64,000 nucleotides of DNA from a candidate division WWE3 bacterium (lineage in GTDB: Bacteria; Patescibacteriota; WWE3; JAUXAW01). The stretch spans positions 3,195-67,194 of the forward strand of contig JAUXAW010000001.1 of the NCBI GenBank assembly GCA_030619715.1, written 5' to 3'. A program made the translations under genes and the position numbers. The notes under the pieces are model-generated. The model saw only the letters and a program-made list of their open reading frames with translations, was not told where the DNA came from and did not search any database. This document shows, one piece after another, positions 1-64,000 of the stretch; positions within the stretch are counted from its first letter, which is position 1; the number at the start of each line of letters is the position of its first letter.

Positions 1-950
1 GAAACATCTTTCCACGGAATGATTCGATATTGGTAATTGGGTTTCTCAGAAAAAGCATCCTTTACCGCTGGGAGATGCTCAAACCAACCCCGATACTTTT
101 TGCCAATTAGATTCTCACCTTTAATCTTCGTAACTTCGGTTGCGTTGGGCGCAGTTTTTTTCATGTAATCTTCTGTGGAATAAAAGATGCCCGCCTCGGT
201 TTTAAATCTCACATATTCGAGTTTTGGGTTAACCGCAATTGCGGTATTAGCCGGTAGAGTCCACGGCGTTGTTGTCCAAACTAATAAATACTCATTCTTA
301 GCATCTAGTAATTGATACTCCACCGTAATCGCTGTGTGTGTGATCTCTTGGTACTCCTCACTCAAAATTTCGTGCTGGGAGATAGCCGTTCCGCAACGGG
401 GGCACCAAGGGACCGAATCGCGACCTTTGTAAAGATTTCCATCCCGCCAAACTTTTTTCAAAAAATGCCAAATTGCGTAGTTGTTCTCGTCGCTCATCGT
501 GTAATAGTCGTTCCCCCAATCCATAAAATATCCCAATCTTTTTGATTGTTCCGTCTGAATCTTGGCAAAATGCAAAGTATGTTTTTTACATTCTTCGACA
601 AACTTAGCAATACCATACCTCTCAATATCCTTTTTTGATTTAAAACCCAATTTCTTTTCGACCTCGACCTCAACCCAAAGCCCCTGGTTATCAAAACCGT
701 TTTGAAATCTCTCGCGAAATCCCTGCATACTCTTGTAGCGTTGATATAGATCTTTGAGAGTCCGACCCCAGGCGTGATGAACACCCATTGGGTTGTTAGC
801 GGTGATAGGACCATCGAGGAAGGAAAAGCGCTTCTTTGAGGCCTTGTTCTTTTCAAGATATTTTGGAAGAATCTTATTCTTCTCCCAAAACCGTAAAATC
901 TTTTCTTCAAGTTTGGGAAAATCAACTTTAGAGTCGACGGGCTTGAACAT
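1..950 (-). CDS. ileS: Isoleucyl-tRNA synthetase, archaeal/eukaryote-like type, N-terminal ~316 aa. The gene runs off the window start.
   Basis: Manual translation of the minus strand from the ATG at 950 gives MFKPVDSKVDFPKLEEKILRFWEKNKIL...FSFLDGPITANNPMGVHHAWGRTLKDLYQRYKSMQGF...WCPRCGTAISQHE. This is the class I aaRS HIGH-type region and IleRS-like Zn motif. There is no stop codon down to position 1. The tracked ORFs 312-545 and 494-925 are other frames. Confidence 0.75.
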   Translation of the reverse strand, partial: MFKPVDSKVDFPKLEEKILRFWEKNKILPKYLEKNKASKKRFSFLDGPITANNPMGVHHAWGRTLKDLYQRYKSMQGFRERFQNGFDNQGLWVEVEVEKKLGFKSKKDIERYGIAKFVEECKKHTLHFAKIQTEQSKRLGYFMDWGNDYYTMSDENNYAIWHFLKKVWRDGNLYKGRDSVPWCPRCGTAISQHEILSEEYQEITHTAITVEYQLLDAKNEYLLVWTTTPWTLPANTAIAVNPKLEYVRFKTEAGIFYSTEDYMKKTAPNATEVTKIKGENLIGKKYRGWFEHLPAVKDAFSEKPNYQYRIIPWKDV

Positions 951-1026
951 TGTGAGGTCAGTATAACAAGAAGAGGCGATCACCGCAAGATTTTTCTTTG
1001 CGTTGACCGCCTGCTCTCTCCAAAAA

Positions 1027-1611
1027 CTATTCTTCCTCCTTCCGCCGGGGCACCTGGTGGCAGTGGCGGCAGCGGGCTTCGTAGGTCTCGTCGGCGCCGA
1101 CCATGATCACCGGATCGTCGTAGTTGGCTGGCTGACCGTTAATCAACCGCTGGCTACGGCTAGCCGGCGCACCACAGACGACGCAGATGGCCTGCAGCTT
1201 GTCCACCTTCTCCGCTATGGCCATCAGCAAGGGCATCGGACCGAAGGGCTCACCGCGAAAGTCCATATCCAGTCCAGCAACGACAACACGCACACCACCG
1301 TCTGCTAGCAGATTGCAAACATCGGCGAGAGTGTGCTCGAAGAAGTGCCCCTCGTCAATGAACACCACCTCGATGTCCGGCCCGACCAACGCTGTTATCT
1401 GCCAAACATCTCCCACTATAACAGCTTTGTGACGCTCTCCCCTATGAGAACCCACACTCTCTGCTGTATAGCGGGTGTCGCGGCTGTGATTGAATACCAT
1501 TACCTGCTGCCGGGCAATCTCGGCTCGCCTGATACGACGGAGTAGCTCCTCCGTCTTGCCGCTGAACATGCTGCCGCAGATGACCTCGATCCAACCTCTC
1601 TTTTGAGACAT
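1027..1611 (-). CDS. tdk: Thymidine kinase (TK1 family). The ATG at 1611 is preferred; the track start at 1632 is a TTG.
   Basis: [17 protein letters not shown]-loop. C-terminal Zn ribbon CVVCG...CRHCH. RBS GGAGG 7-9 nt upstream of the ATG at 1611. GC-rich. Confidence 0.85.
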
Positions 1612-1628
1612 ACTCTCCCTCCTCTCCT

Positions 1629-2051
1629 TCAACGATGGTAGCCAAGTCTTCGAACAGCATCAAGGAAAGCACTCTCCTCAGGTCCAATCGGCGACTCGCC
1701 TTCGAGAAGAGCTAGAATCCTTTCAGGAGAAGGGCCCCGCGCTTCAGTTAGGAGCAGTTCGTCTCCGAACTTCTGCCCAAGGGGTCCCTCCCTGAAAGCC
1801 CGCTCCAAAAGAACCAGAGCATCGCTCTCCTTGAGTCCGATCGGAGACCCTCTCGCCAGCAATTCCAGCAATTCTCCGAGGGTAAAACGGGTCGTCTCTC
1901 TCTGAAGCTTTCTGATATGACGCGCTGCCTGACCTGCTGAAGCAAACCCACCCTCAACAAGCTTCAGATTTTTTGTTTCCTCAAAAGTCTCCCTGAGCAT
2001 TACAAAACCATCCTCCGAACCCGTGGCTGACACCGCTATAACCCACTCCAT
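1629..2051 (-). CDS. Hypothetical protein, GC-rich. The likely start is the ATG at 2051, preceded by AGGAGG.
   Basis: [22 protein letters not shown]..., about 140 aa. It lies immediately upstream of tdk on the same strand, with a strong RBS. No recognisable domain. Confidence 0.5.
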
Positions 2052-2183
2052 CCTAACTCCCCTCCTTTCTTTCTTTGTTAAATTTTGATGGTGCTGCGAA
2101 TAAAACAAAAGCCCCTTGCGGGGCAGTTTGAGACAAACCTAGTCAACCATAATTTCTAAATTCTGTAAAGACCTAATTTTGAC

Positions 2184-2218
2184 AACTTGACAAATCTGTT
2201 ACACTTTGGTAGTTTTTA
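2184..2218 (+). promoter_or_regulatory. Candidate sigma70-like promoter (TTGACA-17-TAGTTT) in a divergent intergenic region.
   Basis: The TTGACA motif is duplicated (ttgacaacttgacaa), with a -10-like element 17 nt downstream. It lies upstream of the 2337 lipoprotein ORF. Confidence 0.3.
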
Positions 2219-2336
2219 ATACAGGTTAAAGAGGATCAGCAGATTCACAACACCACAAAACACGGGAAGGAGGCAGACCAGGTCTTTTGTGTTACACCTG
2301 GGTTAGGCACAGAATCGAAGAAAGGAGGTAACCCAC

Positions 2337-2543
2337 ATGTCACGCCGAAGGGCACTAGGGCTTCTATTGCTCATCGTTATACTCTTGGCAGGAGGCTGCG
2401 CACCGCCACTGCCCGGCACACAGGGAAGATGTGAAGCCGATTGCCAAGATTTAGGCCACGAGTTCTGGGAATTCGAGCGGGGCCTTGCTGGGAGCGACTG
2501 CTGGTGCAAACCAGCAAACAAGGACCCCATCCAGGTGTGGTAG
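2337..2543 (+). CDS. Small Cys-rich lipoprotein, 68 aa.
   Basis: RBS GGAGG then ATG. Signal peptide with a lipobox-like LLAGGC. Four more Cys in the mature part. Confidence 0.5.
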   Translation: MSRRRALGLLLLIVILLAGGCAPPLPGTQGRCEADCQDLGHEFWEFERGLAGSDCWCKPANKDPIQVW

Positions 2544-2618
2544 CCCCAAAATGGCACCATCTCAATTCAAACCGTCCAGCAGTAGCTGGACCAAAACACT
2601 CCGAAGGAGGTGAGAGAA

Positions 2619-2882
2619 ATGGCGGAACCTGTAGGTGCCAAAGTCGTCACTGAAGATGGCAGGGTCTACACCGGAAACATCGTCGAACCCGCGTCTCCAG
2701 GGCTGCTTACACTAGAAAGGTGTGCTCTGGTAATACCGGGTGGTGGATGGTGTTCCGAAGGAAAACGGTCCATCCCGATCCACAATGTCCGCCACGTGGA
2801 TCATGGAGAGTTCACATGGGGAATGGGCGCTAAGAGCTGGTTTAAGGATGGGAAGCCCATCATCGATCCCATCCTTACATAA
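2619..2882 (+). CDS. Hypothetical small protein, ~87 aa.
   Basis: RBS GGAGG 8 nt upstream of the ATG at 2619. GC-rich. Followed by a terminator. Confidence 0.45.
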   Translation: MAEPVGAKVVTEDGRVYTGNIVEPASPGLLTLERCALVIPGGGWCSEGKRSIPIHNVRHVDHGEFTWGMGAKSWFKDGKPIIDPILT

Positions 2883-2891
2883 CCAGCCAAA

Positions 2892-2939
2892 AGCCGCAGA
2901 GTGGTAACACCGAAGTTGCTCTGCGGCTACTTTCTTTCA
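2892..2939 (+). terminator. Rho-independent terminator.
   Basis: 10 bp stem AGCCGCAGAG/CTCTGCGGCT with a 17 nt loop, followed by tactttctttc. Confidence 0.6.
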
Positions 2940-2943
2940 AAAC

Positions 2944-3522
2944 CTACTGACCCCACTTTAACGATCGCCCTTCATCAAGAAGCATCAGAAGCATGATTCC
3001 GTAGTTGGCTAAATCCAGAGCCGTGTCCGGCAGTTTCTCGTCGGCAACTTTTCTTTTGTAACTTTTTTTGGAAAGCTGGGTGAGACGAAAGTATTTGTCC
3101 CCGATCCGGACTCCCAGTCCGGGAATCCCCCAAAAGCGAAAGGCATTCCCGTAATCGGCATTTTTACGCCGGAAAAGACTGGTCATTTCTCTGACCAGCT
3201 TCTTAAAAGCTTTTGGTTCGGAAAGACCCAGAAGACTGGGCCTAAAGAAGTTAAGATGAAAGTTGGTAGCATTGATAACTAAGGATTCTGTCGTGCTCTG
3301 AATCCGCTTGCGTAACTTCTGATCCTGTGGTCTCTTTTGCGCCTGGATAAGAAGTTCGACCAGCTCAAAATAGTCTTTCCTCAAATTAGCAGGAGGGTCG
3401 GTAGGATCGTAACTCAAAAGCTGATCCTGACTTAGTGACAAAATCCGTTTCGCCGCAACGGCAAAGTGAGCGGCATTCTCCTTATTGGAAGCCCTCATTA
3501 GTTTTTTTAAATCTTTCATCAT
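2944..3522 (-). CDS. DUF1599-like (nucleotide-modification-associated domain-like) protein, 192 aa.
   Basis: The motif KNADYGNAFRFWG...RIGDKYFRLTQL resembles the K-x-x-DYG-x-A-W/F-R ... D-K/Q-I/Y-F signature I associate with DUF1599. This recollection is unverified. Confidence 0.4.
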   Translation of the reverse strand: MMKDLKKLMRASNKENAAHFAVAAKRILSLSQDQLLSYDPTDPPANLRKDYFELVELLIQAQKRPQDQKLRKRIQSTTESLVINATNFHLNFFRPSLLGLSEPKAFKKLVREMTSLFRRKNADYGNAFRFWGIPGLGVRIGDKYFRLTQLSKKSYKRKVADEKLPDTALDLANYGIMLLMLLDEGRSLKWGQ

Positions 3523-3754
3523 TATGTTTATCTTAGTCTAACGGTAGCTACTGTAATTTTTTGGGGATCAAAGGGGACAACCCGACCGTCTCTTTTTCTA
3601 ATTTTTTCTGGGGTTTGGACAGGAGTTTTGGACACAGAAAACAACCCCGGGGGCAGCGAGGAGTGAGGAAATTCTTTCAACAATGTAAAGAGTATACTAT
3701 GTGTCTCCTCAATGTCAAGCTCCAAAGTAGAGAGGTGCAGAGAAAAATCTGTAA

Positions 3755-4810
3755 CTAAGCGGGAAGAAGGGTCTGACCAGTCCGGAGGGCTCGGGCAACC
3801 TTGTTGGGTATAGTTAGATCTAACTCCCAAAAATTTTGCTGGCGGGTGATCGGTTGGACCGGACCCGAACCACTCTGGCCACTCAGCCATGGCAAAAGAA
3901 TTTTTTCCGCGACCCATTTACTCGCCGCCGGGGCCACTGACTTTGAAATTAAGACCTGCGCCTCGAGAGGCCTTGGCCGAACCGACAAAATATTCAGAAT
4001 CTTGTCAAGCGGATAGGTCATTAGCGCGGCGTGTTCCAAAAGGTCAAACCAGCGATTCTCCTCCTGCCAAACCATCAGCCGTCGAGAAAGTACCGAACCG
4101 GTGTACCAATCTTTCTGGCTGATTATTTTTGGCACCACCGAACGAAACTTCATCTCCAAATCCCGTTTCTCCGCCCAGGCCACCGGATTAACCGCTTCTT
4201 TGGAAAAAACAGGATGCCCGAAGTCATAGCCTTCTGTTTCAGACTTCAACCAATCACCAACTTTATAATCGGAGGGCCAAACGGTCTCCGGGACAGAGGG
4301 GGGTTTCCTGGTCATACTGGTATGGATGATGTGAACACGTGGCCTTCTTTGAGGAATACCGATGTAACGTAAATCCAACCGTACAAGTAAGGTTGTCACG
4401 TTGTCCCAGACATCATAAAGTTGATTGTGAAAATTTGTCAAAAGCTTTCGTCCTAATGTCCAAGATAGAGGGCCTGTTTCCCACCAGATAACTTGGGCGC
4501 GAGAAGCTCCTGCTACTTTAACAAGATCAAGGATTTCCGGAAAAGTTTCTGGATCCTCGTGGGACTTCTTATCAAAGAAACTTAAACTTAAGTGGCTGAA
4601 CCTAGAACAAGGCGGGTTCCCTACAACAATATCTGCTTTAGGAAGACTGTCCGGCATCTGGGAAACTTCTTTGCTCGGCAAACCCAAGGACTGTGCCCCG
4701 CGCAATCCGGGTTTCCAAACTTCCTCACTTTCGAGAACCAGCAAACCCGCCTGTTGGAGACCTAGTAAAAATCCTCCTAAATAACAATGAGTTCCAATAA
4801 CTTTAAGCAT
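3755..4810 (-). CDS. Divergent DNA C5-cytosine methyltransferase-fold protein, 351 aa.
   Basis: Motif IV GNPPCSRFS (PC nucleophile). Motif VI-like WWETG (ENV equivalent). Motif VIII QRRPR. Motif I is degenerate (IGTHCYLGGFLLGLQQAG, no FxGxG). The start is 6 bp after the stop of the upstream kinase gene. Confidence 0.6.
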   Translation of the reverse strand: MLKVIGTHCYLGGFLLGLQQAGLLVLESEEVWKPGLRGAQSLGLPSKEVSQMPDSLPKADIVVGNPPCSRFSHLSLSFFDKKSHEDPETFPEILDLVKVAGASRAQVIWWETGPLSWTLGRKLLTNFHNQLYDVWDNVTTLLVRLDLRYIGIPQRRPRVHIIHTSMTRKPPSVPETVWPSDYKVGDWLKSETEGYDFGHPVFSKEAVNPVAWAEKRDLEMKFRSVVPKIISQKDWYTGSVLSRRLMVWQEENRWFDLLEHAALMTYPLDKILNILSVRPRPLEAQVLISKSVAPAASKWVAEKILLPWLSGQSGSGPVQPITRQQNFWELDLTIPNKVARALRTGQTLLPA

Positions 4811-4816
4811 AAGAGT

Positions 4817-5734
4817 TTAAAGAGCCGCATCAATCTTTTTGAGAATAAACTTGAAATCGGAAGGTTTGTGAACGAAGTCGAGCTCATCAACAGGGATAGT
4901 GACTGTAGAACAAAGGTCAAAACTCCCTACCCACTGATCATGTTTTTGGTTGAGGTGCTCCAAATATTCGGCGGTAATATTCTTTTCGTAAACTCTGCCT
5001 CGTTCTTTGATTCTCTTCAAAAGCTCGGGGACGGGCATCTTGAGATAAATAACAAGGTCAGGGACTTGAATGAGGTTTTTAACTGAGGAATAAAGACTTT
5101 GTAGGGTTCGATAATCTAACCCGTCTAGAATGCCTTGCTCGTATAAACTGGTGGCAAAGATAGAGAACTGCTCATGGACGCTGCGGTCCTGAAAAACGGG
5201 GATGATGCTTTTGTCAATTTCCGAATGGATTCTAAAACTTTCGGCGATGAAGTAAAGCTGGCTATGCAGCGCCCATCTCCCCATATCCTGGTAGTAACGC
5301 GGAAGGTAGGGGTTCCCAAGATCATCTATCAAGAAAAACTTACCGTTGTAATACTTAGCTAGCTTTTTAACCAAAACTGTTTTCCCCGCACCAATATTTC
5401 CCGTAACCACTACGTGGAAGAAGCCCTCCCGGGCCCGGACGGCTCCTTTGGTAATTGTCTTTTTAATCTCGGCCAGTTCCCTCTCAACCGCCGTCAGTTT
5501 TGAAGGCAGCGTATAATCTTTTTCCATGTTCTCGGGAAGGAAAAAGGAGAGAGGTTTATTTAGGACTTTGGCAATCTTCTCCAGCGATTCCAGCGAAAGG
5601 CGAAACTGGCCGCTTTCTAACTGGCTAATAGTTGGACCAGCGTAGTTTGTTTTTTCTCCCAAAATTTCCTGGGAAATTCCTAACTCTTCGCGAGCCTTTC
5701 TAACTTGTTTTCCGACGAATTTTTTAATATTCAT
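4817..5734 (-). CDS. XRE-family HTH domain fused to a deoxynucleoside kinase (dCK/dGK/dNK family).
   Basis: N-terminal QVRKAREELGISQEILGEK...TISQLESG (HTH_XRE). P-loop VVTGNIGAGKT. DRS/ERS-like motif QDRSVHEQFSIF. RBS AAGGAG. Confidence 0.7.
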   Translation of the reverse strand: MNIKKFVGKQVRKAREELGISQEILGEKTNYAGPTISQLESGQFRLSLESLEKIAKVLNKPLSFFLPENMEKDYTLPSKLTAVERELAEIKKTITKGAVRAREGFFHVVVTGNIGAGKTVLVKKLAKYYNGKFFLIDDLGNPYLPRYYQDMGRWALHSQLYFIAESFRIHSEIDKSIIPVFQDRSVHEQFSIFATSLYEQGILDGLDYRTLQSLYSSVKNLIQVPDLVIYLKMPVPELLKRIKERGRVYEKNITAEYLEHLNQKHDQWVGSFDLCSTVTIPVDELDFVHKPSDFKFILKKIDAAL

Positions 5735-6012
5735 AAAACAACTCCTTTGATAAGTCTTGATATTTGTAAGATCAGAGTTAGATTGCAGCTAAGTATAGCA
5801 ATCCTATCTGTGAAGGTCAAGGGTTAGACAAAATGGGGGGAGGTTAGAAGTTGATTATGTTAAATTTCACCCAAAGCTTTATGAATATATCTTCTGACTT
5901 GAGGTAATCTTGTTGTTTCAAGTCGTCTTTAGCAGAAGGTAGGTTTCGGTAGCGTGTTCGATCAAAACATGACTTTGGGCATAAAAAATCTTCCGGGGGC
6001 AGCGGAGAATAT

Positions 6013-6091
6013 CAGTAACTCAATAATTCAGTAACATCAGTAAAGACAAGAAGAACCTGCTATTGATTTACTGTCTTTACTGTCTTCACTG
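6013..6091. repeat. CAGTAA/TTACTG repeat element downstream of ftsZ. It includes an 11 bp inverted repeat CAGTAAAGACA/TGTCTTTACTG.
   Basis: CAGTAA at 6013, 6029 and 6038. TTACTG at 6068 and 6077. A related copy lies at 9672-9717. Confidence 0.6.
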
Positions 6092-6094
6092 GCT

Positions 6095-7186
6095 TTACTT
6101 CTTCCGAAGGAAGGTTGGGATTTCGTACTTCTCTTCTTCCTCTTTCATCTTCCCCCGAAATTCTTCCCTAAATCCTTCAACCCTTTCCTCAGACGGGGGT
6201 CGGCCTTCGAAGCCGGTGGCGATGACCGTAATTTTCAGTTGGTCGACCATCGAGTCGTCGATCGTCGCCCCGAAGATAATGTTAGCATCGGGGTCGGCCG
6301 CCTGGGCAATAATCTTTGCCGCCTGGTCCACCTCGTGCATCGTCAAATCCGGGCCGCCGATGATATTAAAAAGTATACCTTTGGCTCCTTCGATATCAAG
6401 CTCCAAAAGGGGCGAGGAAATGGCCGCTTTCGCGGCTTCTTCGGCGCGACGCTCACCGGAACTGCGGCCAATCCCCATCAGGGCCGAACCGGCGTCGGTC
6501 ATAATCGTCCGCACATCGGCAAAGTCCACATTAATCAACCCCGGCATCACAATTAAATCGGAAACTCCCTGAACGCCCTGTCCCAGAACGCCGTCGGCAA
6601 CCTTAAAGGCGTCCAGAATTGACATTTTCTTATCCACAATTTCCAAAAGCTTCTGGTTGGGGATAGTAATTAGGGCGTCAACCTTATCCCTCAAATTAAC
6701 AACCCCTTCCTCGGCCTGTTGCATCCTCTTGCGTCCTTCAAACTCAAAGGGCTTGGTCACCACTCCGATCGTCAATGCTCCCAAACTCTTGGAAATTCCG
6801 GCGATGATTGGCGAGGCGCCGGTCCCCGTTCCCCCACCCAAACCGGCGGTCAAAAAGACCATGTCCGACCCCTCCAAAATCGCCTGTATTCTCTCGGTCG
6901 ATTCCTCCGCCGCCTTGCGGCCAATCTCGGGATTGGCCCCCGAACCCAAACCACCAGTCAGCTGCTCGCCGATCTGAATCTTGACCGGGGCGTTGTTGAT
7001 CGAAAGCGCCTGGGCGTCGGTGTTGACCGCCACAAACTCCACTCCTTGAATCTGCTGGAGGTCAATCATGGAGTTGAGGGCGTTACCACCCCCACCCCCA
7101 ATGCCGAGGACTTTGATGTTTGCAAATTTTTCAACTTCCGGTTTGATTAACATAATATGATGAAAAGGGATTCGGGGCAGAATCAA
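6095..7186 (-). CDS. ftsZ: Cell division GTPase FtsZ.
   Basis: GGGTGTG tubulin signature; FEFEGRKR. Confidence 0.95.
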
Positions 7187-7201
7187 AAAGGATTAATCCT
7201 T

Positions 7202-7642
7202 CTAAATCCTCTTTGTATCCCTCTTAATTCTATTCCTGAAGGTAAACACTTGTAACGGTCTGCTCCCAAAATTTACCAGAAAACCTATACTTAATCCAGA
7301 CGCTCTTAGATAAGAAACCGTTTGTGATCTAAACTGTGAGTGCGAAGTTTCCACCGCCTTAACCTCAACAACAATCTTTCCATCAACTACCAAGTCAATT
7401 CGATGATCCCCAACCTTCCCTCCTTTAAAATGAACCGGCACATGTACTTCCTCTCGAAAGCGAATCCGATGTTCCTTGAGGCACTTTTTAATCGCTTCAA
7501 CATAAACCGACTCTTTAAAGCCGGGACCTAGCTCGTTATAAACCTCAAAGAAAATCCCCCTTAACTTATAGGTGAGCTCCGGATACAACAACTCCTTTTC
7601 ATTGCTGATCCCTCTTGATCCTTCGTCATCCTTCTTAATCAT
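7202..7642 (-). CDS. GxxExxY family protein (PD-(D/E)xK-like).
   Basis: LTYKLRGIFFEVYNELGPGFKESVYVEAI matches the GxxExxY signature. Confidence 0.7.
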   Translation of the reverse strand: MIKKDDEGSRGISNEKELLYPELTYKLRGIFFEVYNELGPGFKESVYVEAIKKCLKEHRIRFREEVHVPVHFKGGKVGDHRIDLVVDGKIVVEVKAVETSHSQFRSQTVSYLRASGLSIGFLVNFGSRPLQVFTFRNRIKRDTKRI

Positions 7643-7644
7643 AT

Positions 7645-8880
7645 TCAGGGCAGATAGGATTTAATCCAGTTGACCATTCTTCCCAAAAGCTCAAACACAC
7701 GTCCCCGAGCGGCGCCTAAACTGATGCGGCGTTCGGGCTGCAATCTCGAACCGTACAAAAGAAGGCCAATCGAGGCAGCAAAAGCCGGGCCATTAACCTC
7801 TTCAATCAGACCCGAAGCCCCGCGAGGTTGGCCAATCCGCACCGGCATCTTCAAAACCTGTTTGGCGGCCTCGGCAATCCCCGCCGTCTCCGCCGCTCCC
7901 CCGCAGATAATAATTCCCGCCGGTAGCTTCCCGGCAAAACCAGACTTCTTGACCTCCAATGCCACCAGCGAGAAAATCTCCTGCAGTCGTGCTTTGATAA
8001 TTTCGTTGAGCGTTTTTTTTGACAACGTTTTCGTCTCCAGTCCCAAATCAGAAATGTCAAGCTGATTCTCTTCTTTCTGGTTGCCTAGCGCCGCCACCTG
8101 CAGTTTTTCCTTGATCTTCCCCGCATCCTCCAAACTGGTGCGCAAGCCGATGGCCAAATCGTTGGTGAGATTCTGACCGCCGATCGGTAGAACCGTGGCG
8201 TAGGCCGGACTGCTGTCCTCAAAAACCAAAATGTCCGTCGTTCCCCCGCCGATATCGACCAAAACCGCGCCCAACTCCTTTTCCGTGTCCGTCAAAACCG
8301 CTTCGGCCGCCGCCACCCCCCCAAAAACCAGATCCTCCACGTCTACCCCGACCTGCTGGACGCACTTGACCAAGTTCCTCATCACCGTCGTGGCTCCGGA
8401 GATAATGTTCGTTTCTACCTCGAGGCGAATCCCACTCATCCCCACCGGGTCGCGCACTCCATCCTGCGAATCAACAATAAAACCGCGGGGGATGACGTGA
8501 ATGATCTCCCGCGACGAGGGAATCGAAATCGCCTGCGCCGCCTCGGTCACCCGAGCCACATCCGACGGCGAAATCTCACCTTCCTGATGGGCGACGGCGA
8601 CGACTCCGTGGGAGTTAAGCGAGGAGATATGCGTTCCGTCAACCAAACAGTAGGCCGAGGAAACGGCGTAACCAGCCATCCGCTCGGCGCTCTCGAGGGA
8701 CGCGGCAATCGCCTCGACCGCCTCGTCGATGTCAACCACCACTCCTTTCTTGATCCCTTTTGAAGGTACGGTTGAAACCCCAATGACCGAAATCTTCCCC
8801 TCGGGGGACAGAGTAGCAATGATCGTTGTTATCTTCGCGGAACCAATATCAAGTCCAGCAATTATCCTATCTTTGGCCAT
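7645..8880 (-). CDS. ftsA: Cell division protein FtsA.
   Basis: Actin-like ATPase motifs DIGSAKITT and DIGGGTTD. Confidence 0.95.
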   Translation of the reverse strand: MAKDRIIAGLDIGSAKITTIIATLSPEGKISVIGVSTVPSKGIKKGVVVDIDEAVEAIAASLESAERMAGYAVSSAYCLVDGTHISSLNSHGVVAVAHQEGEISPSDVARVTEAAQAISIPSSREIIHVIPRGFIVDSQDGVRDPVGMSGIRLEVETNIISGATTVMRNLVKCVQQVGVDVEDLVFGGVAAAEAVLTDTEKELGAVLVDIGGGTTDILVFEDSSPAYATVLPIGGQNLTNDLAIGLRTSLEDAGKIKEKLQVAALGNQKEENQLDISDLGLETKTLSKKTLNEIIKARLQEIFSLVALEVKKSGFAGKLPAGIIICGGAAETAGIAEAAKQVLKMPVRIGQPRGASGLIEEVNGPAFAASIGLLLYGSRLQPERRISLGAARGRVFELLGRMVNWIKSYLP

Positions 8881-8923
8881 TAGGGAGCTCCAATTTTAAT
8901 TTTACATCAAAGTAGGCTTAGGG

Positions 8924-9658
8924 TCAATACCTAACAACAGGTTGTTCGTACCGTAAATCGACTTGCTTAAGACTCTTGCCTTCAATTTTATACTTTTGCA
9001 AGACCGTTTGTAAAGACCGAATTTGGCCTGCAAGATCTTTTTCGCGGGAAAAGAATATCGTCAATTCCTCGTCACCTTTGACTTCGATTCCTGTCTGGCC
9101 GGCAAATTTGACCGAAGAAACCCAGGGCTCTTCAAGAAGAATCAATAAGACAATATTCGCGTCGATCGTCTGTCCCAGTGCCAATTCCGAACCCAACTCC
9201 AGAACAACTGTTTTCAGGCCTTGCCACTCCGGCTGGACTTCGGAGTAGATAACGCCTTCTTTGTCAACAAGAAATTCCAAGCCCCCAGGACGGGAAATCT
9301 TAGCAATCGGCTTTCTTTCGCTAATCTGAACGACGACCGTCTGCGAATACTTCTTTTTAAAAACCACATCTCCCACCGGCAGAAACTTTTTTCTTATTTC
9401 ACCGGCGATCGCCTGTTCTTTAAGAAGAAATATCCTCTGCCCAATCGCTGACCTCTTGGCCTGCTCACACCATCTTTTTTCGTCGGCGACCGAAGTTTTG
9501 TCTTTAACCTGACAGTTGACCTTCTTAATGATGAAAAAATCGGACTTGAAGACAAGATAGAACCCACCAACCAGGAGTCCAACTCCAAGGAGAACAAGAA
9601 ACAATCTTTTAAACCACCGCCGCGCTACTCGAACTTTGGGTTTCCACAATTTAACCAT
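8924..9658 (-). CDS. ftsQ: FtsQ/DivIB-like cell division protein. The start at 9658 (MVKLWKPK...) is preferred over the track start at 9751.
   Basis: Single TM segment followed by a POTRA-like region. Position between murG and ftsA. Confidence 0.7.
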   Translation of the reverse strand: MVKLWKPKVRVARRWFKRLFLVLLGVGLLVGGFYLVFKSDFFIIKKVNCQVKDKTSVADEKRWCEQAKRSAIGQRIFLLKEQAIAGEIRKKFLPVGDVVFKKKYSQTVVVQISERKPIAKISRPGGLEFLVDKEGVIYSEVQPEWQGLKTVVLELGSELALGQTIDANIVLLILLEEPWVSSVKFAGQTGIEVKGDEELTIFFSREKDLAGQIRSLQTVLQKYKIEGKSLKQVDLRYEQPVVRY

Positions 9659-9671
9659 CAAAACTATTCTA

Positions 9672-9717
9672 CAGTAAAGACAGTAATTCAGTAAAGACAG
9701 TAACCCAATAAGAACCT
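9672..9717. repeat. Tandem CAGTAAAGACAGTAA x2 plus AAGAACCT element upstream of ftsQ.
   Basis: cagtaaagacagtaattcagtaaagacagtaacccaataagaacct. A related element lies at 6029-6058. Confidence 0.6.
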
Positions 9718-9893
9718 TTCGCTTCGCCAAGTCTGACTTGGCTTCGCTCAAGAACCTTGCATTTGAGCATAGTCTAACGACTATTAGCTCAAAAGTAGGC
9801 CTTCGGCTTATTTAACTCCGGTACTTGACTTCTGTCCTGTATTATGTTAAAATTAAGAAGTAAAATGTGGTCGCAGAGCTTAATCTGCCAAAT

Positions 9894-9922
9894 TTGACAA
9901 ACGGAACAAAAACTGTTATAAT
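9894..9922 (+). promoter_or_regulatory. Perfect consensus sigma70 promoter TTGACA-17-TATAAT.
   Basis: TTGACA at 9894-9899, exactly 17 nt spacer, TATAAT at 9917-9922, then TTAAGG. This is the same cassette as at 26836 and 26904. Confidence 0.6.
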
Positions 9923-9928
9923 TAAGGT

Positions 9929-10021
9929 ATAAGCTCAAAAAGAAGCTTAAAAAAAGGCAATCAGCACTTGGTCTCGATATTCTTGTTATATCAAGGTCAA
10001 CCGCGGGTTGCCTTTATTTTT
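9929..10021 (+). ncRNA. Candidate short transcript or attenuator: promoter-proximal hairpins ending in an intrinsic terminator.
   Basis: Predicted TSS ~9929. Hairpin CAACC-gcg-GGTTG (9998-10010) followed by CCTTTATTTTT. An upstream imperfect hairpin sits around 9966-9994. Confidence 0.25.
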
Positions 10022-10057
10022 AGGCAATAAAACCAAATTCAAAGCGAGGAGGCAAAA

Positions 10058-10153
10058 ATGGCAAAGTACAAAACACCGCCGAGGTCCAAAAAGCGGCCGA
10101 CGGAGAACAGGGCGCTCGGTAGCATTCGCCGTCGGCAGCAACGACGCTCCTGA
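10058..10153 (+). CDS. Candidate 31-aa highly basic peptide (MAKYKTPPRSKKRPTENRALGSIRRRQQRRS).
   Basis: GAGGAGG RBS 5 nt upstream of the ATG. A second RBS+ATG mini-ORF (10 aa) starts at 10197. Could be leader peptides. Confidence 0.25.
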   Translation: MAKYKTPPRSKKRPTENRALGSIRRRQQRRS

Positions 10154-10691
10154 CCCAACACTTGGCCAGGAGCCAACAAAAACTAAAGGAGGTCACAATG
10201 CACAAAATGTCCGAGTTTCACCAACCTTAGCCGAAAGGCGAGGAACCCTCCTGAAACAAAAAACATCCCTGAATAGGGGAGCGGGTTGCAAGTAGGGAGG
10301 GAAAATAAAGGGCCTGGGCAGCCCTTCGGAGGGAAAGTTCGTCGGACAACGATGTCCAACAACTTTCCCTCCAATCCACCTGCTCTCAACCAACCGTTGA
10401 GGTCGGATGGATTCAACAACAATTTAACAACGAGGTGACACACTTGTGTGTTACCGCAGTTGACAAAAGACCTGTGGGTTGTAAGACGCGGAAAGTTCGG
10501 AAAAACATCGATTTCCGAATTTCCCTTGTCTTATTCACCCTTCATAAAGTTCAAAAAAAGAAAGGGGGCAAAATAAGACCAAAATGTACCACCTGACTCC
10601 GGACACCTGAACCCGCAAGGGCAGGCAACAGGAGGAGTCAGGGCCCACGCCCCCGTCCTTCGGGACACGGGCACGGGCAAGAAGGAGAGAA
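10154..10691 (+). promoter_or_regulatory. Long GC-rich structured 5' leader upstream of the cold-shock-domain gene.
   Basis: Nested hairpin GGGAAAGTT...AACTTTCCC at 10337-10375. Hairpin CTGACTCC...GGAGTCAG around 10594-10644. Hairpin GGTGACACAC-tt-GTGTGTTACC around 10433-10456. CspA-type genes typically carry long regulatory leaders. Confidence 0.3.
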
Positions 10692-11300
10692 ATGGCTAGT
10701 AGAATTAAGTTTTTCAACGGTACTCGCGGCTTCGGCTTCATCAAGCGCGAGGGGGAGCGAGACATCTTCTTCCACATCTCCGATGTGGTGAGCGGTTACA
10801 AACCGCAAGAAGGTGACTCGGTCGAGTTCGAGGTTGGTCAGGGCAAGAAGGGGCCCGCCGCCAGGAACATCCGCCCCGCCTCAGCCAATTCCGGTGAGGC
10901 GACCATGAAGGTCGTGATGGAGGGCGACGCGGTAACGAGCTCTGGCTCGTGCACCATCATCTGCGGCCTCAAAGGGGAACCGCTGCCAGCACTCAGTGCC
11001 CCCATGCGGGGAACTGGTAAGGGTAGCTACGCCACCCTGCGAGTAGGGAAGCACATCCAGGTGAAGGGTTCCTGGTACAGAGGCGAACCCGCCCAGATTA
11101 CCGTGGAAGAGGTTACTCCTGTCAAGGACGGAGAGCCGATTCGCGAGCTACTCTGGAAGGGAATTGCCGAGGAACTACCGGAGGTCTATGCCTATCTGGA
11201 GAAGGCAGTGCGCGCTGCGGATGAAAAAGCCCAGTGCTACCACTGCCACCACCTGCACTTTCCGGTGGCAAACGCTGGGCAGCTCGGCGCCAGAGTGTAG
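10692..11300 (+). CDS. Cold-shock-domain protein with a ~135 aa C-terminal extension (Cys/His-rich tail).
   Basis: N-terminus KFFNGTRGFGFIKREGERDIFFHISDV...GDSVEFEV is a CspA-like CSD. C-terminus carries QCYHCHHLH. GC about 60%. Confidence 0.75.
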   Translation: MASRIKFFNGTRGFGFIKREGERDIFFHISDVVSGYKPQEGDSVEFEVGQGKKGPAARNIRPASANSGEATMKVVMEGDAVTSSGSCTIICGLKGEPLPALSAPMRGTGKGSYATLRVGKHIQVKGSWYRGEPAQITVEEVTPVKDGEPIRELLWKGIAEELPEVYAYLEKAVRAADEKAQCYHCHHLHFPVANAGQLGARV

Positions 11301-11312
11301 AACACGGGATCA

Positions 11313-11342
11313 GAGGCGCCAGTATCCGCCTCTCTTTGCAGG
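11313..11342 (+). terminator. Candidate terminator hairpin after the csd gene.
   Basis: GAGGCG-ccagtatc-CGCCTC followed by TCTTTG. Weak T-run. Confidence 0.3.
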
Positions 11343-11630
11343 CAAAAGTTCGTCAGCAGTTTACGAACTCCCCGACCTGCGAAGTATTACAAGGGGATGA
11401 AAAGCACCAAGCACGTCTGGTCTATCAGATGCCCGATGAATAGGGTTGGTAGAAGACGTGCTACAGAGGGAGTCTGAAAGGACTTTGCTTTCAGACCGAT
11501 GCGCGCCCATGTTGCGTGTCCAACACTGATACCAGAACTAGTATCAGACCGTTGCTCCTCTCTCCAAGCTCATTAGTCTAAAAGGGTTAGTGAGTTTAGG
11601 GAGGGGAAATAGAAAAATAACTCAGTCATA

Positions 11631-12746
11631 TCAATTCAGTAACTTAACGACTTCGTCTGCGATGTTGTCTGCCGCATCCAACCGCACTAACTTCTGCGCC
11701 TTCTTTCCCCCTTCCCGATATTTTTCCAAATTGGACAAAAGTATATCACTATGTAGTAGTATACTTTTGGCAGATAAATCTTTTTCCTCAAGAATAATCG
11801 CCGAACCGGTGTCGACGAGAAGCTGGGCGTTTTTGCGCTGTTCGTCGTGGGAAACCCAGGGAATAGGAATCAAAATCGCCGGCTTTCCCAATGCGGCCAA
11901 TTCGTAAACAATATTCGCTCCCGCCCGGCTGACAACCAAATCGGCGGCGGCAAAAACAGCACCGATTTCCTCCTCACCAAAAAAATCTTGCAACAAGTAA
12001 CACGATCGTAGCTCCGCGCTAAGAGCTGAGCGCTGAGCGCTAAGCGCTTCGTAATCATCGAAGACCGTTGACCTCCCACACTGATGAATAACGTTATATT
12101 TCTCCAACAACTGCGGCAACGCTCCTTTCACCGCTTCGTTAATCACATGCGAACCTTGTTTTCCTCCAGTAATGTAAATTGTTGATAGTTGATTGTTGAT
12201 TGCTAATTGTTTTTTTACTTCGAAAATTGCAGGCCTGAGAGGATTACCGGTTACGGCAATTTTATCCCTCGGGAAATACTTTAAGGACTCTTCCCAACTG
12301 ACAAAGATTTTCTTTGCGAACTTAGAAACAAGCCGGTTCGCCCATCCCCCTTCAACCGTCTGCTCGTGCGTCACCGAGGGAATTCCCAAAAACCAGCCGG
12401 CTATCACCACCGGAGGAGCAAGATAGCCTCCGAAGCTGACAATCAAATGGGGTCGGATTTTCAAAAGATAACAAAAGGCCTGCAGAAAGCCGAACGGCAA
12501 GCGAATCAATTTTAGTGGGTGAAAAGTCCTGTAAAGCTTACCGGCCTTAAGGTCATAAAAAGGAATCCCCCGCCCGGTCACCTCCTGATATTCGGCGCTG
12601 ACATTCTTATCTCCCCACATGGAGAACTTGTGACCGATCCAACAAAAATTGGAAATTGGAAATTGGAAATTGGAAATTAGAGAATCGATGACAGCCAAGG
12701 CGGGCGTATGGTGACCACCAATAAAAACAATCCTAACGTCTTTCAT
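11631..12746 (-). CDS. murG: UDP-GlcNAc:undecaprenyl-PP-MurNAc-pentapeptide GlcNAc transferase MurG.
   Basis: N-terminal IVFIGGHHTPALAV. GGKQGSHVINEAV. The GT28 C-terminal domain is present. Confidence 0.9.
   Translation of the reverse strand: MKDVRIVFIGGHHTPALAVIDSLISNFQFPISNFCWIGHKFSMWGDKNVSAEYQEVTGRGIPFYDLKAGKLYRTFHPLKLIRLPFGFLQAFCYLLKIRPHLIVSFGGYLAPPVVIAGWFLGIPSVTHEQTVEGGWANRLVSKFAKKIFVSWEESLKYFPRDKIAVTGNPLRPAIFEVKKQLAINNQLSTIYITGGKQGSHVINEAVKGALPQLLEKYNVIHQCGRSTVFDDYEALSAQRSALSAELRSCYLLQDFFGEEEIGAVFAAADLVVSRAGANIVYELAALGKPAILIPIPWVSHDEQRKNAQLLVDTGSAIILEEKDLSAKSILLHSDILLSNLEKYREGGKKAQKLVRLDAADNIADEVVKLLN
12651..12678. repeat. Heptanucleotide tandem repeat (GGAAATT)x4 inside murG, in frame.
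   Basis: ggaaattggaaattggaaattggaaatt. It encodes ISNFQFPISNF in an N-terminal MurG loop. Confidence 0.9.
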
Positions 12747-13870
12747 TTTGAACTCCTGACCGTATAACGGCTAACCGAAAGAAGCAGCCCCATGGCCATC
12801 ATCATAAAAATCATCGACGAGCCGCCGTAAGAAATTAAAGGCAGGGGAATTCCCGTCAGCGGCAGCAAAGCCGTCATCGCCGCCAGATTGACTAGAACTT
12901 GAATTGCCAACCACGAAGCAACACCAGTCGCAACCAATTTTCCCAAATCATCAGGTGCCTCCCGTGCCACGGCAAAACTTTTAAAAATCAAAAAAGCAAA
13001 CGCCGCCACCACCGCCACCGTCCCCACAAAACCCAACTCCTCCCCGACGACGGCAAAAATTGAATCGGTTGTCACCTCCGGAAGATACTCGTACTTCTGG
13101 CGAGACTGACCAAATCCCAAACCAAAGGCCCCACCAGAACCAATCGCCATCAAAATTTGCTGGATATGATACCCACCGGAAAGAGGATCGGCCGCCGCGG
13201 GATCAAGATAAGTTTGCAGGCGCTGCATTCGATAAGGCGAGTTAATAATAAACAAAATCCCCAAAATTCCCAAACCTAATCCGAGAGGCAACAGCTTGAG
13301 GATGCTAACACCGGAGACAAAATAAATACAGAGTCCAATTGCGGCAATAACCATTGCTGTCCCGTAGTCGGGCTGGAGGACAACCAGACCACAAAGAACT
13401 GCCAAGAGAAAAAGAAACGACGAAAACCTCTGCTTTTTCTTGGCAAACCAAGCCGAAAGATAAAGAATAAAACTAAACTTGGCCAATTCCGACGGCTGGA
13501 AGCCCATCCCCCCCGGAAGGTAAATCCATCTTCGAGCACCATAAACTTTGGGAATAAACGCCTCAAAAACTGCTGGTAAAAATCGGGCTATCACCGTCAG
13601 GAGCAAGAAAAAAAGACTTAAGGCAAAAATAGTAAAGCTAAGCTTTGAAAGACGCTGGTAGCCTAGCTTGTAGACGAAAAACGCCGCAAGCGTCCCCAAA
13701 AGAACCCAGAGCGATTGGAGGATTAAAAAATGGTATTTTCCTCCAAAAACCTCGTGGGCATAAACGACCGAGGCATCGTAGACCATAATGACACCGAAGA
13801 TGAGGAGCAAGATGACTCCGATCAAGAGTGAGATATCTGGGGAGTGGGAAGTCTGTTTGAGACGAGGCAT
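12743..13870 (-). CDS. ftsW: SEDS-family peptidoglycan polymerase FtsW/RodA.
   Basis: 10-TM SEDS protein. Position in the dcw cluster. Confidence 0.85.
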   Translation of the reverse strand: MPRLKQTSHSPDISLLIGVILLLIFGVIMVYDASVVYAHEVFGGKYHFLILQSLWVLLGTLAAFFVYKLGYQRLSKLSFTIFALSLFFLLLTVIARFLPAVFEAFIPKVYGARRWIYLPGGMGFQPSELAKFSFILYLSAWFAKKKQRFSSFLFLLAVLCGLVVLQPDYGTAMVIAAIGLCIYFVSGVSILKLLPLGLGLGILGILFIINSPYRMQRLQTYLDPAAADPLSGGYHIQQILMAIGSGGAFGLGFGQSRQKYEYLPEVTTDSIFAVVGEELGFVGTVAVVAAFAFLIFKSFAVAREAPDDLGKLVATGVASWLAIQVLVNLAAMTALLPLTGIPLPLISYGGSSMIFMMMAMGLLLSVSRYTVRSSK

Positions 13871-13975
13871 AGAAAATTTCTAATTTCTAATATCTAATTT
13901 CTAAAATTTTCGACATTGGGAATTGGACATTTGACATTTTATTAGGAATTAGTAATTAGGAATTAGACATTATAG
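13871..13975. repeat. Repeat-rich AT-rich intergenic spacer (TTTCTAA and GGAATTRG units).
   Basis: atttctaatttctaatatctaatttctaa ... gggaattggacatttgacatt ... aggaattagtaattaggaattag. Confidence 0.7.
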
Positions 13976-15070
13976 CTACAACAGTGCCACCAAAACACCG
14001 GCAAATGCTAAGACTGCACCAGCTAACCAAAGACGCATTGTGACCTTGGTCTCCGGCCAGCTGAGCATCTCAAAATGATGGTGAAGTGGCGCCATCTTAA
14101 AGACCCGACCCCGACCCATTTTGACCGAGGCAACTTGGATAAGCACCGAAAGAACCTCGGCCACAAAAACGCCGCCAACTATTAAAAGACTTAACTCCCG
14201 TCGCAGCATCATTGCTATTACGGCGAGAGTCATCCCCAAGGACAGCGAGCCGACATCGGCCATTTCAAAACGAGCCGGATGAATATTGAAGTAAAGAAAC
14301 GACAGCAAAGTTCCCACAACAGTGGCGCAAAAATAGCCAATCTGATTGTAGCCTAAAGCTAAACTAATAACCATATAGGCGGTAAAAGCCATCGCCAAAA
14401 GACCGCCGGCGAGCCCGTCCATCCCATCGGTTAAATTGACGGCGTTGGCCATTCCCGCCAACATCAAAACAACGAGGGGAATATAAAAAATTCCGATGTC
14501 AAAAGTTCCCAAAAACGGCAGCCAAAGTTCGTGCCAATCCAGTTTGAAGTACATCCACCAGGCGGCGACCAAACCGATGGCTACCTGAATGAGAAACTTT
14601 TCCCAGGGCTTAAAACCGGAGGTTGGGTAGCTACCCAGAGCCCGAAAAATTTCCTTAAAAGCGTTCCAGGGCAGAAGTAAAATGTTATAGATGTTCCAGG
14701 TGAAGCCGGACAAGGTAACAATCGGTGTAACTCCCCCCCGCACCGTGTCCGAAAGTTTGGCGTGACCAAAAATGTTTAAAAGATCGTCGATGCCGCCAAA
14801 GATGCCTGCTATAGCCAAACAGAAAAGAGGTAGACAAGTTTGCGCTCGCGAGAGATTAAAGACAAGAGTGATGGCAATGGTGGTCAGTACCATCAACAGG
14901 CCGCCCATGATCGGGGTCCCCAACTTGACCCGCCGCGCCTCAATTTTCTCTTCAACCTCCTGCCTGATTCGTCGACGAACGTTACACTTGTACAAAAATT
15001 TGATCAACAGCGGCGCCCAGGCAAAACTCACTATTAACGATCCCAAAAGAAAAACCAACGCTTTAATCAT
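13976..15070 (-). CDS. mraY: Phospho-N-acetylmuramoyl-pentapeptide transferase MraY.
   Basis: NAVNLTDGMDGLAGG motif. Polytopic membrane protein. The track start at 15094 overlaps murF; the internal Met at 15070 is more likely. Confidence 0.9.
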   Translation of the reverse strand: MIKALVFLLGSLIVSFAWAPLLIKFLYKCNVRRRIRQEVEEKIEARRVKLGTPIMGGLLMVLTTIAITLVFNLSRAQTCLPLFCLAIAGIFGGIDDLLNIFGHAKLSDTVRGGVTPIVTLSGFTWNIYNILLLPWNAFKEIFRALGSYPTSGFKPWEKFLIQVAIGLVAAWWMYFKLDWHELWLPFLGTFDIGIFYIPLVVLMLAGMANAVNLTDGMDGLAGGLLAMAFTAYMVISLALGYNQIGYFCATVVGTLLSFLYFNIHPARFEMADVGSLSLGMTLAVIAMMLRRELSLLIVGGVFVAEVLSVLIQVASVKMGRGRVFKMAPLHHHFEMLSWPETKVTMRLWLAGAVLAFAGVLVALL

Positions 15071-16302
15071 TGTTTCCAACGCACGTCCTGACAAACAAGA
15101 AGTTCCGCGACACGTGATGGATCCTTCAAAAGCTTTTCGACGATTTTCTCCATCCTCATTCCCCGCGAGCCTTTGACTAGGATTATATCACCTTTCTTAG
15201 GCTTAATTAAATCCACAATCGATTTCGATGCTTCCTCGGAATTTTCAAAACGATGATACTGCGCAGTATTAGAGTGGAAAGATTCACCGACCGTGATTAG
15301 AACATCAGCGTCCGACTCGGTAACCATCTGCCCGACCAAACGGTGGCCATTTTCTTCAAAATCACCCAACTCGAGCATATCCCCGAGGACCGCGATTCTT
15401 CTCTTCGCCGAAAAATTTTTTAGAACTTTGAGGGCGGCGGCGGCCGATTTTGGTGAGGAATTATAGCTGTCGTCCAAAATTTTTGCGCCGTTGATACCAC
15501 CCAAGAGATTTAGACGACCTCTGAGAGGCTTAAGCTTTTTCAAACCACGATTAATCTCGACCGTAGACAAACCGCAAACCTTCCCCACGGCCGCCGCCGC
15601 TAGTGCATTATAAATTACATGCTCTCCCAAAAGGGGAATTTGGGCCTTAATTATCTCTGGCCGGACATCAGCCCTTGGGTTTTTCCCGTACCAGACAATC
15701 GGACTTTTACATTTTTTCTCCAACGAGCGTACATTTTCATCGTCCCAATTTAAAACCGCCGCCCCCGACGGTGGAAGTGCTTCCAGTAGTTCTCCCTTGG
15801 CTTTGATAATATTTTCCAAAGTACCGAGCTTCTCCATGTGCGTTGGATTGATAAAAGTAACAACGCCGATTCGTGGCTTAATGATCTTGCAGGTTTCTCT
15901 AATCTCTCCCAATCGGTCCATCCCCACCTCAACAACTAATTTCTGGTGAGATTTTTTGAGGTTGTTCACAATTTCAATTGAGAGTCCCAAAGCGGTATTC
16001 AGAGTCTCGGCGGATTTTAAAACCTTAAATTTCTGTGCTAAAACGGTGGTAATGGCTTCTTTGGTTGAAGTTTTCGCCGTCGAACCGGTAATGGCAATTA
16101 CTTCGGGGTTGACTTTCTTTAAACGCTTTTTAGCAGTTTCGTAAAGCTCCTCTTCTTCCAAAACTCCCTTCGCTCCCTTCTTCAACGCCTCGTCAATAAA
16201 CTTGTGCCCGTCGTACTTCTCCCCCTTGACGGCGACAAAATATTCCCCCTTTTTAATCAACCTCGAATCCTGACAAACTTTCATAACATCTAAAGATGTC
16301 AC
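15067..16302 (-). CDS. murF: UDP-MurNAc-tripeptide--D-Ala-D-Ala ligase MurF (Mur ligase).
   Basis: ITGSTAKTSTKE P-loop. N-terminus DSRLIKKGEYFVAVKGEKYDGHKF. Four bp overlap with murA. Confidence 0.8.
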   Translation of the reverse strand: MTSLDVMKVCQDSRLIKKGEYFVAVKGEKYDGHKFIDEALKKGAKGVLEEEELYETAKKRLKKVNPEVIAITGSTAKTSTKEAITTVLAQKFKVLKSAETLNTALGLSIEIVNNLKKSHQKLVVEVGMDRLGEIRETCKIIKPRIGVVTFINPTHMEKLGTLENIIKAKGELLEALPPSGAAVLNWDDENVRSLEKKCKSPIVWYGKNPRADVRPEIIKAQIPLLGEHVIYNALAAAAVGKVCGLSTVEINRGLKKLKPLRGRLNLLGGINGAKILDDSYNSSPKSAAAALKVLKNFSAKRRIAVLGDMLELGDFEENGHRLVGQMVTESDADVLITVGESFHSNTAQYHRFENSEEASKSIVDLIKPKKGDIILVKGSRGMRMEKIVEKLLKDPSRVAELLVCQDVRWKQ

Positions 16303-17645
16303 TCCAATTCTGCCCGCTCGATTTTGGCACCGAGGTTACGGAGCTTTTCGTCGAAATTTTCGTAGCCGCGGTCAATGTGTTCGACGCCAGAGGTTTCGCT
16401 TTGACCCTCGGCGGCGAGGGCGGCTAAAATCAAGGTGGCACCAGCACGAAGGTCTGGAATCGCCAACCGCGAACCGAAAAGAGATGTTGGTCCGTGAACC
16501 CTCGCGAGAACTTTAGGTTCTCTATCTCCCTCCAACCACTCAAAGCCGTATCTTCCGGGATCAAAAGCTATTCCTGCTTCGGAAGGAGTCAAGACCTCAA
16601 TCTTCGCTCCCGCCTTTAACAGCTCGTCGACGAAAGAAAAACGATTCTCAAAAATAGTTTCGTGAGCCAAGCTTACTCCATTGGCTTGGGCTAAAAGAAT
16701 GCAAAAGGGCTGAATCCAATCCGTCATAAACCCGGGGTGGGGGACAGATTCCACGTCAACCGGCTCCAGCGCCGTGCCCTCTTCTAACCAAACCCGAAGG
16801 GTCTGTTTCTGAATGTCAAAACCAACGCCCATTTTTTCCAGCTTGGCCAAAAAAGCGGTTAGGTCCAGGGGCCGAACGTCGGTCAGCGTTACATCTCCCC
16901 TGGTTGCCGCGGCGGCAACGGCAAAAGTAACCGCCTCATTGCGATCAGGCAAAATCCGGTGACGCGCCCCCGCAAGCTCCCGCACCCCCTCAACCACAAT
17001 CCTTCTTGATTCACTTTCATCCCTCTTAATCCTCGCTCCCATTTTGACCAAAAGCACAATCAAATCATCAACCTCCGGCTCCTCGGCGGCATTCGTGATC
17101 ACCGTTTCGCCCTCGGCTAAAACCGACGCCAAAATTGCATTCTCCGTTCCCATTACCGTGTTTTTATCAAAATTAATCTCTGCCCCCTTCAGTCGCGGCA
17201 CCGAAATTTTGTAAACCCCACCCTTATGAGAGACTACTGCTCCCAGTTTTTCCAAAACCATCAGATGACGGTCGATGGGGCGCAAACCGATGCGGCAACC
17301 GCCGGGCTCGGGAATCGTTACCTCACCAAAACGAGCCAAAAGAGGGCCAATAGTTATTACCGAGCTTCGTGATTTTACCCCCAAACTGTGGGGAACTTCC
17401 GAGGAGAAAACTTCGTCGGCCCGCAAACCAAGAGTGTGCTCATCGAGGAACTCCGTCTTAACTCCCAAATTCTCAACGATTTCAACAATCACTCCCACAT
17501 CATCAATCCGCGGAATATTTTCTAAAACTACTTCATCAGAGGTCAAAAGCGAAGCCGCCACCATCTTGATCGCAGCGTTCTTGGCACCTGATATTTGAAC
17601 TTGACCCTTGAGGGGAATACCACCCTCAATTAAAAATTTCTGCAT
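16299..17645 (-). CDS. murA: UDP-N-acetylglucosamine 1-carboxyvinyltransferase MurA.
   Basis: QISGAKNAAIKM. Catalytic Cys in the GGCRIGLRPIDRH loop. Confidence 0.9.
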   Translation of the reverse strand: MQKFLIEGGIPLKGQVQISGAKNAAIKMVAASLLTSDEVVLENIPRIDDVGVIVEIVENLGVKTEFLDEHTLGLRADEVFSSEVPHSLGVKSRSSVITIGPLLARFGEVTIPEPGGCRIGLRPIDRHLMVLEKLGAVVSHKGGVYKISVPRLKGAEINFDKNTVMGTENAILASVLAEGETVITNAAEEPEVDDLIVLLVKMGARIKRDESESRRIVVEGVRELAGARHRILPDRNEAVTFAVAAAATRGDVTLTDVRPLDLTAFLAKLEKMGVGFDIQKQTLRVWLEEGTALEPVDVESVPHPGFMTDWIQPFCILLAQANGVSLAHETIFENRFSFVDELLKAGAKIEVLTPSEAGIAFDPGRYGFEWLEGDREPKVLARVHGPTSLFGSRLAIPDLRAGATLILAALAAEGQSETSGVEHIDRGYENFDEKLRNLGAKIERAELE

Positions 17646-19421
17646 TTATTTATCCGGCTCAATCCCGTAATAAACCGTCAACTCTTTTGTTATCTCCATC
17701 CACATCGGCACCGCCGTTTCCGCCGCGTAAATGCTAGCAGATGGCTGGCGCAACAAAACTAGCATAACAAAGTTGGGGTGGCTTGGCAAAAAGCCGACGA
17801 AGGTGGCGTTGGTCTTCGTCGGATCGTAGCGGCCCTCGACCGGAATTTGCGCCGTCCCCGTTTTCCCCGCCACCCGATGAGTTTTCAAATTATAAAATTT
17901 TGATTCCCCGCCCTCGACTGCGGCGGTCAACATCTCGACCATAATTTCCGCTGATTTCGCTGATATTACCTGAGCCAACTCTTTTGGCTTTATCCTGATT
18001 ACCCGCCCGCCCTCACGGATTTCGTTAACAACATACGGCTTCATCATCTTGCCGTCGTTGACAATCGTCGAAAAAATAGCCGCCAACTGCAGGGGGGTCA
18101 TCGAAACACCCTGACCGAACGCCGCCGTTGCCAAATCAACCGGTCGCCACTCGGAAAGCTCCTTGACAATTCCCGTGTCTTCATCCTCAAGATCAATTCC
18201 CAAAACCTCACCCAGACCAAACCTCAAAAAATAAGAGCGTAAAGTTTTCGCCCCCAACTGTTGCCCAACCCAGGCGGCACCAATGTTGTTCGAGTGCTGC
18301 AAGACCTCAATCATCGTTTCCTCACCGTGATGCTTTCCGTCCCAGGTATCAATCGTGTAACCGGAAACGGTGATTGGACCTGAATCGATCATCGTCGTCT
18401 GCGGTTCAACCGTTTTCGTGTCAATCCCGGCCGACATCATCAGCGCCTTTAATACCGACCCCGGTTCGTAAGTCTCAGAAATCGCTCCGTTTTTCCATTG
18501 CTCCGCTGATTTCGCTGATTGCTCACCTGATTCCGCTGATTCAATCTGTGCTGCAAGCTCTGTATTAAGGAATGGGTCGGACGGGTCATATGTAGGAAAG
18601 TTGGCAAGCGCCAAAATCGCCCCCGTCTGCGGCTCCACCACCACCACCGACCCGCTCTCTGCCCCGTACTTCCCCACCGCCGCCGAAAGTTTCTGCTCGA
18701 CCATAAATTGCAGTGAGCGATCAATTGTCAAAACCAAATCCCGACCATTTTCGGCCGGGATTTTTTTGTAGCCACCCAGAAGAATCGGCTGACCCGAAGC
18801 GTCTTTTTCTTCAACAATTCTTCCCGGACGACCGCGAAGGTCTCCGTTGTAAAAACCTTCCAAACCGTAATAGCCCTGGTCCTGCCCCTGCTCATCGGAA
18901 CCGACGAAGCCCAAAAGATGAGCCGCCAAACTCTCTTCCGGATAAAACCTCCTCGGCTCCTCCTCAAACCCAATTCCCTCGATTCCTAAACTTTCAATTT
19001 TCTCTTTCGTCTCGGGTAACACTTTGTGAGCCAAGGGAACCCATTGTAGGTCTTGACTTAAGGCCTCTAACAACCGTTGAGTCTCAGATTTCTTCAAGTC
19101 ATAGTCATCCAAAAGTTTTGAGTTTTGAGTTTTGAGTTTTTCTTCGACCAAGATTGCAGCAAGTAACTCTGAAGTCTTTTTGACATCCTTAACATTTGGA
19201 GGCTCACCATATACCAAATATGCTGCCTGATTTTCTACCAACGGAAAGCCGTCGTTGGAAAAAATCCGCCCCCGAGCAGCAGGAATCTCCGCATATCCCC
19301 AATGCTGTTTGGAGGCCAAGGCGGCGAACTTGTTATGCTCTACAATCTGCAGCTGGAAAAGCCGGAAGGTGATCAGGATTAAAAAGGATAAAAAAAGGAT
19401 TAAGAGGATCCTCACTCTCAT
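17646..19421 (-). CDS. ftsI: Penicillin-binding protein (FtsI/PBP2 class B transpeptidase).
   Basis: Transpeptidase motifs GSVLK (SxxK), HSNN (SxN) and KTGTA (KTG). N-terminal TM segment. Confidence 0.9.
   Translation of the reverse strand: MRVRILLILFLSFLILITFRLFQLQIVEHNKFAALASKQHWGYAEIPAARGRIFSNDGFPLVENQAAYLVYGEPPNVKDVKKTSELLAAILVEEKLKTQNSKLLDDYDLKKSETQRLLEALSQDLQWVPLAHKVLPETKEKIESLGIEGIGFEEEPRRFYPEESLAAHLLGFVGSDEQGQDQGYYGLEGFYNGDLRGRPGRIVEEKDASGQPILLGGYKKIPAENGRDLVLTIDRSLQFMVEQKLSAAVGKYGAESGSVVVVEPQTGAILALANFPTYDPSDPFLNTELAAQIESAESGEQSAKSAEQWKNGAISETYEPGSVLKALMMSAGIDTKTVEPQTTMIDSGPITVSGYTIDTWDGKHHGEETMIEVLQHSNNIGAAWVGQQLGAKTLRSYFLRFGLGEVLGIDLEDEDTGIVKELSEWRPVDLATAAFGQGVSMTPLQLAAIFSTIVNDGKMMKPYVVNEIREGGRVIRIKPKELAQVISAKSAEIMVEMLTAAVEGGESKFYNLKTHRVAGKTGTAQIPVEGRYDPTKTNATFVGFLPSHPNFVMLVLLRQPSASIYAAETAVPMWMEITKELTVYYGIEPDK
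19115..19142. repeat. Heptanucleotide tandem repeat (GTTTTGA)x4 inside ftsI, in frame.
   Basis: gttttgagttttgagttttgagttttt. It encodes EEKLKTQNSKLL. Confidence 0.9.
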
Positions 19422-19714
19422 TGAACCTGCGCCAGTTTGGGATAGGAAAGGTATTCAAATGCCTGGGGATTGTATTTGAAGCCCAACTCTACTGCCTGCT
19501 CTTCAATTCGTGAAAACGAACCTAAACGGGCAACATTTTTTTTAAGCACCTGAATTTCGTTTTCCAGCTCACACCTTTGTGCTTCCGACTCTCTAATCTT
19601 TTGACCTTCGGTGGAAAGTTCATTGGCCAAAACCAACTGAGCAGAACCCAGAATCACAATCAAAACGAGAGTAGTTATCAAAATTGATTTTAGACTTAGT
19701 AATTTTCTCATCAA
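19418..19714 (-). CDS. ftsL: Cell division protein FtsL-like (single TM plus coiled coil).
   Basis: 98 aa, N-terminal TM segment, heptad-rich ectodomain. Position between rsmH and ftsI. Confidence 0.7.
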   Translation of the reverse strand: MMRKLLSLKSILITTLVLIVILGSAQLVLANELSTEGQKIRESEAQRCELENEIQVLKKNVARLGSFSRIEEQAVELGFKYNPQAFEYLSYPKLAQVQ

Positions 19715-19718
19715 ACTG

Positions 19719-20594
19719 TCACTTCTTCTCTAACGCTCTCAGTTTTGCCGATCTTGTCCTCGGATTTTTTTCAATTTCCTCGTCTGACGGTACTACTGGC
19801 TTCCTTGTTAATTCTCCTCCCAAATCCTTTTTAATCATATTCTTCATAAAATCCTTGACAATCCTATCCTCCAGCGAGTGAAAACTAATAACGACTAACC
19901 GACCGTCTGCTTCCAGCAGTCCAAACGCTTGGGGCAGTGAGGACTGCAAGTTATTTAGCTCATCGTTAACCGCAATCCTAAGCGCTTGGAACACTTTAGT
20001 CGCCGGGTGTGTTTTCCGGGGCTCTCTGACAACCTGCGTGACTATATCCGCCAACTCCGCCGAGGTCCTAATCGGTTTGTCCCAACGCGAACGGATAATC
20101 GCCCCGGCAACAGCGCGTGCTCGAGACTCCTCTCCGTATTTTTCAAAGAGCTTAACAAGTTCTTTTTCACTCAAACCGTTAACCAAGTCTGCGGCAGTAA
20201 CTTTTAGATCGGGATCGGCGCGCATATCCAACGGTTCATTTTTTTGAAAACTAAACCCCCGTCCCGAATGCTCTAGTTGATAACTTGAAAGCCCAAGGTC
20301 GTACAAAATCCCAGTAACCGGATAGAAATCGTTCTCTTTGGCAATCTTGTCGATATTTTTAAAGTTCTGAGCTCTTAGCACCCAGCCCTTAGCACCTAGC
20401 TTTTCTAGCTTCTCCCGAGCGGCATCTATCGCATCAGGATCGACGTCCAGCCCGAGAAGGTTTCCACCACGCTTAACGATTTCGACCGCATGGCCGCCAC
20501 CGCCGACTGTCGCGTCGATATATTTTTTATTAGAACGTACGTTTAAATACGTTAGTGTCTCTTTTAAAAGTGCTGGTTCATGAAACTCCGCCAT
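19719..20594 (-). CDS. rsmH: 16S rRNA m4C1402 methyltransferase RsmH (MraW).
   Basis: GGGGHA SAM-binding motif. Classic position after mraZ. Confidence 0.9.
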   Translation of the reverse strand: MAEFHEPALLKETLTYLNVRSNKKYIDATVGGGGHAVEIVKRGGNLLGLDVDPDAIDAAREKLEKLGAKGWVLRAQNFKNIDKIAKENDFYPVTGILYDLGLSSYQLEHSGRGFSFQKNEPLDMRADPDLKVTAADLVNGLSEKELVKLFEKYGEESRARAVAGAIIRSRWDKPIRTSAELADIVTQVVREPRKTHPATKVFQALRIAVNDELNNLQSSLPQAFGLLEADGRLVVISFHSLEDRIVKDFMKNMIKKDLGGELTRKPVVPSDEEIEKNPRTRSAKLRALEKK

Positions 20595-21025
20595 CAGACC
20601 TCAAGCTTAGCCAACCTTTTGCCAGTCGCCCCCGAATGCTTGGCAATATAAGTTTTCCGCTTCGCCCATTCTTCGCTAGCCCAAATTTCAACCCACCGGC
20701 CTAGTCCCAAAAAACAAACTTCTTTCTTAATCTTGGCGTACTCTTTAAGGTTCTTGGGCAGAACGAATCGCCCGGCCTCATCCAACTCAACCTCAACTGC
20801 GCCCCCCAGCAAAAATCGGCTTGTGTCCCGCACCTCCTCGGCTACAAAAGGCCCTGCCGCCGCGTCGGCAATTAAAATCTCCCACTGTTTGGGAGAAACA
20901 ACAACTAAACAACCCTCGTAGCCCTGGGTAACGACAACTTTATTACCAATTTCTTCGCGAAATTTTTTTGGTAGCGAAACACGGTTCTTGGCCTCGACTC
21001 TGTATTTGTATTCTCCAATAAGCAT
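20594..21025 (-). CDS. mraZ: Transcriptional regulator MraZ.
   Basis: Duplicated MraZ/SpoVT-AbrB fold. N-terminus MLIGEYKYRVEAKNRVSLPKKFRE. Confidence 0.9.
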   Translation of the reverse strand: MLIGEYKYRVEAKNRVSLPKKFREEIGNKVVVTQGYEGCLVVVSPKQWEILIADAAAGPFVAEEVRDTSRFLLGGAVEVELDEAGRFVLPKNLKEYAKIKKEVCFLGLGRWVEIWASEEWAKRKTYIAKHSGATGKRLAKLEV

Positions 21026-21059
21026 AACATTATCTTACCACCAATTCCCACTAAATACC

Positions 21060-21088
21060 ACTTTACATATATAAAAAGTTCTTGTCAA
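21060..21088 (-). promoter_or_regulatory. Candidate mraZ/dcw promoter (TTGACA-17-TAAAGT on the minus strand).
   Basis: The -35 at 21088-21083 and -10 at 21065-21060, ~35 nt upstream of the mraZ ATG. TGGGA/GTGG repeats lie between the -10 and the start, a possible MraZ box. Confidence 0.4.
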
Positions 21089-21116
21089 GTATCAGTTTCT
21101 CCTTTAGGTACAACTA

Positions 21117-21151
21117 AGAGCCAAGCTCTGACGGAAAAAGAGCTTGGCTCT
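21117..21151. promoter_or_regulatory. Perfect 13 bp inverted repeat AGAGCCAAGCTCT-N9-AGAGCTTGGCTCT between glyQS and the mraZ promoter.
   Basis: Seen directly. No T-run on either strand, so this is a terminator-like or operator hairpin. Confidence 0.5.
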
Positions 21152-21221
21152 GGGCCTGGCTTGACACCAGCTGTTTATTTTGCTACTTTATAGGTTGAAG
21201 GGGAGAAGGCTGCCTAAGGTG

Positions 21222-22589
21222 TCACTCCAGACGCTTACGGAAGAGCTCAACTAATTCAGAGGTTTTGAAGCGCTCCTGTTCTGTTGTGTCTCGGTCGCGG
21301 ACGGTGACAGTGTCATCTTCCAAAGTTTGAAAGTCGATAGTTACACACCACGGCGTTCCGATTTCGTCCTGAGAATAGTAGCGCTTACCGATGTTGCCGC
21401 GGTCATCCCAAGCGACGTGAAACTCCGTCTTCAAATCTTCAAAAACTTCCCGCGCCTTTTTGACCAACTCCGGCTTATTTGCCAAAAGAGGAAATACCGC
21501 TACTTTATACGGTGCCAATCGTGGATCCAGCCTTAAGACAACACGATCTCCATCTTCAGTGTAACTATCAAGCAACGCCACCAACGCCGTCCTGGTCACT
21601 CCGAAAGTTGGCTCAACTACGTGCGGGAAAAATTCCTCACCCGTTTCCTGGTCACGGTAGCGCAAATCAACTCCACTAAACTTGGTATGCTGCCTCAAAT
21701 CATAATCCGTGCGGTAAGCCAAACCGTAAAGCTCCTTAAAACCACCGAAGGGAAAATCATACTCGATATCCTCGGTTCTTTTTGAATAGTGAGAAAGTTC
21801 CTCTTCGGTGTGTCTTCGCCAACGCAATTTATCTTTAGAAATTCCCAACGATGTCAACCAACCTGTCATCTCCTCCTTCCAATATTCAAAATATTTCTCC
21901 CAATTCTTTTCGCGGACAAAATACTCGAGCTCCATCATCTCAAACTCAAAAGTCCTGAAAATAAAATTACCCAAGGTCACCTCGTTACGGAAAGCTTTTC
22001 CAACTTGAGCCAAACCAAAAGGAATCTTGGGCGAAAAAGAATCAACCACATTTTGAAAAGTCAGGAACATATTCTGAGCTGTTTCGCCACGGAGATAAAC
22101 TTTGTCTTTGCCTTCCTCCAAACTACCTAAAGAGGTTTCAAAAAGAAGATTGAATTTACGGACCGAGGTCAAATCAACGCTACCACAGGAAGGGCACTTC
22201 AATTTGTTTTCCAAAACTATTTTGTCAACCTCCCCAAGCGGCTTCCCTTCAACCTTGATATTCAACTCATCTTCAATCAGATGGTCAGCTCGGATTCGCT
22301 TCTTACAGCTTTTGCAGTCAATTAAAGGGTCATTAAAGCTTTCCGTATGCCCCGAAGCCTGCCAAACTTTAGGATTAGAAATAATTCCTCCGTCAGTACC
22401 ATAAATGTCTTCACGCTCGTGAACAAAAGTCTTCCACCACAAATCTTTAATGTTTCTTAAAAGTTCGGCCCCCAAAGGGCCGTAATCATAAGCATTCGCC
22501 AGCCCCCCGTAAATTTCGGAGCTGGGATAAACAAAACCGCGCCTTTTGCAAAGACTGACAATTTTTTCTAGCAAGTTTTGCTCACTCAT
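21222..22589 (-). CDS. glyQS: Glycyl-tRNA synthetase (alpha2 dimeric type).
   Basis: N-terminus [26 protein letters not shown]. Class II aaRS motifs. 455 aa. Confidence 0.9.
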
Positions 22590-23125
22590 AATTTCTCTTG
22601 AAACTGCGGGGACTTCAATTTCTTCTCAATGATTTCCTCAATATAACCTTTTATATCTCTGCGGTCAACCTTGTCTGACCAGAAACCAAGCAACCTCAAC
22701 AACTCGATCTCGAAATTCCGAGTAGTGGCACTTAGCTCAGAGCGTTTAGCACTTAGCTCGCCAAGAGTTCCGACTAAGAGGTTAAAAACCTGACGGTTGA
22801 CTTGTCTGTCCGGTGTCAGTTGGTCAACCAGTTCAACCAAATAAAACGCTGCCGCGGTTTTCCTAAGGTCTTTTTTAAGTTTTGAAAATGAATTGACCAC
22901 CTGCGCCTCGGTGACAATATCAAGATTTCGTCCCTCGGCCAGAAACAAAACGCAGTGATTAAAGAGCTCAACATTTCCCCCTTTCCTCGAAGTAATCTTC
23001 CGAACCCCCTTAGCAATCGTTTTAATTTTGCCGTAATGCTTCGTATAGATTGTCAGAATCCGGTCCGCCTCACCATAGTTCGTTCGCTTTAAGATTACCC
23101 CTTCAGTTTTATAACTGGACATCAA
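22586..23125 (-). CDS. recO: DNA repair protein RecO (short form).
   Basis: N-terminal OB-fold region [27 protein letters not shown]...AKGVRK. Confidence 0.65.
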
Positions 23126-24953
23126 TTTCGCGGTCGGACTTCAACTCAAACCCCTCAACCTCTTTACCATTAACCTTAATGCTATACATATGCCCGTCGG
23201 TCCCGGGTTGCTTTTGAACCAGCATTTGCAAGGCCTGGCCTTTCTGGACCTTAAAAGGCAACTCGTAGGTCACCGAAACGGAGTTGGAGTTCTCTGGATA
23301 GCAATAGGTGTAAGTTGTGAAAACCGTCTTGCCTAATTCTTCAGAAGAGGTCACCGCCGTCCAAGAGCTGCTGTCAAGAAGCTTGGAGCCTTGAGGAACA
23401 TAAATCCGCATCCAATCATAATAAGTCCCGTTGAGCCAACCGTCGTGGGGTTCGGGATTGTTTAAATTGATTGTCACCGTTTTTACCACCGTTCCATCTT
23501 TTGCCACCTTGATGTCCTGAGTTACCGTTTCCTGGATATAAAGATTGGCCTTGGCTCCGGCAAAGTTACAATCGTTGATGTGAAGATAATCACCGTCAAA
23601 ATCCCTGCTTCGCCCAGCAAAATTATACTTCTCCGCCAACTTTTGCGCCTCTGGCGCATGAAGATACAAAAGAACATGCTTCTCTCCCACCGCCTGCAGT
23701 GCCGTCTCGAAAAGTGGCTTCCAACGATCGCGGGAAGCGTGGAAGGCCTTGTCCATCATGGCGTCCATTAACTCTCCCAAAAGATCCTTGCGACCGACAA
23801 TATACCGCCCCAAAAGATTGACGTAAAGTTCTAACTGATAAACAATATTCTCCGAAGAGAAGGGCTCCTCATAGCCAGAAAGCTCGACTGGGCCCAAAAC
23901 CCCCAAAATATCTTTGACAAAATAGGTGTCAATACCAATAATTCCGTCAATCCGTGGAAAATTGGAAATTTTTCCTAAAAACCACTCAAACTTTTGACAA
24001 CTCTCATAGAAGTCCGGCGAGAGGTTAGAATCGCGAATAAAAGATTCTTCGACTTTAAGATATTGGGCTAAGACCGGCGTGGGAGGAGTTCTTTCGACAA
24101 TTTTTTCGTCCAACTTATACATATCATCGGAGGTCACCGAGATGATTTTCCCGCCCTCGACCGTTATCAGCGCGTAGGCGGTCAAAAAGCCCCCCGTCGG
24201 CCGCAGCTCTTTGTCATTTTGAAAAAGAACTAAATAGGTCTTTGGAGCCAAGTCACCCAAAACCCCCGGCAGAACGGCCAAAAGCTCTTTGATATCCGGC
24301 ATACTCTCCTCTACCGTATTCATCGTTTGTTTGGCCTCAATCAAAAGCGAACGAATTGGTTGACCTCTGAACGATTGAGGATAACGTTTGGGATCAACCG
24401 TCTCCAGCTCTTGGCGAATCGCCGCAAATTCTGTGGCAACTTCATCCAGTCGAGGGGCAATCTCGGGCATCACTTTGACCAGACCCTCAATCTTCTTTTC
24501 CGCATCAAGAAAGGCCTCGGTCTCCTCGGTCTTAAACCCCAAAACATCAGCGAACGGCTCAATCGCCTCGATCAGAACATTCCCCGCGGCAACACCGTGA
24601 TGAGCAGCTCGCAGAATATGCTCAATATCTTTGTAGTAGTTACCAAAGAAGGGGACGCTTTTCGTCCAAGAGAGGGGTTTAACATCTTCCTGAATATAAC
24701 CGATAGAGTCGTCTAGACCCGCAAGATCCCGCTCAATCTTGGTTAAATCTTGCAACAAAACCCCATCTTTCAAAAGCCGTGCTTGCCACCGAACTTTTTT
24801 AACATCGGCATAAACTTTCATCCCCGGCCGAATAATGAATAGAAAACAGAAAACAATGAACAATAAACAGAAAACAGAAAACAGGGCGACTGATCGTTTG
24901 TGTTTATAAAAGAAATTTGAGATTTGAGATTTGAGATTTGAGATTTTTTTCAC
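23109..24953 (-). CDS. DUF4012 domain membrane-anchored protein (paralog A).
   Basis: Signature LVLFQNDKELRPTGGFLTAYALITV. N-terminal TM segment. GTG start immediately followed by an A7 tract and the heptamer repeat. Confidence 0.8.
   Translation of the reverse strand: MKKISNLKSQISNFFYKHKRSVALFSVFCLLFIVFCFLFIIRPGMKVYADVKKVRWQARLLKDGVLLQDLTKIERDLAGLDDSIGYIQEDVKPLSWTKSVPFFGNYYKDIEHILRAAHHGVAAGNVLIEAIEPFADVLGFKTEETEAFLDAEKKIEGLVKVMPEIAPRLDEVATEFAAIRQELETVDPKRYPQSFRGQPIRSLLIEAKQTMNTVEESMPDIKELLAVLPGVLGDLAPKTYLVLFQNDKELRPTGGFLTAYALITVEGGKIISVTSDDMYKLDEKIVERTPPTPVLAQYLKVEESFIRDSNLSPDFYESCQKFEWFLGKISNFPRIDGIIGIDTYFVKDILGVLGPVELSGYEEPFSSENIVYQLELYVNLLGRYIVGRKDLLGELMDAMMDKAFHASRDRWKPLFETALQAVGEKHVLLYLHAPEAQKLAEKYNFAGRSRDFDGDYLHINDCNFAGAKANLYIQETVTQDIKVAKDGTVVKTVTINLNNPEPHDGWLNGTYYDWMRIYVPQGSKLLDSSSWTAVTSSEELGKTVFTTYTYCYPENSNSVSVTYELPFKVQKGQALQMLVQKQPGTDGHMYSIKVNGKEVEGFELKSDREIDVQL
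24916..24950. repeat. Heptanucleotide tandem repeat (TTTGAGA)x4 followed by a T7/A7 homopolymer at the extreme 5' end of the DUF4012 gene.
   Basis: tttgagatttgagatttgagatttgagattttttt. It encodes MKKISNLKSQISN. Confidence 0.9.
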
Positions 24954-25594
24954 GCTGCTCCTCTCGCCTGCAAAACTGCCAACGGTGTTTTGAGGATAAT
25001 GTAAAAATCGTAGAGGATTGAACGGCGGTCGGCATAGGCCGCATCCATTTTAGCCCTCTCGACAAAACTAACCTCCGAGCGACCTCCAACCTGCCAAGGA
25101 CCAGTAATTCCCGGCTTAACTTTTAAGAGCCGCTCAACATACGGACGGCTCTCGGGAAAAACGCGCTGCTGGTCCCGTAACTCAAAAGGAAAATAGGCAC
25201 GCGGCCCGACCAAACTCATCTCTCCCCTCAAAACGTTGATAAACTGCGGAAACTCATCAACACTCACCCTCCGCATAAAATTCCCTCCTCCAATAATGCG
25301 GGGGTCGTTTTCCAATTTGTAGCTATTTCTCTTGTACTCCTCATAAAGTTCGGAATGTTGTAGCAGATAGGCGTGGGCGTTGGGAATCATTGAGCGAAAT
25401 TTGTACATCCGAAATTTTTTACTATCTTTGCCAAGTCTTTCGGGGATATCCGCAAACACCGGACCCGGAGAAATAAGTTTGATATAAACGGCAGTTAGGA
25501 GCATCAGGGGACTAAAGACTACCAAACCAACGATCGCACCCACGATGTCAATCAGGCGTTTGGTCTTGTCATAAAAGTCTGGTGTGTTCTTCAT
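24950..25594 (-). CDS. Polyprenyl-phosphate sugar-1-phosphate transferase (initiating phosphoglycosyltransferase, PglC/WbaP C-terminal-domain type).
   Basis: KFRSM. DEFPQFINVLRGEMSLVGPRA. PGITGPWQV. The start at 25594 has a GGAGGG RBS; the track start is 25696. Confidence 0.85.
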   Translation of the reverse strand: MKNTPDFYDKTKRLIDIVGAIVGLVVFSPLMLLTAVYIKLISPGPVFADIPERLGKDSKKFRMYKFRSMIPNAHAYLLQHSELYEEYKRNSYKLENDPRIIGGGNFMRRVSVDEFPQFINVLRGEMSLVGPRAYFPFELRDQQRVFPESRPYVERLLKVKPGITGPWQVGGRSEVSFVERAKMDAAYADRRSILYDFYIILKTPLAVLQARGAA

Positions 25595-26705
25595 AAAGGC
25601 CCTCCACAAAACCCTCAAGCTCTCTCTGGAAGCGCTTCTTACTAAATCTTGCCGCCTGCGCGTAGCAGTCTTCACTATGATACTGTGCCGTACCAAAGTG
25701 TTCGAGAGCCTTGGTTAGGGCCTCAACCGTTTGTGGATAGAAAAACTCCCCCGTTTTGCCTCCAATCACCGTTTCCAAAGCCCCACCAGCTTTAAAAGCG
25801 ATGACCGGTTTTCCCACCGCCTGTGCTTCCAGAGGCGTGATTCCGAAGTCCTCTTTCTGCGGAAAAATCAAGGCACGGCAGCCTTTATAGTAACTGACCA
25901 CCTCTTCGTCTGTCAACCGATCAAAGAGCTCGACTGTGGGTCCCGCTAATTTCTTCAGCCGTTCAAAATCTGGACCTTCGCCGATGATTTTGAGAGGAAG
26001 TTTGAGCCGGTTGCCGGCTTCGATCGCAATATCGATTTTTTTCCAGGCAGTCAGGCGAGAAACAATTAAATGGTAATCTGAATTAGCGACCGAGGGGTCC
26101 GCGAGCGGAACGTTAGGGTTCGGAGCCGATCGGAACCGATCCAAATCTACGAACGGGTAAATGATGTGCGAATCCCGACCGTAGTATTTTTTGATTCGCG
26201 CCTGCGGCGTCTTGGAGTTGGCGATAAAGTGGTCAACTCGTTGAGCAGCAGCGTAATCCCAAAGGCGGAAATAGGATAAAAAGGGATTTAAGAGGGATTT
26301 AAAGGGATAGGGAAAATTTTCAAAATAAGTTTGGGGTTCCCAAAACATTCGCGGTGGGGTATTCATATAGCAGATATGAAGCGTCTCCGGCCGTGTAATC
26401 ACCCCGTGGGCAAATCTCGTTGAAGATGACAAAACAACATCGTAACCTGTTAGATCAAAACTCTCAAAAGCAAGTGGATAGAGTGGGAAATAATGGCGGT
26501 AAAGTTTTTCCTTAAACGGCAGCTTCTGCATAAACGAAGTTTTGAGATTTGAGATTTGAGATTTCCACTGGGCGGAGGCCATGGATGTAAAAACGTCAGC
26601 TTTGGGGAACGTCTCGATCATTGCCATAAACAACCTCTCCGCTCCCCCATGTTGAATCAAATCATCATGAACCAAAGCGATTTTTATTTCAGTCATCGTC
26701 CCCAT
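25569..26705 (-). CDS. GT4-family glycosyltransferase.
   Basis: EDFGITPLEAQAVGKPVIA (E-x7-E region). Contains the in-frame heptamer repeat at 26538-26566 (KSQISNLK). Confidence 0.8.
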   Translation of the reverse strand: MGTMTEIKIALVHDDLIQHGGAERLFMAMIETFPKADVFTSMASAQWKSQISNLKTSFMQKLPFKEKLYRHYFPLYPLAFESFDLTGYDVVLSSSTRFAHGVITRPETLHICYMNTPPRMFWEPQTYFENFPYPFKSLLNPFLSYFRLWDYAAAQRVDHFIANSKTPQARIKKYYGRDSHIIYPFVDLDRFRSAPNPNVPLADPSVANSDYHLIVSRLTAWKKIDIAIEAGNRLKLPLKIIGEGPDFERLKKLAGPTVELFDRLTDEEVVSYYKGCRALIFPQKEDFGITPLEAQAVGKPVIAFKAGGALETVIGGKTGEFFYPQTVEALTKALEHFGTAQYHSEDCYAQAARFSKKRFQRELEGFVEGLYEEHTRLL

Positions 26706-26733
26706 TTTATCACACCCTATCTGTTTTCTCCCG

Positions 26734-26814
26734 TGATGTAGTGGCAGGCTTGTCTGTTACCTCCCCTCACTAAAGTGATGTAATTCCCGTACGGCCGTAC
26801 GCAATTAACATCAC
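26734..26814. promoter_or_regulatory. Operator-like element: three GTGATGT(A/T)A boxes (two direct, one inverted) around a perfect 14 bp palindrome CGTACGGCCGTACG.
   Basis: gtgatgtag (26734). gtgatgtaatt-CCCGTACGGCCGTACG-caattaacatcac (26775-26814). Confidence 0.45.
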
Positions 26815-26835
26815 TTCCCACCAACCCCCTCATAT

Positions 26836-26864
26836 TTGACAACCATCTTGTAATATGGTATAAT
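26836..26864 (+). promoter_or_regulatory. Perfect consensus promoter TTGACA-17-TATAAT (copy 2).
   Basis: TTGACA at 26836-26841, 17 nt spacer, TATAAT at 26859-26864, then TAAAGG. Confidence 0.6.
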
Positions 26865-26903
26865 TAAAGGGTGGGATGCAGTAGCGAACTTTAGTTCGCG
26901 CAT

Positions 26904-26932
26904 TTGACAAACAGAGCATTCTATGCTATAAT
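26904..26932 (+). promoter_or_regulatory. Perfect consensus promoter TTGACA-17-TATAAT (copy 3, tandem to copy 2).
   Basis: TTGACA at 26904-26909, 17 nt spacer, TATAAT at 26927-26932, then TAAGAAGG. Confidence 0.6.
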
Positions 26933-27162
26933 TAAGAAGGAAAATGGGATAAGACGATGGAGAGAGGCCCAGGAGGGCTTTTGGTAGAAGGACGCGAAAC
27001 GCTCGTTTCTTTCCATCAGAAGCCTTTAAGGTTCTTCGAAAGTCACAAAACAGAAAGTGAGGAAAATTGCTAAAATTGCGGTTAGCAGCCGCCGGAGGCT
27101 CTCAAATCCAAAACCGAGAGCTTCTGTAAAAATCCTGGCGAGATGCCAGGAAAAGGGGCAAA

Positions 27163-27426
27163 ATGTCTACTCCAACCTTGTGGAGGGAGGACTGGGGGGA
27201 GTACTCCTTCCGCCCGCCGTGTGGGCACGCCGGTGGCGGTGCAGGTGACCAAATCCCCCACGACGAGGTGGACGAGACTGGTACATGGACATGTCCTGTG
27301 TGTGGGCTGTCCATCCAGATAACAGGCTCGTCCCCCGTGCCAAGTGACAACTGGAGTGACTCCAATGATGCCCTCGTCACTTGGCCGGATGGAAGGTTAG
27401 AACTATTTGCAGTTCACGATGTCTAA
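27163..27426 (+). CDS. Small GC-rich protein with a zinc-ribbon-like CxH...CPVCG motif, 87 aa.
   Basis: ATG preceded by GGGG. A hairpin CTGGC-gagat-GCCAG lies just upstream. GC about 60%. The only plus-strand gene inside a minus-strand glycosyltransferase run. Confidence 0.45.
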   Translation: MSTPTLWREDWGEYSFRPPCGHAGGGAGDQIPHDEVDETGTWTCPVCGLSIQITGSSPVPSDNWSDSNDALVTWPDGRLELFAVHDV

Positions 27427-27464
27427 CCTCCTTAATAACCGTATTCGCCTCTTAAGGCGAGTTG

Positions 27465-27533
27465 ACACGCTTAACGTACGGTTACTTAACCAGAAATGGT
27501 TGAGGTTCCGAAAGCGTGTCTTCTTTTGTTTGT
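27465..27533 (+). terminator. Large intrinsic terminator (possibly bidirectional).
   Basis: 9 bp stem GACACGCTT/AAGCGTGTC enclosing an inner hairpin, followed by TTCTTTTGTTTG. Confidence 0.55.
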
Positions 27534-27558
27534 AAGAGGAGGATAGCAAGCAAGCTTG

Positions 27559-28599
27559 TCACTTCAAAACCGATCGGAGAACCGACAGAGTTTCGCGGGC
27601 ACACTTTTCCCAAGAAAATTTTTCCGACTGCAAAAGTCCTTTTTGAATTATTCTCTGATAATTTGAATTATCGAAGTGAAGAACTTTTTTAATTCCCTCG
27701 GCGATGCTTTCAACACCGAAAGGGTCAACATAGACAACGGCGTCACCACCAACCTCAGGCAGCGAAGAAGCGTTGGAGGTCACCACCGGAGTTCCGCAGG
27801 CCATCGCTTCCAAAACCGGGAAACCAAAACCCTCGTAATAAGACGGATAAACAAAAACCAGGGCCTTTCGATAAAGTTCGACCAAATCTTTCCGCGCCAC
27901 AAACCCCGGAAACTCCACTGTATCTTCAATACCCAACTTCCTAACTTTCGCTCTAATCATTTTAGTTTCAATTTTATCTTTATTAACAAACTGCCCTCCG
28001 GGCATTATTAATTTCAGCTTTGAGATTTGAGTTGTGGATTTGAGTTTTGAGTTTTGAGTTTTGAGATTGGCGAAAGCCTGTACGAGCCTGAGTATGTTCT
28101 TATTCACCTCCACCCCACCTACAAACAAAATATAATTTCCCCTTTCTTCTTTAGGGACAGGATCCTGCGTTCTAAACTCCTCATCAACTCCCAAATAGAC
28201 CCGATGGACGGCGTCTGCACCAACCCCCACAGATCTGACTACATCCTTCTTCGTATTATCAGAATTGACAAGAATCGCGTCAGCCTTTTTCACGCTCCGC
28301 AACTTCCATCGGTAAAGAAGTCCTTTTAAAAAATTGGCTAGGACCCCTTTTTCGGAAAAACGTTTAGTGGCCAGGGGAACAAGGTCGTGAATCATCAAAA
28401 CTCTAGGGCAAGAAACTCGCGGAAACCCGTCCCAAAAGTTGGGCTGTAGAAAAACATCCACTTTAGAAAAATCCCTCGTCTCAATCCTGACATCCGGATC
28501 AACTTTCGGCAACCACTCAATAATATGTTCGGTATAATTCCCAATCCCGCGGCCTTTATATTGATTTTTCGTTGTCCGATCATCAATGCCAATAATCAT
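27559..28599 (-). CDS. GT4-family glycosyltransferase.
   Basis: EGFGFPVLEAMACGTPVVTSNASSLPEV. Start probably MIIGIDD at 28599 (track start 28644). Contains the heptamer repeat at 28018-28072. Confidence 0.8.
   Translation of the reverse strand: MIIGIDDRTTKNQYKGRGIGNYTEHIIEWLPKVDPDVRIETRDFSKVDVFLQPNFWDGFPRVSCPRVLMIHDLVPLATKRFSEKGVLANFLKGLLYRWKLRSVKKADAILVNSDNTKKDVVRSVGVGADAVHRVYLGVDEEFRTQDPVPKEERGNYILFVGGVEVNKNILRLVQAFANLKTQNSKLKSTTQISKLKLIMPGGQFVNKDKIETKMIRAKVRKLGIEDTVEFPGFVARKDLVELYRKALVFVYPSYYEGFGFPVLEAMACGTPVVTSNASSLPEVGGDAVVYVDPFGVESIAEGIKKVLHFDNSNYQRIIQKGLLQSEKFSWEKCARETLSVLRSVLK
28018..28072. repeat. Imperfect heptanucleotide repeat tract (TTTGAGA/TTTGAGT/TGTGGAT, about 7.5 units) inside the GT4 gene.
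   Basis: tttgagatttgagttgtggatttgagttttgagttttgagttttgagatt. It encodes LKTQNSKLKSTTQISKLK. Confidence 0.85.
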
Positions 28600-29744
28600 A
28601 AAAACATTAAAGCATTTAATACCTTCTCGGCTGTTTTTTTCCAACTAAACTTTTTCGCCTGCTGCAAACCCCCTTCAATCAAATCCTGACGATCACCAGC
28701 CAGAACCTTCTCCATCGCCTCGGTAAGCTCGTCTATACTCTGAGGTTTGACCAAAATTCCCGCATCGCCTACAACCTCCGGAATTGAGGTGGTGTTGGCC
28801 GCAATTACCGGACAGCCGCAGGACATCGCCTCAAGAACCGTCAGACCGAAGCCCTCATGAAAACTGGGATGGACTAGCGCCACCGCCTCGTTCAAAATCG
28901 CCGCCACCTCCCGGTCATCCTCAATCCTTCCGGTTAAGATAACATCATTTTGTAACTTAAGTTTCTTAAGAAGATTAAGAAGATTCCGAGAGTCTTGATC
29001 CCTCCCCTTCGCATCCACCGACCCAATTAAAACCAACGTGGGATGAGAACCGATCCGCCTTTGGCGGATGAGATTAGCAAACGCCCGAAGGAGCGTTTGC
29101 AAATTCTTGTGCGGTCGAAAATTTCCCAGATAAACAAAAAATGGCTTTGAGATTCCATACTTGTCAAGGACCTGCCTGCCGGCAGGCAGGGCTTCGCTCT
29201 TGACATCACCGTCGTTGATGGGTTCGTAGGCCTCACTCGCTGCGCCGCGAATATTAATAATCCTACCCTCCTCCACCCCCAAAAATTCTTTTATGTCACT
29301 TTTCACAAACTCAGAAATGGTAAAAATTACCGCCGCTCTTTTGGCCACCAACTTCGAAACAAACACATCGTACAATCTCGCCTTCGGCGAGGCAATTTCC
29401 GGGTACCGGCGGTAAAGAAGATCGTAGATTGTCAGCGCATATTTTTCCCGCAAAAAAAGAGAAGCCCCCCAGGGAGTTGTCCAAAATAAATCTAGTTTGA
29501 GTTTTGAGATTTCCAACGGAAGCGAAAAATGCTGGTGAAAAGAATTCGGCTTTGATCTGACCACAGCGAACTCAAACTGCGGTTGATTCTCTGACCAAGC
29601 TTCCATTTTATTTCCAGGATTCCCAACGAGAACAAATGTATGACCTGACCGCAACCTTGCTAGAGCCTTAATCAGATTCTCCCGATAATTCCCGATCCCG
29701 GTCGGAAAATCCTGAATCATCCGCACATCAATTCCAATTTTCAT
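28596..29744 (-). CDS. GT4-family glycosyltransferase.
   Basis: HEGFGLTVLEAMSCGCPVIAANTTSIPEVVGDAG. Confidence 0.8.
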   Translation of the reverse strand: MKIGIDVRMIQDFPTGIGNYRENLIKALARLRSGHTFVLVGNPGNKMEAWSENQPQFEFAVVRSKPNSFHQHFSLPLEISKLKLDLFWTTPWGASLFLREKYALTIYDLLYRRYPEIASPKARLYDVFVSKLVAKRAAVIFTISEFVKSDIKEFLGVEEGRIINIRGAASEAYEPINDGDVKSEALPAGRQVLDKYGISKPFFVYLGNFRPHKNLQTLLRAFANLIRQRRIGSHPTLVLIGSVDAKGRDQDSRNLLNLLKKLKLQNDVILTGRIEDDREVAAILNEAVALVHPSFHEGFGLTVLEAMSCGCPVIAANTTSIPEVVGDAGILVKPQSIDELTEAMEKVLAGDRQDLIEGGLQQAKKFSWKKTAEKVLNALMFL

Positions 29745-30646
29745 AACCGAGACAACCGCACCTTCTCCATCAACTTAATGCCCCCAAGAACCAAACAATC
29801 AATCACCGCCGGATACTTTTGCCGGTAATGTTTGTTGTAAAAAATCCGCATCGCATCGGTTGAAGCCTCTAGGACCCGACGCTTAGATTCCTTGGTTGCT
29901 GTTGTGACCTTCTGAGAAGACTTTTTTATTCCCGATGAGGCACCTTTGTGATGGATAATTTTTGCATCGGGATAAAACATCACCTTCCATCCCTTCTCTT
30001 TGAAGCGGTAGCACCAATCCAAATCCTCGCCGTAAAAAAAGAAGTCTTCGTCCCAAATCCCAACCTCCTTCATCGCCTTGCGTCGCACCATCATAAAGGC
30101 CCCACAACAGGCATCAATTTCGTGAGTTTTTCCCAGATCTTTCCAGGTCTGATGATACTGACCAAACAATTTTGACCTAGGGAACAGTTTTTCCAGTTTG
30201 GTAAAGAAACAAAAAGAAGCCCAAGGAGTCGGAAACCCACGATGGCAATCGGGATCCATCCCCCCACTGGTCAGCTCAACAAAACAGGTCGAAACCCCAA
30301 CTTCAGGATTACCATCCATAAACTGGATTATGGTTGGTAGAGTTTTCTCGGGAACAGCCGTGTCCGGATTGAGAAACAAAAGATACCGTCCCGAAGATTC
30401 TTTGATGGCAAGGTTGTTCGCCTTAGCAAATCCCAAGTTTTTCTTGTTAACAATGAGTTTGACCTGGGGGAAAATCCGCTTGACCATCCCCGTCGAGCCG
30501 TCCCACGATGCATTATCCACCACAAAAATCTCCATTCGCTTATTCGCGTTCATTGGCTCCTCATTCGCTAACATTAGCGTGTTTAAACATTCGCGCAATA
30601 AATCATTGGTATTAAAATTAACAATAATTACCGAAAGGTCTGTCAT
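29741..30646 (-). CDS. GT2-family glycosyltransferase.
   Basis: LSVIIVNFNTNDLL...VVDNASWDGS. DxD region. Confidence 0.8.
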   Translation of the reverse strand: MTDLSVIIVNFNTNDLLRECLNTLMLANEEPMNANKRMEIFVVDNASWDGSTGMVKRIFPQVKLIVNKKNLGFAKANNLAIKESSGRYLLFLNPDTAVPEKTLPTIIQFMDGNPEVGVSTCFVELTSGGMDPDCHRGFPTPWASFCFFTKLEKLFPRSKLFGQYHQTWKDLGKTHEIDACCGAFMMVRRKAMKEVGIWDEDFFFYGEDLDWCYRFKEKGWKVMFYPDAKIIHHKGASSGIKKSSQKVTTATKESKRRVLEASTDAMRIFYNKHYRQKYPAVIDCLVLGGIKLMEKVRLSRL

Positions 30647-31764
30647 ATCCCCTCGAATACTTTAAGGGTTTCTCGAGCCGCCTTCTCCCACGAAAACCGT
30701 TTCAAATTTTCAAAGCCCTTCTTAATCATTTCTGCTTTTAGTTTATCATCAGTTAAAATTCTCCGCATTGCTTCAGCAAGCTCCTTTATGTCGTCAGGAT
30801 CAACAAAAAGGGCCGCGTCTCCCCCCACCTCGGGCATAGAGGAGATGTTTGAGGTAATTACCGGACAACCACAGGCCTGGGCCTCAAGAATCGGCAAACC
30901 AAAACCTTCATAAAATGAGGGCAGGACAAAAAGGTCGGCTAGATTATAAAGGGCGGGCAAATCGGCCTCGAGGATAAAATCGGTAAAAATTATCTCTTTG
31001 TCCATTCCTAAATCTTCAATCACCTGAAAAATCTCCTTGTTTTTCCAGCCATAACTTCTCCCCCCGCCAATGACCAGTTTATGGGAAAGGTTGGTACCTT
31101 CCTTAAATCTTGAAAAGGCCCTAACCAACCCCGGAATATTTTTTCTCGGCTCCAAAACCCCTATAAATAGAATGAATTGGCGGGGGAGATTATATTTTGT
31201 TCTGATGCCAGAAAGTTTCTTTTGGTCTTCGACAACCCGAAATGCCAAGCTCGTTCCTAAATGTGTGACCGCGATTTTATCCTCAGGGACTTTTAAAATC
31301 TTGATCAAATCTTTTTTTGTACTTTGGGAAATGACGATAACCCTCTCGGTTTGTCTGACTGCTAGAGGTATAAGAGTCCGAAAATAGAGCTGTTTAATCC
31401 AAATATGCTTCTTCCGGTGCTTAAACCAAGTGAGGTCCAAAATAGCCACCACCTGCTTGCAAGTCTTAAACAAGGGAACGGTAAACGCGGGACCGTAGAA
31501 TATATCAACTTTCTCACGCTTTAAGTCAAAGGGTAAAAGTGTTTGCTCCCACAAAAGCCGCAACGCCCTATTGGAGGGAACAAATTTTAATTTAACCCGA
31601 GGATTGCCCTTAACTTCAAAATATTGGGCATTGAGATCGGAAACATAAAGCAGATACTGATTCCTAGTGTCAATCTTTAAAAGGGCGTTGACCAAGCTCC
31701 CTATATACCGCCCCATTCCGTGTTTTAAAGACTTCATCGCCAAAGTATTAATGGCTATTTTCAT
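30643..31764 (-). CDS. GT4-family glycosyltransferase.
   Basis: YEGFGLPILEAQACGCPVITSNISSMPEVGGDAA. Confidence 0.8.
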   Translation of the reverse strand: MKIAINTLAMKSLKHGMGRYIGSLVNALLKIDTRNQYLLYVSDLNAQYFEVKGNPRVKLKFVPSNRALRLLWEQTLLPFDLKREKVDIFYGPAFTVPLFKTCKQVVAILDLTWFKHRKKHIWIKQLYFRTLIPLAVRQTERVIVISQSTKKDLIKILKVPEDKIAVTHLGTSLAFRVVEDQKKLSGIRTKYNLPRQFILFIGVLEPRKNIPGLVRAFSRFKEGTNLSHKLVIGGGRSYGWKNKEIFQVIEDLGMDKEIIFTDFILEADLPALYNLADLFVLPSFYEGFGLPILEAQACGCPVITSNISSMPEVGGDAALFVDPDDIKELAEAMRRILTDDKLKAEMIKKGFENLKRFSWEKAARETLKVFEGI

Positions 31765-33242
31765 ACTTCCTCCTTAACTCCTAGCGAGGTGCCAACAAGG
31801 TACCAAAACAAAAAGGCAATTTTTGAGGCCCGAAAGATATCGGCAAAGACGGCGTTGGCCGCTAACCCGATGGTGACGGAAATTATGGCAAAGGCCAATA
31901 CCCTTGATTGGTGGTCTTCTAATCTTCTTACTTTCTTAAGCATCTCCGCCATAATTTTCCTAAGAAGGGCAATAAAAACGGCCAGCCCAAGTATCCCCGT
32001 TTCCCCCAGCAAGGTCGCGTACTCTCCGTCCAAACCAATGCCCACAGACCCCATTCCCCCTCCCAACAAAGGATTCTTCCTTACCTTAGCAAGCGCCCGG
32101 GGCCAAGTTTCACTAAGGCGCCAGCGTAAACTAGGATCCGCTTCCTTCACTTTTTCCAAAAGAAGAGAACCCCTCTCCTCAATCCCTTTTACGAAAGCTC
32201 TCCTTCTCTCATTAACCTCGTCCACAAAAACAGAAACTCTTTTTTTAATGTTACCGGCAAGATTAAAGGTTTCCTCGGGGACTCCCTCCTCCTCCTTCTC
32301 TTCCACAGCAGTTATGGGGAAAGACGGCTCTCTAGCTTCCTCTTGGAGTTCTTTTTCTTGCAGAATCTGCCTAGCCATTTCTTCTTCCCTAAAACTCTCA
32401 AAAGTTCCGGCCAAAAGTTGAAATCTCATAACGAGGGGTTTGGAAACAAAAAGGGGCATTATTAAAGTCATCAAGGCCAAAGCACCGACGGTTAACTTAT
32501 GCTTTAGTTCGCGGCGGGCTAAACTCAAACTAAGGACGGCCAAAAACGAACAAATAACCGGAAAGCGCGCTCCAGAAAAACCCATCGTCATTATGGCCGC
32601 CACCAAAGCGGCAAAATAAAAAAGTTTTAGCCTGCGGTTTTTGGTAATGACAAAGATACCGGCCGCAATCGGAATCAGAACGATCAAAAAGCCCGCCAGT
32701 TCATAAGGCCCGGAGAAACTAGCAAAGGCGCGGTCTGTTCCCTTAATATAAGTGTATTGGTAAAAACCGCCCCCGTAACCTCCCGCGGCGCCCGTAATTT
32801 GGAGCAGGGCCCAAGCGCTGATCAAAATACCGAGGGCTATTAAGACATTAAAACAGACAGAACGGGATTTCTTGGTAGGAGCGGCAGCGTAACCCAGATA
32901 AAAGAGAGCCGCGTACTCCACAAACCGAAGGACAAACAGATAACTGGAAACGGAAAGCTGGTTAAAAACGACGTTGTGCGTGGTGGAAATAAACATTAGA
33001 GAAAGCCAGCCGATAATCAAAATTGAAACGGGCGAAAACAGGGCCCCAAGAATTTTCTTTCGAAAATCTTCATCCCGCCTAAAGAGAACAAAGCCGAACA
33101 AAATGAGGATTAAAAGGAGAAAATCTTCAATCCGCACCGGAGTGGCAAAATTTGATATTTTGATCAGAGAAATCTTAGGGAAAAGGAGGACAAAAGCGAT
33201 GTAGCCAAGAACCAAGTACTGGTAAACTCTACTTTCCTGCAT
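31761..33242 (-). CDS. O-antigen ligase/Wzy-family polytopic membrane protein with a long charged cytoplasmic insert.
   Basis: Multi-TM protein. C-terminal GGGMGSVGIGLDGEYATLLGETGILG resembles the Wzy_C/O-antigen ligase motif. Confidence 0.6.
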   Translation of the reverse strand: MQESRVYQYLVLGYIAFVLLFPKISLIKISNFATPVRIEDFLLLILILFGFVLFRRDEDFRKKILGALFSPVSILIIGWLSLMFISTTHNVVFNQLSVSSYLFVLRFVEYAALFYLGYAAAPTKKSRSVCFNVLIALGILISAWALLQITGAAGGYGGGFYQYTYIKGTDRAFASFSGPYELAGFLIVLIPIAAGIFVITKNRRLKLFYFAALVAAIMTMGFSGARFPVICSFLAVLSLSLARRELKHKLTVGALALMTLIMPLFVSKPLVMRFQLLAGTFESFREEEMARQILQEKELQEEAREPSFPITAVEEKEEEGVPEETFNLAGNIKKRVSVFVDEVNERRRAFVKGIEERGSLLLEKVKEADPSLRWRLSETWPRALAKVRKNPLLGGGMGSVGIGLDGEYATLLGETGILGLAVFIALLRKIMAEMLKKVRRLEDHQSRVLAFAIISVTIGLAANAVFADIFRASKIAFLFWYLVGTSLGVKEEV

Positions 33243-33245
33243 AGG

Positions 33246-34346
33246 TTAGATCGCCGCCTTCCGCACCACCGAAAGCCAGGCCTTTTTCCAATTTTCAAGA
33301 TTGTAAACCGTTGTGACCTCTTTTTGTTGCCGAGCGGCAACACTTTCCCAAGACGAGTAGGTTCCTTCCATTTTTTGAGCCAGACTTTCCGCTGTCGGCT
33401 CGGATTGAACCGTTGGTAAATCGACAAGCCCGTGGACATTGGTGGAAACGGTTGCCACGCCGCAACTCATTGCTTCAAGGGCGGCCAGAGAAGTCCCCTC
33501 CCGCTGCAGCGTGGGAATAACAACCATCTCCGCCGCGGAATAAACATGCCGGATTTTTTTCCATGCAACACTCCCTTTAAAATAAACCTTCGCCCCTAAA
33601 TTTTCCTGGCTGATTAGGTCCTCCAATTCTTTTTTGTATTTTTCGTCAAAGCATACCCCCACCAGAACAAGGTTAGTTTCAGGAAAAGTTTTACTAAAAA
33701 GGGCAAAGGCCTCAATGGCTAAATGGATACCGCGGGGCCTGGAGAGATTGCGGGGAACGAGAATTGTATGATCGGGAAAACTGGGAGCCGGTTCCACGGA
33801 CCTAAAATAATTGGTGTCCACACAGTTGGGAATAAACCATTTGCCCGGCATTATTTTTTCGAACATCTTTTCTTTGGGTTGAATCGCCACTCCCATTTGG
33901 CGAAAATAGTTGGTGTCATTGGCGACCAAATACTTAAAATGCCTAAAAGACCATTTAGCAATTTTAATCTTTAGGCGTTGAGATAAGGAGGTTGGGGGAA
34001 TGTCCCATTCACAGCCATGAGATAAAACGATCACCTTCTTTTTCCACCACAGCGGCAAGGAGTGGAAAGCATAATGGCAAATCAACAAATCTTCCGCCCG
34101 CAATTTACCCCACTTTAAATTCAAAACTAAGTTAAACCACCATAAATCCAAAGCCCTCCCCCCTTTTATAAATGATGGTTTATGAGGTAATAGGCGTAAT
34201 TCCGGATCGCGAACCCCGTTATTAAACTGGTAAACACTCTGCTCGTAACCCTTTTGGGAAAATATTTCGTACAGATTGGCCAAATAGGTCTGAGCCCCTC
34301 CCGTTATTGGTTTGTATTCGGTGGCAATGTGTCCAATTTTCGTCAT
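33246..34346 (-). CDS. GT4-family glycosyltransferase.
   Basis: REGTSLAALEAMSCGVATVSTNVHGLVD. Confidence 0.75.
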   Translation of the reverse strand: MTKIGHIATEYKPITGGAQTYLANLYEIFSQKGYEQSVYQFNNGVRDPELRLLPHKPSFIKGGRALDLWWFNLVLNLKWGKLRAEDLLICHYAFHSLPLWWKKKVIVLSHGCEWDIPPTSLSQRLKIKIAKWSFRHFKYLVANDTNYFRQMGVAIQPKEKMFEKIMPGKWFIPNCVDTNYFRSVEPAPSFPDHTILVPRNLSRPRGIHLAIEAFALFSKTFPETNLVLVGVCFDEKYKKELEDLISQENLGAKVYFKGSVAWKKIRHVYSAAEMVVIPTLQREGTSLAALEAMSCGVATVSTNVHGLVDLPTVQSEPTAESLAQKMEGTYSSWESVAARQQKEVTTVYNLENWKKAWLSVVRKAAI

Positions 34347-35086
34347 AAACCCCCTTTAATCAACCGGTTCCTCCTCCATAAATAATAAGACAAATAGAGA
34401 GCATTAACAAACCCCAGCCAACCATCCAGAAAACCAAGTTTTCTAAAATAAATGTTCGGAAACCGCAAAAACGGTTTTAATTCATTATAGAGAGTCACAT
34501 TAGAGCCGCTTTTTAAAAATTCTTGCGCTTCCAAAGCTGAATACTCCCTTACCTTCTCCAAGAGGGCTTTTCTATTTTTATAGGTATAGTGGATAATGGG
34601 GTGATCAAGGTATCCTGCCTTCTCTATCTCAACTCGCTCATGGACGGCTCCGTCAAATTCCCCTCCGAAACGACCTTTTGATTTTCTAAACAATCGCAGA
34701 TGCCAATCATTCTGCATTCCCCCAAAACGAAGCCGCTTATCTCCAATGTAAGTAGTAAAAAGAATATAGTATCCATCGTGTTGAGGATTTTCTAAGACTT
34801 TTTGGATCTCTTCAGCCAACTCTGACGGTACTCGCTCGTCCGCATCAAGACTTAGTATCCAGTCGTTTGACGCCTCTCTTATTCCAAAATTTTTTTGTCC
34901 CCCATACCCAAGCCACTCCTGCAGATAAACCTTCTCGGTGAAACGCCGTGCCACTTCTGCGGTTTTATCCGTGGTTCTGGCGTCAACAACAACAATCTTC
35001 TCCTCACACCAAGAAACCGACTCTAAACACTCAGCAATTTGCGTCTCTTCGTTTTTGGCAATAATAACGGCGGAAATTTGATTCAT
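34343..35086 (-). CDS. GT2-family glycosyltransferase.
   Basis: ISAVIIAKNEETQIAECLESV...VVVDARTTDKT. Confidence 0.8.
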   Translation of the reverse strand: MNQISAVIIAKNEETQIAECLESVSWCEEKIVVVDARTTDKTAEVARRFTEKVYLQEWLGYGGQKNFGIREASNDWILSLDADERVPSELAEEIQKVLENPQHDGYYILFTTYIGDKRLRFGGMQNDWHLRLFRKSKGRFGGEFDGAVHERVEIEKAGYLDHPIIHYTYKNRKALLEKVREYSALEAQEFLKSGSNVTLYNELKPFLRFPNIYFRKLGFLDGWLGFVNALYLSYYLWRRNRLIKGGL

Positions 35087-35088
35087 CT

Positions 35089-36009
35089 CTACCTCTTAAA
35101 TACTCCCCTCACAAAACCGAATATGTCAGCTAAATCTTTAACCACGATTACCGGTGGGACATAAAGAAGCCATTTCAAGGGCAGTTTTTTCTTCCACATG
35201 TGGCGGCTGCGGCGGAGCCAGTAGAGAAAAAGAATTGCGGTCAGAAACAAAAACGAAATTGGCTCAACCACAGTAAAAATCAGCAGCAAAAACAAAAAAA
35301 GATAGAAAAGAATTTTTCTAAGATAGCTTGGAGCGTGAATCAGGTCAATTCCATCTCCAATGGCGTAATTGTAATATTGTTTAAAAAAACCTCGCAGGTC
35401 TGAACGAGGACGCCAGTAAACGATGGCTTTGGGAGCAAATAAAAACTCGTAACCAGCTTCTTTAAGAGATAAATCAAAAGGCGTGTCCTCGTTATAAGAG
35501 GTATGCTCGGGATAGCCCCCGACTTTTTCCCAAGCTTCTTTTTTGAAAGCAATTGACCGACTGGAAGGAAGCCAAGTTTTAGGATCAATTTGGTCGTGGT
35601 CAGAGAGCATCAGCATCGCCGAAACCTCCTCAAAAAACGACTGGGGCGCGCTTTTGAAAAAGCCGCCGACTACTTGTGTACTGGGGTCTTTTTCAAAGGG
35701 TTCGATCAAATAACGCAACCAGTTTTTGTCGGCAACGGTGCCCACATCGGTCACCGCAATTATTGAACTTCGGGCCTGTCTAATCGCTTCATTACGACCC
35801 ACCGAACGGTTGCCCGGTTTGATAACCAGTTTAATCCGCCTATCTCTGGCAGCGTATTCCTGAATTATCTCAATCGTCCCATCGGTCGACCCCCCATCGC
35901 AAATTATCAGTTCGTCTATAGGGTAGGTTTGATTTAAAATCCCCATCATAAAGGACTTTATACTTTTCGCCTCGTTCTTTTCAGTAGTAATAACCGATAT
36001 TTTAAGCAT
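35089..36009 (-). CDS. GT2-family glycosyltransferase with a C-terminal TM anchor.
   Basis: ISVITTEKNEAKSIKSF...ICDGGSTDGT. C-terminal hydrophobic segment. Confidence 0.8.
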   Translation of the reverse strand: MLKISVITTEKNEAKSIKSFMMGILNQTYPIDELIICDGGSTDGTIEIIQEYAARDRRIKLVIKPGNRSVGRNEAIRQARSSIIAVTDVGTVADKNWLRYLIEPFEKDPSTQVVGGFFKSAPQSFFEEVSAMLMLSDHDQIDPKTWLPSSRSIAFKKEAWEKVGGYPEHTSYNEDTPFDLSLKEAGYEFLFAPKAIVYWRPRSDLRGFFKQYYNYAIGDGIDLIHAPSYLRKILFYLFLFLLLIFTVVEPISFLFLTAILFLYWLRRSRHMWKKKLPLKWLLYVPPVIVVKDLADIFGFVRGVFKR

Positions 36010-36027
36010 TTGGTGAAATTAAAAGTG

Positions 36028-37797
36028 TCACTCAACCCCTCTTAATGAAAGTATCAACTCGCCATCACTAGGATAACTAACCATCTTGGTAATAGAACTA
36101 AAATCATCCGGAATAAACTTATCATCGGGCTGACTTGAGGATGACCACTCTAGCGGCGTATCTTCGCCTTGAACAATTATCATTTTTTGATCTTCACCTA
36201 AGTTTTGCGTATCACTAATGTAAAAATCCCCAATCAATATTTTCTGATACTCTCCGCTTTCCGGCAAATACGTTCCCGAAATCAGCGGTCCTACCACGCC
36301 TTCGTTTGTACGCATTTGGGAATTATAAGTAGCTTTAAATACCTCGTAAACAAAGCTTGTAGGGGAGAGGTTTTCAAAGCGATACCCATAAGAAATTCCA
36401 TTCTTGGCAAACCTAACTACTTTGTAGATAGTTCCACCACCTAACCTTACTCGAAAACTTAAAACATAATCTTGCCCATCCTTGTGTATCCCATCCAAAA
36501 TCACAGTGTGGTCTACATCAACTTCACTAGGAAAGTTCAACGCTAATTTTCCATCGCCGAAAATCCACTCTTCCTTAAGACCAACATTTGCCAACTCTAG
36601 ATGATTCATACCTTGGTAAATGCTTATGTCTTGCGGAGAGTCTCCCTGGAGATAACTATCTGAATAGGGAGTGTAATCACTTAACCTAATCCAACCATTA
36701 TCTCCCACCTTGATATCCAAACGGGCCCGATATTCCGACGACCAAAACATGAATGTTTTATATTCCGAACTCCTGGACGGATATAAATGGCCGCTCCAAG
36801 CACCAGCACTACCGCTTTGGAGTAACGCATAAGTTCTATCGTTCGCCTGCTGCTGCTCACGAAATTTATCACCAAACTCCAACAGAGTTACATAATTCAA
36901 GTCTGGATAACTCTGGTAAAGCCACTGTAACCAATCTTTAAACAAGCTGATTTTCTCTAAATTCATATTATTCGGCATAGCACCACCATAAATATACCCA
37001 AGTTCAATAATTGTTGGCAAAAGCTTTAGCGTATCGTCATCAAAGTCGCTTTCAATAAAGACCGAATCCGTAAGCAGCTGCATCTGTTCTAGAGTATTCG
37101 AGTTTATCGGCTCGAAAACAGGCCTAGTCCCCGAAATTTTAGACCAGTATAAATCTGGGTGTTCCACTTCATAGTTCAAAATATCCAAAAATGCATCCTT
37201 GCCGGGAACTAAAGGGTGATTAACAGACGGATAAAATGGGTAATCAAAGCTACCTGCCGCACTGGCCGTGTCAGTTTTGTATTGCTGCCAATTCGCAGTA
37301 ATTGCTATGGAGGAACCATACTCTTCTCGTATGTGCCTAAGAATAGAAATGTCACTTATCCAAAGATGTAATACCGGATACTCACCAAAGTATCTCTCAA
37401 ATTCAGTAAAACAGATATCCAATTCGTCGAATACCTCTTCTCTGCTTGCTGACTCTACTCCTCCTCCGCTAGAAAGGCCCATCCCAGCCCTCAATGAGTA
37501 CCCAACACCATCACCGTAAACACGCCTCAGTTTTTTGACGGCTTTTCTCAAAGCATCGTCCTCCCCTGTGACATCTTGACAATGTAAAATCCAAGTAGCC
37601 CTGGCCCCTACTTTCCTATGAACCTCCTTGGCCACCTCTTGTAACACCAACTCGGATGGGATTCCAGAGAAAACTAAAGGAAAATAGTCATTTGATTCTT
37701 TTTGCCCCGAATTAAGACGTAGGCCTGCCAGTATTAACAAAAACAGAGAAATACAAACTGCAACGAACTTACGATAATTCTTAGAAATTAATTTCAT
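36028..37797 (-). CDS. Large exported/membrane-anchored hypothetical protein (589 aa) embedded in the glycan locus.
   Basis: N-terminal signal/TM segment FVAVCISLFLLILAGL. No recognisable catalytic motif. Possibly a glycan-processing enzyme. Confidence 0.5.
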   Translation of the reverse strand: MKLISKNYRKFVAVCISLFLLILAGLRLNSGQKESNDYFPLVFSGIPSELVLQEVAKEVHRKVGARATWILHCQDVTGEDDALRKAVKKLRRVYGDGVGYSLRAGMGLSSGGGVESASREEVFDELDICFTEFERYFGEYPVLHLWISDISILRHIREEYGSSIAITANWQQYKTDTASAAGSFDYPFYPSVNHPLVPGKDAFLDILNYEVEHPDLYWSKISGTRPVFEPINSNTLEQMQLLTDSVFIESDFDDDTLKLLPTIIELGYIYGGAMPNNMNLEKISLFKDWLQWLYQSYPDLNYVTLLEFGDKFREQQQANDRTYALLQSGSAGAWSGHLYPSRSSEYKTFMFWSSEYRARLDIKVGDNGWIRLSDYTPYSDSYLQGDSPQDISIYQGMNHLELANVGLKEEWIFGDGKLALNFPSEVDVDHTVILDGIHKDGQDYVLSFRVRLGGGTIYKVVRFAKNGISYGYRFENLSPTSFVYEVFKATYNSQMRTNEGVVGPLISGTYLPESGEYQKILIGDFYISDTQNLGEDQKMIIVQGEDTPLEWSSSSQPDDKFIPDDFSSITKMVSYPSDGELILSLRGVE

Positions 37798-38863
37798 AAT
37801 AAACCTTAATCGTTTCCTCCACCATTTTATCCCAGGAGTATTTCTTTACTTGCTCTAAACCTTTAATTTTAAGCGTCTGCTGCAGGTCTTTATCCTCGGT
37901 TATCTGGTCAATCGCCTTTGTAATCTCGGCTATATTATAAGGATTAATCAATAAAGCGGCCTCCCCAACAATCTCCGGCAGACAAGAAATATTTGAGCAT
38001 ATTACCGGAGTGCCAACCGACATTGCCTCCAGCGGCGGAATTCCAAACCCCTCGTAAAACGAAGGGTAGACAAGGGCCACGGCGCAACCTAGCCAGTGGT
38101 ATTTCTCTTCTTCGCTTACATACCCCACTAGCCGAACTTTGTTTTCTAATTGAAGCTTGTTGATAATACCGGAAAATTGATCAGAGTGTTTACCAACAAT
38201 GACCAGGTCGTACGTCTCTTTAGCTTTGGACTGGTGATAAGCTTTAATTAATCCTGTGATATTTTTTCGTTTGTCCACTCCTCCGAAATAAACAAGATAA
38301 GCTTTTTCATGCAGACGTCTTTTTTTGTCCCACGATGGCGAATCTAGCCCGTCGTGGATAACCGCGGTTTTTTTTCTGATCGGGGGAAATATTTTTATCG
38401 CGTTATTCGCTGTAGTTTGAGATATGGCAATTATTTTATTGGCTTTCTTAAAAGAGATTAGTAATGAAATTAAATATTCAGGCAGATTAACAATATTCCG
38501 TCCGCAAAAATACTTGGGCCACATCAAGGGAATGACATCGTTAAGAGTCAAAACAGATTTACCATTAAAGAGGAGGGGGATACCATAATTCCAGGTGGCG
38601 TGATAAAGATCAAATTTATTTTGGTTAAGAAACTTGGGCAGGCGTATCTGTTCCCAGAAGAAACGGTTGTTCCCAGGGATAATTCTTTTTTCAATCCCCC
38701 CGACCGGACGTTTCGGCTCCTGGTGATACAAAAGAACAGTTTTTACCCCTCTCGCTTTTAACCCCTCGGCTAACCTGATGATATATTTGCCCACGCCGGT
38801 AATTTCGTTACCCGCGGCTCGGGCGTCTAAGGCAATTTTTGGCAACTCACCTTCTAATTCCAT
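37781..38863 (-). CDS. GT4-family glycosyltransferase.
   Basis: [31 protein letters not shown]. Confidence 0.8.
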
Positions 38864-39764
38864 AATTATTAGTTAAAAAATCGAAGAAGCCGTCCCCGGC
38901 CGCTTGGACAAACTCTTTGTCTTTTCCTGTAATTTTGGACTTAGCAACTCTTGCAACCAATCTTAGACCATATAGCGCTGTAAAGCCTGCCGACCAAACA
39001 GGCGGGTTAAACTTTTTTACAAAATATAATCGGTTCCGAGTTTTATAATACTCATTAGCTGGATTTTTTTCACCCACCGTCGAGCCAACTTTGTGCCAAA
39101 TTTTAGCTTTAGGCGCAAAGGCAATTTTGAAACCGGCCCTTCTTGCTCTGACACACAAATCTACATCCTCATAAAATAAAAAATAACGCTCATCAAACAA
39201 ACCAATTTTTTCCAACACTTGCCTCTTAATCAACAGCGAGGTGCCCGGCGCCCATTCCAGATAGTGTGCCTCATCGAACTGTCCCTCGTCGGCCTGCCCG
39301 AAAAACAAATGGTCGGCCTGACCGGTTCTCATATTTAGTCTACTATCCACAAACCAAACAGTTTGGGGACTACCACGGTAGTATATCTTTGGAACGGCTA
39401 TGCCGACCCCCGAGCCGCTCATACCTCGAACCAACTCCGTCAAAACTTGCGGATCTACCAGCGTGTCGGGATTGAGGACCCAAATCAAATCCGCTCCGTG
39501 CTCCAAGGCGTATTTTATGCCCCGATTATTACCACCCGAATAACCTAAATTCTTCCCCGTTTGAATTAACTTGATCTCAGGAAATTCTTCTTCTAAAATT
39601 TTTTGGGAGTCATTGGTGGAGCCGTTGTCGACGATGATAATTTCATAGTTGTGATAAGTAGTTTTCTGGAGAGAACGAATACATTCAATTGTATCCTTGT
39701 AATTGTTCCAATTTAAAACGACAATGTAAACGCTAGAATTTTTGTTCATAAAGCACTTTTTCAA
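38847..39764 (-). CDS. GT2-family glycosyltransferase.
   Basis: VYIVVLNWNNYKDTIECIRSL...IIIVDNGSTNDS. Confidence 0.8.
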   Translation of the reverse strand: MKKCFMNKNSSVYIVVLNWNNYKDTIECIRSLQKTTYHNYEIIIVDNGSTNDSQKILEEEFPEIKLIQTGKNLGYSGGNNRGIKYALEHGADLIWVLNPDTLVDPQVLTELVRGMSGSGVGIAVPKIYYRGSPQTVWFVDSRLNMRTGQADHLFFGQADEGQFDEAHYLEWAPGTSLLIKRQVLEKIGLFDERYFLFYEDVDLCVRARRAGFKIAFAPKAKIWHKVGSTVGEKNPANEYYKTRNRLYFVKKFNPPVWSAGFTALYGLRLVARVAKSKITGKDKEFVQAAGDGFFDFLTNNYGIRR

Positions 39765-40899
39765 CGGCCGCTAGATATTCAGCCACCGTCCGCTTCCAAG
39801 TAAATCTTTCACCCTGAGCCCTGGCTCCGATGGATAAAGCATTTCGCAAAGAAGGATTGTTTGCTATCTCGATTATTTTATCCACAAACTCCCCCTTGGA
39901 ATTAACCAAAAACCCACTCTCGCCGTTTTTACAAAGTTCTGGATGAGGACCAATATTATAGGCGATCACCGGCTTGCCGAAAAACTGCGCCTCAGCTAAA
40001 GGCAGGTCAAAACCCTCCCACTTGGTTGCGGTGACATACAAATCACAACTCGAATACAGTAAGGCCATCTTCTCCTTCGGTACATTCAGTAAGGGGATGA
40101 CACCGTTTGTTTGCAGTATCCTGCGATCCTCCTCCCCTCCGTAACCGGCCACGGCTAACTCAATCCTTGCATCTTTGCTTTTGGCTTCTTTATAAATCTC
40201 CAGCAGTTCGTGCAAATCTTTGTAAGTCCTGGTTTTCATATTGGCTCTACCAACATAAAGTATCAAAAAGTCCCCTTCCCGCAACCCTATTTTACTTCGG
40301 AAATTAATAATCTCCTCACTACTAATTGGATATTCCGCGTAAGTATCGGCGCCTAGGTGTACGACTCGGGCCTTCCTTTTTAAATTACTTGGCAGCTCAT
40401 TTTTAATGTAGTTAGAGATGGTTAATATTTTCCGGGCCTTTTTGAAAAACAAATATTTCCGACTAGCCGCCAAGTATATTTTGTTGATTTTGTGCCGAAG
40501 CGATAGATAGCGGCTGGAGGCGACACCGTAATCAATCACAATACATGATTTTTCGGTAAACAAAAGAGTAGGGAAAAAGGGATAAGAATTAAGAATAAAC
40601 AAATCAGCCTCAATATTTTGGATTTTATTTTTTCCAAGATAAAGCTCCAAATCACGGGCGGCCATGTCTGAAAAAAACTTTCTGACAACCCGACTTAAAA
40701 ATGTTTTTTCAAGAGGTTTCAAAACTTCTAATTCATATTTTCGATTGCTATAACTGGAATCAGTGAATAATGTGTAAACAGTAACTCCATAACCGGCCGT
40801 TACTAATCCATTAGCAATTAAATCAACAACAGCATCTACCCCATGGCCCTGTAGCATTCTTTCATTAAAGAGAGCAATCTTAAAGTTGTTCTTAATCAT
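39733..40899 (-). CDS. GT4-family glycosyltransferase.
   Basis: WEGFDLPLAEAQFFGKPVIAYNIGPHPEL. Confidence 0.75.
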   Translation of the reverse strand: MIKNNFKIALFNERMLQGHGVDAVVDLIANGLVTAGYGVTVYTLFTDSSYSNRKYELEVLKPLEKTFLSRVVRKFFSDMAARDLELYLGKNKIQNIEADLFILNSYPFFPTLLFTEKSCIVIDYGVASSRYLSLRHKINKIYLAASRKYLFFKKARKILTISNYIKNELPSNLKRKARVVHLGADTYAEYPISSEEIINFRSKIGLREGDFLILYVGRANMKTRTYKDLHELLEIYKEAKSKDARIELAVAGYGGEEDRRILQTNGVIPLLNVPKEKMALLYSSCDLYVTATKWEGFDLPLAEAQFFGKPVIAYNIGPHPELCKNGESGFLVNSKGEFVDKIIEIANNPSLRNALSIGARAQGERFTWKRTVAEYLAAVEKVLYEQKF

Positions 40900-42041
40900 A
40901 ATGACATATAGAAATTTTTGAGCTCGCCGGCAACCTTTTTTGCGTCAAACACATCTTCAGCCCTTGCCAATGATTTTTCACCAAGCATCTTTCTAAAATC
41001 TTCATCCACAATCAACCTCTCTATCGCCTCAGCAATAGCAACCGCATCTCCGGGTGGAACTAAAATTCCTGCTCCCCCCACAACTTCTGGAAGGGCGCCG
41101 CTCATCCCCGCTATTACCGGTTTACCACTGGCCATGCTTTCAATTAGCGCCATTCCAAATTGCTCCTGCCAGTTTTCCAAAGGGAAGCAGGGCAAAACAA
41201 AAACGCTGGCGCTAGAATGCAGCGCCGGCATCTCTTCGTATGGCACTTTACCCACGAAAACAACCTGTTCATCCAAACCCAATCTAGTTACAATTTGTTT
41301 TAAAATTCCTTCGCGAGGGCCTTCCCCCACAATTAACAACTTCAGACGCCGATCTGCCAACCGTGGTTGAAGAAGCAGCTTCTTAAAAGCGATTATCAAA
41401 TAGTCAAAACCTTTCTCCCAAACCAATCTTCCGATGCTCAGAATGATAAAATCGCCCGAGGAAATACCTAACCTAGGTTTGAAAATATCCAGGTTAATGC
41501 CATACGGCAAAACTTTAATCTTTTGTTCCTCTACCCCATCAATTAAAAGGGCCTCTTTGGCTTGCTCGGTTACGGCATGAAACAAATCCACATTGTTAAG
41601 AACTTCCTTTTTAAATGCCTTTTGCGCGGGATTAAATTCTCCCGTTAACGGAATGTTTTGCCAAACGGTGACCACAACTTTTTTTACTTTACCCGCCAGT
41701 TTTGCTTTGATCGCCTGATATGTGTAGTAATTAAAGGTTTCGGCGCTATGAGCAATATCAAAACCCTCTAATGCTTTTTCCAATCCTATCATCACTTGAC
41801 TGTCACCGAAAAACCGATTAAGCGCCGCTTGGTATTTGGAAGCCTTGCTAAAATCTGCCAACATGTACAACTGTCTCACCGGAAACTTAATTTTTGATAT
41901 CCTTCCTCTTGGTTTTTTACTCGTGAAACCGACAAGTTCAATCCCCCCACCAACCAACGGCTTGTAGTTTTGCATTTCGTATTCCCCCAAATCAGCCCCT
42001 CGAATTAGGGCAATTTTTTTCATCTCATCTTCTAACACCAA
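40896..42041 (-). CDS. GT4-family glycosyltransferase.
   Basis: ENWQEQFGMALIESMASGKPVIAGMSGALPEVVG. Confidence 0.75.
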   Translation of the reverse strand: MVLEDEMKKIALIRGADLGEYEMQNYKPLVGGGIELVGFTSKKPRGRISKIKFPVRQLYMLADFSKASKYQAALNRFFGDSQVMIGLEKALEGFDIAHSAETFNYYTYQAIKAKLAGKVKKVVVTVWQNIPLTGEFNPAQKAFKKEVLNNVDLFHAVTEQAKEALLIDGVEEQKIKVLPYGINLDIFKPRLGISSGDFIILSIGRLVWEKGFDYLIIAFKKLLLQPRLADRRLKLLIVGEGPREGILKQIVTRLGLDEQVVFVGKVPYEEMPALHSSASVFVLPCFPLENWQEQFGMALIESMASGKPVIAGMSGALPEVVGGAGILVPPGDAVAIAEAIERLIVDEDFRKMLGEKSLARAEDVFDAKKVAGELKNFYMSL

Positions 42042-43479
42042 CCAGATTGACTAAAATCTTTTTATCTTCTTCGTCAAACGCTCCCAGTAAGTAAAGCAGG
42101 CCAAAATAAATTGGCGGCGCGAGTAAGAGAGAAAAGAATAGGTGGCGGCCAGTTAGCAAAATAAAACCACCCATAATAAGGGCGGCCATCAGAGGTTTGA
42201 GTGCCATCACAACAAAATTAATTGAATAAAAATGTTTTGAAAAGTACCAAAGCACGAGCGTAAAGCCCAAAACCTCGGTTAAAAGAGTCGTTAAACTGGC
42301 ACCGATAAAACTTAACCCCAGCCCCCATGTTGGTATCAGAAATAAATTCAAACCTAAACTGACAATAACATTTAATGCCGTGATCGCCACTAAAACCTTC
42401 ATCTTACCCATTGAAGTTAAAGTTGAAGCGAATAAACTACTCACGAAAATAACGCCCACCGCCCAGATTAAAATTCTTAAAGAAGCGGCCGAGCGGATAA
42501 AATCCGGACCGTAGGCTAACTTAATAATCGGCTCGGCCAGAAGCGTTGTTCCCACGGCCATGGGAATTCCCAAAATGACAAGATATTTTAAGATTTTTTG
42601 AAAGGTTGAGTAGAATTTAGTTTTGTTTTCAAGATAGAGCCGTGAGAAAAGTGGAAAGGCGGCTCCGGTAACAATCGCCGGCACCATTTGCAGGGTGTCC
42701 ACAAATTTATAACTGGCCGAATACAACCCCACCGCAACCTCGTTGCCGGCTCCTATAATCGGCAATTTGGACAAAAGCACCATATCAGATCGGTGATAAA
42801 TTGTGATCAGGATATTAATTGCGGCAAAGGGAACCGCCTCTTTTAAAATTTGGCCTAAAAACGCCTTGTTTAATTTCAACCTTCCAAATTTAAACTTTTT
42901 GCCTATGGTAATCAGGGCGGTGATTAAAACGACTGCCGCCGCAAGTATTGCCACCCAGCCTAAGCCCACCACTCCGTAGCCCAAATATAAAGCAACCACC
43001 CCTCCCACCGTTAAAACAGCGCTATTGAGGATACCCAAAATAGCATTAAACTCCATTTTTTCGTAGGCCTGAAACAAAGAAGTTAGCAGAGAGGAGAAAG
43101 AGGAGAAAACCAAAGCCAAAGCCAGCAGATAAATAGTTTGTTCAACAACCTCGCTATAGCCAAGTAATTTGGTCACTAACCCGATTGAGAGAAGGACCAC
43201 CGCGGACAGACAGGCCTTCAAAACCAGCATGCTCCCTAAATAATAGCCCGTTTTGTCTCTGTAGCGAGCTACTTCTCGAACAAAAAGATTGTTTAGGCCC
43301 AACTCTGTAAAAACGCTGAACAGCCCGACCACGCTCCCGGCGATGGCGTATTCTCCCAACCCCAGGCTCCCTAATTTGCGAGCGGCGTAAACCGTAAAAA
43401 CAATCGTGAAGATTTTGGGAACTATACTGGCAAAGGTTAAGGCAATAGTGTTTTTAGCTAATCTTTTTGTGTTGTTCAT
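42025..43479 (-). CDS. wzx: Wzx-type oligosaccharide flippase (MOP/polysaccharide biosynthesis protein).
   Basis: 12-14 TM segments. N-terminus KNTIALTFASIVPKIFTIVFTVYAARKLG is typical of PST-family flippases. Confidence 0.75.
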   Translation of the reverse strand: MNNTKRLAKNTIALTFASIVPKIFTIVFTVYAARKLGSLGLGEYAIAGSVVGLFSVFTELGLNNLFVREVARYRDKTGYYLGSMLVLKACLSAVVLLSIGLVTKLLGYSEVVEQTIYLLALALVFSSFSSLLTSLFQAYEKMEFNAILGILNSAVLTVGGVVALYLGYGVVGLGWVAILAAAVVLITALITIGKKFKFGRLKLNKAFLGQILKEAVPFAAINILITIYHRSDMVLLSKLPIIGAGNEVAVGLYSASYKFVDTLQMVPAIVTGAAFPLFSRLYLENKTKFYSTFQKILKYLVILGIPMAVGTTLLAEPIIKLAYGPDFIRSAASLRILIWAVGVIFVSSLFASTLTSMGKMKVLVAITALNVIVSLGLNLFLIPTWGLGLSFIGASLTTLLTEVLGFTLVLWYFSKHFYSINFVVMALKPLMAALIMGGFILLTGRHLFFSLLLAPPIYFGLLYLLGAFDEEDKKILVNLVGVRR

Positions 43480-44590
43480 CGCAAAACTTCACCACGATAT
43501 CAACTATCTTTTTCGCCGCGGTCCCATCGCCGTAGGGGTTGACGGCCTTTGCCATTCGCTGGTAAGCCGCCTCATCTGACAAAAGGGTGCCGGTAATCTT
43601 AACGATCTTCTCCTTTTTCGTTCCGGCCAGGACGGCGGTTCCCGCTTCTATCCCTTCGGGCCTCTCGGTTGTTTCTCGCAAGACAACCACCGGCTTACCC
43701 AGCGAGGGGGCCTCTTCCTGAATTCCGCCCGAGTCGGTTAAGACTAAGTAACTTTCTTTCATCACCCTGACCATATCCTTGTAATTTAGGGGCTCAATCA
43801 GATGTACCCGGGGGTGGTTACCCAATTGTTCATAGGCCATTTTTCTAACATTTGGATTTGGATGCACGGGAAAAATAATTTCAACATCGTCAAAATTTGC
43901 CAAGATTTCTCTAACGGCTTCGTATATTTGCTTCATCCCCTTACTTAAATAGTTTTCTCGGCGATGAGCGGTCAGAAGAACTTTTCGGCTCTTATTATCA
44001 AGAATTGTTCTTAGTTGCTGGTTAGAAACCTCGTGTTTTTGGCCCGCAACCCACAGCAAAGCATCGATCACCGTATTTCCGGTGAGATGAATCTTTTTCT
44101 CATCAACCCCTTCCCTCAACAGATTACTTCTAGCCAATTCCGTCGGAGCAAAATAGAGCGAGCTGAGGGTATCGGTTATTCTGCGATTCATTTCTTCGGG
44201 AAAAGGATTATAAATATTGTGCGTTCTCAGCCCGGCTTCAACATGGCCAACCGGTATTTGGTTGTGAAAGGCGGCCAGAGCCGTCACCATTACGGTGGTT
44301 GTGTCTCCCTGAACCAAGACCAAATCCGGTTCCTCTTTGTACAAAACGTCTTCTACCCCACCCAGGATTCTGGCCGTAAGAAAAGCCAAAGTTTGATTAG
44401 GCGTCATCAGGTCCAAATCATAATCCGCTTTCAAGGAAAATGTATCCATCACCTGATCAAGCATTTCCCGGTGTTGGGCCGTCACCACCACTTTACTTTC
44501 AAGCGTTTTACGCCGGGCAAGTTCCCAAACAACCGGGGCCATCTTGATGGCCTCGGGACGAGTTCCAAATACAGAAATAGCCTTCATCAT
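43454..44590 (-). CDS. wecB: UDP-N-acetylglucosamine 2-epimerase (non-hydrolysing).
   Basis: N-terminus ISVFGTRPEAIKMAPVV. HVEAGLRT. 378 aa. Confidence 0.85.
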   Translation of the reverse strand: MMKAISVFGTRPEAIKMAPVVWELARRKTLESKVVVTAQHREMLDQVMDTFSLKADYDLDLMTPNQTLAFLTARILGGVEDVLYKEEPDLVLVQGDTTTVMVTALAAFHNQIPVGHVEAGLRTHNIYNPFPEEMNRRITDTLSSLYFAPTELARSNLLREGVDEKKIHLTGNTVIDALLWVAGQKHEVSNQQLRTILDNKSRKVLLTAHRRENYLSKGMKQIYEAVREILANFDDVEIIFPVHPNPNVRKMAYEQLGNHPRVHLIEPLNYKDMVRVMKESYLVLTDSGGIQEEAPSLGKPVVVLRETTERPEGIEAGTAVLAGTKKEKIVKITGTLLSDEAAYQRMAKAVNPYGDGTAAKKIVDIVVKFCDEQHKKIS

Positions 44591-44662
44591 ATAAGTTAAT
44601 GATACCGCAAAACCTGCTCCACCCCAACCAGCAAAAACATAAAGGCCCAGGAAGAAAGTCTC

Positions 44663-45490
44663 TCATTTCCAGCCCCTCAAATCACGTCCGATTAATTTTT
44701 CCAAACTCTCAATATCTTTTCTAAAAACCTTACGCAACCTTTCCCGTTCAGACCTGCTCATCGGTGGGTAGGTTGCTTCCTTCCGATTGACCATTACATA
44801 GAGTCGTTGGATTCGATTGTAAAGATTAGCCCTTTTCAAAAAATCAATCAGTCCTCCGAGCCCCGCCTTCTCTAGAAATTTCCGCAGTTTAAATAGAACT
44901 ACCAAAAACCTAAACCGCACCTTCGCCGCCGGGTTAACTTTCTTGCCCAAAGATGGAGGAACAAAGCTAGAATCAACCCCTAAAAACTCGTACAAATCAC
45001 GGACGACGGTTCCGGGCCGGCTCTCAATATTATCAAATAAAATAATGTGTATCTTCTCCTGGCTGAATAAATCAAACCACCGAACGAGATACCTGTGATA
45101 AAAACCCTCCTCCAGATACTCGTCAATGCCCGCATCTTTATTAAAATTCAAAGCCCCCCACCAATAATGAGAGTAGGCCCGATCGACTGGGTTTCGCAAA
45201 CAGACAACCAACTTCGCTTCGGGGAAATGTTTCTTAATCCGCTTCGGGGCGTCTTCGTCACAAAGATAAGAGTTGCTGTACTCCCCTCTCACTCGTGGGC
45301 CGCCGCGCTCGGTAAACTGGCTTTCATACCAACTCATCCCTTTCTGGTAATACTTACTGAAAAATTCAATCTCTTTAATGTGAGGGACGCATATCTCCGG
45401 GTGCTCCCGCAAAACTTGGGCAATCCAGCTAGTCCCACTGCGAAAAGCACCGATGCCAATAAAGTCAACTTTGAAGGCTGTCATTTCCAA
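44663..45490 (-). CDS. Sulfotransferase-family protein.
   Basis: The 5'-PSB-like motif IGIGAFRSGTSWIAQVL (PAPS binding). 275 aa. Confidence 0.7.
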   Translation of the reverse strand: MEMTAFKVDFIGIGAFRSGTSWIAQVLREHPEICVPHIKEIEFFSKYYQKGMSWYESQFTERGGPRVRGEYSNSYLCDEDAPKRIKKHFPEAKLVVCLRNPVDRAYSHYWWGALNFNKDAGIDEYLEEGFYHRYLVRWFDLFSQEKIHIILFDNIESRPGTVVRDLYEFLGVDSSFVPPSLGKKVNPAAKVRFRFLVVLFKLRKFLEKAGLGGLIDFLKRANLYNRIQRLYVMVNRKEATYPPMSRSERERLRKVFRKDIESLEKLIGRDLRGWK

Positions 45491-47007
45491 GAACTCAAGT
45501 CCCGCTCAATTAATTTCTCAAGTTTTTCGACATCTTTTCTAAATAACCTCTTTAATCTCAACCGCGTCTCCTCCCGCATCGATGGATAATCAAAGGGTTT
45601 TTTATTCACTTTGCCATACAAATTGGACAAAGAAGGGTTGCTAATCAATTCCCTGACCAAGAAACCCAACCCCAAGGCCCGCAAAGCCTTCATCGGCAAA
45701 TTAACCAAATCGGCCAACAATTTGAATCTTACTTTCTTAGCTCGGTTCACCCTTCTCGTCAAAACTGAAGGCGCAAAGTTCTGACCCACCCCTAAAAAAC
45801 CGTAGACATCTTTCAGAACTTCCTGAGGGCGTTCTTTGATATCATCGAACAGAACAATTTTAATTTTCTCTCTGGGAAACACGTCGTAAAATCTTTTAAG
45901 CTGCTTATAATAGAAACCCCTCTTTATATACTGATCATCTTTTTCCAACTCTCCCTCAAAAGTTTCGGCCAAGTCGCCCGACTCAAAATTAGCTTTTTTC
46001 CACCAGTAAAACGAATAGACCGTATCCTCCGGTCTTCGCAGGCAGGCAATTAATTTAACGTTGGGAAAGTGGCGTTTGATTAGTCCGCAAGACTCGGGAA
46101 AAAACATATAGTGGGTGGTAAACTCGCCTCTAACCGCCCCTTTTGGAGCCTTCTCAAAGAAAGAACTGTACCGTTCCCAGCCTTTTGAATAATTGCTCCT
46201 CTTTTTCTCAAAATCAAAAAAACAGATCTCCTTCCGAGAAGGAAGATATATCTCGGGGTGCTCGCGTAAACACTCGGTCAACCAAGTGGTTCCGCTTCTC
46301 ACTGCTCCAATCCCTATAAAATCCAGGTTTAACAGCTCTCGCCGCCCAATTTTATGCCTTATTTCCTCGATAACAAACGGCATCACCTTTTGTGACAAAT
46401 GAATCGAATCTCGGAAGTATTCTATCTTCGTCAACCCGTCTCGATCTACCAACCTGTCAAAAATCGAAATAGCCTTCAGACTATTTTCTTCTATTAGTTC
46501 ACTAAGACGCCTGTTAAATTGGTGCACAACACGGTTTCTCTCGAGACAGGTGCCATACGTGGGATATTCCCCGCCCTTCACTATAAACCGAGTCGAGGGT
46601 GGAACATGCCAAACCAACACCCCGTAACCCATCTGACTGACCTCTTTAATAACCGAAAAATATCGATCAACACATTCATTCACAACATCCTCTGTGCCCC
46701 TGTTCTGTTTCTCCGCTTGCTTAAGCAAATGCGCCCGGCAGTCTATCTCACCAAAGCAGAATAAAACCCTACTGCCAATGGGTATAGTGTTCAAAACAGC
46801 AAACAGTTTCTCTCTACCTCTCGTCCTCGTTCCACTTCGGGAAAGGTTGTAGGCCAAAACAGGTCCTAGTCGATATGTCCTAAAGAGGGAAATTAGATCC
46901 TCGTGCGGCTCGGGCCACGAGGGTTGCACAAAAGGAACGCCCGAGAACAGATTGGCGTGGCTGTCTCCAATGCAATGAATAACATCCCTTCCGCTTCTCA
47001 TAATCAT
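45481..47007 (-). CDS. SGNH/GDSL hydrolase domain fused to a sulfotransferase domain.
   Basis: N-terminal block I CIGDSHANLF and block V DSIHLS (DxxH). C-terminal IGIGAVRSGTTWLTECL sulfotransferase PAPS motif. Confidence 0.65.
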   Translation of the reverse strand: MIMRSGRDVIHCIGDSHANLFSGVPFVQPSWPEPHEDLISLFRTYRLGPVLAYNLSRSGTRTRGREKLFAVLNTIPIGSRVLFCFGEIDCRAHLLKQAEKQNRGTEDVVNECVDRYFSVIKEVSQMGYGVLVWHVPPSTRFIVKGGEYPTYGTCLERNRVVHQFNRRLSELIEENSLKAISIFDRLVDRDGLTKIEYFRDSIHLSQKVMPFVIEEIRHKIGRRELLNLDFIGIGAVRSGTTWLTECLREHPEIYLPSRKEICFFDFEKKRSNYSKGWERYSSFFEKAPKGAVRGEFTTHYMFFPESCGLIKRHFPNVKLIACLRRPEDTVYSFYWWKKANFESGDLAETFEGELEKDDQYIKRGFYYKQLKRFYDVFPREKIKIVLFDDIKERPQEVLKDVYGFLGVGQNFAPSVLTRRVNRAKKVRFKLLADLVNLPMKALRALGLGFLVRELISNPSLSNLYGKVNKKPFDYPSMREETRLRLKRLFRKDVEKLEKLIERDLSSWK

Positions 47008-48062
47008 CTACGCCTGCTTCTGAAATCCTCATATATCAGAATAATCTGGTTGGCTCTATTGTGATAGGTGTGGTCAGCCAACACTTTCCGCCGGCCGGCC
47101 TCGATAATCGGAGTTCTCTTTTCGGGATTCCGAATGTAGTAGTCAATTTTCTCAAACCAATCATCGGTATTTTTCGCAATCACCAGCTCGTTCTCGTTAA
47201 AATACTTTCTAAGCACCCTAACATTATCACAAATCTCAAACCCACCCGAAGCAGGAATCTTAAAAGTTCTCTCATTAAAGTCCGAGCCAAACTTTCTTTG
47301 GTGGTCCTCGTGGATATTCAACGAAATAGTCGAAGAAGAATAAACCTTTCGCTCGTCACCAAGCGGTAATTGAAACTTCCTTATGTGCTTCAGGGGCTCA
47401 ATATTGAAGTATTGACCTGCTTTTTGAACATATCCCAACAACCTATTACCCAAAGTCCAATCACTTCCATGGACCTTGACATCGTACTTTTTCATCAGCG
47501 GAAAAAGGTGCTTTTTAACAAACTCTCGCTTGCTGGGCAGGAGACTACCAACAAAGGAAATGTCGGCCTTATATTTGTCATCGGGTTCGTAAAAATATTT
47601 TTTAACATTTGCCGCCAACAGAATTGTGTGAAATGGGTAGCCGGTGGTTTTGGTGAACCCATCCATCGAAGGGTCATCCTGCTCTAACCAATGAAAGAAC
47701 ACATCACCGGCCAAACCGTCCCTTATCAATTTAATTAGTTCGGGTTTGCTCTCCAAAGCTTGAGCCCCAAACTGGTCGGTTTGATGTTTCCAAGGGGAGA
47801 TTTGATTAAAAAATACAAGCCTTTCTTTTCTATACTTTTTCAACAATTCCAAGTCTAAAAACTTCAAGTTGTACTGATTCAAAGAAGAAATAAAAATATC
47901 CGGTCGATACTCTTCCAAAACTTCTTTCAGGTCATCATTGGACGTCAACGGTCTAAACCGATGGCCCAGGTCCTCAAAAGCATCTTTGTAACCCTCGTAG
48001 ACAAATCTTCCCGCATAGACGGTTTCCAAGGAGGGTATTTGGTATAAAATGTTTAAATTCAT
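47004..48062 (-). CDS. CgeB-like/DUF3880 glycosyltransferase-family protein.
   Basis: C-terminal KNTDDWFEKIDYYIRNPEKRTPIIEAGRRKVLADHTYHNRANQI is typical of CgeB-family GT1-like proteins. Confidence 0.55.
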   Translation of the reverse strand: MNLNILYQIPSLETVYAGRFVYEGYKDAFEDLGHRFRPLTSNDDLKEVLEEYRPDIFISSLNQYNLKFLDLELLKKYRKERLVFFNQISPWKHQTDQFGAQALESKPELIKLIRDGLAGDVFFHWLEQDDPSMDGFTKTTGYPFHTILLAANVKKYFYEPDDKYKADISFVGSLLPSKREFVKKHLFPLMKKYDVKVHGSDWTLGNRLLGYVQKAGQYFNIEPLKHIRKFQLPLGDERKVYSSSTISLNIHEDHQRKFGSDFNERTFKIPASGGFEICDNVRVLRKYFNENELVIAKNTDDWFEKIDYYIRNPEKRTPIIEAGRRKVLADHTYHNRANQIILIYEDFRSRRR

Positions 48063-48682
48063 CTTTTCCGAAACCCCTCCCAGACAAAGGGGTACGAGAA
48101 AATTACGTTGTGAGTTCTATCTATTTCTTTGACTAAGTCCCTTCGCATCTCTGCCGCTCGGGGGACAAAACGATGAAACTGCACCTGAAGATTTTCCACA
48201 CGATTAATTAGGCCGCTGTCAACCATTCTTTTTAACAAACGGTATTCCCCACCTTCAATGTTGACGGACATCAAGTCAATCTTCTCGCCGGCGCAATGTT
48301 CCTTCATAAATTCTACAATGTCAACAAAACTAACTTCCTCTCTCCTAGCCGATTGTACAAAAACCGAGCTGGCATCCCCACTGACGCCAATCGGCCTCCT
48401 TTCTGTTTTGTCTGATAGACCAATGTTGTAGACTTGAACCTTCTTATTATTTTCATACTTATTTTCTAACACGCGGTAATATGACCTAACCGGCTCAAAG
48501 ATGTAGGTACGAGGGTTATACCTAGATATAATCTTGTCCGAAAAGTTTCCAATGTAGCCGCCGACATCGAATACTAAACTCTCACTCTTGAGATTGTAAT
48601 CAACTAGACACGTATGATCTCCATCGTCCCAAAACCACCTGCAAAGGTTTATCTTGGCAACCAATCCCCAGAAATTTTTCAT
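48059..48682 (-). CDS. FkbM-family methyltransferase.
   Basis: VFDVGGYIGNFSDKI...TYIFEPV (FkbM MT domain). Confidence 0.65.
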   Translation of the reverse strand: MKNFWGLVAKINLCRWFWDDGDHTCLVDYNLKSESLVFDVGGYIGNFSDKIISRYNPRTYIFEPVRSYYRVLENKYENNKKVQVYNIGLSDKTERRPIGVSGDASSVFVQSARREEVSFVDIVEFMKEHCAGEKIDLMSVNIEGGEYRLLKRMVDSGLINRVENLQVQFHRFVPRAAEMRRDLVKEIDRTHNVIFSYPFVWEGFRKR

Positions 48683-49817
48683 AACACATCCCGGAAAATA
48701 TTAGCGTAATCAAACTGCCGAGCGTACTCCCGTGCCCTTAAACGATATTCCTGGTTTCTCTCCGAACCCATCAACGTAATTACGCCCGTAATGACGCCCT
48801 TAACGTCTTCGCCAATGATCAGGCCACACCTTCGATTTTCAATTTCCCTAGCATTCCAGGGAATATTGGTCAACAAAACGGGGACGCCGCAGGCCAAGTA
48901 TTTTTTCACCTTCCCCGGGTCGGCGTAATAGGTCCAAGTGTCCAAGTTCTTAACATAGGGGGCAATAGCCAGACAACTTTTGGCAATCTCCTTTTCCAGT
49001 TCCTCATCACTTTTGATTTTTCCCAGAAAATGACAGTATTTTTCAACATTTAATTCCTTGGCGAGCCTCTCCAATTCCAACCGGTAACTTCCTCCACCGA
49101 TTATCTTAAACCGAAAATCGGGCATCTTTTTGACAATCTCCGGAATCGCCCTGATTACCAACTGCACCCCCTGTTTGGGCAGTAGATGCCCCATAAAGAC
49201 CAAGGTGTTTTTATCGCACTCCTCGTAAGAGTATTTCTTAACTCGGTCCACCCAAACGCCATAGGGAACGATTTTTTGCTTTCGATAATCACTTTTCTTA
49301 ATGCCCAAAAATTTCTCTCTCGCTTCGACCATTCGCGGTGAAAGGTCCCACATCTCATCGGCATTTTTGTAACCAAGGACATTGATAAAATGATAAATTT
49401 TGTTTTTCCAGCCACTCTCAAATCTATCTTGGGGAACAAAGTCAATTGCCCAAAAGATAGTTTTTTTAACCCGCCCCAGAAGCCTTACCGTAAGACCAAA
49501 GAAAACACACAGACCGTCCATCCCCACGTAAGTGTCCCAGACAATTTTTGAACCCAGCAGCCACCTGAGAGTAAAGAAAAATTCTTTAAGATAGATGACC
49601 GGCTCGGGCAAACCTTTGAAATCTCGAGTTCTTTCCTCTCTGTAAACCCCACCCTCTTTATACCAAGTATAATAACTACATCTGTCCGGGGCATCGAAGA
49701 AACTGTGTCGAATGTGCAAAACATTGGAATACTTTTTGGAGTTGAGAAAGATAACCAAATCATCGTCGGGCTGGGTAACAAATTTATGAGAAACGACGAC
49801 GACATTCTTGGCCAGCT

Positions 49818-49821
<4 letters not shown>
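48679..49821 (-). CDS. GT4-like glycosyltransferase.
   Basis: C-terminal GT-B Rossmann domain (FLGKIKSDEELEKEIAKSCLAIAPY...GVPVLLTN). Confidence 0.65.
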
Positions 49822-51585
<1,764 letters not shown>

Positions 51586-51598
51586 TTAATAATCGCGG

Positions 51599-52267
51599 CT
51601 AACTATTATTTTTAATGATTGCCGCATTGTAGGACAAAAAGGGCCGCAAAAACGGCAAACCTTCCATAATTTTTTCGTAAATTTTAAATAGCTTAACGAA
51701 TCTTTTGGGATAGTTGTGGCACTCAAAGCACTTAAACTTCGCTTGAGGAAAGATGGCACGAACCAGTTTCTTAAAATAATTCTGTTTGAAGTGCTGGTGG
51801 CCACGCAGCAAAGTCATATAGGGATACAATAATGGGTTGTAGCGGTTCGCTTCGACAATGACAACAGAACCACCTGTTTTACAAACTCGTTTTAACCCTT
51901 CTAAGGCATGTCTGTGTTTCTCGTAACTCTGGTGTTCCTCATCAATATGATGCAAAACATCGTGGGCAAAGACAAAGTCAAACTGGTTTTCGCCAAAAGG
52001 GATCTCTGAGATGCCCGCCTTTTTGAATTCCAAACCCTTAATATTCTTTATTCTTTCGTGTTCAAAGATATCAATGCCGGAGGTTGCGAGGCCATACTCG
52101 TTGATGAAAATCTCCGCATCAAACCCCCCACCGCACCCGACATCCAAAATCTTCCCGCCGCCGGCAAAATCAAAACCAAGTTTATTAAAAATATCATCCC
52201 GATACTGATTTCCTGTGTTAATCATGGTCCAAGAGTATTCTAACATAGACAAGGGATTGACTCTCAT
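51599..52267 (-). CDS. Class I SAM-dependent methyltransferase.
   Basis: KILDVGCGGGFDAEIFINEYG (motif I). Confidence 0.8.
   Translation of the reverse strand: MRVNPLSMLEYSWTMINTGNQYRDDIFNKLGFDFAGGGKILDVGCGGGFDAEIFINEYGLATSGIDIFEHERIKNIKGLEFKKAGISEIPFGENQFDFVFAHDVLHHIDEEHQSYEKHRHALEGLKRVCKTGGSVVIVEANRYNPLLYPYMTLLRGHQHFKQNYFKKLVRAIFPQAKFKCFECHNYPKRFVKLFKIYEKIMEGLPFLRPFLSYNAAIIKNNS
52108..52226. repeat. Direct repeat copy 1 (~119 bp), the 5' end of the methyltransferase gene.
   Basis: About 85% identical to 53031-53148. The two copies flank the nucleotidyltransferase::APS-kinase gene. Confidence 0.8.
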
Positions 52268-52292
52268 GTAGAATAAGAGTTAGTGGGGTAAG

Positions 52293-53030
52293 ATGAAGTA
52301 TTCACTGTTTATCGGCCGGTGGCAACCTTTTCACAAGGGCCACAAAATGCTGATCAATGAAGTTCTCAAGGAGAAAAAGCCTGCTCTCATCGCTATCAGA
52401 GATACTGAAATATCGGAGGAAAATCCGTACACTATCGAGGAACGTAGGAAGATGATCAAAGAAGAGTACGGAGATAGCGTAAAGATAATCACCATCCCGG
52501 ATATAGGGGAGATCTGTTACGGTCGAAGGGTTGGATACAAGATAAGAAGAATTCGCTTGGATAACCAGACAGAGGAGATATCAGGAGCCAAGATAAGAGA
52601 TTCACAAAAAAGGGTTATTTGGCTTACAGGCAATATGGGTGCAGGGAAAACATCTCTTGCTTATCTTCTTAAAGACAGGTTGAATGCGGTTGTTTTGGAT
52701 GGCGATGAGATGCGAGCATCAATCTCGCTGGGAGCAGGTTTTAGCAAAAAGGACAGGAACGAACATAATTTAAGAGTAGCACGGCTGGCAAAAATTCTTC
52801 ACGCCCAGGGGCACAATGTTGTTGTGGCGGTCATCGCACCATTTAGGGAAACGAGAAAAAAGATTAATGATATCTGTGATCCCTATTGGATTTATGTGTG
52901 TGGCGGAGCAACGGGGAAAGATAAGCCCTACGAACCGCCGGAGAATCCCGATGTGGTTATTGATCCTTTGTCTGAAAGTTTAAGCGAAAGCCTGGAGAAA
53001 ATCATTGAGGAGGTGGGGAAAATTACATAG
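52293..53030 (+). CDS. Compact NMNAT/cytidylyltransferase-like nucleotidyltransferase domain fused to adenylylsulfate (APS) kinase. Candidate minimal PAPS synthase.
   Basis: N-domain has FIGRWQPFHKGH (H-x-G-H) and EISGAKIRDS (ISxTxIR-like). C-domain has VIWLTGNMGAGKTSLAYLL (P-loop), LDGDEMR, FSKKDRNEHNLRVARLAKIL and VVAVIAPFRETR, the APS kinase (CysC) motifs. Confidence 0.7.
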   Translation: MKYSLFIGRWQPFHKGHKMLINEVLKEKKPALIAIRDTEISEENPYTIEERRKMIKEEYGDSVKIITIPDIGEICYGRRVGYKIRRIRLDNQTEEISGAKIRDSQKRVIWLTGNMGAGKTSLAYLLKDRLNAVVLDGDEMRASISLGAGFSKKDRNEHNLRVARLAKILHAQGHNVVVAVIAPFRETRKKINDICDPYWIYVCGGATGKDKPYEPPENPDVVIDPLSESLSESLEKIIEEVGKIT

Positions 53031-53190
53031 AAATCTCCGCATCAAACCCCCCGCCGCAACCCACATCCAAAATTTTCCCACCTCTTTGGAAGTCAAAGCC
53101 AAGTTTATTAAAAATATCGTCCCGATACTGGTTTCCCGTGCTAATCATACTCGAAAGCATTTTAGCATAAAAACCCTTCAAAAAAACTTG
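53031..53190 (-). pseudogene. Truncated duplicate of the 5' end of the SAM methyltransferase gene (direct repeat copy 2).
   Basis: Encodes MISTGNQYRDDIFNKLGFDFQRGGKILDVGCGGGFDAEIS, against MINTGNQYRDDIFNKLGFDFAGGGKILDVGCGGGFDAEIF in the intact gene. It then terminates. Confidence 0.7.
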
Positions 53191-53261
53191 AAGTCTCATA
53201 GTAGATATGGTAGTATGTTTGCGCCGGAACCTTAACAACTCAGTTAGACAGGGGGAGACAG

Positions 53262-53996
53262 ATGAGAATAGTCCGCTCAACGGGGTGTTTTAAGAGCCTC
53301 CTGGCGGCCTACCTCGAAATTCCATACTTCCCGTGGAAGAATATGGAAGTGGAATTGTGGCCGCTACGAGGCACAGGCATCCAAAGAATAATCGACGGTG
53401 GGTGCCGGATCGTTAGCATCCACATGCCCTTCGGTGAGTCACTGTGGCGAGGAGGACTTCCTCACATATGGCGCCTCATACGAAGGGATTTCCAGAGGAG
53501 GTCTGTAAAATCCGCCATGCACCTGGCTCTCACAGCGGTCGTCTTAGCTACGGATTTCTGGCATCGCATCTGGAAACCGTACTGGCCGGAACTCGACATC
53601 GAAACCATCGAGCAGGACTTAGCGATGTTGCGACCGAACGCGCTCCTTTTTCACGGTGATCAGCTGTGGGCCGTTTCAGAGGCGACGGAGAGAATCCTGG
53701 CGCTTGCGAGGAGTATGGGCACTGGGATTCACGTCGAGCATTGCTCCATCGGGCCCTCTGAAGAACCTCTCACTATTCACGACACGATCAACATGTGTCG
53801 AAGGGATGGTTGGAAATTGGCCCCAGACCTACACCACAGCCCTGAATTCGAGAGATATTTGCTTGTTCTAAAAGAAGAGGGGCTACTTGGAGAAATCCAG
53901 TGTCGTGGTTTTAAAGAAGCGCGCAGGCTGATGACAGCTTACCCGGGCCTAGAAGGGGCCCCACTGGTTATCGAGCCAAAAGACCTGACCACCTAG
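53262..53996 (+). CDS. Hypothetical protein, GC-rich (about 58%).
   Basis: RBS GGGGGAG before the ATG. 244 aa, no recognisable motif. Compositionally distinct from its neighbours. Confidence 0.5.
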   Translation: MRIVRSTGCFKSLLAAYLEIPYFPWKNMEVELWPLRGTGIQRIIDGGCRIVSIHMPFGESLWRGGLPHIWRLIRRDFQRRSVKSAMHLALTAVVLATDFWHRIWKPYWPELDIETIEQDLAMLRPNALLFHGDQLWAVSEATERILALARSMGTGIHVEHCSIGPSEEPLTIHDTINMCRRDGWKLAPDLHHSPEFERYLLVLKEEGLLGEIQCRGFKEARRLMTAYPGLEGAPLVIEPKDLTT

Positions 53997-54007
53997 GATG
54001 GGGGCAC

Positions 54008-54766
54008 TCAAAATCGCAGTTCCGGCTTGAGTGCCCTCAAATTCATCATATTATTCTTAACCTCAACCACAATTTCTTCCAAAATCTCCTCCCAAGAATC
54101 TTCAAGGAGGCGGGCACAATCTTCAAAAACCCTTTTTGCTTTCTCCACATTCACGTTGTCCCCCTGCGGGAGACCTGCGGCCATATTCGCCCAAATTTCG
54201 ACCAGACCCTGAATCGAAAGAAACCTTTCGGGAGTATAGGATCTCAAGAGAAACAAAATATCCTGCGAAACATCCGCAATCTCCTTGTCGAAGCACTCGG
54301 CCAAAAGAGACGCTGCTTCGGAAACATCAATCTGGGAAATCTTTTTTGCTAAATCTTCAACAAAATTTCGCCGGTGCCGAAGAAGTTGGACATCAACTCC
54401 CCACCAAAGAAAGTTGTGAAATCGAGCCCGCGAAGCTATCTCCAAGGAAATCTCCGAGGCCTCAGCGATTCGTTTCCCATACTCTTCTCTCTTACTTTCA
54501 AACCGCTCCGCAATGCTCCGACTAAACCCATCTGCCCCAAACTCGGCGCTGTGGCAAAGCATACCCAAAGCCAAATCTCGCCTCCCCGGAGAGTATTTAT
54601 CCAAGAAATCCAGAAGTTTCTTTCCGCCCTCATGGATCTCCTCAAACTCAAACACAGAGCCGGGAACGAAGGGAACAATATCCGGATAATAGGAGCCCAA
54701 AACCAAATCCCCCGTTAACCTTCCGGCAACCCTTTTAGCGACGTAGGGATGACCGATGACATTCAT
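54008..54766 (-). CDS. Hypothetical protein. The internal Met at 54766 (MNVIGHPYVAKR...) is the likely start.
   Basis: About 250 aa. No recognisable domain. Confidence 0.45.
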   Translation of the reverse strand: MNVIGHPYVAKRVAGRLTGDLVLGSYYPDIVPFVPGSVFEFEEIHEGGKKLLDFLDKYSPGRRDLALGMLCHSAEFGADGFSRSIAERFESKREEYGKRIAEASEISLEIASRARFHNFLWWGVDVQLLRHRRNFVEDLAKKISQIDVSEAASLLAECFDKEIADVSQDILFLLRSYTPERFLSIQGLVEIWANMAAGLPQGDNVNVEKAKRVFEDCARLLEDSWEEILEEIVVEVKNNMMNLRALKPELRF

Positions 54767-54810
54767 TGGAAGTATTTTAACACAGACAGAAGAGGCGATT
54801 CTCGTGTAAA

Positions 54811-56376
54811 ATGGTAACAATGAAAGAGTGGTTCAGACAAAATTGGAAGGCCCTCGCTTTTCTCGCCTTTCTGGTTTTTGTGGCCTACATCAACTCTCTA
54901 AATAACGCCTTTGTGGCTGACGATATTCCCGCGATCCTTAACAAAGCAGATATTACCGAAATAAGCTACGTCTTCGCCACCCCTCTTGTCTTGGCAAGGA
55001 CTTTCCTGAACTTCATCATCGCTAACATCTTCGGCCGCTCACCACCCGCTTTCCGCGCCGTCAACATCCTTTTTCATCTCGGCAATGTTTGGCTGCTTTA
55101 TTTCCTCCTTCACATCTTAGCCAACCGCAAAACCGCTCTCTTCGCCGCCGCCATCCTGGCCACCCATCCCCTTATGACCGAGTCAGTTACCTGGGTTGCC
55201 GGTGGTCTATACGCACAGTACAGCTTCTTCCTTCTTCTGGCGTTAGCGCTATATGTTCTAAACGATGTGAACGAAAACAAAAAAGTTTATTGGTCCGCAC
55301 TCGGGAGCTTCGCCGTCGGTCTTCTCACCTCCGAAAAGGCAATGGCTTTCCCTCTTATCCTTTTGGCGTTGGAATTCGCCTACCGGGGTTTGCGAAAAAA
55401 TTGGAGGCGCTTGATTCCCTTCTTTGCTCTTGGGGGGATCTGGGCACTAATATTTATCGGAAAAATTGGCGAGAGAGCCGCTAACCTCCAAACGATGTAT
55501 TATCAAGCCCCCCAAGCAACGGAGTCCCTAGCTCAGATCCCAATCGCCATTACCTCCTACTTAAAATTAGTCTTCTGGCCGAAGGGGCTTACTCTCTACC
55601 ACTCGGAGATGAGCTTCTCTGCCGTTGAGTTCTACCTGCGGCTGGCCGCCCTAATTATTTTCTTGGGACTGATGGCTTACGCATACAGGAAAAGCAAACC
55701 GACATTTTTTTGGTTATCTTTCTTCATCATCGCTCTTTCACCAACACTGGTCCCGTTTGGTCTTTCTTGGATTGTCGCCGAGCGCTACGTCTACCTAGGC
55801 ACAATTGGAATTCTTGTGGTCGTAGCGATGGGAATCCAAAAGATTGGAGAAAAACTCGGCAACCCCAATATTTCTTACGCAATTATGGTTCCAGTCGTTT
55901 TAGCGCTGACGGCAAGAACGATTGCTAGAAACACCGACTGGAAAAACCAAGACACGCTTTGGCTAGCGGCGGCGAAGACATCGCCTTCAAGCCCGCAGAA
56001 CCATAATAATCTCGGAGATCTGTACGGCCGACGGGGGGATTTGGAAAGGTCGGCAGAGGAGTTTAAAAAAGCGATCGAGCTCAAACCGGGCTACGCCGAC
56101 GCTCACCATAACCTGGCCATTGTTTATCAGCGAATGGGAAGAGTTGACGAAGCGATTGTAAACTATCAAAAGGCAGCCGAAATTAACCCCCTGCTCTGGC
56201 AACCCTGCCAAAATTTGGCCGCTATTTACTTTGAGCAAGAAGAGTTCGAGCTAGCAAAAGAATATATGGAAAAAGCGGTTGAAGCTAACCCCGAAAACGC
56301 CAACCTCCGCCGCAGCCTAGAAATCATTTATCAAGAACTCGTCCAAAAAGAGAATTCAAAACGCGATCAAGAGTAG
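54811..56376 (+). CDS. TMTC/DUF1736-like GT-C membrane glycosyltransferase with C-terminal TPR repeats.
   Basis: N-terminal polytopic region with YINSLNNAFVADDIPAI (N-x-F-x-x-DD motif). Three or four C-terminal TPRs (NLGDLYGRRGDLERSAEEFKKAIELKP...). Confidence 0.6.
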   Translation: MVTMKEWFRQNWKALAFLAFLVFVAYINSLNNAFVADDIPAILNKADITEISYVFATPLVLARTFLNFIIANIFGRSPPAFRAVNILFHLGNVWLLYFLLHILANRKTALFAAAILATHPLMTESVTWVAGGLYAQYSFFLLLALALYVLNDVNENKKVYWSALGSFAVGLLTSEKAMAFPLILLALEFAYRGLRKNWRRLIPFFALGGIWALIFIGKIGERAANLQTMYYQAPQATESLAQIPIAITSYLKLVFWPKGLTLYHSEMSFSAVEFYLRLAALIIFLGLMAYAYRKSKPTFFWLSFFIIALSPTLVPFGLSWIVAERYVYLGTIGILVVVAMGIQKIGEKLGNPNISYAIMVPVVLALTARTIARNTDWKNQDTLWLAAAKTSPSSPQNHNNLGDLYGRRGDLERSAEEFKKAIELKPGYADAHHNLAIVYQRMGRVDEAIVNYQKAAEINPLLWQPCQNLAAIYFEQEEFELAKEYMEKAVEANPENANLRRSLEIIYQELVQKENSKRDQE

Positions 56377-57127
56377 TCGCTGGATAGTTTGCCAAGAGAC
56401 GCTTTCTCTCAACCTCTGGCAAATCGTAAAACTTCAAAATTTTCAGACGATAAAAAATAGAAAGGGTGTCAAACAGAGTCTCAAAAAGGGAACGGGGGCT
56501 GACCGCGGTGCTAAGCACAAGCCGTAGCCGGACCGGCGCCTCTCTAATCTTAAAGTTGTAGTGGTGCGCCAGGGCCAAAACCTCGATATCAAAGGCGTAA
56601 CGCTTAACTAGAAGCAAAGGCATAATCTTTTCCAAAACTTTACGGCGAAAAACTTTTAAGCCCACTTGAGTATCGGTCACCCCCAAATCAAAGAGAAGTT
56701 TGACGGTAACTTGGGCCCCAAAACTGACCAACCGACGGTGCCAGGGATAAACTACCTGTGACCTAGGATGCACCTTCGAACCAATAACCAGATCCGCCCC
56801 ACTCTCTTCCAAAATCCTTAAGAAATAAACTATTTGTGAGGGAGGAAAATCAAGACCGGCGTCAAAAAAGGCAATCACATCCCCGCGGCTCTTCTCAAAA
56901 CCAAACTTGAGGGCGTGGCCTTTGCCGCGATTTGGTTCGTAGTAAAAAACTTGCACTCGATCGCCCCGCAAGGATTTGGCAACTTCGTAAGTTCCATCGG
57001 AACTGCCGTCGTCAACCACCACCAGCTCGTAATCCAGCTGCTGTTGGTCTAAAAAATCAGCCAGAGACCGAATCGTCTCTTTAATCCTTTTCTCTTCGTT
57101 GTAAGCGGGAATAATTACCGAAAGCAT
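56324..57127 (-). CDS. GT2 polyprenyl-phosphate sugar synthase (DPM1/GtrB-like).
   Basis: LSVIIPAYNEEKRIKETI...LVVVDDGSSDGT. 267 aa. Confidence 0.75.
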   Translation of the reverse strand: MLSVIIPAYNEEKRIKETIRSLADFLDQQQLDYELVVVDDGSSDGTYEVAKSLRGDRVQVFYYEPNRGKGHALKFGFEKSRGDVIAFFDAGLDFPPSQIVYFLRILEESGADLVIGSKVHPRSQVVYPWHRRLVSFGAQVTVKLLFDLGVTDTQVGLKVFRRKVLEKIMPLLLVKRYAFDIEVLALAHHYNFKIREAPVRLRLVLSTAVSPRSLFETLFDTLSIFYRLKILKFYDLPEVERKRLLANYPATTLDRVLNSLFGRVLDK

Positions 57128-58322
57128 GATCGAACCCGAGGGTAGCCAACACCCCCGTCATCACTACAATGTTACCATAAATCACCTGGTCCAAGGTTTC
57201 GTGAAAAAAGCACAAAAGTGCAATTTGGAGCACGGAGAAAATTGCTAAAAAAATAGCCGGGCGAAAATTGCCAATCGAGAGAAAAAAACGAGAGATAAGA
57301 TCGACAACGGCGTACAGTCCCATAAACACGGCAAAAACCCCTAAGTAAGGCACCGCGGCAAGGTATTGAGAACCAAACAGTAACGTCACCAAAAACCGAG
57401 GCAGAAGAAAATAAACCAAAACTCCAATCAGCGCTCCGGGAACGACCAGCAACAAGGATTTATGAAGAACCGCAAAAGGATTCTCTCCCCTCTCCTGCTT
57501 TTCTGCCGCCATTGGGAAAGCCACCATGACCACCGAACTTAGGCCAAAAAAGATTATCCTCCCTATCATCACCACCGAGCCGTAAATCCCCGCCTCCTCG
57601 GGGGAGAAAAAGTGTTTGACCAAAATGACATCGGTGTTATAAAAAGCAGCTAGTGCCAAAAGGGTAACCGTCGTCGGTAGAGCGTATTTCAACAAGTCCG
57701 TTTTTACAAACGAGCTTCCTGTAAAAGAGGTCCGCAAGTTCTTCCTCAAAAGCAGCAGAGCAACAACAATAGTCAGACCGCTAGAAATGATCAATCCCCA
57801 AGTAACCCCCCAAAGCCCAAAACCCAAAGCCGCCAAACCCACCCCGAACAAAAATTTCAAAAAGGGGCCCAAAAAAGACATTAGGGAAAAGGCCTTAAAC
57901 CTTAGCAGCCCTCGCAAAAAACCCAATGGGGACGAAGCCGTGAGAGAAAGGGCAACGAAGCCAAAAAACAGAACCGGAAGGAGGGGGTTGGCTATTTTTA
58001 AAAATTCGGCTAGCTGATTCCGGAAAACGAAAGCCAGACCGAGAAAAGTTAAACCCAAAAAGGATGTGGCTTTACTTGTCCAAACAAGAGCCTCCGTCAC
58101 CGCTTCAAAATCACCCTGCGCTTTGTACTTAGAAGCAAATTTAGTAGCGGTTGTCCTCAAAACACCTCCGGGGACACCGGCGATGTAGAGAAGAGAAAAG
58201 AGGGAGACAAGCGTTCCGTATTCCGCCGGCGAAAGCAACCGCCCCATCGCCAAGTGAAAGAAGTAATTAAGGAAAGCTCCCCCCAAAGAGCCCACGAGGA
58301 CGAGTATAATGGATTTTTTCAT
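57081..58322 (-). CDS. Polytopic membrane protein, flippase-like (Wzx/MATE-like polysaccharide biosynthesis family).
   Basis: About 12 TM segments. N-terminus LVLVGSLGGAFLNYFFHLAMGRLLSPAEYG. Confidence 0.5.
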   Translation of the reverse strand: MKKSIILVLVGSLGGAFLNYFFHLAMGRLLSPAEYGTLVSLFSLLYIAGVPGGVLRTTATKFASKYKAQGDFEAVTEALVWTSKATSFLGLTFLGLAFVFRNQLAEFLKIANPLLPVLFFGFVALSLTASSPLGFLRGLLRFKAFSLMSFLGPFLKFLFGVGLAALGFGLWGVTWGLIISSGLTIVVALLLLRKNLRTSFTGSSFVKTDLLKYALPTTVTLLALAAFYNTDVILVKHFFSPEEAGIYGSVVMIGRIIFFGLSSVVMVAFPMAAEKQERGENPFAVLHKSLLLVVPGALIGVLVYFLLPRFLVTLLFGSQYLAAVPYLGVFAVFMGLYAVVDLISRFFLSIGNFRPAIFLAIFSVLQIALLCFFHETLDQVIYGNIVVMTGVLATLGFDHAFGNYSRLQRREKD

Positions 58323-58525
58323 GAACGAAAGATGAAAACGATCCCGGCCATAATTAACAAAACGCCGCCAAACCGTACCAAAGACACCTGCTCACCAACC
58401 TCCAACCTTGTTAACCCCAAACTTCATCAGGAACTGGCCCACAACCCCCAAAATAATATTAATACCGAGCAGAAGATAAGGCGAAATCATTATTTGCCTA
58501 AGATTCTACCAACACCGAGCCCTCG

Positions 58526-60430
58526 ATGTCAAAACCAACGCTTGAATCCCGCTATCAACTTGTATACTATTGGGGTATGGTCCGGGCGAAGACTTCACGC
58601 TTAAAGAGGCTTTCAAAGCGCAAGAAGGTCCTGCTTACTGCTCTGGTGGTGTTGGTTTTGCTGGCCATAGGGGGCTACTTCTTGGTAGGCAGACCGGCGC
58701 AGGCCCTGTACCAGCAGGCCAAGTTAGCCAAACCCCATCTGGCCAATCTTAAAACCGGCTTGATAACACAAAATCTACCTCAAATTCGAGCGGAAGTGGC
58801 TGAACTCGATCAAATCCGAGCGAAGTCGGCGGAAATTTACCAACAGTTTGGCTGGCTCGAAGTAATTCCGGGGGTCGGTAACTATTATCGGGACGGCCAG
58901 CACGTTTTCAGGGCGGGAGAGGCGGGAATCGAAGCGGCGCAGATTATGGTCACGGCCCTAGAACCTTTTGAAGATTTTGAAGATATTGAAAAATTAACCC
59001 AGCTGGTTGTCATCTCTCCCCAAATTATCCCTCAACTAGAGGAGGCCTTACAGAAAATCGCGGTTGTCCGCGCGGAAATCACCCAAATCAACCCCCAGCG
59101 CTACCCTACCGAGATTAAGGGGTTTAAAATCCGCTCTAACTTAGAAAGCGCAATCGCCGCGCTCGACAGCGCCGAGGGGCTCCTCACCGACGCGGGACCC
59201 CTTCTGCGCGCTCTGCCTCAGGCGCTAGGAGCGGAAGAGCCCCAAAATTATTTAATTCTCTTCCAAAACGATAAAGAGCTCCGGCCCGGTGGCGGTTTCA
59301 TCACCGCCTACGCCCTGGCCCAATTCAACCAAGGGGTATTTTCTGTTTTGCAGTCAGACGATATTTATAATCTGGACCAGAACCGCGTGCGCCTGCCGGC
59401 CCCAGATCCGATTACGCGCTTTTTGAAAGTGCCGGGGTTTTACATGCGCGACACCAACTTTTCGCCCGACTTCAAAAAGAGCATGGAGGATTTTCTCATT
59501 TACTACGACGCCTGCGGTGCGCCGCCGGTAGCCGGAATTATCGCCATTGATACCCAATTCGTGGAAAGCTTTTTGGAACTCACGGGACCCATCAGCGTCC
59601 CCGAATACCAGCAAGATTTTTCCGGCTGGCCTAACCTGCCTCAATCCTGCCGCACGGGAGGCACGGACTTCACCACCGAAAATGTGGTTTGCCGACTGGA
59701 GCTCTACGCCGAGAAAATTCTCCATGGAAGCAGTCAACGCAAGGCCTTGATTGGTGATTTAATGGGGCATCTGGTCGATTGGCTGCTGACCGCGCCCCCG
59801 AACATCTGGCCGCCGATACTCAAAAATGTGGTCGAACAGGCGCAGACCAAACATCTATTAGTTTATTTTGAAAATGAAACTCTACAGAAATTGGCCGAAG
59901 ACTACAATTTGGCCGGACGGCTGCGAGAGGATTTCAAAACCGATTTTCTGCACGTTAACGACGCTAATTTAGCCGGCGCCAAATCCGATCTCTACATGGA
60001 TCGCAAATACCGCCTGGAGGTCAAAACAACCGGCGACGGGCAGGTGATCAACAAATTGACCCTCACTTACGCTAACACCGGTCTTTATGATGGCTGGCTC
60101 AACACAACCAATCGCGATTATCTAAGGATCTATGTCCCTCAGGGCTCTATGCTCATCGATTCCGACGGCGGTTCGTACGAGACAACAACTTTCGAGGACT
60201 TGGGCAAAACCGTTTTTGATAATTTTCTGCAGACCCCTCCACTGCAGACAATTCAGTTTATGGTCGAGTACCAATTGCCGCCGGAGGTGGAGAGAAAATC
60301 CTCAAAAGAATATGAGTTGCTAATCCAAAAACAGCCAGGGAAGGGGGCCGAAGAATGGACGGTGGTCGTAAACGGAGAAGAGCAAACGATAAATCTGGAT
60401 AGAGACGAAAAACTAAGATTTGAACTCTAA
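58526..60430 (+). CDS. DUF4012 domain protein (paralog B).
   Basis: YLILFQNDKELRPGGGFITAYALAQF. Collinear similarity to 23109-24953 (IDTYFV/IDTQFV, LYLHAPEAQKLAEKYNFAGR/LLVYFENETLQKLAEDYNLAGR). Confidence 0.8.
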   Translation: MSKPTLESRYQLVYYWGMVRAKTSRLKRLSKRKKVLLTALVVLVLLAIGGYFLVGRPAQALYQQAKLAKPHLANLKTGLITQNLPQIRAEVAELDQIRAKSAEIYQQFGWLEVIPGVGNYYRDGQHVFRAGEAGIEAAQIMVTALEPFEDFEDIEKLTQLVVISPQIIPQLEEALQKIAVVRAEITQINPQRYPTEIKGFKIRSNLESAIAALDSAEGLLTDAGPLLRALPQALGAEEPQNYLILFQNDKELRPGGGFITAYALAQFNQGVFSVLQSDDIYNLDQNRVRLPAPDPITRFLKVPGFYMRDTNFSPDFKKSMEDFLIYYDACGAPPVAGIIAIDTQFVESFLELTGPISVPEYQQDFSGWPNLPQSCRTGGTDFTTENVVCRLELYAEKILHGSSQRKALIGDLMGHLVDWLLTAPPNIWPPILKNVVEQAQTKHLLVYFENETLQKLAEDYNLAGRLREDFKTDFLHVNDANLAGAKSDLYMDRKYRLEVKTTGDGQVINKLTLTYANTGLYDGWLNTTNRDYLRIYVPQGSMLIDSDGGSYETTTFEDLGKTVFDNFLQTPPLQTIQFMVEYQLPPEVERKSSKEYELLIQKQPGKGAEEWTVVVNGEEQTINLDRDEKLRFEL

Positions 60431-60734
60431 TCGTGCCGAAAAAGCCTTAACCCCTGTAACTAAAGCATTTAATCATGCCTAACGATTAACGAGCGTCGTT
60501 ACAACATCCCTGATTAATGTGCTTTACCTACGGGGCTCTACCGGACCATAATCGGACCATCTCCAAATCCCTTTAACTGCAACGCACTCAACCTAACTTC
60601 CTTTACCTACAACCTTTAATCGGGTCATAATCGAGTCATAATCGGGTCATTTTTCATTACCTTAATCATTACCTATTTCAGCGGGATGCCTTTGCCTACA
60701 GCGTTTAATCATTACCTAATCGTTACTCTAATCA
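60431..60734. repeat. Repeat-rich non-coding region (TAATCGGGTCA x3, AATCATTACCT x3, CTTTACCTAC x2).
   Basis: aatcgggtcataatcgagtcataatcgggtcat ... taatcattacct repeated at ~60664, ~60708 and ~60731. Confidence 0.7.
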
Positions 60735-62120
60735 TTACCTAGGAACATAGACAACATTTCGACCGGAACCCCTGACGGCGAGAATCTCTCTCTCAACCAA
60801 GTTGTTCAATTCCAAAAATGCTGTCTTTCCCGACACTTCAAACAACCTACGATAATCTTTATTTGAAATCCGACCTTCCTTATTGACAAAATCAAGCGCG
60901 TTTCTCTGTCTCTCATTGAGTCCAGAGAGGTCCACCTTCGAAGTATCAACCCTCTTTTTATACGTCGGATCAAAAAGAGTGGTAATCACCGCCACGTTGA
61001 TGTCTTTCCAAATCGGATACTGCAACTTAAGCGGATAATTTTCAATTGTCTCGTAAATCCGGTCAACACCATTGCCAAACTCCTCGAGATATTTAACATC
61101 GTGGAGAACGCGAGCAATGGTTGGATTGCGTGAGCGTTGTGATTCGCGAAGATTCTCTGGTGTTATTCCCTCAAGAAAACTTCCCGGACTGTAAAACTCA
61201 ATTCGGTCGGCAAACATCTGAATCAAAATCCGTGAGCCGTAAATAGTGTAATCACGGTGGACAACGGCGTTAACAAGCAGCTCACGCAAGACAAAGTAGG
61301 GATAGACCGGCGTGTCTCGGCGGGCGATACCGACTTTGGGAATCTTGGAAATGACCTGAATATGTTCGCGCAGATACTGGTCGGCCTTGTCAATTTGGTC
61401 AAAAAGATTGCCAAAAAAATCTTTGGAATCAAGAATCGTATCGGTAATCGTGGCCTCGGGGTAGCGAACAACCGTCACATAGGCCTTGGGAATAAACTTT
61501 TGCGGTTCCTTGCCAAAGCTGAGAATTCCGGCGTTGGTCACCTCACCATCGGCAGTCAGGCAGCCGCGACCTTTTAAAATTTCCTCGTTCGAACCGTAAA
61601 GGCGGGCATCGTTAACGCTTTCGTATTTCTTTTTAAAATCCAAAATCGCTGCCTCGTCGATATCTGCCCATCTGGCCTCTGGACAAAGCTGCGAACCAAA
61701 AGCGTATTTCGCCTGCGAAAAGAGCAGCCGCTCGTATTCGCTACGACTCATCAACTTGGTCACACTTCCCGAACGTTTGAAGGGCTTTCCGTAAGCCAGA
61801 TGGGGTTTTTGCGTGCTGGGGGCAACTTCAACACTGATAATTTTTTTACCGTCAATTTCTGAAACAGTGATACGAGGATAGATAACCGGATCGGTGTTGT
61901 CCGTGATGGTGTTGGTCAGCTTTTCGATCGTGTTGTTGCCAATCTCGGCTCCCGAAACCTTGCCGTCGTCACTGACACCAATTAAGAGAATCCCACCGGC
62001 GCTGTTGGCGAAACTGGCGACGATTTCCACCAGCCGCCGCCGATCGGACGACGACGATTTAAACTCCAGCTGCTCCCCCTCCTTCTGCCCGATAATTTCC
62101 CGCAGATGTTCCTCACTCAT
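60735..62120 (-). CDS. AlbA_2 (Schlafen-like) plus HATPase_c_4 domain protein with a C-terminal wHTH. Putative transcriptional regulator.
   Basis: N-terminus EHLREIIGQKEGEQLEFKSS...ASFANSAGGILLIGVSDDGKV. C-terminal VVHRDYTIYGSRILIQMFADRIEFYSPGSF motif. Confidence 0.6.
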   Translation of the reverse strand: MSEEHLREIIGQKEGEQLEFKSSSSDRRRLVEIVASFANSAGGILLIGVSDDGKVSGAEIGNNTIEKLTNTITDNTDPVIYPRITVSEIDGKKIISVEVAPSTQKPHLAYGKPFKRSGSVTKLMSRSEYERLLFSQAKYAFGSQLCPEARWADIDEAAILDFKKKYESVNDARLYGSNEEILKGRGCLTADGEVTNAGILSFGKEPQKFIPKAYVTVVRYPEATITDTILDSKDFFGNLFDQIDKADQYLREHIQVISKIPKVGIARRDTPVYPYFVLRELLVNAVVHRDYTIYGSRILIQMFADRIEFYSPGSFLEGITPENLRESQRSRNPTIARVLHDVKYLEEFGNGVDRIYETIENYPLKLQYPIWKDINVAVITTLFDPTYKKRVDTSKVDLSGLNERQRNALDFVNKEGRISNKDYRRLFEVSGKTAFLELNNLVEREILAVRGSGRNVVYVPR

Positions 62121-62127
62121 ATGGACC

Positions 62128-62622
62128 TTATTCCTGCTGCTGCGCCTTGGCCTGCATTATCGCCTGAACAACTCTGCCATCCTCTTTGAGCCCTTCGATA
62201 AAGAGAATGTGTTTGCGATTGATGCGCATCTCGTCCATCGGCCCGTGCATCTCCTGTCCCAACTTGATCAGGGTGTACCCCGGTTGCTGTGCCTGCGCTC
62301 CCGGCGTCGCCTCGGGAGTTTGGGTCTGCAACGGGGGCTTAGTAATTAGGTAATAGATATCTCTGAGGACGACTTCGCTGGCATTAGCCTTAGCAATTTT
62401 TCCGAAGTAAACCTGGCCGTTGGACAAAAAAACCGCCTGATAATCGCCGCTGGCAATTTTTACATCCCGACCTTTCCAAAAGTAGTATCCACCACCGATA
62501 AGGAGAATCACCACCGCAACCACAATCAGAGGAAGAAATTTTTTGTTAGCGCCCTTCGCCGCCGTTGGGGTCAGTCCGCCAGGGGCGGATGGGGTCGTTG
62601 CCTGTTGTGAAAAAGTAACCAT
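62128..62622 (-). CDS. Membrane-anchored hypothetical protein.
   Basis: N-terminal TM segment LPLIVVAVVILLIGGGYYFW. 164 aa. Confidence 0.45.
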   Translation of the reverse strand: MVTFSQQATTPSAPGGLTPTAAKGANKKFLPLIVVAVVILLIGGGYYFWKGRDVKIASGDYQAVFLSNGQVYFGKIAKANASEVVLRDIYYLITKPPLQTQTPEATPGAQAQQPGYTLIKLGQEMHGPMDEMRINRKHILFIEGLKEDGRVVQAIMQAKAQQQE

Positions 62623-62708
62623 TCCTAAATCACCCCCTATCGTTTTCCAGCATTTATTCTAATCCTCTAAAACGCCCCTGTCAACCCGTCAACCAGAACC
62701 ACTGACAT

Positions 62709-63965
62709 TCACTCGGAACGAAGCAGAAACTGCCAAAGAGGAAGAAGCTCTATCTCCGTGTCTCGAAAGCGCTCTTTTCTCGCCACACTTTTGGTCACAA
62801 TTTGCGCTCTTTGAACATCGGGAAACCTCTTCAAGAACAACTTCAAACCCAGCAATCTGTGATCATCCATCCTCAAATCCTCCACATATTTGGCCTCGAT
62901 CGGCAACGGCTCCTGATATGCCCCAACGACAAAATCTAATTCTCTTTGCGATTCGGCAAAATACCCCACCTCCTGACCCGTCCTCAAGAAATGAGCAAAA
63001 ATAGCGTTCTCCGCCTTAAAGCCCAAATCCTGCTCCCCGGTCAGAAGTGTCTTCAGCCCCGTGTCTAGAAGATAAATCTTCTTCTGCGCGTAAACTCTTT
63101 GACGGTGGGAGGTTGACCACTTAGTCATCTTCTTCACCAAAAAAGCGCTCTCCAAATATTCAATGTATTTTTTGACGGTATCTACGCTAACTTCCAAGGT
63201 ATTTGCCAATTTGTTGAAGCTGACTCGTGTCCCAACCGAGGACGTCAGCAGCAAAAACAAGTCTCGCGCAACCGTCAGATTTTTGATTGGATAAAGTCGA
63301 ACCAAATCCCGCAGGAAAATATCGTCTAACAACGCGTTGAGGTAATCGGTTGACGGGTTGAGAACATTCTCGGGGTAGCCGCCGACCTGCAAATATTCCT
63401 CCGCGTAGTTTTCGAGGAGATAACCTTCGGAAACCTTTGGCGCAATCTTTCTGAAATTGAGAAATTCAGAAAAACTCAGCGGATAAATGATTGTATTAAT
63501 TTGTCTGCCGGTGAGTTTTCCGCCGTGAGATTTTATCAAAGCCGACGTTGAACCGGAGCAAACAATTTTCAAGTTTTCGGTGTCATAAAGCGATTTTAGT
63601 TCTATTTCCCAGTTCGGTGTTTCTTGGACTTCGTCAAAGAAAAGCAGCACTCGCTCGTCGCGCGGCAGTGAAAATATCTGACGGAATTCCTCCAAGTGTT
63701 TGGAGATAGGCAACCCCACCGCCTGCGGATGATCGCAAGAAAGATAAAAAATCTTCTCTTTCCCAACCCCTATCTCCAACTGCCTCTTAATTATTTGTTT
63801 TAAAAAAGTCGTCTTCCCCACACGACGGCTTCCGACGACAATCTCTATTTGGGGGCGATCAAACCTTGCCAGTATTTTTTCGAGGTAATCCTCTCGAGGA
63901 AACCCCGTCTTGAAGTCCCTACCCTCCCACCACGGATTAAGGGAAAAATAGGCCTGTCTGTCCAT
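62709..63965 (-). CDS. AAA+ ATPase (AAA_14 plus DUF4143 family).
   Basis: Walker A IVVGSRRVGKTTFL. Walker B LLFFDEVQ. C-terminal DUF4143-like region. Confidence 0.7.
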   Translation of the reverse strand: MDRQAYFSLNPWWEGRDFKTGFPREDYLEKILARFDRPQIEIVVGSRRVGKTTFLKQIIKRQLEIGVGKEKIFYLSCDHPQAVGLPISKHLEEFRQIFSLPRDERVLLFFDEVQETPNWEIELKSLYDTENLKIVCSGSTSALIKSHGGKLTGRQINTIIYPLSFSEFLNFRKIAPKVSEGYLLENYAEEYLQVGGYPENVLNPSTDYLNALLDDIFLRDLVRLYPIKNLTVARDLFLLLTSSVGTRVSFNKLANTLEVSVDTVKKYIEYLESAFLVKKMTKWSTSHRQRVYAQKKIYLLDTGLKTLLTGEQDLGFKAENAIFAHFLRTGQEVGYFAESQRELDFVVGAYQEPLPIEAKYVEDLRMDDHRLLGLKLFLKRFPDVQRAQIVTKSVARKERFRDTEIELLPLWQFLLRSE

Positions 63966-64000
63966 AATGGCAATATTTTAACTCAAATCGAAGCTTTTGT

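Follow-up and report, generated by a model that had tools for sequence, protein, structure and literature searches.

Two divergent DUF4012 paralogs at the edges of a sulfated-glycan locus in a WWE3 bacterium: a core gene, a separately derived copy, and a predicted LCP-like fold

Why should a surface-glycan locus carry a DUF4012 gene at either end, and at which step of glycan assembly might the encoded proteins act? The question is raised by a 64,000-nucleotide stretch of a candidate division WWE3 genome (Patescibacteria, CPR, of Microgenomates/WWE3-like type; contig JAUXAW010000001.1; referred to as the window), in which two DUF4012 genes in opposite orientation, here A and B, enclose ~35 kb of glycan genes. 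The family, to which no function has been assigned, is enriched in CPR, Gram-positives, Chloroflexi, and Cyanobacteria (PMC6744442). Published annotation goes no further than "auxiliary protein for envelope protein", and in the searchable literature we found no proposal for the DUF4012 fold or mechanism. We give a probability of about 0.5 to the following reading as a whole: A is a core gene and B a separately derived copy, and both would be LCP-fold, ligase-like proteins that act at the terminal step of glycan assembly.

Domain searches of the ~35 kb between A and B identified a Bac_transf priming transferase (PGT), 17 glycosyltransferases (GTs; nine GT4, one Glyco_trans_1_2, six GT2, and one GT-C/PMT_2-TPR protein), two Wzx-like flippases, a Wzy-like protein, and genes for sulfation. 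This agrees with the gene list made earlier from the letters alone (the sequence-only reading), where ~16 GTs had been noted. The small PGT (24950..25696, minus strand), which has the Bac_transf catalytic domain only, lies directly upstream of A; the PGTs of relatives are 214 to 218 residues long, which probably places its true start near 25600. Next to it is a GT4 gene (25569..26705, minus) that is part of a conserved GT4-PGT-DUF4012-RecO-GlyRS unit and is collinear with the related locus L108. An 853-bp gap with no credible ORF (26706..27558) then interrupts the minus-strand gene array; relatives carry different content at this spot, and the gap probably carries the promoter of the GT4-PGT-DUF4012 unit. 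The GT4/GT2 block that follows (27559..42041, minus) includes a 493-residue Wzy_C/IctB-like membrane protein (31761-33242, minus; a weak hit, E 4e-7) and a protein of 589 residues with a weak DUF3863 hit (36028-37797, minus). Beyond it are the first Wzx-type flippase (Polysacc_synt/MatE-like; 42025..43479, minus) and a set of precursor and decoration genes (43454..52267, minus), that is, WecB 2-epimerase, two sulfotransferases (one fused to a GDSL-like domain), Glyco_trans_1_2, an FkbM methyltransferase, a GT4, a GT2, an fcl-like epimerase/reductase, and a class-I methyltransferase. A fusion of a nucleotidyltransferase-like N terminus with APS kinase (52293..53030, plus) would supply PAPS for the sulfotransferases. 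The presence of a PGT, multiple GTs, Wzx, and a Wzy-type protein (the weak hit above) in one cluster is what characterizes Wzx/Wzy-dependent loci. GC is slightly lower toward the middle of the locus.

A second, smaller module adjoins B (53262..58322, both strands). It consists of five genes: two without an assigned family (53262-53996, plus; 54008-54820, minus), the GT-C (PMT_2)+TPR protein (54811-56376, plus), a GT2 (56324-57127, minus), and the second Wzx-like flippase (Wzx2, Polysacc_synt; 57081-58322, minus). The left flank of the whole locus (21222..23125, minus) is conserved and comprises RecO (22586-23125, minus) and a class-II GlyRS-like synthetase (21222-22589, minus), beyond which are mraZ, mraW, a PBP, and murA. 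On the right flank (60735..62622, minus), a Schlafen AlbA_2/HATPase_c_4 gene (60735-62120, minus) is missing from close relatives and is thus an insertion here, while the 164-residue gene that follows (62128-62622, minus) lies directly after B in two of these relatives (L006 and L098). An AAA_14/DUF4143 gene is also found among the accessory genes near B.

The glycan operon ends with copy A (23109..24953, minus; 614 residues), whose start overlaps the PGT stop and whose end overlaps the RecO start. Copy B (58526..60430, plus; 634 residues as listed) is transcribed divergently from the Wzx2-GT2 pair; both ORFs are present at these coordinates. The true start of B is probably M18, at 58577, because its orthologues begin there and a strong promoter-like site on the minus strand (58503-58532) overlaps the listed start. 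BLASTP aligns A and B collinearly from just past the transmembrane (TM) helix through to the C terminus; of the 599 aligned residues, 36% are identical and 55% score as positives (E 5e-129). The kinship therefore reaches far past the shared LFQNDKELRPxGGF motif, as the sequence-only reading had supposed, and on this alignment A and B are true, distantly related paralogs and full-length DUF4012 homologues. Pfam PF13196 (DUF4012), a model that spans only residues ~237-373 of these proteins, scores 81 bits with A and 79.3 bits with B (cut-off 28) and is matched by all 48 homologues that we aligned. Homologues are numerous: of 8000 candidates scored, 3608 were hits at E<=1e-5, and a threshold of E<=1e-3 gave 13,980 cluster representatives. 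A and B also align with proteins of Rhodococcus, Streptomyces, and Lachnospira that are annotated as DUF4012.

Each protein has a single hydrophobic window with Lys/Arg ahead of it (residues 18-49 in A, 32-59 in B). Having one N-terminal TM helix each and the N terminus inside, both are, by predicted topology, envelope proteins, in line with the earlier description. In A, the TM helix (residues ~20-42) is followed by a helical bundle to ~231, a predicted LCP-like alpha/beta core at ~238-470 (nucleotides 23544-24242), and a C-terminal beta-sandwich at 474-612. B shares this four-part architecture, with the corresponding core predicted at ~240-481 (nucleotides 59243-59968).

Are the two copies equivalent? 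Among 80 GTDB Patescibacteria species loci, the order PGT-DUF4012-RecO-GlyRS-mraZ/mraW is recurrent, with PGT immediately upstream of DUF4012 in 73 of 75 and RecO immediately downstream in 73 of 74. This bears out the expectation that in relatives the family is linked to glycan genes. The same PGT-DUF4012-RecO order is found in the closer relatives L001, L002, L107, and L108, the last of which is collinear with window positions 29434-21271. Moreover, the identities of the adjoining genes track the identity to A: 68% for A in L001 with 71, 69, and 72% for GlyRS, RecO, and PGT; 56% for A and 66% for GlyRS in L002; and 58% and 63%, respectively, in L007. Judged by gene order and by this tracking, which speaks for vertical descent, A is the ortholog of a core gene and occupies the position where every relative has its single copy.

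Copy B is, by the same comparison, an additional and separately derived copy. Its orthologues are found only in the close relatives L006, L097, and L098 (three short contigs), with 81-87% identity. The next homologues outside the genus (44-53% identity) are PGT-DUF4012-RecO core copies of other lineages, which argues against vertical inheritance of B. Of 215 homologues, 165 are closer to A and 50 to B, and neither copy is the other's nearest relative. These data suggest that B either came from another CPR lineage as a xenolog or is an old paralog. The contigs of the relatives are too short to hold both copies; a hint that relatives may also have both is that one metagenome yielded an A ortholog (L108) as well as a B ortholog (L097). 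A second copy within 10 kb was seen in none of the 80 related loci. Bracketing by two copies is thus specific to this lineage and no general design, and A and B do not mark the borders as equivalents.

The same observations raise the possibility that bracketing is a coincidence, B being a stray, horizontally acquired paralog that is redundant with A or unrelated to this glycan. The count of zero in 80 and the confinement of B-type orthologues to three short contigs fit this idea, as do the accessory genes that B adjoins (the Schlafen insertion and the AAA_14/DUF4143 gene). However, B is intact and its structure model is as confident as that of A, and its orthologues are likewise intact ORFs, full-length or near it. 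In addition, B lies divergently next to a glycan gene in the window (Wzx2) and in both relatives in which its upstream side is visible (a GalE-like epimerase in L006 and L097). We therefore regard coincidence as improbable and prefer the reading in which B stands at a conserved border, on the right of the same variable region, and is transcribed divergently from the second module (Wzx2, GT2, and GT-C/TPR).

Variable O-antigen and capsule loci are typically held by conserved flanks, as in the pneumococcal cps locus between dexB and aliA. The arrangement here is similar in that A and RecO on the left and B and the 164-residue gene on the right form conserved edges, the genes next to B vary among close relatives, and GC dips slightly mid-locus; it differs in that the flanks are themselves glycan-pathway genes and are paralogous to each other. 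The sequence-only reading had considered a recombination-prone boundary possible. The content of the interval does look variable, with the usual conserved flanks around a variable glycan locus. A and B are not a recombination pair: their longest exact shared DNA match is 11 nt and the sole blastn hit is 69 nt at 77%, which excludes mutual recombination.

What might these proteins do? Structure models (AF2 without templates) have pLDDT 88.8 and pTM 0.82 for A, and 86.8 and 0.79 for B. In a Foldseek search with the A model, 3owq, 3nxh, and Cps2A entries ranked highest (E 2e-4 to 6e-3), and all these chains are LCP members at the sequence level. In the models, the core of both A and B is an alpha-beta-alpha LCP (LytR-CpsA-Psr) fold. 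The LCP family (Pfam PF03816) includes Cps2A, TagT/U/V, Staphylococcus aureus LcpA-C, and A. oris LcpA; in Cps2A, R267, R362, R374, and D371 bind pyrophosphate and Mg2+, and a hydrophobic tunnel holds the lipid. LCPs cleave the very bond that PGT makes, have an N-terminal TM helix and an extracellular core, between which an accessory domain and after which a C-terminal domain may be present, and occur as several paralogs, often near their glycopolymer cluster (PMC7831098). DUF4012 resembles them in its N-terminal anchor, in its extracytoplasmic core with extra domains on both sides, in having several paralogs per genome, in its location in or beside glycopolymer loci, and in its logical pairing with PGT. 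Unlike LCPs, it lacks detectable sequence or profile similarity to the family: PF03816 gave no match even at E<=10 in 48 members, in which DUF4012 alone was found; an LCP HMM matched none of the ORFs in the window; the DUF4012 profile found no LCP among PDB sequences; and hhalign against eight real LCPs gave a probability of 3.8% for full-length proteins and 0.4% for cores. The motifs also differ (Y..FQNxxExRxxGG, RDSNxSPDF, and NxxAGxKxxxY in DUF4012; GxDxR...RSD...PRD...DKIN in LCP). Moreover, a long helical bundle forms the N-terminal domain, unlike the accessory domain of Cps2A, and the C-terminal beta-sandwich is missing from classical LCPs.

Residue conservation points to an enzyme. Q245, E249, R251, G254, G255, K468, and N499 are invariant across CPR, Actinobacteria, and Firmicutes, and N310, D336, D342, R388, K389, and N463 are nearly so; E249-x-R251 sits at the end of strand 1, while homologues outside CPR do not conserve D247 of the FQNDKELR motif. 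The pattern appears enzyme-like, and from the models we infer a ligase-like enzyme of LCP fold that pairs with the priming transferase. A different enzyme on an LCP-like scaffold, such as a phosphatase that recycles the carrier from polyprenyl pyrophosphate or a hydrolase by which the polymer is released or trimmed, would agree with the missing LCP signature, with the pyrophosphatase activity of LCP enzymes themselves (PMC6381275), and with the canonical LCP gene within 10 kb of DUF4012 in one locus (L085). That locus, and the presence of both families in Actinobacteria and Firmicutes, indicate that DUF4012 is not simply an LCP replacement. The pairing with PGT and the topology suit ligation equally well, however, and we consider such a different enzyme improbable.

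Another alternative is a non-catalytic assembly or chain-length factor, in which the helical bundle, like the periplasmic domain of Wzz/PCP, organizes Wzy or export and the LCP-like core merely binds lipid or glycan. In both models, the TM helix runs on into the ectodomain and is followed by ~190 residues of long helices. No Wzz/PCP domain was detected among the locus proteins scanned, and the structural or export role put forward in the sequence-only reading would fit such a factor. PCP co-polymerases, however, carry a Wzz domain and two TM helices around the helical periplasmic domain, whereas A and B lack a Pfam Wzz match and have one TM helix. Furthermore, conservation is strongest at polar or charged residues of the alpha/beta core and not within the helices, and DUF4012 is strictly paired with PGT rather than with Wzy or Wzx. 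Outside CPR, polysaccharide genes lie near DUF4012 in three of four Rhodococcus, Streptomyces, and Lachnospira plasmid loci examined, and weakly in the fourth; the order in R. qingshengii is ABC transporter, sugar transferase, DUF4012, and in a Streptomyces plasmid locus DUF4012 occurs alongside a BY-kinase. The Bifidobacterium longum EPS cluster has cpsD, DUF4012, and then wzz, and BL105A_0406 of strain 105-A is a DUF4012 gene beside a priming glycosyltransferase in a polysaccharide cluster (PMC5412050). Hence, the anticipated glycan linkage extends beyond CPR, and the coexistence of DUF4012 with wzz or a BY-kinase also counts against an assembly factor. BL105A_0406 shares both the family and the priming-GT neighbourhood with the genes described here; in contrast to the Gram-positive EPS/CPS genes, the CPR copy is fixed in the PGT-DUF4012-RecO-GlyRS-dcw string, and in the window two divergent copies lie one at each locus end. 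We find an assembly factor unlikely. The fold evidence favors a ligase-like enzyme over a structural or export role.

Because the predicted core fold is that of the Gram-positive wall-attachment enzymes, DUF4012 is probably the missing glycan-attachment step. In the preferred ligase reading, A is the lineage's own core gene in the string GT2, GT4, PGT, DUF4012, RecO, GlyRS, mraZ-mraW-PBP, upstream of which the large Wzx/Wzy-type sulfated-glycan locus grew. Both proteins would expose the helical bundle, the LCP-fold core, and the beta-sandwich outside the membrane and act at the last, extracytoplasmic step of assembly. The substrate would be a polyprenyl-pyrophosphate-linked glycan, begun by the adjacent PGT and flipped and polymerized by Wzx/Wzy, which DUF4012 would move onto a wall acceptor, freeing the lipid carrier in the manner of LCP ligases. 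The two paralogs may serve two glycans or two acceptors, like the multiple LCP paralogs in Firmicutes, a division of labour that we infer from gene neighbourhood only.

A broader proposal, to which we give somewhat less than even odds, is that DUF4012 (~14,000 50%-identity clusters) is a previously unrecognized, sequence-divergent branch of the LCP ligase fold. In Microgenomates-type CPR it would be the housekeeping glycan-to-wall enzyme, hard-wired between the priming transferase and recO-glyS-dcw, a second, foreign copy having been recruited here for a second glycan module. Of lesser importance is the bracketing, which is lineage-specific and most readily explained by one core gene and one acquired paralog. 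CPR bacteria are uncultivated, and the way in which they build their envelope is little understood. With a predicted LCP ligase core fold and a near-invariable place directly after the priming transferase, DUF4012, flagged earlier as enriched in CPR and Gram-positives (PMC6744442), now comes with a hypothesis that can be tested, namely a role in the terminal step of surface-glycan assembly. The hypothesis extends beyond CPR to genera in which genetics is possible, that is, Bifidobacterium, Rhodococcus, and Streptomyces. Antibacterial targets under discussion include LCP enzymes, and a second, sequence-unrelated family on the same predicted fold would therefore be relevant there.

The two DUF4012 (PF13196) genes at the ends of the ~35 kb surface-glycan locus, A (23109-24953, minus strand; 614 aa) and B (58526-60430, plus strand; 634 aa as listed), are both present as open reading frames. 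The sequence-only reading had taken them for paralogs with a likeness beyond a short motif, and pairwise alignment confirms this: the two proteins are collinear over 599 residues with 36% identity (BLASTP, E 5e-129). Both pass the Pfam DUF4012 model, which spans just aa ~237-373; the alignment extends beyond this segment, and the similarity is therefore full-length and more than a common motif. Each protein has one N-terminal hydrophobic helix behind a basic stretch, so most of A and B is predicted to be extracytoplasmic. An exact-protein look-up for A returned no record. The true start of B probably lies 51 nt downstream of the listed ATG (58526-58577), with the orthologues starting at the equivalent of M18. 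A promoter-like site for the divergent Wzx2 flippase gene (57081-58322, minus strand) is located at 58532-58503 (TTGACA-18-TAGAAT with TG, 11/12).

At the DNA level, the longest exact match between A and B is 11 nt, and the only similarity is a 69-nt stretch with 77% identity at the motif. Hence, the two genes are unable to act as inverted repeats, recombination between them is ruled out, and the earlier suggestion of a recombination-prone boundary is not supported for this pair. A recent tandem or inverted duplication is also ruled out as their origin, since both copies have many nearer relatives elsewhere.

DUF4012 constitutes a large family (13,980 clusters at 50% identity, E<=1e-3), and the great majority of the homologues found here come from Patescibacteria, among them Woykebacteria, Levybacteria, WWE3, CPR1, and CPR3. 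To describe their surroundings, we used 80 loci, one per GTDB species, in which the window proteins were located by tblastn. A nearly universal one-strand order emerged: GT2, GT4, priming phosphoglycosyl transferase (PGT), DUF4012, RecO, GlyRS, and MraZ-MraW. The PGT gene is immediately upstream of DUF4012 in 73/75 loci and RecO immediately downstream in 73/74, and none of the 80 loci has a second DUF4012 gene within 10 kb. The expected linkage to glycan genes is thus found in relatives, and the fixed PGT-DUF4012-RecO synteny is a new element. In the window, the stop of the small Bac_transf PGT gene (24950-25696, minus strand) overlaps the start of A, and RecO, a class-II GlyRS-type synthetase, MraZ, MraW, a PBP, and MurA lie to the left of A. 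In the division cluster, a PD-(D/E)XK nuclease family gene (7202-7642; PDDEXK_3, E 1e-32) is situated between ftsZ (6095-7186) and ftsA (7645-8880). Positions 1027-5734 hold a nucleotide salvage/modification cluster with a thymidine kinase, an HTH-deoxynucleoside kinase fusion, a weak C5-cytosine methylase-like ORF, and a DUF1599 "nucleotide modification associated" protein.

In the five loci with nearer relatives of A (L001, L002, L007, L107, and L108; 55-79% identity), the gene order is unchanged, and L108 is collinear with window positions 29434-21271 at 71-79% nucleotide identity. Moreover, the flanking GlyRS, RecO, and PGT show an identity to their window counterparts that follows the identity to A, not to B. 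By the conserved order together with the L108 collinearity, A is a core gene inherited vertically, orthologous to the copy in these relatives.

All orthologues of B that were found are 81-87% identical to it and come from three short contigs of 2.8-4.4 kb (L006, L097, and L098), and no long contig of a relative was found to carry both copies. The next-best homologues (44-53%) all occupy the PGT-DUF4012-RecO-GlyRS position of other lineages. Among 215 full-length homologues, 165 are nearer A and 50 nearer B. By this split, and by the neighbours whose identity follows A, B is an additional copy; it is either a xenolog or a paralog of old standing and did not arise by recent duplication of A. GC and GC3 are 0.46 and 0.52 for A and 0.51 and 0.59 for B, both within the core-gene spread, so composition does not prove a foreign origin; GC3 is somewhat lower mid-locus (0.40-0.45 at 34-42 kb). 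The tRNA scan was empty, and there is thus no signature of a tRNA-linked island. Where gene calls show its length, the PGT in lineages with a B-like DUF4012 (L004, L087, and L088) is long (464-467 aa) and has a membrane domain; in the window and the A-type relatives it is short, about 215 aa, and consists of the catalytic domain only. The form of the PGT and the DUF4012 subtype may co-vary.

The right edge differs on the two sides of B. To its right in the window are a Schlafen AlbA_2/HATPase_c_4 gene (60735-62120), a gene for a 164-aa protein, and an AAA_14/DUF4143 ATPase gene (62709-63965). In L006 and L098, the Schlafen gene is absent and the 164-aa gene directly follows the B orthologue, which identifies the Schlafen gene as a recent insertion in the window. 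Nucleotide homology upstream of B ends about 40 nt before the gene, and in L006 and L097 the divergent neighbour is a GalE-like NAD-epimerase instead of Wzx2. The right flank is therefore conserved and the glycan genes beside B are variable, as is usual for surface-polysaccharide loci. The placement of A and B could also be a meaningless juxtaposition, an explanation that appears improbable.

Scans of every ORF between A and B with Pfam and NCBIfam bear out the gene inventory claimed from the sequence. Besides the PGT, there are nine GT4, one Glyco_trans_1_2, and six GT2 glycosyltransferases, one GT-C (PMT_2)+TPR protein, two Polysacc_synt (Wzx-like) proteins, an IctB/Wzy_C-like membrane protein of 493 aa, WecB, an fcl-like epimerase, two methyltransferases, two sulfotransferases, and a nucleotidyltransferase-like/APS-kinase fusion. 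The locus is an ordinary Wzx/Wzy-type cluster, though its size and sulfation are unusual in a CPR genome. The sulfation module (44663-47007 and 52293-53030) comprises the two sulfotransferases, one a GDSL-like fusion, and the APS kinase fusion, whose short nucleotidyltransferase-like N-terminus gives NMN-adenylyltransferase-type HMM matches; no ATP sulfurylase was present among the window ORFs scanned. A 589-aa protein mid GT block (36028-37797) has a weak, partial DUF3863 match and no match in the NCBIfam scan. An 853-bp ORF-free stretch (26706-27558) parts the conserved GT4-PGT-A-RecO unit from the rest of the minus-strand array. It has no similarity among about 95 related loci, and Rfam gave nothing above threshold in it or in the whole window. 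Its minus-strand segment 27080-27400 is predicted to fold much more stably than shuffled sequences, with a minimum free energy of -132.6 kcal/mol (z -3.9) that none of 100 shuffles equalled. At this position, L108 carries two opposite-strand ORFs, of 170 and 211 aa.

AlphaFold2 models built without templates (pLDDT 88.8 and pTM 0.82 for A; 86.8 and 0.79 for B) have four parts in common: a TM helix, ~190 residues of long helices, an alpha/beta core (aa ~238-470 in A), and a C-terminal beta-sandwich. The top Foldseek matches of A are 3owq, 3nxh, and entries of Cps2A, a member of the LytR-CpsA-Psr (LCP; PF03816) family of glycopolymer ligases, with E values of 2e-4 to 6e-3. A profile made from eight genuine LCP genes of plasmid records identifies all top chains as LCP members at the sequence level. 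The beta-sandwich gives weaker matches to M1-aminopeptidase N-domains, a cellulase carbohydrate-binding domain, and OST subunit 1. As modeled, DUF4012 has the LCP fold. The literature that we found mentioning DUF4012 gives neither fold nor mechanism, and this model-based assignment is a new element.

Sequence homology between DUF4012 and LCP was sought in five ways and none was found. A Pfam search of DUF4012 proteins matched DUF4012 alone, even at E<=10; a DUF4012 HMM found no LCP among the PDB sequences searched; and hhalign gave 3.8% at full length, where only the TM region matched, and 0.4% for the cores. DUF4012 is therefore not assigned to PF03816. Across CPR, Actinobacteria, and Firmicutes, residues Y240, Q245, E249, R251, G254, G255, G268, G337, K468, and N499 are invariant and N310, D336, D342, R388, K389, and N463 nearly so; D247 is not conserved. 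By eye only, the E-x-R that closes strand 1 looks like a counterpart of the LCP D-x-R. A different enzyme on an LCP-like scaffold would accord with the fold and the missing sequence link; we consider it improbable. The related locus L085 has a canonical LCP gene (17500-18500, minus strand; E 1e-37, hmmsearch with an LCP core profile) between RecO and GlyRS, ~6 kb from its DUF4012 gene; at least some Patescibacteria thus have both families. This proximity weakens the idea that DUF4012 substitutes for a missing LCP; the organism's own genome was seen over 64 kb only.

LCP enzymes cut the sugar-phosphate-phosphate-lipid linkage made by a priming transferase and join the polymer to peptidoglycan or protein (PMC7831098). 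They have an N-terminal anchor and optional accessory and C-terminal domains, occur as several paralogs, and are often encoded near their own polymer genes (PMC7831098). DUF4012 proteins resemble them in topology, fold, and the presence of paralogs, and we count their almost constant position next to a PGT as fitting an LCP role. Outside CPR, in Rhodococcus qingshengii, the order is ABC transporter, sugar transferase, and then DUF4012; in Bifidobacterium longum, it is cpsD, DUF4012, and then wzz (PMC5412050). DUF4012 could instead be a scaffold or chain-length factor; this role is unlikely, if a little less so than the other alternatives. Based on our analysis, we propose that DUF4012 proteins share the LCP kind of chemistry. 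If so, A would complete the pathway of the large Wzx/Wzy glycan, and B would serve a second module (Wzx2, GT2, and GT-C/TPR) or another acceptor.

What the first reader, a model, noticed from the sequence alone, without database searches (positions are those of the whole stretch)
26734..26814. Large palindromic operator-like element upstream of the tandem promoters and of the GT4 gene start
GTGATGTAATT-CCCGTACGGCCGTACG-CAATTAACATCAC is an ~40 bp near-perfect inverted repeat with a perfectly palindromic 14 bp core. A third GTGATGTAG box lies 40 bp upstream. It sits between the divergent minus-strand GT4 gene (start 26705) and the plus-strand consensus promoters. This is a classic position for a dimeric or tetrameric repressor controlling both directions.
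Basis: seen in the sequence. Interest (0 to 1): 0.5.

Follow-up and report, generated by a model that had tools for sequence, protein, structure and literature searches.

The report
Conserved 44-bp palindrome bordering inserted cassette
The palindrome is real, but rather than a one-off repressor site it belongs to a small family of near-identical 44-bp palindromes that sit at gene boundaries of a sugar-transferase cluster in related Patescibacteria, here next to a small gene unit inserted backwards into the operon.

Summary
A 44-bp zero-spacer palindrome lies at 26773-26816, with a perfect 14-bp core at 26788-26801. It sits between a minus-strand GT4 gene and two perfect plus-strand sigma-70 promoters.

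The operator reading is only partly supported:
- The element is not unique. Four other distinct copies occur in relatives, with 29 of 44 positions invariant across the five.
- Those copies lie at both borders of the same antisense cassette (L030/L031) and in an intercistronic GT2-GT4 gap 10-11 nt before a start codon (L002, L035). No promoter is detectable there.
- Spacing to both flanking promoters varies: 19/7/4 nt to P1 and 63/20/51 nt to the outward promoter.
- In other relatives an unrelated palindrome occupies the same position (L001, L033).
- The inner stem changes by three compensatory pairs.
- No regulator gene is adjacent.

The ~850 bp between the two GT4 genes is a lineage-specific, moron-like insertion. 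It carries tandem promoters and a leader paralogous to the cold-shock gene's, an orphan ORF, and an outward extended -10 promoter that restarts the downstream GT4 gene.

Best reading (about 0.4): a hairpin- or cruciform-forming boundary repeat, like REP/REPIN elements in behaviour but not a member of that family. An operator or roadblock site (about 0.22) and a cassette landing pad remain open.

The parts
26773..26816 (.). 44-bp zero-spacer imperfect palindrome (type I family): AAGTGATGTAATTCCCGTACGG|CCGTACGCAATTAACATCACTT
   Evidence: Family members in relatives.
26788..26801 (.). Perfect 14-bp core CGTACGGCCGTACG. The centre CGGCCG is invariant in all five family copies and is also present in the L001 palindrome.
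26733..26741 (+). The 'third box' GTGATGTAG. It lies in a block upstream of the outward promoter that is conserved independently of the palindrome type.
26704..26714 (-). Outward extended -10 promoter TGTGATAAAAT. It sits 7 nt upstream of ATG 26696 and is conserved in L001, L030 and L033. It probably gives a leaderless or very short-leader mRNA for the downstream GT4 operon (inferred).
   Evidence: Sequence read. A 32-nt block is identical to L001.
25569..26705 (-). Downstream GT4 glycosyltransferase gene. The N-terminal extension MGTMTE is found only in cassette-bearing lineages.
26836..26864 (+). P1: TTGACA-17-TGnTATAAT, 12 of 12 matches
   Evidence: Conserved in L001 and L030.
26874..26901 (+). 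GTAG-tagged 16-nt hairpin (gcaGTA GCGAAC TTTA GTTCGC GC) between P1 and P2. It is the only window copy of a REP-like repeat that occurs at six sites in the L029-L031 contigs (five distinct sequences).
26904..26932 (+). P2: TTGACA-17-TGnTATAAT, 12 of 12 matches, 68 bp after P1
26939..27162 (+). Leader of the cassette transcript. It is partly homologous to the L031 leader. It contains the hairpin UCCUGGC-GAGAU-GCCAGGA (27133-27151), whose variant in L031 pairs only in this orientation, through G.U pairs.
27163..27426 (+). Cassette ORF of 87 aa: a small protein with conserved PPCGH...CGL motifs and no Pfam or PHROG family. Real homologues exist elsewhere.
27547..27558 (-). 12-nt palindrome CAAGCTTGCTTG immediately after the stop codon of the upstream GT4 gene. 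It is CACGCTTGCGTG in L001/L002 and CAGGTTTACCTG in L028, so the changes are symmetric. It marks the far junction of the insertion.
27559..28644 (-). Upstream GT4 glycosyltransferase gene. Its last sense codon plus stop (AAG TGA) coincides with the start of the family's arm sequence.

Best explanation
The element is one copy of a small, lineage-restricted family of 44-bp DNA palindromes. The consensus is AAGTGATGTwAwTT-n5-ACGGCCGT-n5-AAwTwACATCACTT. The family occupies cistron and cassette boundaries in a glycosyltransferase cluster of related Patescibacteria.

In this window the copy lies at the inner edge of an ~850-bp moron-like insertion that splits the GT4-GT4 operon junction. Reading along the plus strand, the layout is:
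1. GT4 start, reading leftwards.
2. An outward extended -10 promoter.
3. The palindrome.
4. P1, then a GTAG-tagged hairpin, then P2.
5. A csp-like leader.
6. An orphan ORF.
7. The 3' end of the upstream GT4 gene.

Proposed mechanism, inferred rather than shown:
- The element works as a structure-forming boundary element, not as a classical operator.
- It is maintained, and probably recognised, as a hairpin or cruciform. It is a zero-spacer dyad with A/T-rich mid-arms, placed in the DNA between strongly divergent promoters. By the twin-domain model (established knowledge) negative supercoiling is highest there.
- In relatives where it lies inside or behind a transcription unit, it forms a ~20-bp stem in the GT-sense RNA. 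There it would attenuate or demarcate transcripts.

What is shown: family membership, positions, the conservation pattern, the compensatory inner-stem change, the insertion status and the promoter architecture.

What is inferred: that hairpin or cruciform formation is the active form, and that the role is insulation or boundary marking.
For: 1. Five distinct copies have 29 of 44 positions invariant. They sit at two non-orthologous junctions and at both ends of the cassette in L030/L031.
2. The L002 and L035 copies fill a 66-91-nt intercistronic gap and end 10-11 nt before the next ATG. No promoter is found there.
3. The inner stem differs between the two junction types as TAC|GTA versus CGC|GCG, which is three compensatory pairs. 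Overall 88% of cells pair, against 30-52% when the partner is slid.
4. The dyad runs through the centre in every copy. Different palindromes occupy the same positions in L001, L005 and L033, so the palindromic nature persists while the sequence is replaced.
5. Distances to P1 (19/7/4 nt) and to the outward -10 (63/20/51 nt) are not conserved.
6. The segment is an insertion. The junction is empty in L002-4, L034 and L035. Antisense orphan ORFs of different kinds fill it in L001, L028 and L030/31.
7. A second, GTAG-tagged hairpin repeat sits 58 bp away in the same cassette. In L031 one copy of it is flanked by a 7-bp direct repeat, which shows that palindromic repeats are active in these genomes.
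8. RNA folding is 2.3-4 kcal/mol more stable in the GT-sense orientation in 5 of 7 elements.
Against: - Copy number is low. There is one copy in 64 kb and no further copy in 150 kb of held DNA, and all copies lie in one gene cluster. This is unlike genome-wide REPs.
- The window copy is 43/44 identical to L030's across a GT4 divergence of 68% amino-acid identity. That is more than a purely structural constraint needs, and it points to sequence-specific recognition by some protein.
- The window copy lies outside all three predicted transcripts, so an RNA role here would depend on read-through.
- The compensatory change is effectively one evolutionary event.
- The orientation bias in folding could come from strand-biased C-to-T mutation.
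- No family member passes the tool's terminator criteria.
- No transposase or recombinase was seen.
Confidence: 0.4

Rival explanations
1. Operator or roadblock site. A trans-acting DNA-binding protein, a dimer of dimers or a tetramer, recognises the conserved outer boxes AAGTGAT/ATCACTT and the centre CGGCCG. It controls the divergent promoters here. At the intercistronic copies it acts as a transcription roadblock.
For: - The sequence is very strongly conserved: 43/44 against L030, and 29/44 invariant over five copies, while the flanks diverge.
- The copies are confined to one functional gene cluster, as a local regulon would be.
- In L030 the palindrome exactly fills the 71 nt between the outward -10 and the P1 -35.
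- The dyad runs through the centre, as in protein sites.
Against: - Spacing to both promoters varies by 15 and 43 nt between copies that are 98% identical.
- L001 and L033 keep the promoters but have unrelated palindromes.
- Several copies lie where no promoter exists.
- The non-conserved inner arms still co-vary.
- There is no regulator gene in or next to the cassette. The window's HTH, MraZ and AlbA_2 proteins are 6-34 kb away, and MraZ is known to bind direct repeats, not this dyad (the MraZ point is from my own knowledge).
- There is no second copy in the window.
Confidence: 0.22
2. Recombination site or landing pad. The palindromes are att-like sites at which promoter-bearing gene cassettes are inserted or exchanged. 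A circular cassette carrying one copy recombines with a resident intercistronic copy and leaves a copy at each border.
For: - In L030/L031 the cassette is flanked by two family copies.
- Solitary copies sit at another junction in L002 and L035.
- The GT4-GT4 junction holds different orphan ORFs in different lineages and is empty in others.
- The far-border copy begins at the conserved AAG-TGA end of the upstream GT4 gene, and decayed remnants of it are readable in L001.
Against: - Cargo replacement breakpoints lie at the ORF start and inside the leader, not at the palindromes.
- The bases next to the centre, where a tyrosine recombinase would bind, are the variable part.
- The near copy is itself a near-perfect palindrome, not a hybrid of two parents.
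- No recombinase or transposase lies in the window ORFs scanned.
- No copy occurs in viral contigs.
- The window has only one border copy.
Confidence: 0.15
3. Intrinsic terminator or attenuator, or mRNA-stabilising hairpin, of the GT-sense transcript. It stops or demarcates read-through that has crossed the cassette before the outward promoter restarts transcription.
For: - All five copies are followed by 3-5 T in the GT-sense orientation. TTT is invariant at alignment columns 47-49.
- The L030 far-border copy has TTTTT exactly where the upstream operon must end.
- The sense-orientation RNA stem is -14.6 to -26.5 kcal/mol and is usually the more stable orientation.
Against: - No copy meets the terminator scan criteria.
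- The L002 and L035 copies lie 10 nt before a cistron that has no promoter of its own, so an efficient terminator there would silence the operon.
- A self-complementary, invariant loop and 98% sequence conservation are not expected of terminators.
- Canonical GC-rich terminators with long T runs do exist in the same cassettes (L001 and L030).
Confidence: 0.12
4. Invertible promoter switch. The family copies act as inverted repeats for a recombinase that flips the promoter-bearing segment of a surface-polysaccharide locus.
For: - The locus is a polysaccharide cluster.
- Strong promoters lie between two mutually inverted-repeat copies in L030/L031.
Against: - All cassette-bearing assemblies have the same orientation: window, L001, L029, L030, L031 and the partial L033.
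- The window lacks the second copy.
- The whole ORF and its terminator would flip too, so downstream genes would gain nothing.
- No invertase gene was found.
Confidence: 0.03

Closest known systems
REP / REPIN elements (GTAG- and CGTC-tagged repetitive extragenic palindromes; Di Nocera et al. 2013, PMC3733652; Bertels and Rainey 2011, PMC3116915)
   Same: Both are short imperfect palindromes defined as a sequence family. Both lie outside genes at the ends of cistrons and are often co-transcribed. Both are replaced by other palindrome families at the same position in relatives. A true GTAG-tagged small hairpin repeat lies 58 bp away in the same cassette.
   Different: This element is 44 bp with no spacer and no GTAG or CGTC tag. 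It has very low copy number and is confined to one gene cluster. No RAYT was seen. The phylum (Patescibacteria) is not among those named in that paper's abstract; I read only the abstract.
CIRCE element / HrcA operator (own knowledge)
   Same: Both are long, highly conserved inverted repeats found between promoter and gene and also between cistrons. CIRCE is known to act both as a DNA operator and as an RNA hairpin.
   Different: CIRCE is 9+9 bp with a 9-nt spacer and a different sequence. It has a known regulator and a heat-shock regulon. None of these applies here.
Neisseria minimal mobile elements and Correia repeats (own knowledge)
   Same: A fixed junction between two conserved genes carries different whole-gene cassettes in different strains or is empty. 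Small inverted-repeat elements sit at the borders. Some of those repeats carry or abut promoters.
   Different: Correia elements are 100-155 bp with terminal inverted repeats and TA duplications. Here the border element is a single 44-bp palindrome, and the promoters are a separate csp-like module.
Phage 'morons' (own knowledge)
   Same: The surrounding insertion is an autonomous unit with its own strong promoters and an orphan ORF. In L001 and L030 it also has a canonical terminator. Its G+C content is deviant (58-60% against 46%). It is wedged between two genes of an operon.
   Different: It is chromosomal, antisense to the operon and flanked by palindromes. It also supplies an outward promoter that rescues the downstream genes.
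Integron attC sites
   Same: Both are imperfect palindromes with unpaired bases at cassette borders, and the cargo varies between strains.
   Different: There are no R'/R'' core sites (GTTRRRY/RYYYAAC) in the required arrangement and no integrase. The promoters travel with the cassette, and the cargo breakpoints are not at the palindrome.

Membership tests
Transcription-factor operator in a divergent promoter region | Dyad-symmetric site | tested here: met
   The arms are 22 nt with no spacer.
Transcription-factor operator in a divergent promoter region | Fixed position or phasing relative to the core promoter(s) it controls | tested here: not met
   The gap to the P1 -35 is 19, 7 and 4 nt in window, L030 and L001. 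The gap to the outward -10 is 63, 20 and 51 nt.
Transcription-factor operator in a divergent promoter region | The same box occurs at other regulated promoters | tested here: not met
   There is no second copy in the window. The copies in relatives lie in an intercistronic gap and in a convergent 3'-end region, with no promoter detected.
Transcription-factor operator in a divergent promoter region | A cognate regulator is encoded nearby or otherwise identified | tested here: inconclusive
   There is none within the cassette or the flanking GT genes. The HTH_3-dNK, MraZ and AlbA_2 proteins lie elsewhere in the window. Binding cannot be tested here.
REP / REPIN | Imperfect palindrome of 20-40 bp defined as a sequence family, located outside genes | tested here: met
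   There are five distinct 44-bp copies, all intergenic. The length slightly exceeds the usual range given in PMC3733652.
REP / REPIN | High copy number dispersed over the genome | tested here: not met
   There is one copy in 64 kb. The covariance model finds no further copy in 150 kb, and all copies lie in one cluster. Whole genomes were not available.
REP / REPIN | Unpaired GTAG or CGTC tag at one end | tested here: not met
   The 44-bp element carries no such tag. The neighbouring 28-nt hairpin at 26874-26901 does carry GTAG(TA).
REP / REPIN | Associated RAYT (Y1 transposase) | tested here: inconclusive
   None was found among the window ORFs scanned. The rest of the genome could not be reached.
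Rho-independent terminator | Stable stem-loop followed directly by a U-rich tract (at least 5 of 8) | tested here: not met
   The scan does not report the window copy, the L030 copies, the L002 copy or the L035 copy. The tails have 3-5 T, counting two that are paired in the stem.
Tyrosine-recombinase core site (dif / att / attC) | Conserved inverted binding arms directly flanking a 6-8-bp crossover region | tested here: not met
   The positions next to the centre CGGCCG are the variable ones. The conserved arms are the outermost 7-11 bp.
Tyrosine-recombinase core site (dif / att / attC) | Sites at both borders of the mobile segment | tested here: inconclusive
   This holds in L030/L031. It does not hold in the window, and L001 has only a decayed remnant.
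Invertible promoter (inverton) | Both orientations of the segment are found in populations | tested here: not met
   Only one orientation is seen in window, L001, L029, L030, L031 and L033. The sample is small.

The most novel reading that the evidence does not exclude
The 44-bp palindromes are landing pads of an undescribed cassette system in Patescibacteria. Orphan genes drawn from a mobile pool would be plugged, antisense, behind a duplicated cold-shock-type tandem promoter and leader, at palindrome-marked cistron junctions of surface-glycan operons. An outward promoter keeps the operon alive. On this reading the palindrome is the recognition structure of a still unidentified hairpin-specific recombinase or HUH enzyme.
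Probability: 0.12. Interest if true: 0.75.

Novelty: new variant of a known kind. Interest (0 to 1): 0.45.

Why it matters
Patescibacteria have tiny genomes with few regulators and few known repeats. A conserved palindrome family that marks where foreign orphan genes enter a surface-polysaccharide operon would point to how these episymbionts vary their surface and acquire genes. So would an expression platform copied from the cold-shock gene. The practical lesson is that a striking dyad between divergent promoters is not automatically an operator. Comparison with relatives changed the reading.

Tried and rejected
- Rfam, at gathering thresholds over the whole window and at permissive thresholds over 26600-27700: nothing relevant.
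- tRNA/tmRNA scan: none.
- Phage and plasmid DNA similarity for the 853-bp gap: no match.
- Genome contigs with the 87-aa ORF: no relative.
- Genome contigs and metagenome contigs with the promoter 18-mer: only chance hits, 12 and 10 loci, all unrelated.
- Metagenome contigs with a 20-mer of the outward promoter: none.
- Viral contigs with the palindrome pattern and with the ORF family: none.
- Exact-protein look-up of the window's own GT4 gene and of the ORF: not on record.
- dif/XerD similarity (GATGTTAAtT against TTATGTTAAAT): rejected, because the arm orientation is inside-out relative to dif.
- attC: rejected, because the R'/R'' motifs are lacking.
- CRP-, LacI- and parS-like half-sites: rejected on spacing and sequence.
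- The minus-strand 'terminator' at 27151-27133: reinterpreted as a leader hairpin of the plus transcript, because its L031 variant pairs only in that orientation.
- Target-site duplications around the 44-bp copies: none consistent.
- Within-element versus between-element arm similarity: only slightly higher (8.0 against 6.9 of 12). Concerted arm evolution therefore rests mainly on the inner triplet.

Full report
**1. Observation**

The sequence AAGTGATGTAATTCCCGTACGG|CCGTACGCAATTAACATCACTT occupies 26773-26816.
- The repeat finder gives two abutting 22-nt arms, 82% complementary without gaps.
- With one bulged base and a 2x1 internal loop, 20 of 22 positions pair.
- The 14-bp core at 26788-26801 is a perfect palindrome.

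The dyad is more than chance would give.
- As single-stranded DNA its hairpin has z = -5.4, and 0 of 200 shuffles fold as well.
- In a gapped-palindrome scan it is the second best dyad of the whole 64-kb window. Its score is reached in 1 of 30 simulated windows.

The 'third box' GTGATGTAG at 26733-26741 is present, and the heptamer is rare in the window.

**2. Local anatomy**

Almost all genes of the window are on the minus strand. The palindrome lies in an 853-bp gap between two minus-strand family-4 glycosyltransferase genes, 27559-28644 and 25569-26705. These belong to a polysaccharide cluster with GT2, Bac_transf and DUF4012 genes.

Plus-strand features:
- Two 12-of-12 extended sigma-70 promoters at 26836 and 26904, 68 bp apart.
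- A 16-nt hairpin between them.
- A 224-nt leader.
- An 87-aa ORF at 27163-27426 with 58-60% G+C, against 46% for the window.

The ORF is a real gene. It has a 58%-identical homologue (E = 5e-24) and a second, more distant one, found in an unrelated context. It has no Pfam or PHROG family.

On the minus strand, TGTGATAAAAT (26714-26704) is an extended -10 element lying 7 nt upstream of ATG 26696. This block is conserved in L001, L030 and L033 with the same 7-nt spacing. I infer that it is an outward promoter giving a leaderless or short-leader mRNA for the downstream GT4 gene.

**3. The gap is an insertion**

GT4 homologues identify the organism as a Patescibacteria/CPR bacterium.
- In relatives L002-L004 (75% GT4 identity), L034 and L035, the two GT4 genes are 51 bp apart or overlap. 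There the downstream protein starts MKIALVHDD.
- Other relatives have an antisense orphan ORF of a different kind at exactly this junction:
  - L001: 156 aa.
  - L028: 313 aa.
  - L030/L031: the same ORF, called as 127 and 119 aa.

- Window and L001 are homologous from the GT4 gene through the promoters up to 26938. They are then unrelated until the 3' end of the upstream GT4 gene.
- Window and L031 also share much of the leader.

The unit therefore behaves like a moron inserted backwards into an operon: strong promoters, leader, exchangeable ORF, and in L001 and L030 a canonical terminator. Its outward promoter repairs the polarity the insertion would otherwise cause.

The promoter module 26834-26945 is 63% identical (71 of 112; alignment score 25 against -21 +/- 5 for shuffles) to the tandem-promoter module at 9824-9935. 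That module has the same 68-bp spacing and drives a long structured leader and a cold-shock-domain gene. The L031 leader is weakly similar to the csp leader.

**4. The palindrome is a family**

- L029, L030 and L031, whose GT4 protein is only 68% identical, carry at the same place a copy that is 43/44 identical. The surrounding intergenic DNA is about 67% identical with indels.
- The same loci have a second copy, AAGTGATGTAACTTTCATACGGCCGTAGCGAAATAACATCACTT, at the other border of the cassette, next to the 3' end of the upstream GT4 gene.
- L002/L003 and L035 have further copies in the GT2-GT4 intercistronic gap. This is a non-orthologous site, and the copies end 10-11 nt before the next ATG.

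The five distinct copies align without gaps, and 29 of 44 positions are invariant. The invariant positions are the outer boxes AAGTGAT and ATCACTT, the centre CGGCCG and a few others.

The inner stem is TAC|GTA at the GT4-GT4 junction and CGC|GCG at the GT2-GT4 junction. That is three compensatory pairs. Overall 88% of cells pair, against 30-52% when partners are slid.

A covariance model built from the five copies finds no further copy in the window or in about 87 kb of related loci. No copy occurs in viral contigs.

In L001, the closest relative, the same position holds a different 46-bp palindrome. It resembles one at the GT2-GT4 junction of L005. L033 has only a 16-nt palindrome there.

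**5. What this says about function**

Against a classical operator:
- Spacing to both promoters varies between copies that are 98% identical.
- Several copies sit where no promoter is detectable.
- The palindrome is replaced by unrelated palindromes while the promoters persist.
- The non-conserved arm positions stay complementary.
- There is no nearby regulator.
- The third box is conserved, or absent, independently of the palindrome type.

Against a plain terminator:
- No copy meets the terminator criteria.
- The intercistronic copies precede cistrons that have no promoter of their own.
- An invariant self-complementary loop is not expected of a terminator.

For a structure-forming repeat:
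- The family character of the sequence.
- The boundary positions.
- The compensatory change.
- The replacement by other palindromes at the same sites.
- A second, clearly REP-like repeat in the same cassette. It is a GTAG(TA)-tagged 16-nt hairpin with six stem variants that all pair. It is present once in the window, at 26874-26901, and at six sites in the L029-L031 contigs. One of those is flanked by a 7-bp direct repeat. The REP features are taken from PMC3733652.

RNA folding is usually more stable in the GT-sense orientation, but strand-biased mutation could explain that.

Some evidence keeps a protein partner in play. Conservation of 43 of 44 positions across deep divergence, and the confinement to one gene cluster, exceed what structure alone requires. 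The partner could be a regulator or roadblock, or an enzyme that recognises the hairpin.

**6. Verdict**

My estimates:

| Reading | Confidence |
|---|---|
| Hairpin- or cruciform-forming boundary element of a low-copy palindromic repeat family, at the edge of an inserted antisense cassette; like REP/REPIN in behaviour but not a member (copy number, tag and RAYT criteria not met) | about 0.4 |
| Operator or roadblock site | about 0.22 |
| Cassette landing pad | about 0.15 |
| Attenuator or terminator | about 0.12 |
| Inverton | about 0.03 |

To my knowledge, and by a literature search that returned nothing relevant, no such family has been described in Patescibacteria. I rate it a new variant of a known kind, of moderate interest.

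**Limits**

Only five distinct copies from three or four lineages were available. Whole genomes could not be searched. The genome and metagenome scans and the contig look-ups are exhausted. All functional statements are inferences from sequence.

Noticed in passing
window 9762-11300: There is a second tandem-promoter module: TTGACT-17-TAAAAT at 9826 and TTGACA-17-TATAAT at 9894. It has the same 68-bp spacing, a hairpin between the promoters and its own upstream palindrome at 9762-9794. It drives about 760 nt of highly structured non-coding sequence, which contains the best palindrome of the window at about 10328-10370. A cold-shock-domain gene follows at 10692-11300. There is no Rfam match. 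The region looks like a very long csp 5'-UTR (a thermosensor?) in a CPR bacterium.
   Followed up: partly
window 26874-26901; L029 7954-8019 and 9112-9139; L030 110-137, 5453-5550; L001 5830-5857: This is a 28-nt GTAG(TA)-tagged hairpin repeat, TTGTAGTA GCGnAn TTYA nTnCGC GC. It has six different stems that all pair, and clusters of copies alternate in orientation, as in BIMEs. A 7-bp direct repeat (TCGGTTT) flanks the L030 110-137 copy (= L031 1804-1831). It is REP-like and, as far as I know, not described for Patescibacteria.
   Followed up: partly
window 26694-26714: The downstream GT4 gene probably starts at ATG 26696, not 26705. The conserved TGTGATAAAAT extended -10 lies 7 nt upstream, which suggests a leaderless mRNA. 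In L030 the gene caller over-extended the ORF through the palindrome (P0010 N-terminus MLIAYGRTGITS...).
   Followed up: partly
window 27163-27426; L032 450-698: The cassette ORF belongs to a small family of 77-87-aa proteins with invariant FxPPCGH, CGL and LVTxPDG motifs, possibly a zinc knuckle. It has no family assignment and occurs in an unrelated gene context in L032.
   Followed up: partly
GT4-GT4 junction: window 26706-27558; L001 5072-6000; L028 6464-7578; L031 1812-2670: The same junction carries unrelated antisense orphan ORFs (87, 156 and 313 aa, and one ORF called as 119/127 aa) in different lineages. It is empty in others. This is a gene-cassette hot spot comparable to minimal mobile elements.
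   Followed up: yes
window 27547-27558; L001, L002, L028 homologous sites: A 12-nt palindrome lies directly after the stop codon of the upstream GT4 gene. It changes symmetrically between lineages: CAAGCTTGCTTG, CACGCTTGCGTG, CAGGTTTACCTG.
   Followed up: no
window about 29076-29100; L001 about 3440-3465; L002 about 2300-2325: A hairpin lies inside the coding region of a GT4 gene and is also present at the corresponding gene in L001 and L002. In L001 it reads TTTGCAAACGCTCCTTCGGGCGTTTGCAAA. The stem GCAAACGC/GCGTTTGC is present in all three and the loop differs.
   Followed up: no
whole window: TACGTA occurs once against about 17 expected from base composition, and CGTACG 6 times against about 13. 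Three of those six CGTACG sites lie in the cassette region (two of them in the palindrome core). This may reflect restriction avoidance. A weak C5-cytosine methylase hit lies at 3755-4810.
   Followed up: no
window 21117-21151: A perfect 13-bp stem with a 9-nt loop lies between the glycyl-tRNA synthetase gene and mraZ. It is the only long ungapped hairpin in the window and is probably the terminator of the upstream operon.
   Followed up: no
L029 6750-6823: In this lineage the GT2-GT4 gap holds a different inverted structure of about 80 nt. It is built from tandem TAAATGG / CAATTTAA units. So the same cistron junction carries three or four unrelated palindromic structures in different relatives.
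   Followed up: no

What the first reader, a model, noticed from the sequence alone, without database searches (positions are those of the whole stretch)
44663..47007. Two sulfotransferase-domain proteins, one fused to an SGNH/GDSL hydrolase, inside the glycan locus. Predicts a sulfated and possibly O-acylated surface glycan.
Both proteins carry the PAPS 5'-phosphosulfate binding motif (RSGTSW/RSGTTW). The larger one has an N-terminal SGNH domain (GDSH block I, DxxH block V). Carbohydrate sulfotransferases embedded in a Wzx/Wzy-type locus are uncommon in bacteria, and not typical of CPR-like organisms. The SGNH fusion is an unusual architecture: acyl-esterase or O-acetyltransferase plus sulfotransferase in one polypeptide.
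Basis: partly seen in the sequence, partly recalled or inferred. Interest (0 to 1): 0.65.

Follow-up and report, generated by a model that had tools for sequence, protein, structure and literature searches.

The report
Sulfotransferase pair, one fused to SGNH
Two adjacent genes in a surface-sugar gene cluster of an uncultivated, probably CPR/Patescibacteria bacterium encode sulfate-adding enzymes, one uniquely fused to an acetyl-handling (SGNH) domain, and an APS-kinase gene next door would make the sulfate donor PAPS if APS is available, so the cell probably makes a sulfated surface sugar.

Summary

The genes lie in a ~25-gene minus-strand operon with a priming transferase, Wzx, a Wzy-like protein and about 15 glycosyltransferases. 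A divergent gene at the operon head encodes a compact nucleotidyltransferase-APS kinase, a family whose named members are all CPR.

A syntenic metagenomic locus carries the same cassette with three standalone sulfotransferases and a full PAPS synthase.

No other protein combined both domains among the best 120 of 149 word-index hits, or among the top 150 of 1.84 billion representatives.

Best reading: cytoplasmic tailoring of the lipid-linked repeat unit, with two sulfations plus O-acyl transfer or removal.

Verdict: a new variant of a known kind. The closest known system is the cyanobacterial synechan xss cluster. Interest is moderate.

The parts
45481..47007 (-). 508-aa fusion protein. The SGNH domain (res 1-225) joins a PAPS-type sulfotransferase domain (res 226-508) with no linker.
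   Evidence: ORF. Pfam. Domain boundary from phmmer of the two halves. Junction '...EEIRHKIGRRELLNLDFIGIG' is in frame. No TM segment.
46333..47007 (-). SGNH-fold domain. Motifs: GDSH (Ser16) at 46957-46968, Gly48 at 46864-46866, GEID in place of GxND at 46741-46752, DSIH (Asp200/His203) at 46399-46410.
45481..46332 (-). Sulfotransferase domain of the fusion. Motifs: 5'-PSB R237-SGTTW at 46282-46299, K259-E260 (putative base) at 46228-46233, 3'-PB R324...S332 at 46012-46038.
   Evidence: Pfam PF00685 54.2 bits. PDB 3rnl 7e-30 and 3-OST-1 3e-7, with alignments. Family conservation. Coordinates.
44663..45490 (-). Standalone sulfotransferase ST-A (275 aa from the TTG start; an ATG at residue 3 is an alternative start). 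Motifs: RSGTSW at 45425-45442, K39-E40 at 45371-45376, R99...S107 at 45170-45196. It is 45% identical to the fusion's ST domain.
   Evidence: The exact 275-aa sequence is not in the protein collection, so the deposited start may differ.
52293..53030 (+). 245-aa protein with an NMNAT-like nucleotidyltransferase (res 2-76) and an APS kinase (res ~100-245). It is the likely source of PAPS and is transcribed divergently from the operon head.
   Evidence: Pfam APS_kinase 89.9 bits and CTP_transf_like 28.1 bits. NCBIfam. PDB profile: APS kinase 8a8h 4.9e-24, archaeal NMNAT 2.6e-10. Family of 883 hits. Best promoter-like site at 52246-52274.
47004..52267 (-). Upstream part of the tailoring cassette: MT11 (51599-52267), NAD epimerase/dehydratase (50638-51582), GT2 (49818-50654), GT1 (48679-49821), FkbM methyltransferase (48059-48682), Glyco_trans_1_2 (47004-48062). 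Adjacent genes overlap by 4-17 nt, apart from a 16-nt gap before the first gene (MT11).
   Evidence: Epimerase, GT2, GT1 and GT1_2 are 84/62/73/76% identical to the syntenic genes of L001.
43454..44590 (-). UDP-GlcNAc 2-epimerase, immediately downstream of ST-A.
   Evidence: Pfam Epimerase_2 420.5 bits.
42025..43479 (-). Wzx-type flippase.
   Evidence: Pfam Polysacc_synt 135.3 bits. About 12 hydrophobic segments.
31761..33242 (-). Wzy/O-antigen-ligase-like membrane protein (493 aa).
   Evidence: No Pfam hit. Weak IctB-family hit at 3.9e-7. About 10 hydrophobic segments plus a large loop.
24950..25696 (-). Priming phosphoglycosyl transferase (Bac_transf), at the distal end of the same-strand gene array.
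   Evidence: Pfam 191.7 bits.

Best explanation
The two genes are cytoplasmic tailoring enzymes of a Wzx/Wzy-type surface-glycan pathway in a CPR (Patescibacteria) bacterium.

Proposed pathway:
1. The undecaprenyl-phosphate-linked repeat unit is started by the Bac_transf enzyme and built by the many GT1 and GT2 enzymes.
2. It is decorated on the cytoplasmic face before Wzx flips it.
3. ST-A and the C-terminal domain of the fusion each move sulfate from PAPS onto a sugar hydroxyl. They use the Arg of the 5'-PSB loop, the R...S 3'-phosphate motif and a Glu general base, as heparan-sulfate sulfotransferases do.
4. PAPS comes from the divergently transcribed nucleotidyltransferase-APS kinase.
5. 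The N-terminal SGNH domain is a working Ser16-His203-Asp200 acyl-enzyme catalyst. It changes the O-acyl state of the same intermediate.

My lean on the SGNH domain is that it O-acetylates from acetyl-CoA, as the Asn-less SGNH-like domain of CASD1 does. Hydrolysis is the second option. The product would then be a sulfated and probably O-acetylated and O-methylated glycan.

Shown here: domain identities, motifs, fold, operon context, synteny, uniqueness of the fusion.
Inferred: the substrate, the direction of the SGNH reaction, PAPS supply, and the sulfated product.
For: - Sulfotransferase profile hits are well above cut-off.
- The PDB alignment places R237 on the catalytic Lys of the 3-OST-1 'RKGGT' loop and E260 on the 'NEVHFFD' Glu.
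- KE..FF and LRnPxDxxYS are conserved across 54 family members. Arg replaces Lys at the 5'-PSB position in 17 of 54.
- Neither sulfotransferase has a TM segment or a signal-like N-terminus.
- The operon holds Bac_transf, Wzx, a Wzy-like protein, about 15 GTs, methyltransferases and sugar epimerases.
- Syntenic locus L001 has Epimerase-GT2-GT1-...-GT1_2-...-ST-ST-ST at 60-84% identity, plus a canonical ATP-sulfurylase/APS-kinase gene.
- A Wzx-ST fusion exists in the same ST subfamily (P0150).
- The APS-kinase gene sits at the operon head. Its family lies beside glycan or ST loci elsewhere.
- The SGNH fold and the triad are conserved.
- SGNH-family members sit inside glycan loci and are fused to methyltransferases, a GT10 domain or TPR repeats.
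- L001 has a membrane Acyl_transf_3 gene that the window lacks, while the window has the SGNH domain. This fits a replacement of the O-acetylation function.
- Precedents exist for Ser-His-Asp acetyl-CoA-dependent O-acetyltransferases: CASD1, whose SGNH-like domain lacks G and N (PMC4510713), and CsaC (PMC7501274).
Against: - No biochemical data exist for any member of either subfamily.
- The SGNH Pfam score is below the gathering cut-off.
- The closest structural neighbours are esterases: sialate O-acetylesterase, isoamyl-acetate esterase and PAF-AH.
- No canonical ATP sulfurylase is in the 64-kb window, so PAPS supply is incomplete as seen.
- The fusion is a singleton from one contig. It cannot be confirmed by a second sequence.
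- The locus encodes no acetyltransferase that would give an esterase a substrate. It also gives no direct evidence for acetyl-CoA use.
Confidence: 0.6

Rival explanations
1. Deacylate-then-sulfate coupling, the logic of heparan-sulfate NDST. The SGNH domain is an esterase that removes an acyl group from the position, or from a neighbouring position, that the fused sulfotransferase then sulfates. The two steps are channelled within one polypeptide.
For: - The two domains are joined with no linker.
- The ST domain is homologous to the NST domain of NDST1 (7.5e-4) and to 3-OSTs.
- Other partners of the SGNH family (methyltransferases, GT10) also cap hydroxyls.
Against: - No acetyltransferase gene in the locus would install the group to be removed.
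- The block III oxyanion Asn is replaced by an invariant Ile. The transferase CASD1 also lacks the block II Gly and block III Asn.
- The syntenic relative sulfates without any SGNH partner.
Confidence: 0.25
2. The fusion is an artefact or a very recent accident. A single-base sequencing or assembly error, or a recent indel, merged two adjacent genes, so the organism really has a separate SGNH protein and a separate sulfotransferase.
For: - The protein is a one-member cluster from one contig.
- No other fusion was seen among the 120 listed hits of the word-index search of 5.8 billion clusters, or among the top 150 of 1.84 billion representatives.
- Standalone versions of both halves are common.
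Against: - The reading frame is uninterrupted across the junction.
- The junction lies exactly where standalone STs begin, 5-8 residues before DFIGIG.
- There is no compositional break.
- Even if the genes were separate, they would still be adjacent and co-transcribed, so the functional inference changes little.
Confidence: 0.08
3. The sulfotransferases act on something other than the locus glycan, such as a lipid, a small molecule or a protein tyrosine. Their position in the glycan operon would then be incidental.
For: - The Arg-type 5'-PSB loop (RSGT) also occurs in non-carbohydrate sulfotransferases. This point rests on my own knowledge of TPST and Stf0 and was not tested here.
- Substrate cannot be read from sequence.
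Against: - The genes have 4-10-nt overlaps with flanking GT and sugar-epimerase genes.
- Synteny with GT genes is conserved at 60-84% identity.
- A Wzx-ST fusion exists in the same subfamily.
- The best solved relatives after 3rnl are carbohydrate sulfotransferases. Aryl SULTs have E>0.01.
Confidence: 0.07

Closest known systems
Synechan (xss) cluster of Synechocystis sp. PCC 6803: a Wzx/Wzy exopolysaccharide locus with two sulfotransferases, XssA and XssE (PMC8205485)
   Same: Both are Wzx/Wzy-type loci with many glycosyltransferases and two PAPS-type sulfotransferase genes embedded among them. In both, sulfation is presumed to occur on the cytoplasmic repeat unit (window).
   Different: - The host is a CPR bacterium, not a cyanobacterium.
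- One sulfotransferase is fused to an SGNH domain.
- The locus has its own APS-kinase gene.
- No PCP/OPX or XssQRS-type regulator was seen.
Heparan-sulfate sulfotransferases (3-OST-1/3/5, and the NST domain of NDST1)
   Same: The ST domain aligns over ~180 residues (E 3e-7 to 7e-4). The 5'-PSB loop, the Glu base in the 'E-x-x-F-F-D' segment and the 3'-PB R...S motif are all in register. NDST1 also couples an acyl-removing domain to a sulfotransferase in one chain.
   Different: - Arg replaces Lys in the 5'-PSB loop.
- The protein is bacterial and cytoplasmic, not Golgi-resident.
- The partner domain is an SGNH Ser hydrolase/transferase, not the NDST N-deacetylase.
- Only the ST domain is homologous. 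The coupling logic is an analogy.
PDB 3rnl, bacterial 'Sulfotransferase' (structural-genomics entry, function unassigned)
   Same: It is the best solved relative. It aligns end to end with the ST domain (res 229-508, E 7e-30), including the C-terminal 'LE.LI.RDLS.W' tail.
   Different: It is standalone, has Lys in the PSB loop and has no known substrate.
SGNH/GDSL hydrolase superfamily. Esterases: sialate O-acetylesterase 7pzg, PAF-AH, Ape1. Transferases: PatB, OatA-C, OafB-SGNH, XOAT1, CASD1.
   Different: - The block III Asn is replaced (invariant GEID).
- There is no signal peptide or partner AT3/MBOAT domain, so it must act in the cytoplasm.
- Identity to any solved structure is 7-19%.
- It forms its own subfamily, which Pfam recognises only below the cut-off.

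Membership tests
PAPS-dependent sulfotransferase superfamily (Pfam PF00685/PF13469) | Profile score above the curated cut-off | tested here: met
   ST-A scores 53.6 and 63.4 bits. The fusion scores 54.2 and 48.1 bits. Cut-offs are 22 and 27.
PAPS-dependent sulfotransferase superfamily | 5'-phosphosulfate-binding loop ([KR]-x-G-T-[ST]) after the first strand | tested here: met
   R17-SGTSW and R237-SGTTW align with 3rnl 'AKCGTSS' and 3-OST-1 'RKGGTRA'. The position is K in 37 and R in 17 of 54 family members.
PAPS-dependent sulfotransferase superfamily | 3'-phosphate-binding motif (R-x7-S after a β-strand) | tested here: met
   R324-RPEDTVY-S332 and R99-NPVDRAY-S107. The family consensus is LRnPxDxxYS.
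Carbohydrate (heparan-sulfate-type) sulfotransferases | Glu general base in the segment that aligns with 3-OST-1 'NEVHFFD' | tested here: met
   K259-E260-ICFFD and K39-E40-IEFFS. 'KE..fF' is conserved in the family. That this Glu is the catalytic base in 3-OST-1 rests on my own knowledge.
PAPS-dependent sulfotransferase superfamily | PAPS-dependent sulfuryl transfer to an acceptor | not testable with these tools
   This needs an enzyme assay.
SGNH/GDSL hydrolase superfamily | α/β/α SGNH fold | tested here: met
SGNH/GDSL hydrolase superfamily | Block I GDS(L) with the nucleophilic Ser | tested here: met
   G14-D15-S16-H17 is invariant in 40 sequences and sits at the end of β1.
SGNH/GDSL hydrolase superfamily | Block II Gly after strand 2 | tested here: met
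   G48 is invariant, directly after strand 42-46. The block definition is quoted in PMC4510713.
SGNH/GDSL hydrolase superfamily | Block III GxND Asn after strand 3 | tested here: not met
   After strand 80-84 the family has an invariant G86-E87-I88-D89. No Asn is present in either possible register.
SGNH/GDSL hydrolase superfamily | Block V DxxH before the last helix | tested here: met
   D200 (>=90% conserved) and H203 (invariant), directly before helix 206-220.
SGNH/GDSL hydrolase superfamily | Pfam Lipase_GDSL_2 score above the gathering cut-off | tested here: not met
   20.4-23.1 bits against 32.9, although profile positions 1-174 of 178 are covered.
Wzx/Wzy-dependent glycan locus | Priming phosphoglycosyl transferase, Wzx flippase and Wzy polymerase in one gene array | tested here: inconclusive
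   Bac_transf (191.7 bits) and Wzx (135.3 bits) are clear. The Wzy call rests only on ~10 hydrophobic segments with a large loop and a weak IctB-family hit. No PCP or chain-length regulator was identified.
Adenylyl-sulfate kinase (CysC) - the 52293-53030 gene | APS-kinase profile and structural match | tested here: inconclusive
   Pfam scores 89.9 bits against a cut-off of 21.1. NCBIfam apsK scores 93.7, below its cut-off of 138.7. PDB APS kinases match at E 4.9e-24, and Foldseek gives TMt 0.7-0.79.

The most novel reading that the evidence does not exclude
The 508-aa protein is a bacterial functional analogue of heparan-sulfate NDST. A Ser-hydrolase domain strips an acyl group and hands the freed position directly to a rigidly attached sulfotransferase. 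In addition, the neighbouring 245-aa protein is a minimal PAPS synthase, in which a ~100-residue HxGH nucleotidyltransferase does the ATP-sulfurylase step. Together they would give metabolically reduced CPR cells a self-contained route to sulfated surface glycans.
Probability: 0.12. Interest if true: 0.75.

Novelty: new variant of a known kind. Interest (0 to 1): 0.45.

Why it matters
Sulfated polysaccharides have been described as essentially a cyanobacterial speciality among bacteria (PMC8205485). This locus, its syntenic relative and the widespread compact APS-kinase family suggest otherwise. Uncultivated CPR bacteria may commonly sulfate their surface glycans. These bacteria live attached to other cells and have very reduced metabolism.

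A charged, sulfated and acylated surface could matter for host attachment, for phage receptors and for metal binding.

The SGNH-sulfotransferase fusion links two tailoring chemistries in one chain. The SGNH subfamily it belongs to has no characterised member, is recurrently fused to methyl-, fucosyl- and now sulfo-transferases, and is a tractable target for enzymology.

Tried and rejected
- NCBIfam gave no hit for either sulfotransferase.
- My sixth query covered the C-terminal half of the fusion by mistake, so it said nothing about the SGNH domain.
- The one genome-contig scan, run with the fusion, returned only a 38%-identical gammaproteobacterial SGNH-domain locus (L003). It did not return the window's own genome.
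Taxonomy instead rests on GlyRS relatives.
- The afdb50 fold library was unavailable.
- phmmer of the C-terminal half of a 468-aa SGNH-family member against the PDB found nothing. Only the profile search gave weak class I methyltransferase hits, E 0.0017-0.1.
- Promoter and terminator scans were not above shuffled expectation.
- GC content shows no foreign-DNA signature over the fusion.
- Rfam and tRNA scans of the window were empty.
- Literature searches for a sulfotransferase in CPR, or for an SGNH-sulfotransferase fusion, found nothing relevant.
Full report
**1. The observation**

- Pfam calls Sulfotransfer_1 and Sulfotransfer_3 in both, well above the curated cut-offs. The scores are 53.6/63.4 and 54.2/48.1 bits against cut-offs of 22/27.
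- The two sulfotransferase domains are 45% identical paralogues.
I verified the coordinates by translation: RSGTSW 45425-45442, RSGTTW 46282-46299, GDSH 46957-46968, DSIH 46399-46410.

**2. The sulfotransferase domains**

The best solved relative is the bacterial sulfotransferase 3rnl (E 7e-30), which aligns from residue 229 to the C-terminus. Next come heparan-sulfate 3-O-sulfotransferases (3e-7 to 2e-4) and the N-sulfotransferase domain of NDST1 (7.5e-4). Cytosolic aryl sulfotransferases are marginal (E>0.01).

In those alignments:
- R237 lies on the Lys of the 3-OST-1 'RKGGT' loop.
- K259-E260 of 'KEICFFD' lies on 'NEVHFFD'.
- R324...S332 lies on the 3'-phosphate motif.

Across 54 family members, 'KE..fF' and 'LRnPxDxxYS' are conserved. 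The PSB position is Lys in 37 members and Arg in 17, so Arg is a normal variant. Neither protein has a hydrophobic segment. They are soluble and cytoplasmic, as PAPS use requires.

**3. The SGNH domain**

The sequence evidence is weak. Lipase_GDSL_2 scores 20.4-23.1 bits against a cut-off of 32.9, although it covers nearly the whole profile.

A 40-sequence alignment of residues 1-225 with homologues shows these invariant residues: G14, D15, S16, H17, G48, G86, E87, I88, D89, H203. D200 is conserved in at least 90%.

- O-acetyltransferases: PatB (12.5), OatA (11.7), OafB (11.1), XOAT1 (9.8).

I mapped the blocks onto the predicted strands using the definitions quoted in PMC4510713. Ser follows β1, Gly follows β2 and DxxH precedes the last helix. 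The GxND Asn after β3 is replaced by an invariant GEID. So this is a catalytically equipped, atypical SGNH subfamily that Pfam does not yet model well.

**4. The fusion**

phmmer with the two halves against the 120 listed homologues shows 68 hits (the fusion itself included) to the N-domain and 53 to the ST domain. Only the query itself has both.

An exhaustive HMMER scan of 1.84 billion representatives gave 33,534 hits, 1132 of them at E<=1e-30. A protein with both domains at ~35-40% identity would rank at the top of that list. None of the top 150 has both.

The junction has no linker. The last SGNH helix runs into 'GRRELLNLDFIGIG', and standalone relatives start 5-8 residues before DFIGIG. 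The frame is clean and the GC content is unremarkable. The protein is a one-member cluster from one 89,659-bp contig, so an indel artefact cannot be excluded. I put that at about 8%.

**5. What the two families do elsewhere**

The SGNH subfamily occurs in three forms:
- Alone, at ~280 aa.
- Fused to FkbM or Methyltransf_11 domains, a GT10 fucosyltransferase domain, or TPR repeats.
- Fused to an unclassified C-terminal domain that weakly matches class I methyltransferases.

Two contexts examined are ABC-transporter glycan loci:
- In a Levybacteria genome the gene sits between a GT2 and a GT11, downstream of Wzm and Wzt (+Wzt_C).
- In another genome the 468-aa SGNH-methyltransferase-like fusion lies directly after Wzt_C and before a DUF268 methyltransferase and a GT11.

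The family is therefore a recurrent companion of enzymes that decorate glycan hydroxyls. The ST subfamily includes a Wzx-flippase-sulfotransferase fusion (P0150).

**6. The locus**

From 52267 down to about 23109, all genes are on the minus strand. Most overlap by a few bases. In order, they are:
- Methyltransf_11, NAD epimerase/dehydratase, GT2, GT1, FkbM methyltransferase, Glyco_trans_1_2.
- SGNH-ST, ST-A, UDP-GlcNAc 2-epimerase, Wzx.
- A long run of GT1 and GT2 genes.
- A 589-aa membrane-anchored protein with a weak DUF3863 hit.
- A 493-aa protein with ~10 hydrophobic segments and an IctB-family hit, which looks like Wzy.
- Bac_transf and a DUF4012 protein.

**7. Synteny**

The closest ST relative, P0002 (71%), lies on a 42-kb metagenomic contig (L001). 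Its cassette is Epimerase (84%), GT2 (62%), GT1 (73%), a DUF268 methyltransferase, Acyl_transf_3, Glyco_trans_1_2 (76%), a methyltransferase, ST (71%), ST (59%), and the ST-A orthologue (60%). A canonical PUA_2/ATP-sulfurylase/APS-kinase gene follows.

So the sulfation cassette is conserved and linked to PAPS synthesis, while the tailoring genes vary. Where L001 has a membrane O-acyltransferase and an extra methyltransferase, the window has the SGNH domain fused to the first ST.

**8. PAPS supply and host**

Divergent from the operon head, 52293-53030(+) encodes a 245-aa protein.
- Its C-terminal two-thirds is an APS kinase: Pfam 89.9 bits, PDB APS kinases at 4.9e-24, Foldseek TMt 0.7-0.79.
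- Its first ~75 residues match archaeal NMN adenylyltransferases, including an HxGH motif.
- The family has 883 hits. The top 120 are 61-77% identical and ~245-280 aa long. Every taxon-specific source name among them is a CPR group (Woese-, Taylor-, Zambryski-, Parcubacteria).
- In two of three other contexts examined, it sits next to a glycan cassette like ours or near a sulfotransferase (not).

GlyRS from the window has only CPR/Patescibacteria proteins among its taxon-specific named relatives, at 61-65% identity. No ATP sulfurylase was found in the window.

**9. Mechanism**

Most likely, the repeat unit is tailored on the cytoplasmic face before flipping. That means two sulfations from PAPS, plus an SGNH-catalysed change in O-acylation through a Ser16 acyl-enzyme.

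The direction of the SGNH reaction is open. I lean to O-acetyl transfer, for four reasons:
- The locus encodes no acetyltransferase that would give an esterase its substrate.
- The syntenic relative has an AT3 O-acyltransferase instead of the SGNH domain.
- The oxyanion Asn is lost, and the transferase CASD1 likewise lacks the block II Gly and block III Asn. Its isolated SGNH-like domain transfers acetyl from acetyl-CoA through acetyl-Ser (PMC4510713).
- Cytoplasmic Ser-His-Asp capsule O-acetyltransferases exist (CsaC, PMC7501274).

**10. Comparison, novelty and verdict**

The closest known system is the synechan xss cluster, a Wzx/Wzy locus with two sulfotransferases (PMC8205485). Three things are new here:
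- The CPR host.
- The dedicated compact APS-kinase gene.
- The SGNH-sulfotransferase architecture.

Both domains belong to known superfamilies. The SGNH domain fails two of six membership tests: it lacks the block III Asn and scores below Pfam's cut-off.

Verdict: the finding is real and its interpretation largely right. It is a new variant of a known kind, of moderate interest.

Noticed in passing
window 52293-53030 (+): A compact 245-aa protein joins an NMNAT-like HxGH nucleotidyltransferase (~100 aa) to an APS kinase. The family has 883 hits, is highly conserved (top 120 at 61-77% identity), and its taxon-specific source names are all CPR groups. The top Foldseek matches are bifunctional ATP-sulfurylase/APS-kinases (2gks, 1m8p, 3cr8) with both domains aligned. 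It could be a minimal PAPS synthase, but the N-domain's nearest sequence relatives are NMN adenylyltransferases.
   Followed up: partly
window 52108-52232 and 53031-53155: A 125-nt direct repeat (84% identical) flanks the APS-kinase gene. The copies are the 5' end of the methyltransferase gene 51599-52267. The second copy survives as an 85-aa ORF fragment (53023-53280, -). This looks like a scar of insertion or recombination that placed the kinase gene at the operon head.
   Followed up: partly
window 54811-60430: A second, smaller glycan-related group lies here: PMT_2-TPR membrane glycosyltransferase (54811-56376, +), GT2 (56324-57127, -), a second Wzx-like Polysacc_synt_3 protein (57081-58322, -) and a second DUF4012 protein (58526-60430, +). 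DUF4012 proteins thus bracket the whole glycan region (the other is 23109-24953).
   Followed up: no
window 36028-37797 (-): A 589-aa protein with one N-terminal hydrophobic segment and only a weak DUF3863 hit is embedded among the glycosyltransferases. It is probably extracytoplasmic. Its function is unknown.
   Followed up: no
window 53262-53996 (+) and 54008-54820 (-): Two ORFs of 244 and 270 aa between the two glycan groups have no Pfam or NCBIfam hit.
   Followed up: no
window 7202-7642 (-): A PD-(D/E)XK nuclease (PDDEXK_3, 113 bits) gene sits between ftsA (7645-8880) and ftsZ (6095-7186), inside an otherwise standard dcw/cell-division cluster (mraZ-rsmH-PBP-murA-like-mur ligase-mraY-ftsW-murG at 11631-21025).
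   Followed up: no
window 60735-63965 (-): Possible defence- or regulator-like genes at the window end: Schlafen AlbA_2 + HATPase_c_4 (60735-62120) and AAA_14 + DUF4143 (62709-63965).
   Followed up: no
L004/L005 8001-8855; L006 8001-9407: Members of the SGNH subfamily lie in Wzm/Wzt (Wzt_C) ABC-transporter glycan loci, next to GT11 fucosyltransferase, DUF268 methyltransferase and a kinase-like protein. This hints at a role in non-reducing-end capping, comparable to WbdD-type terminators.
   Followed up: partly
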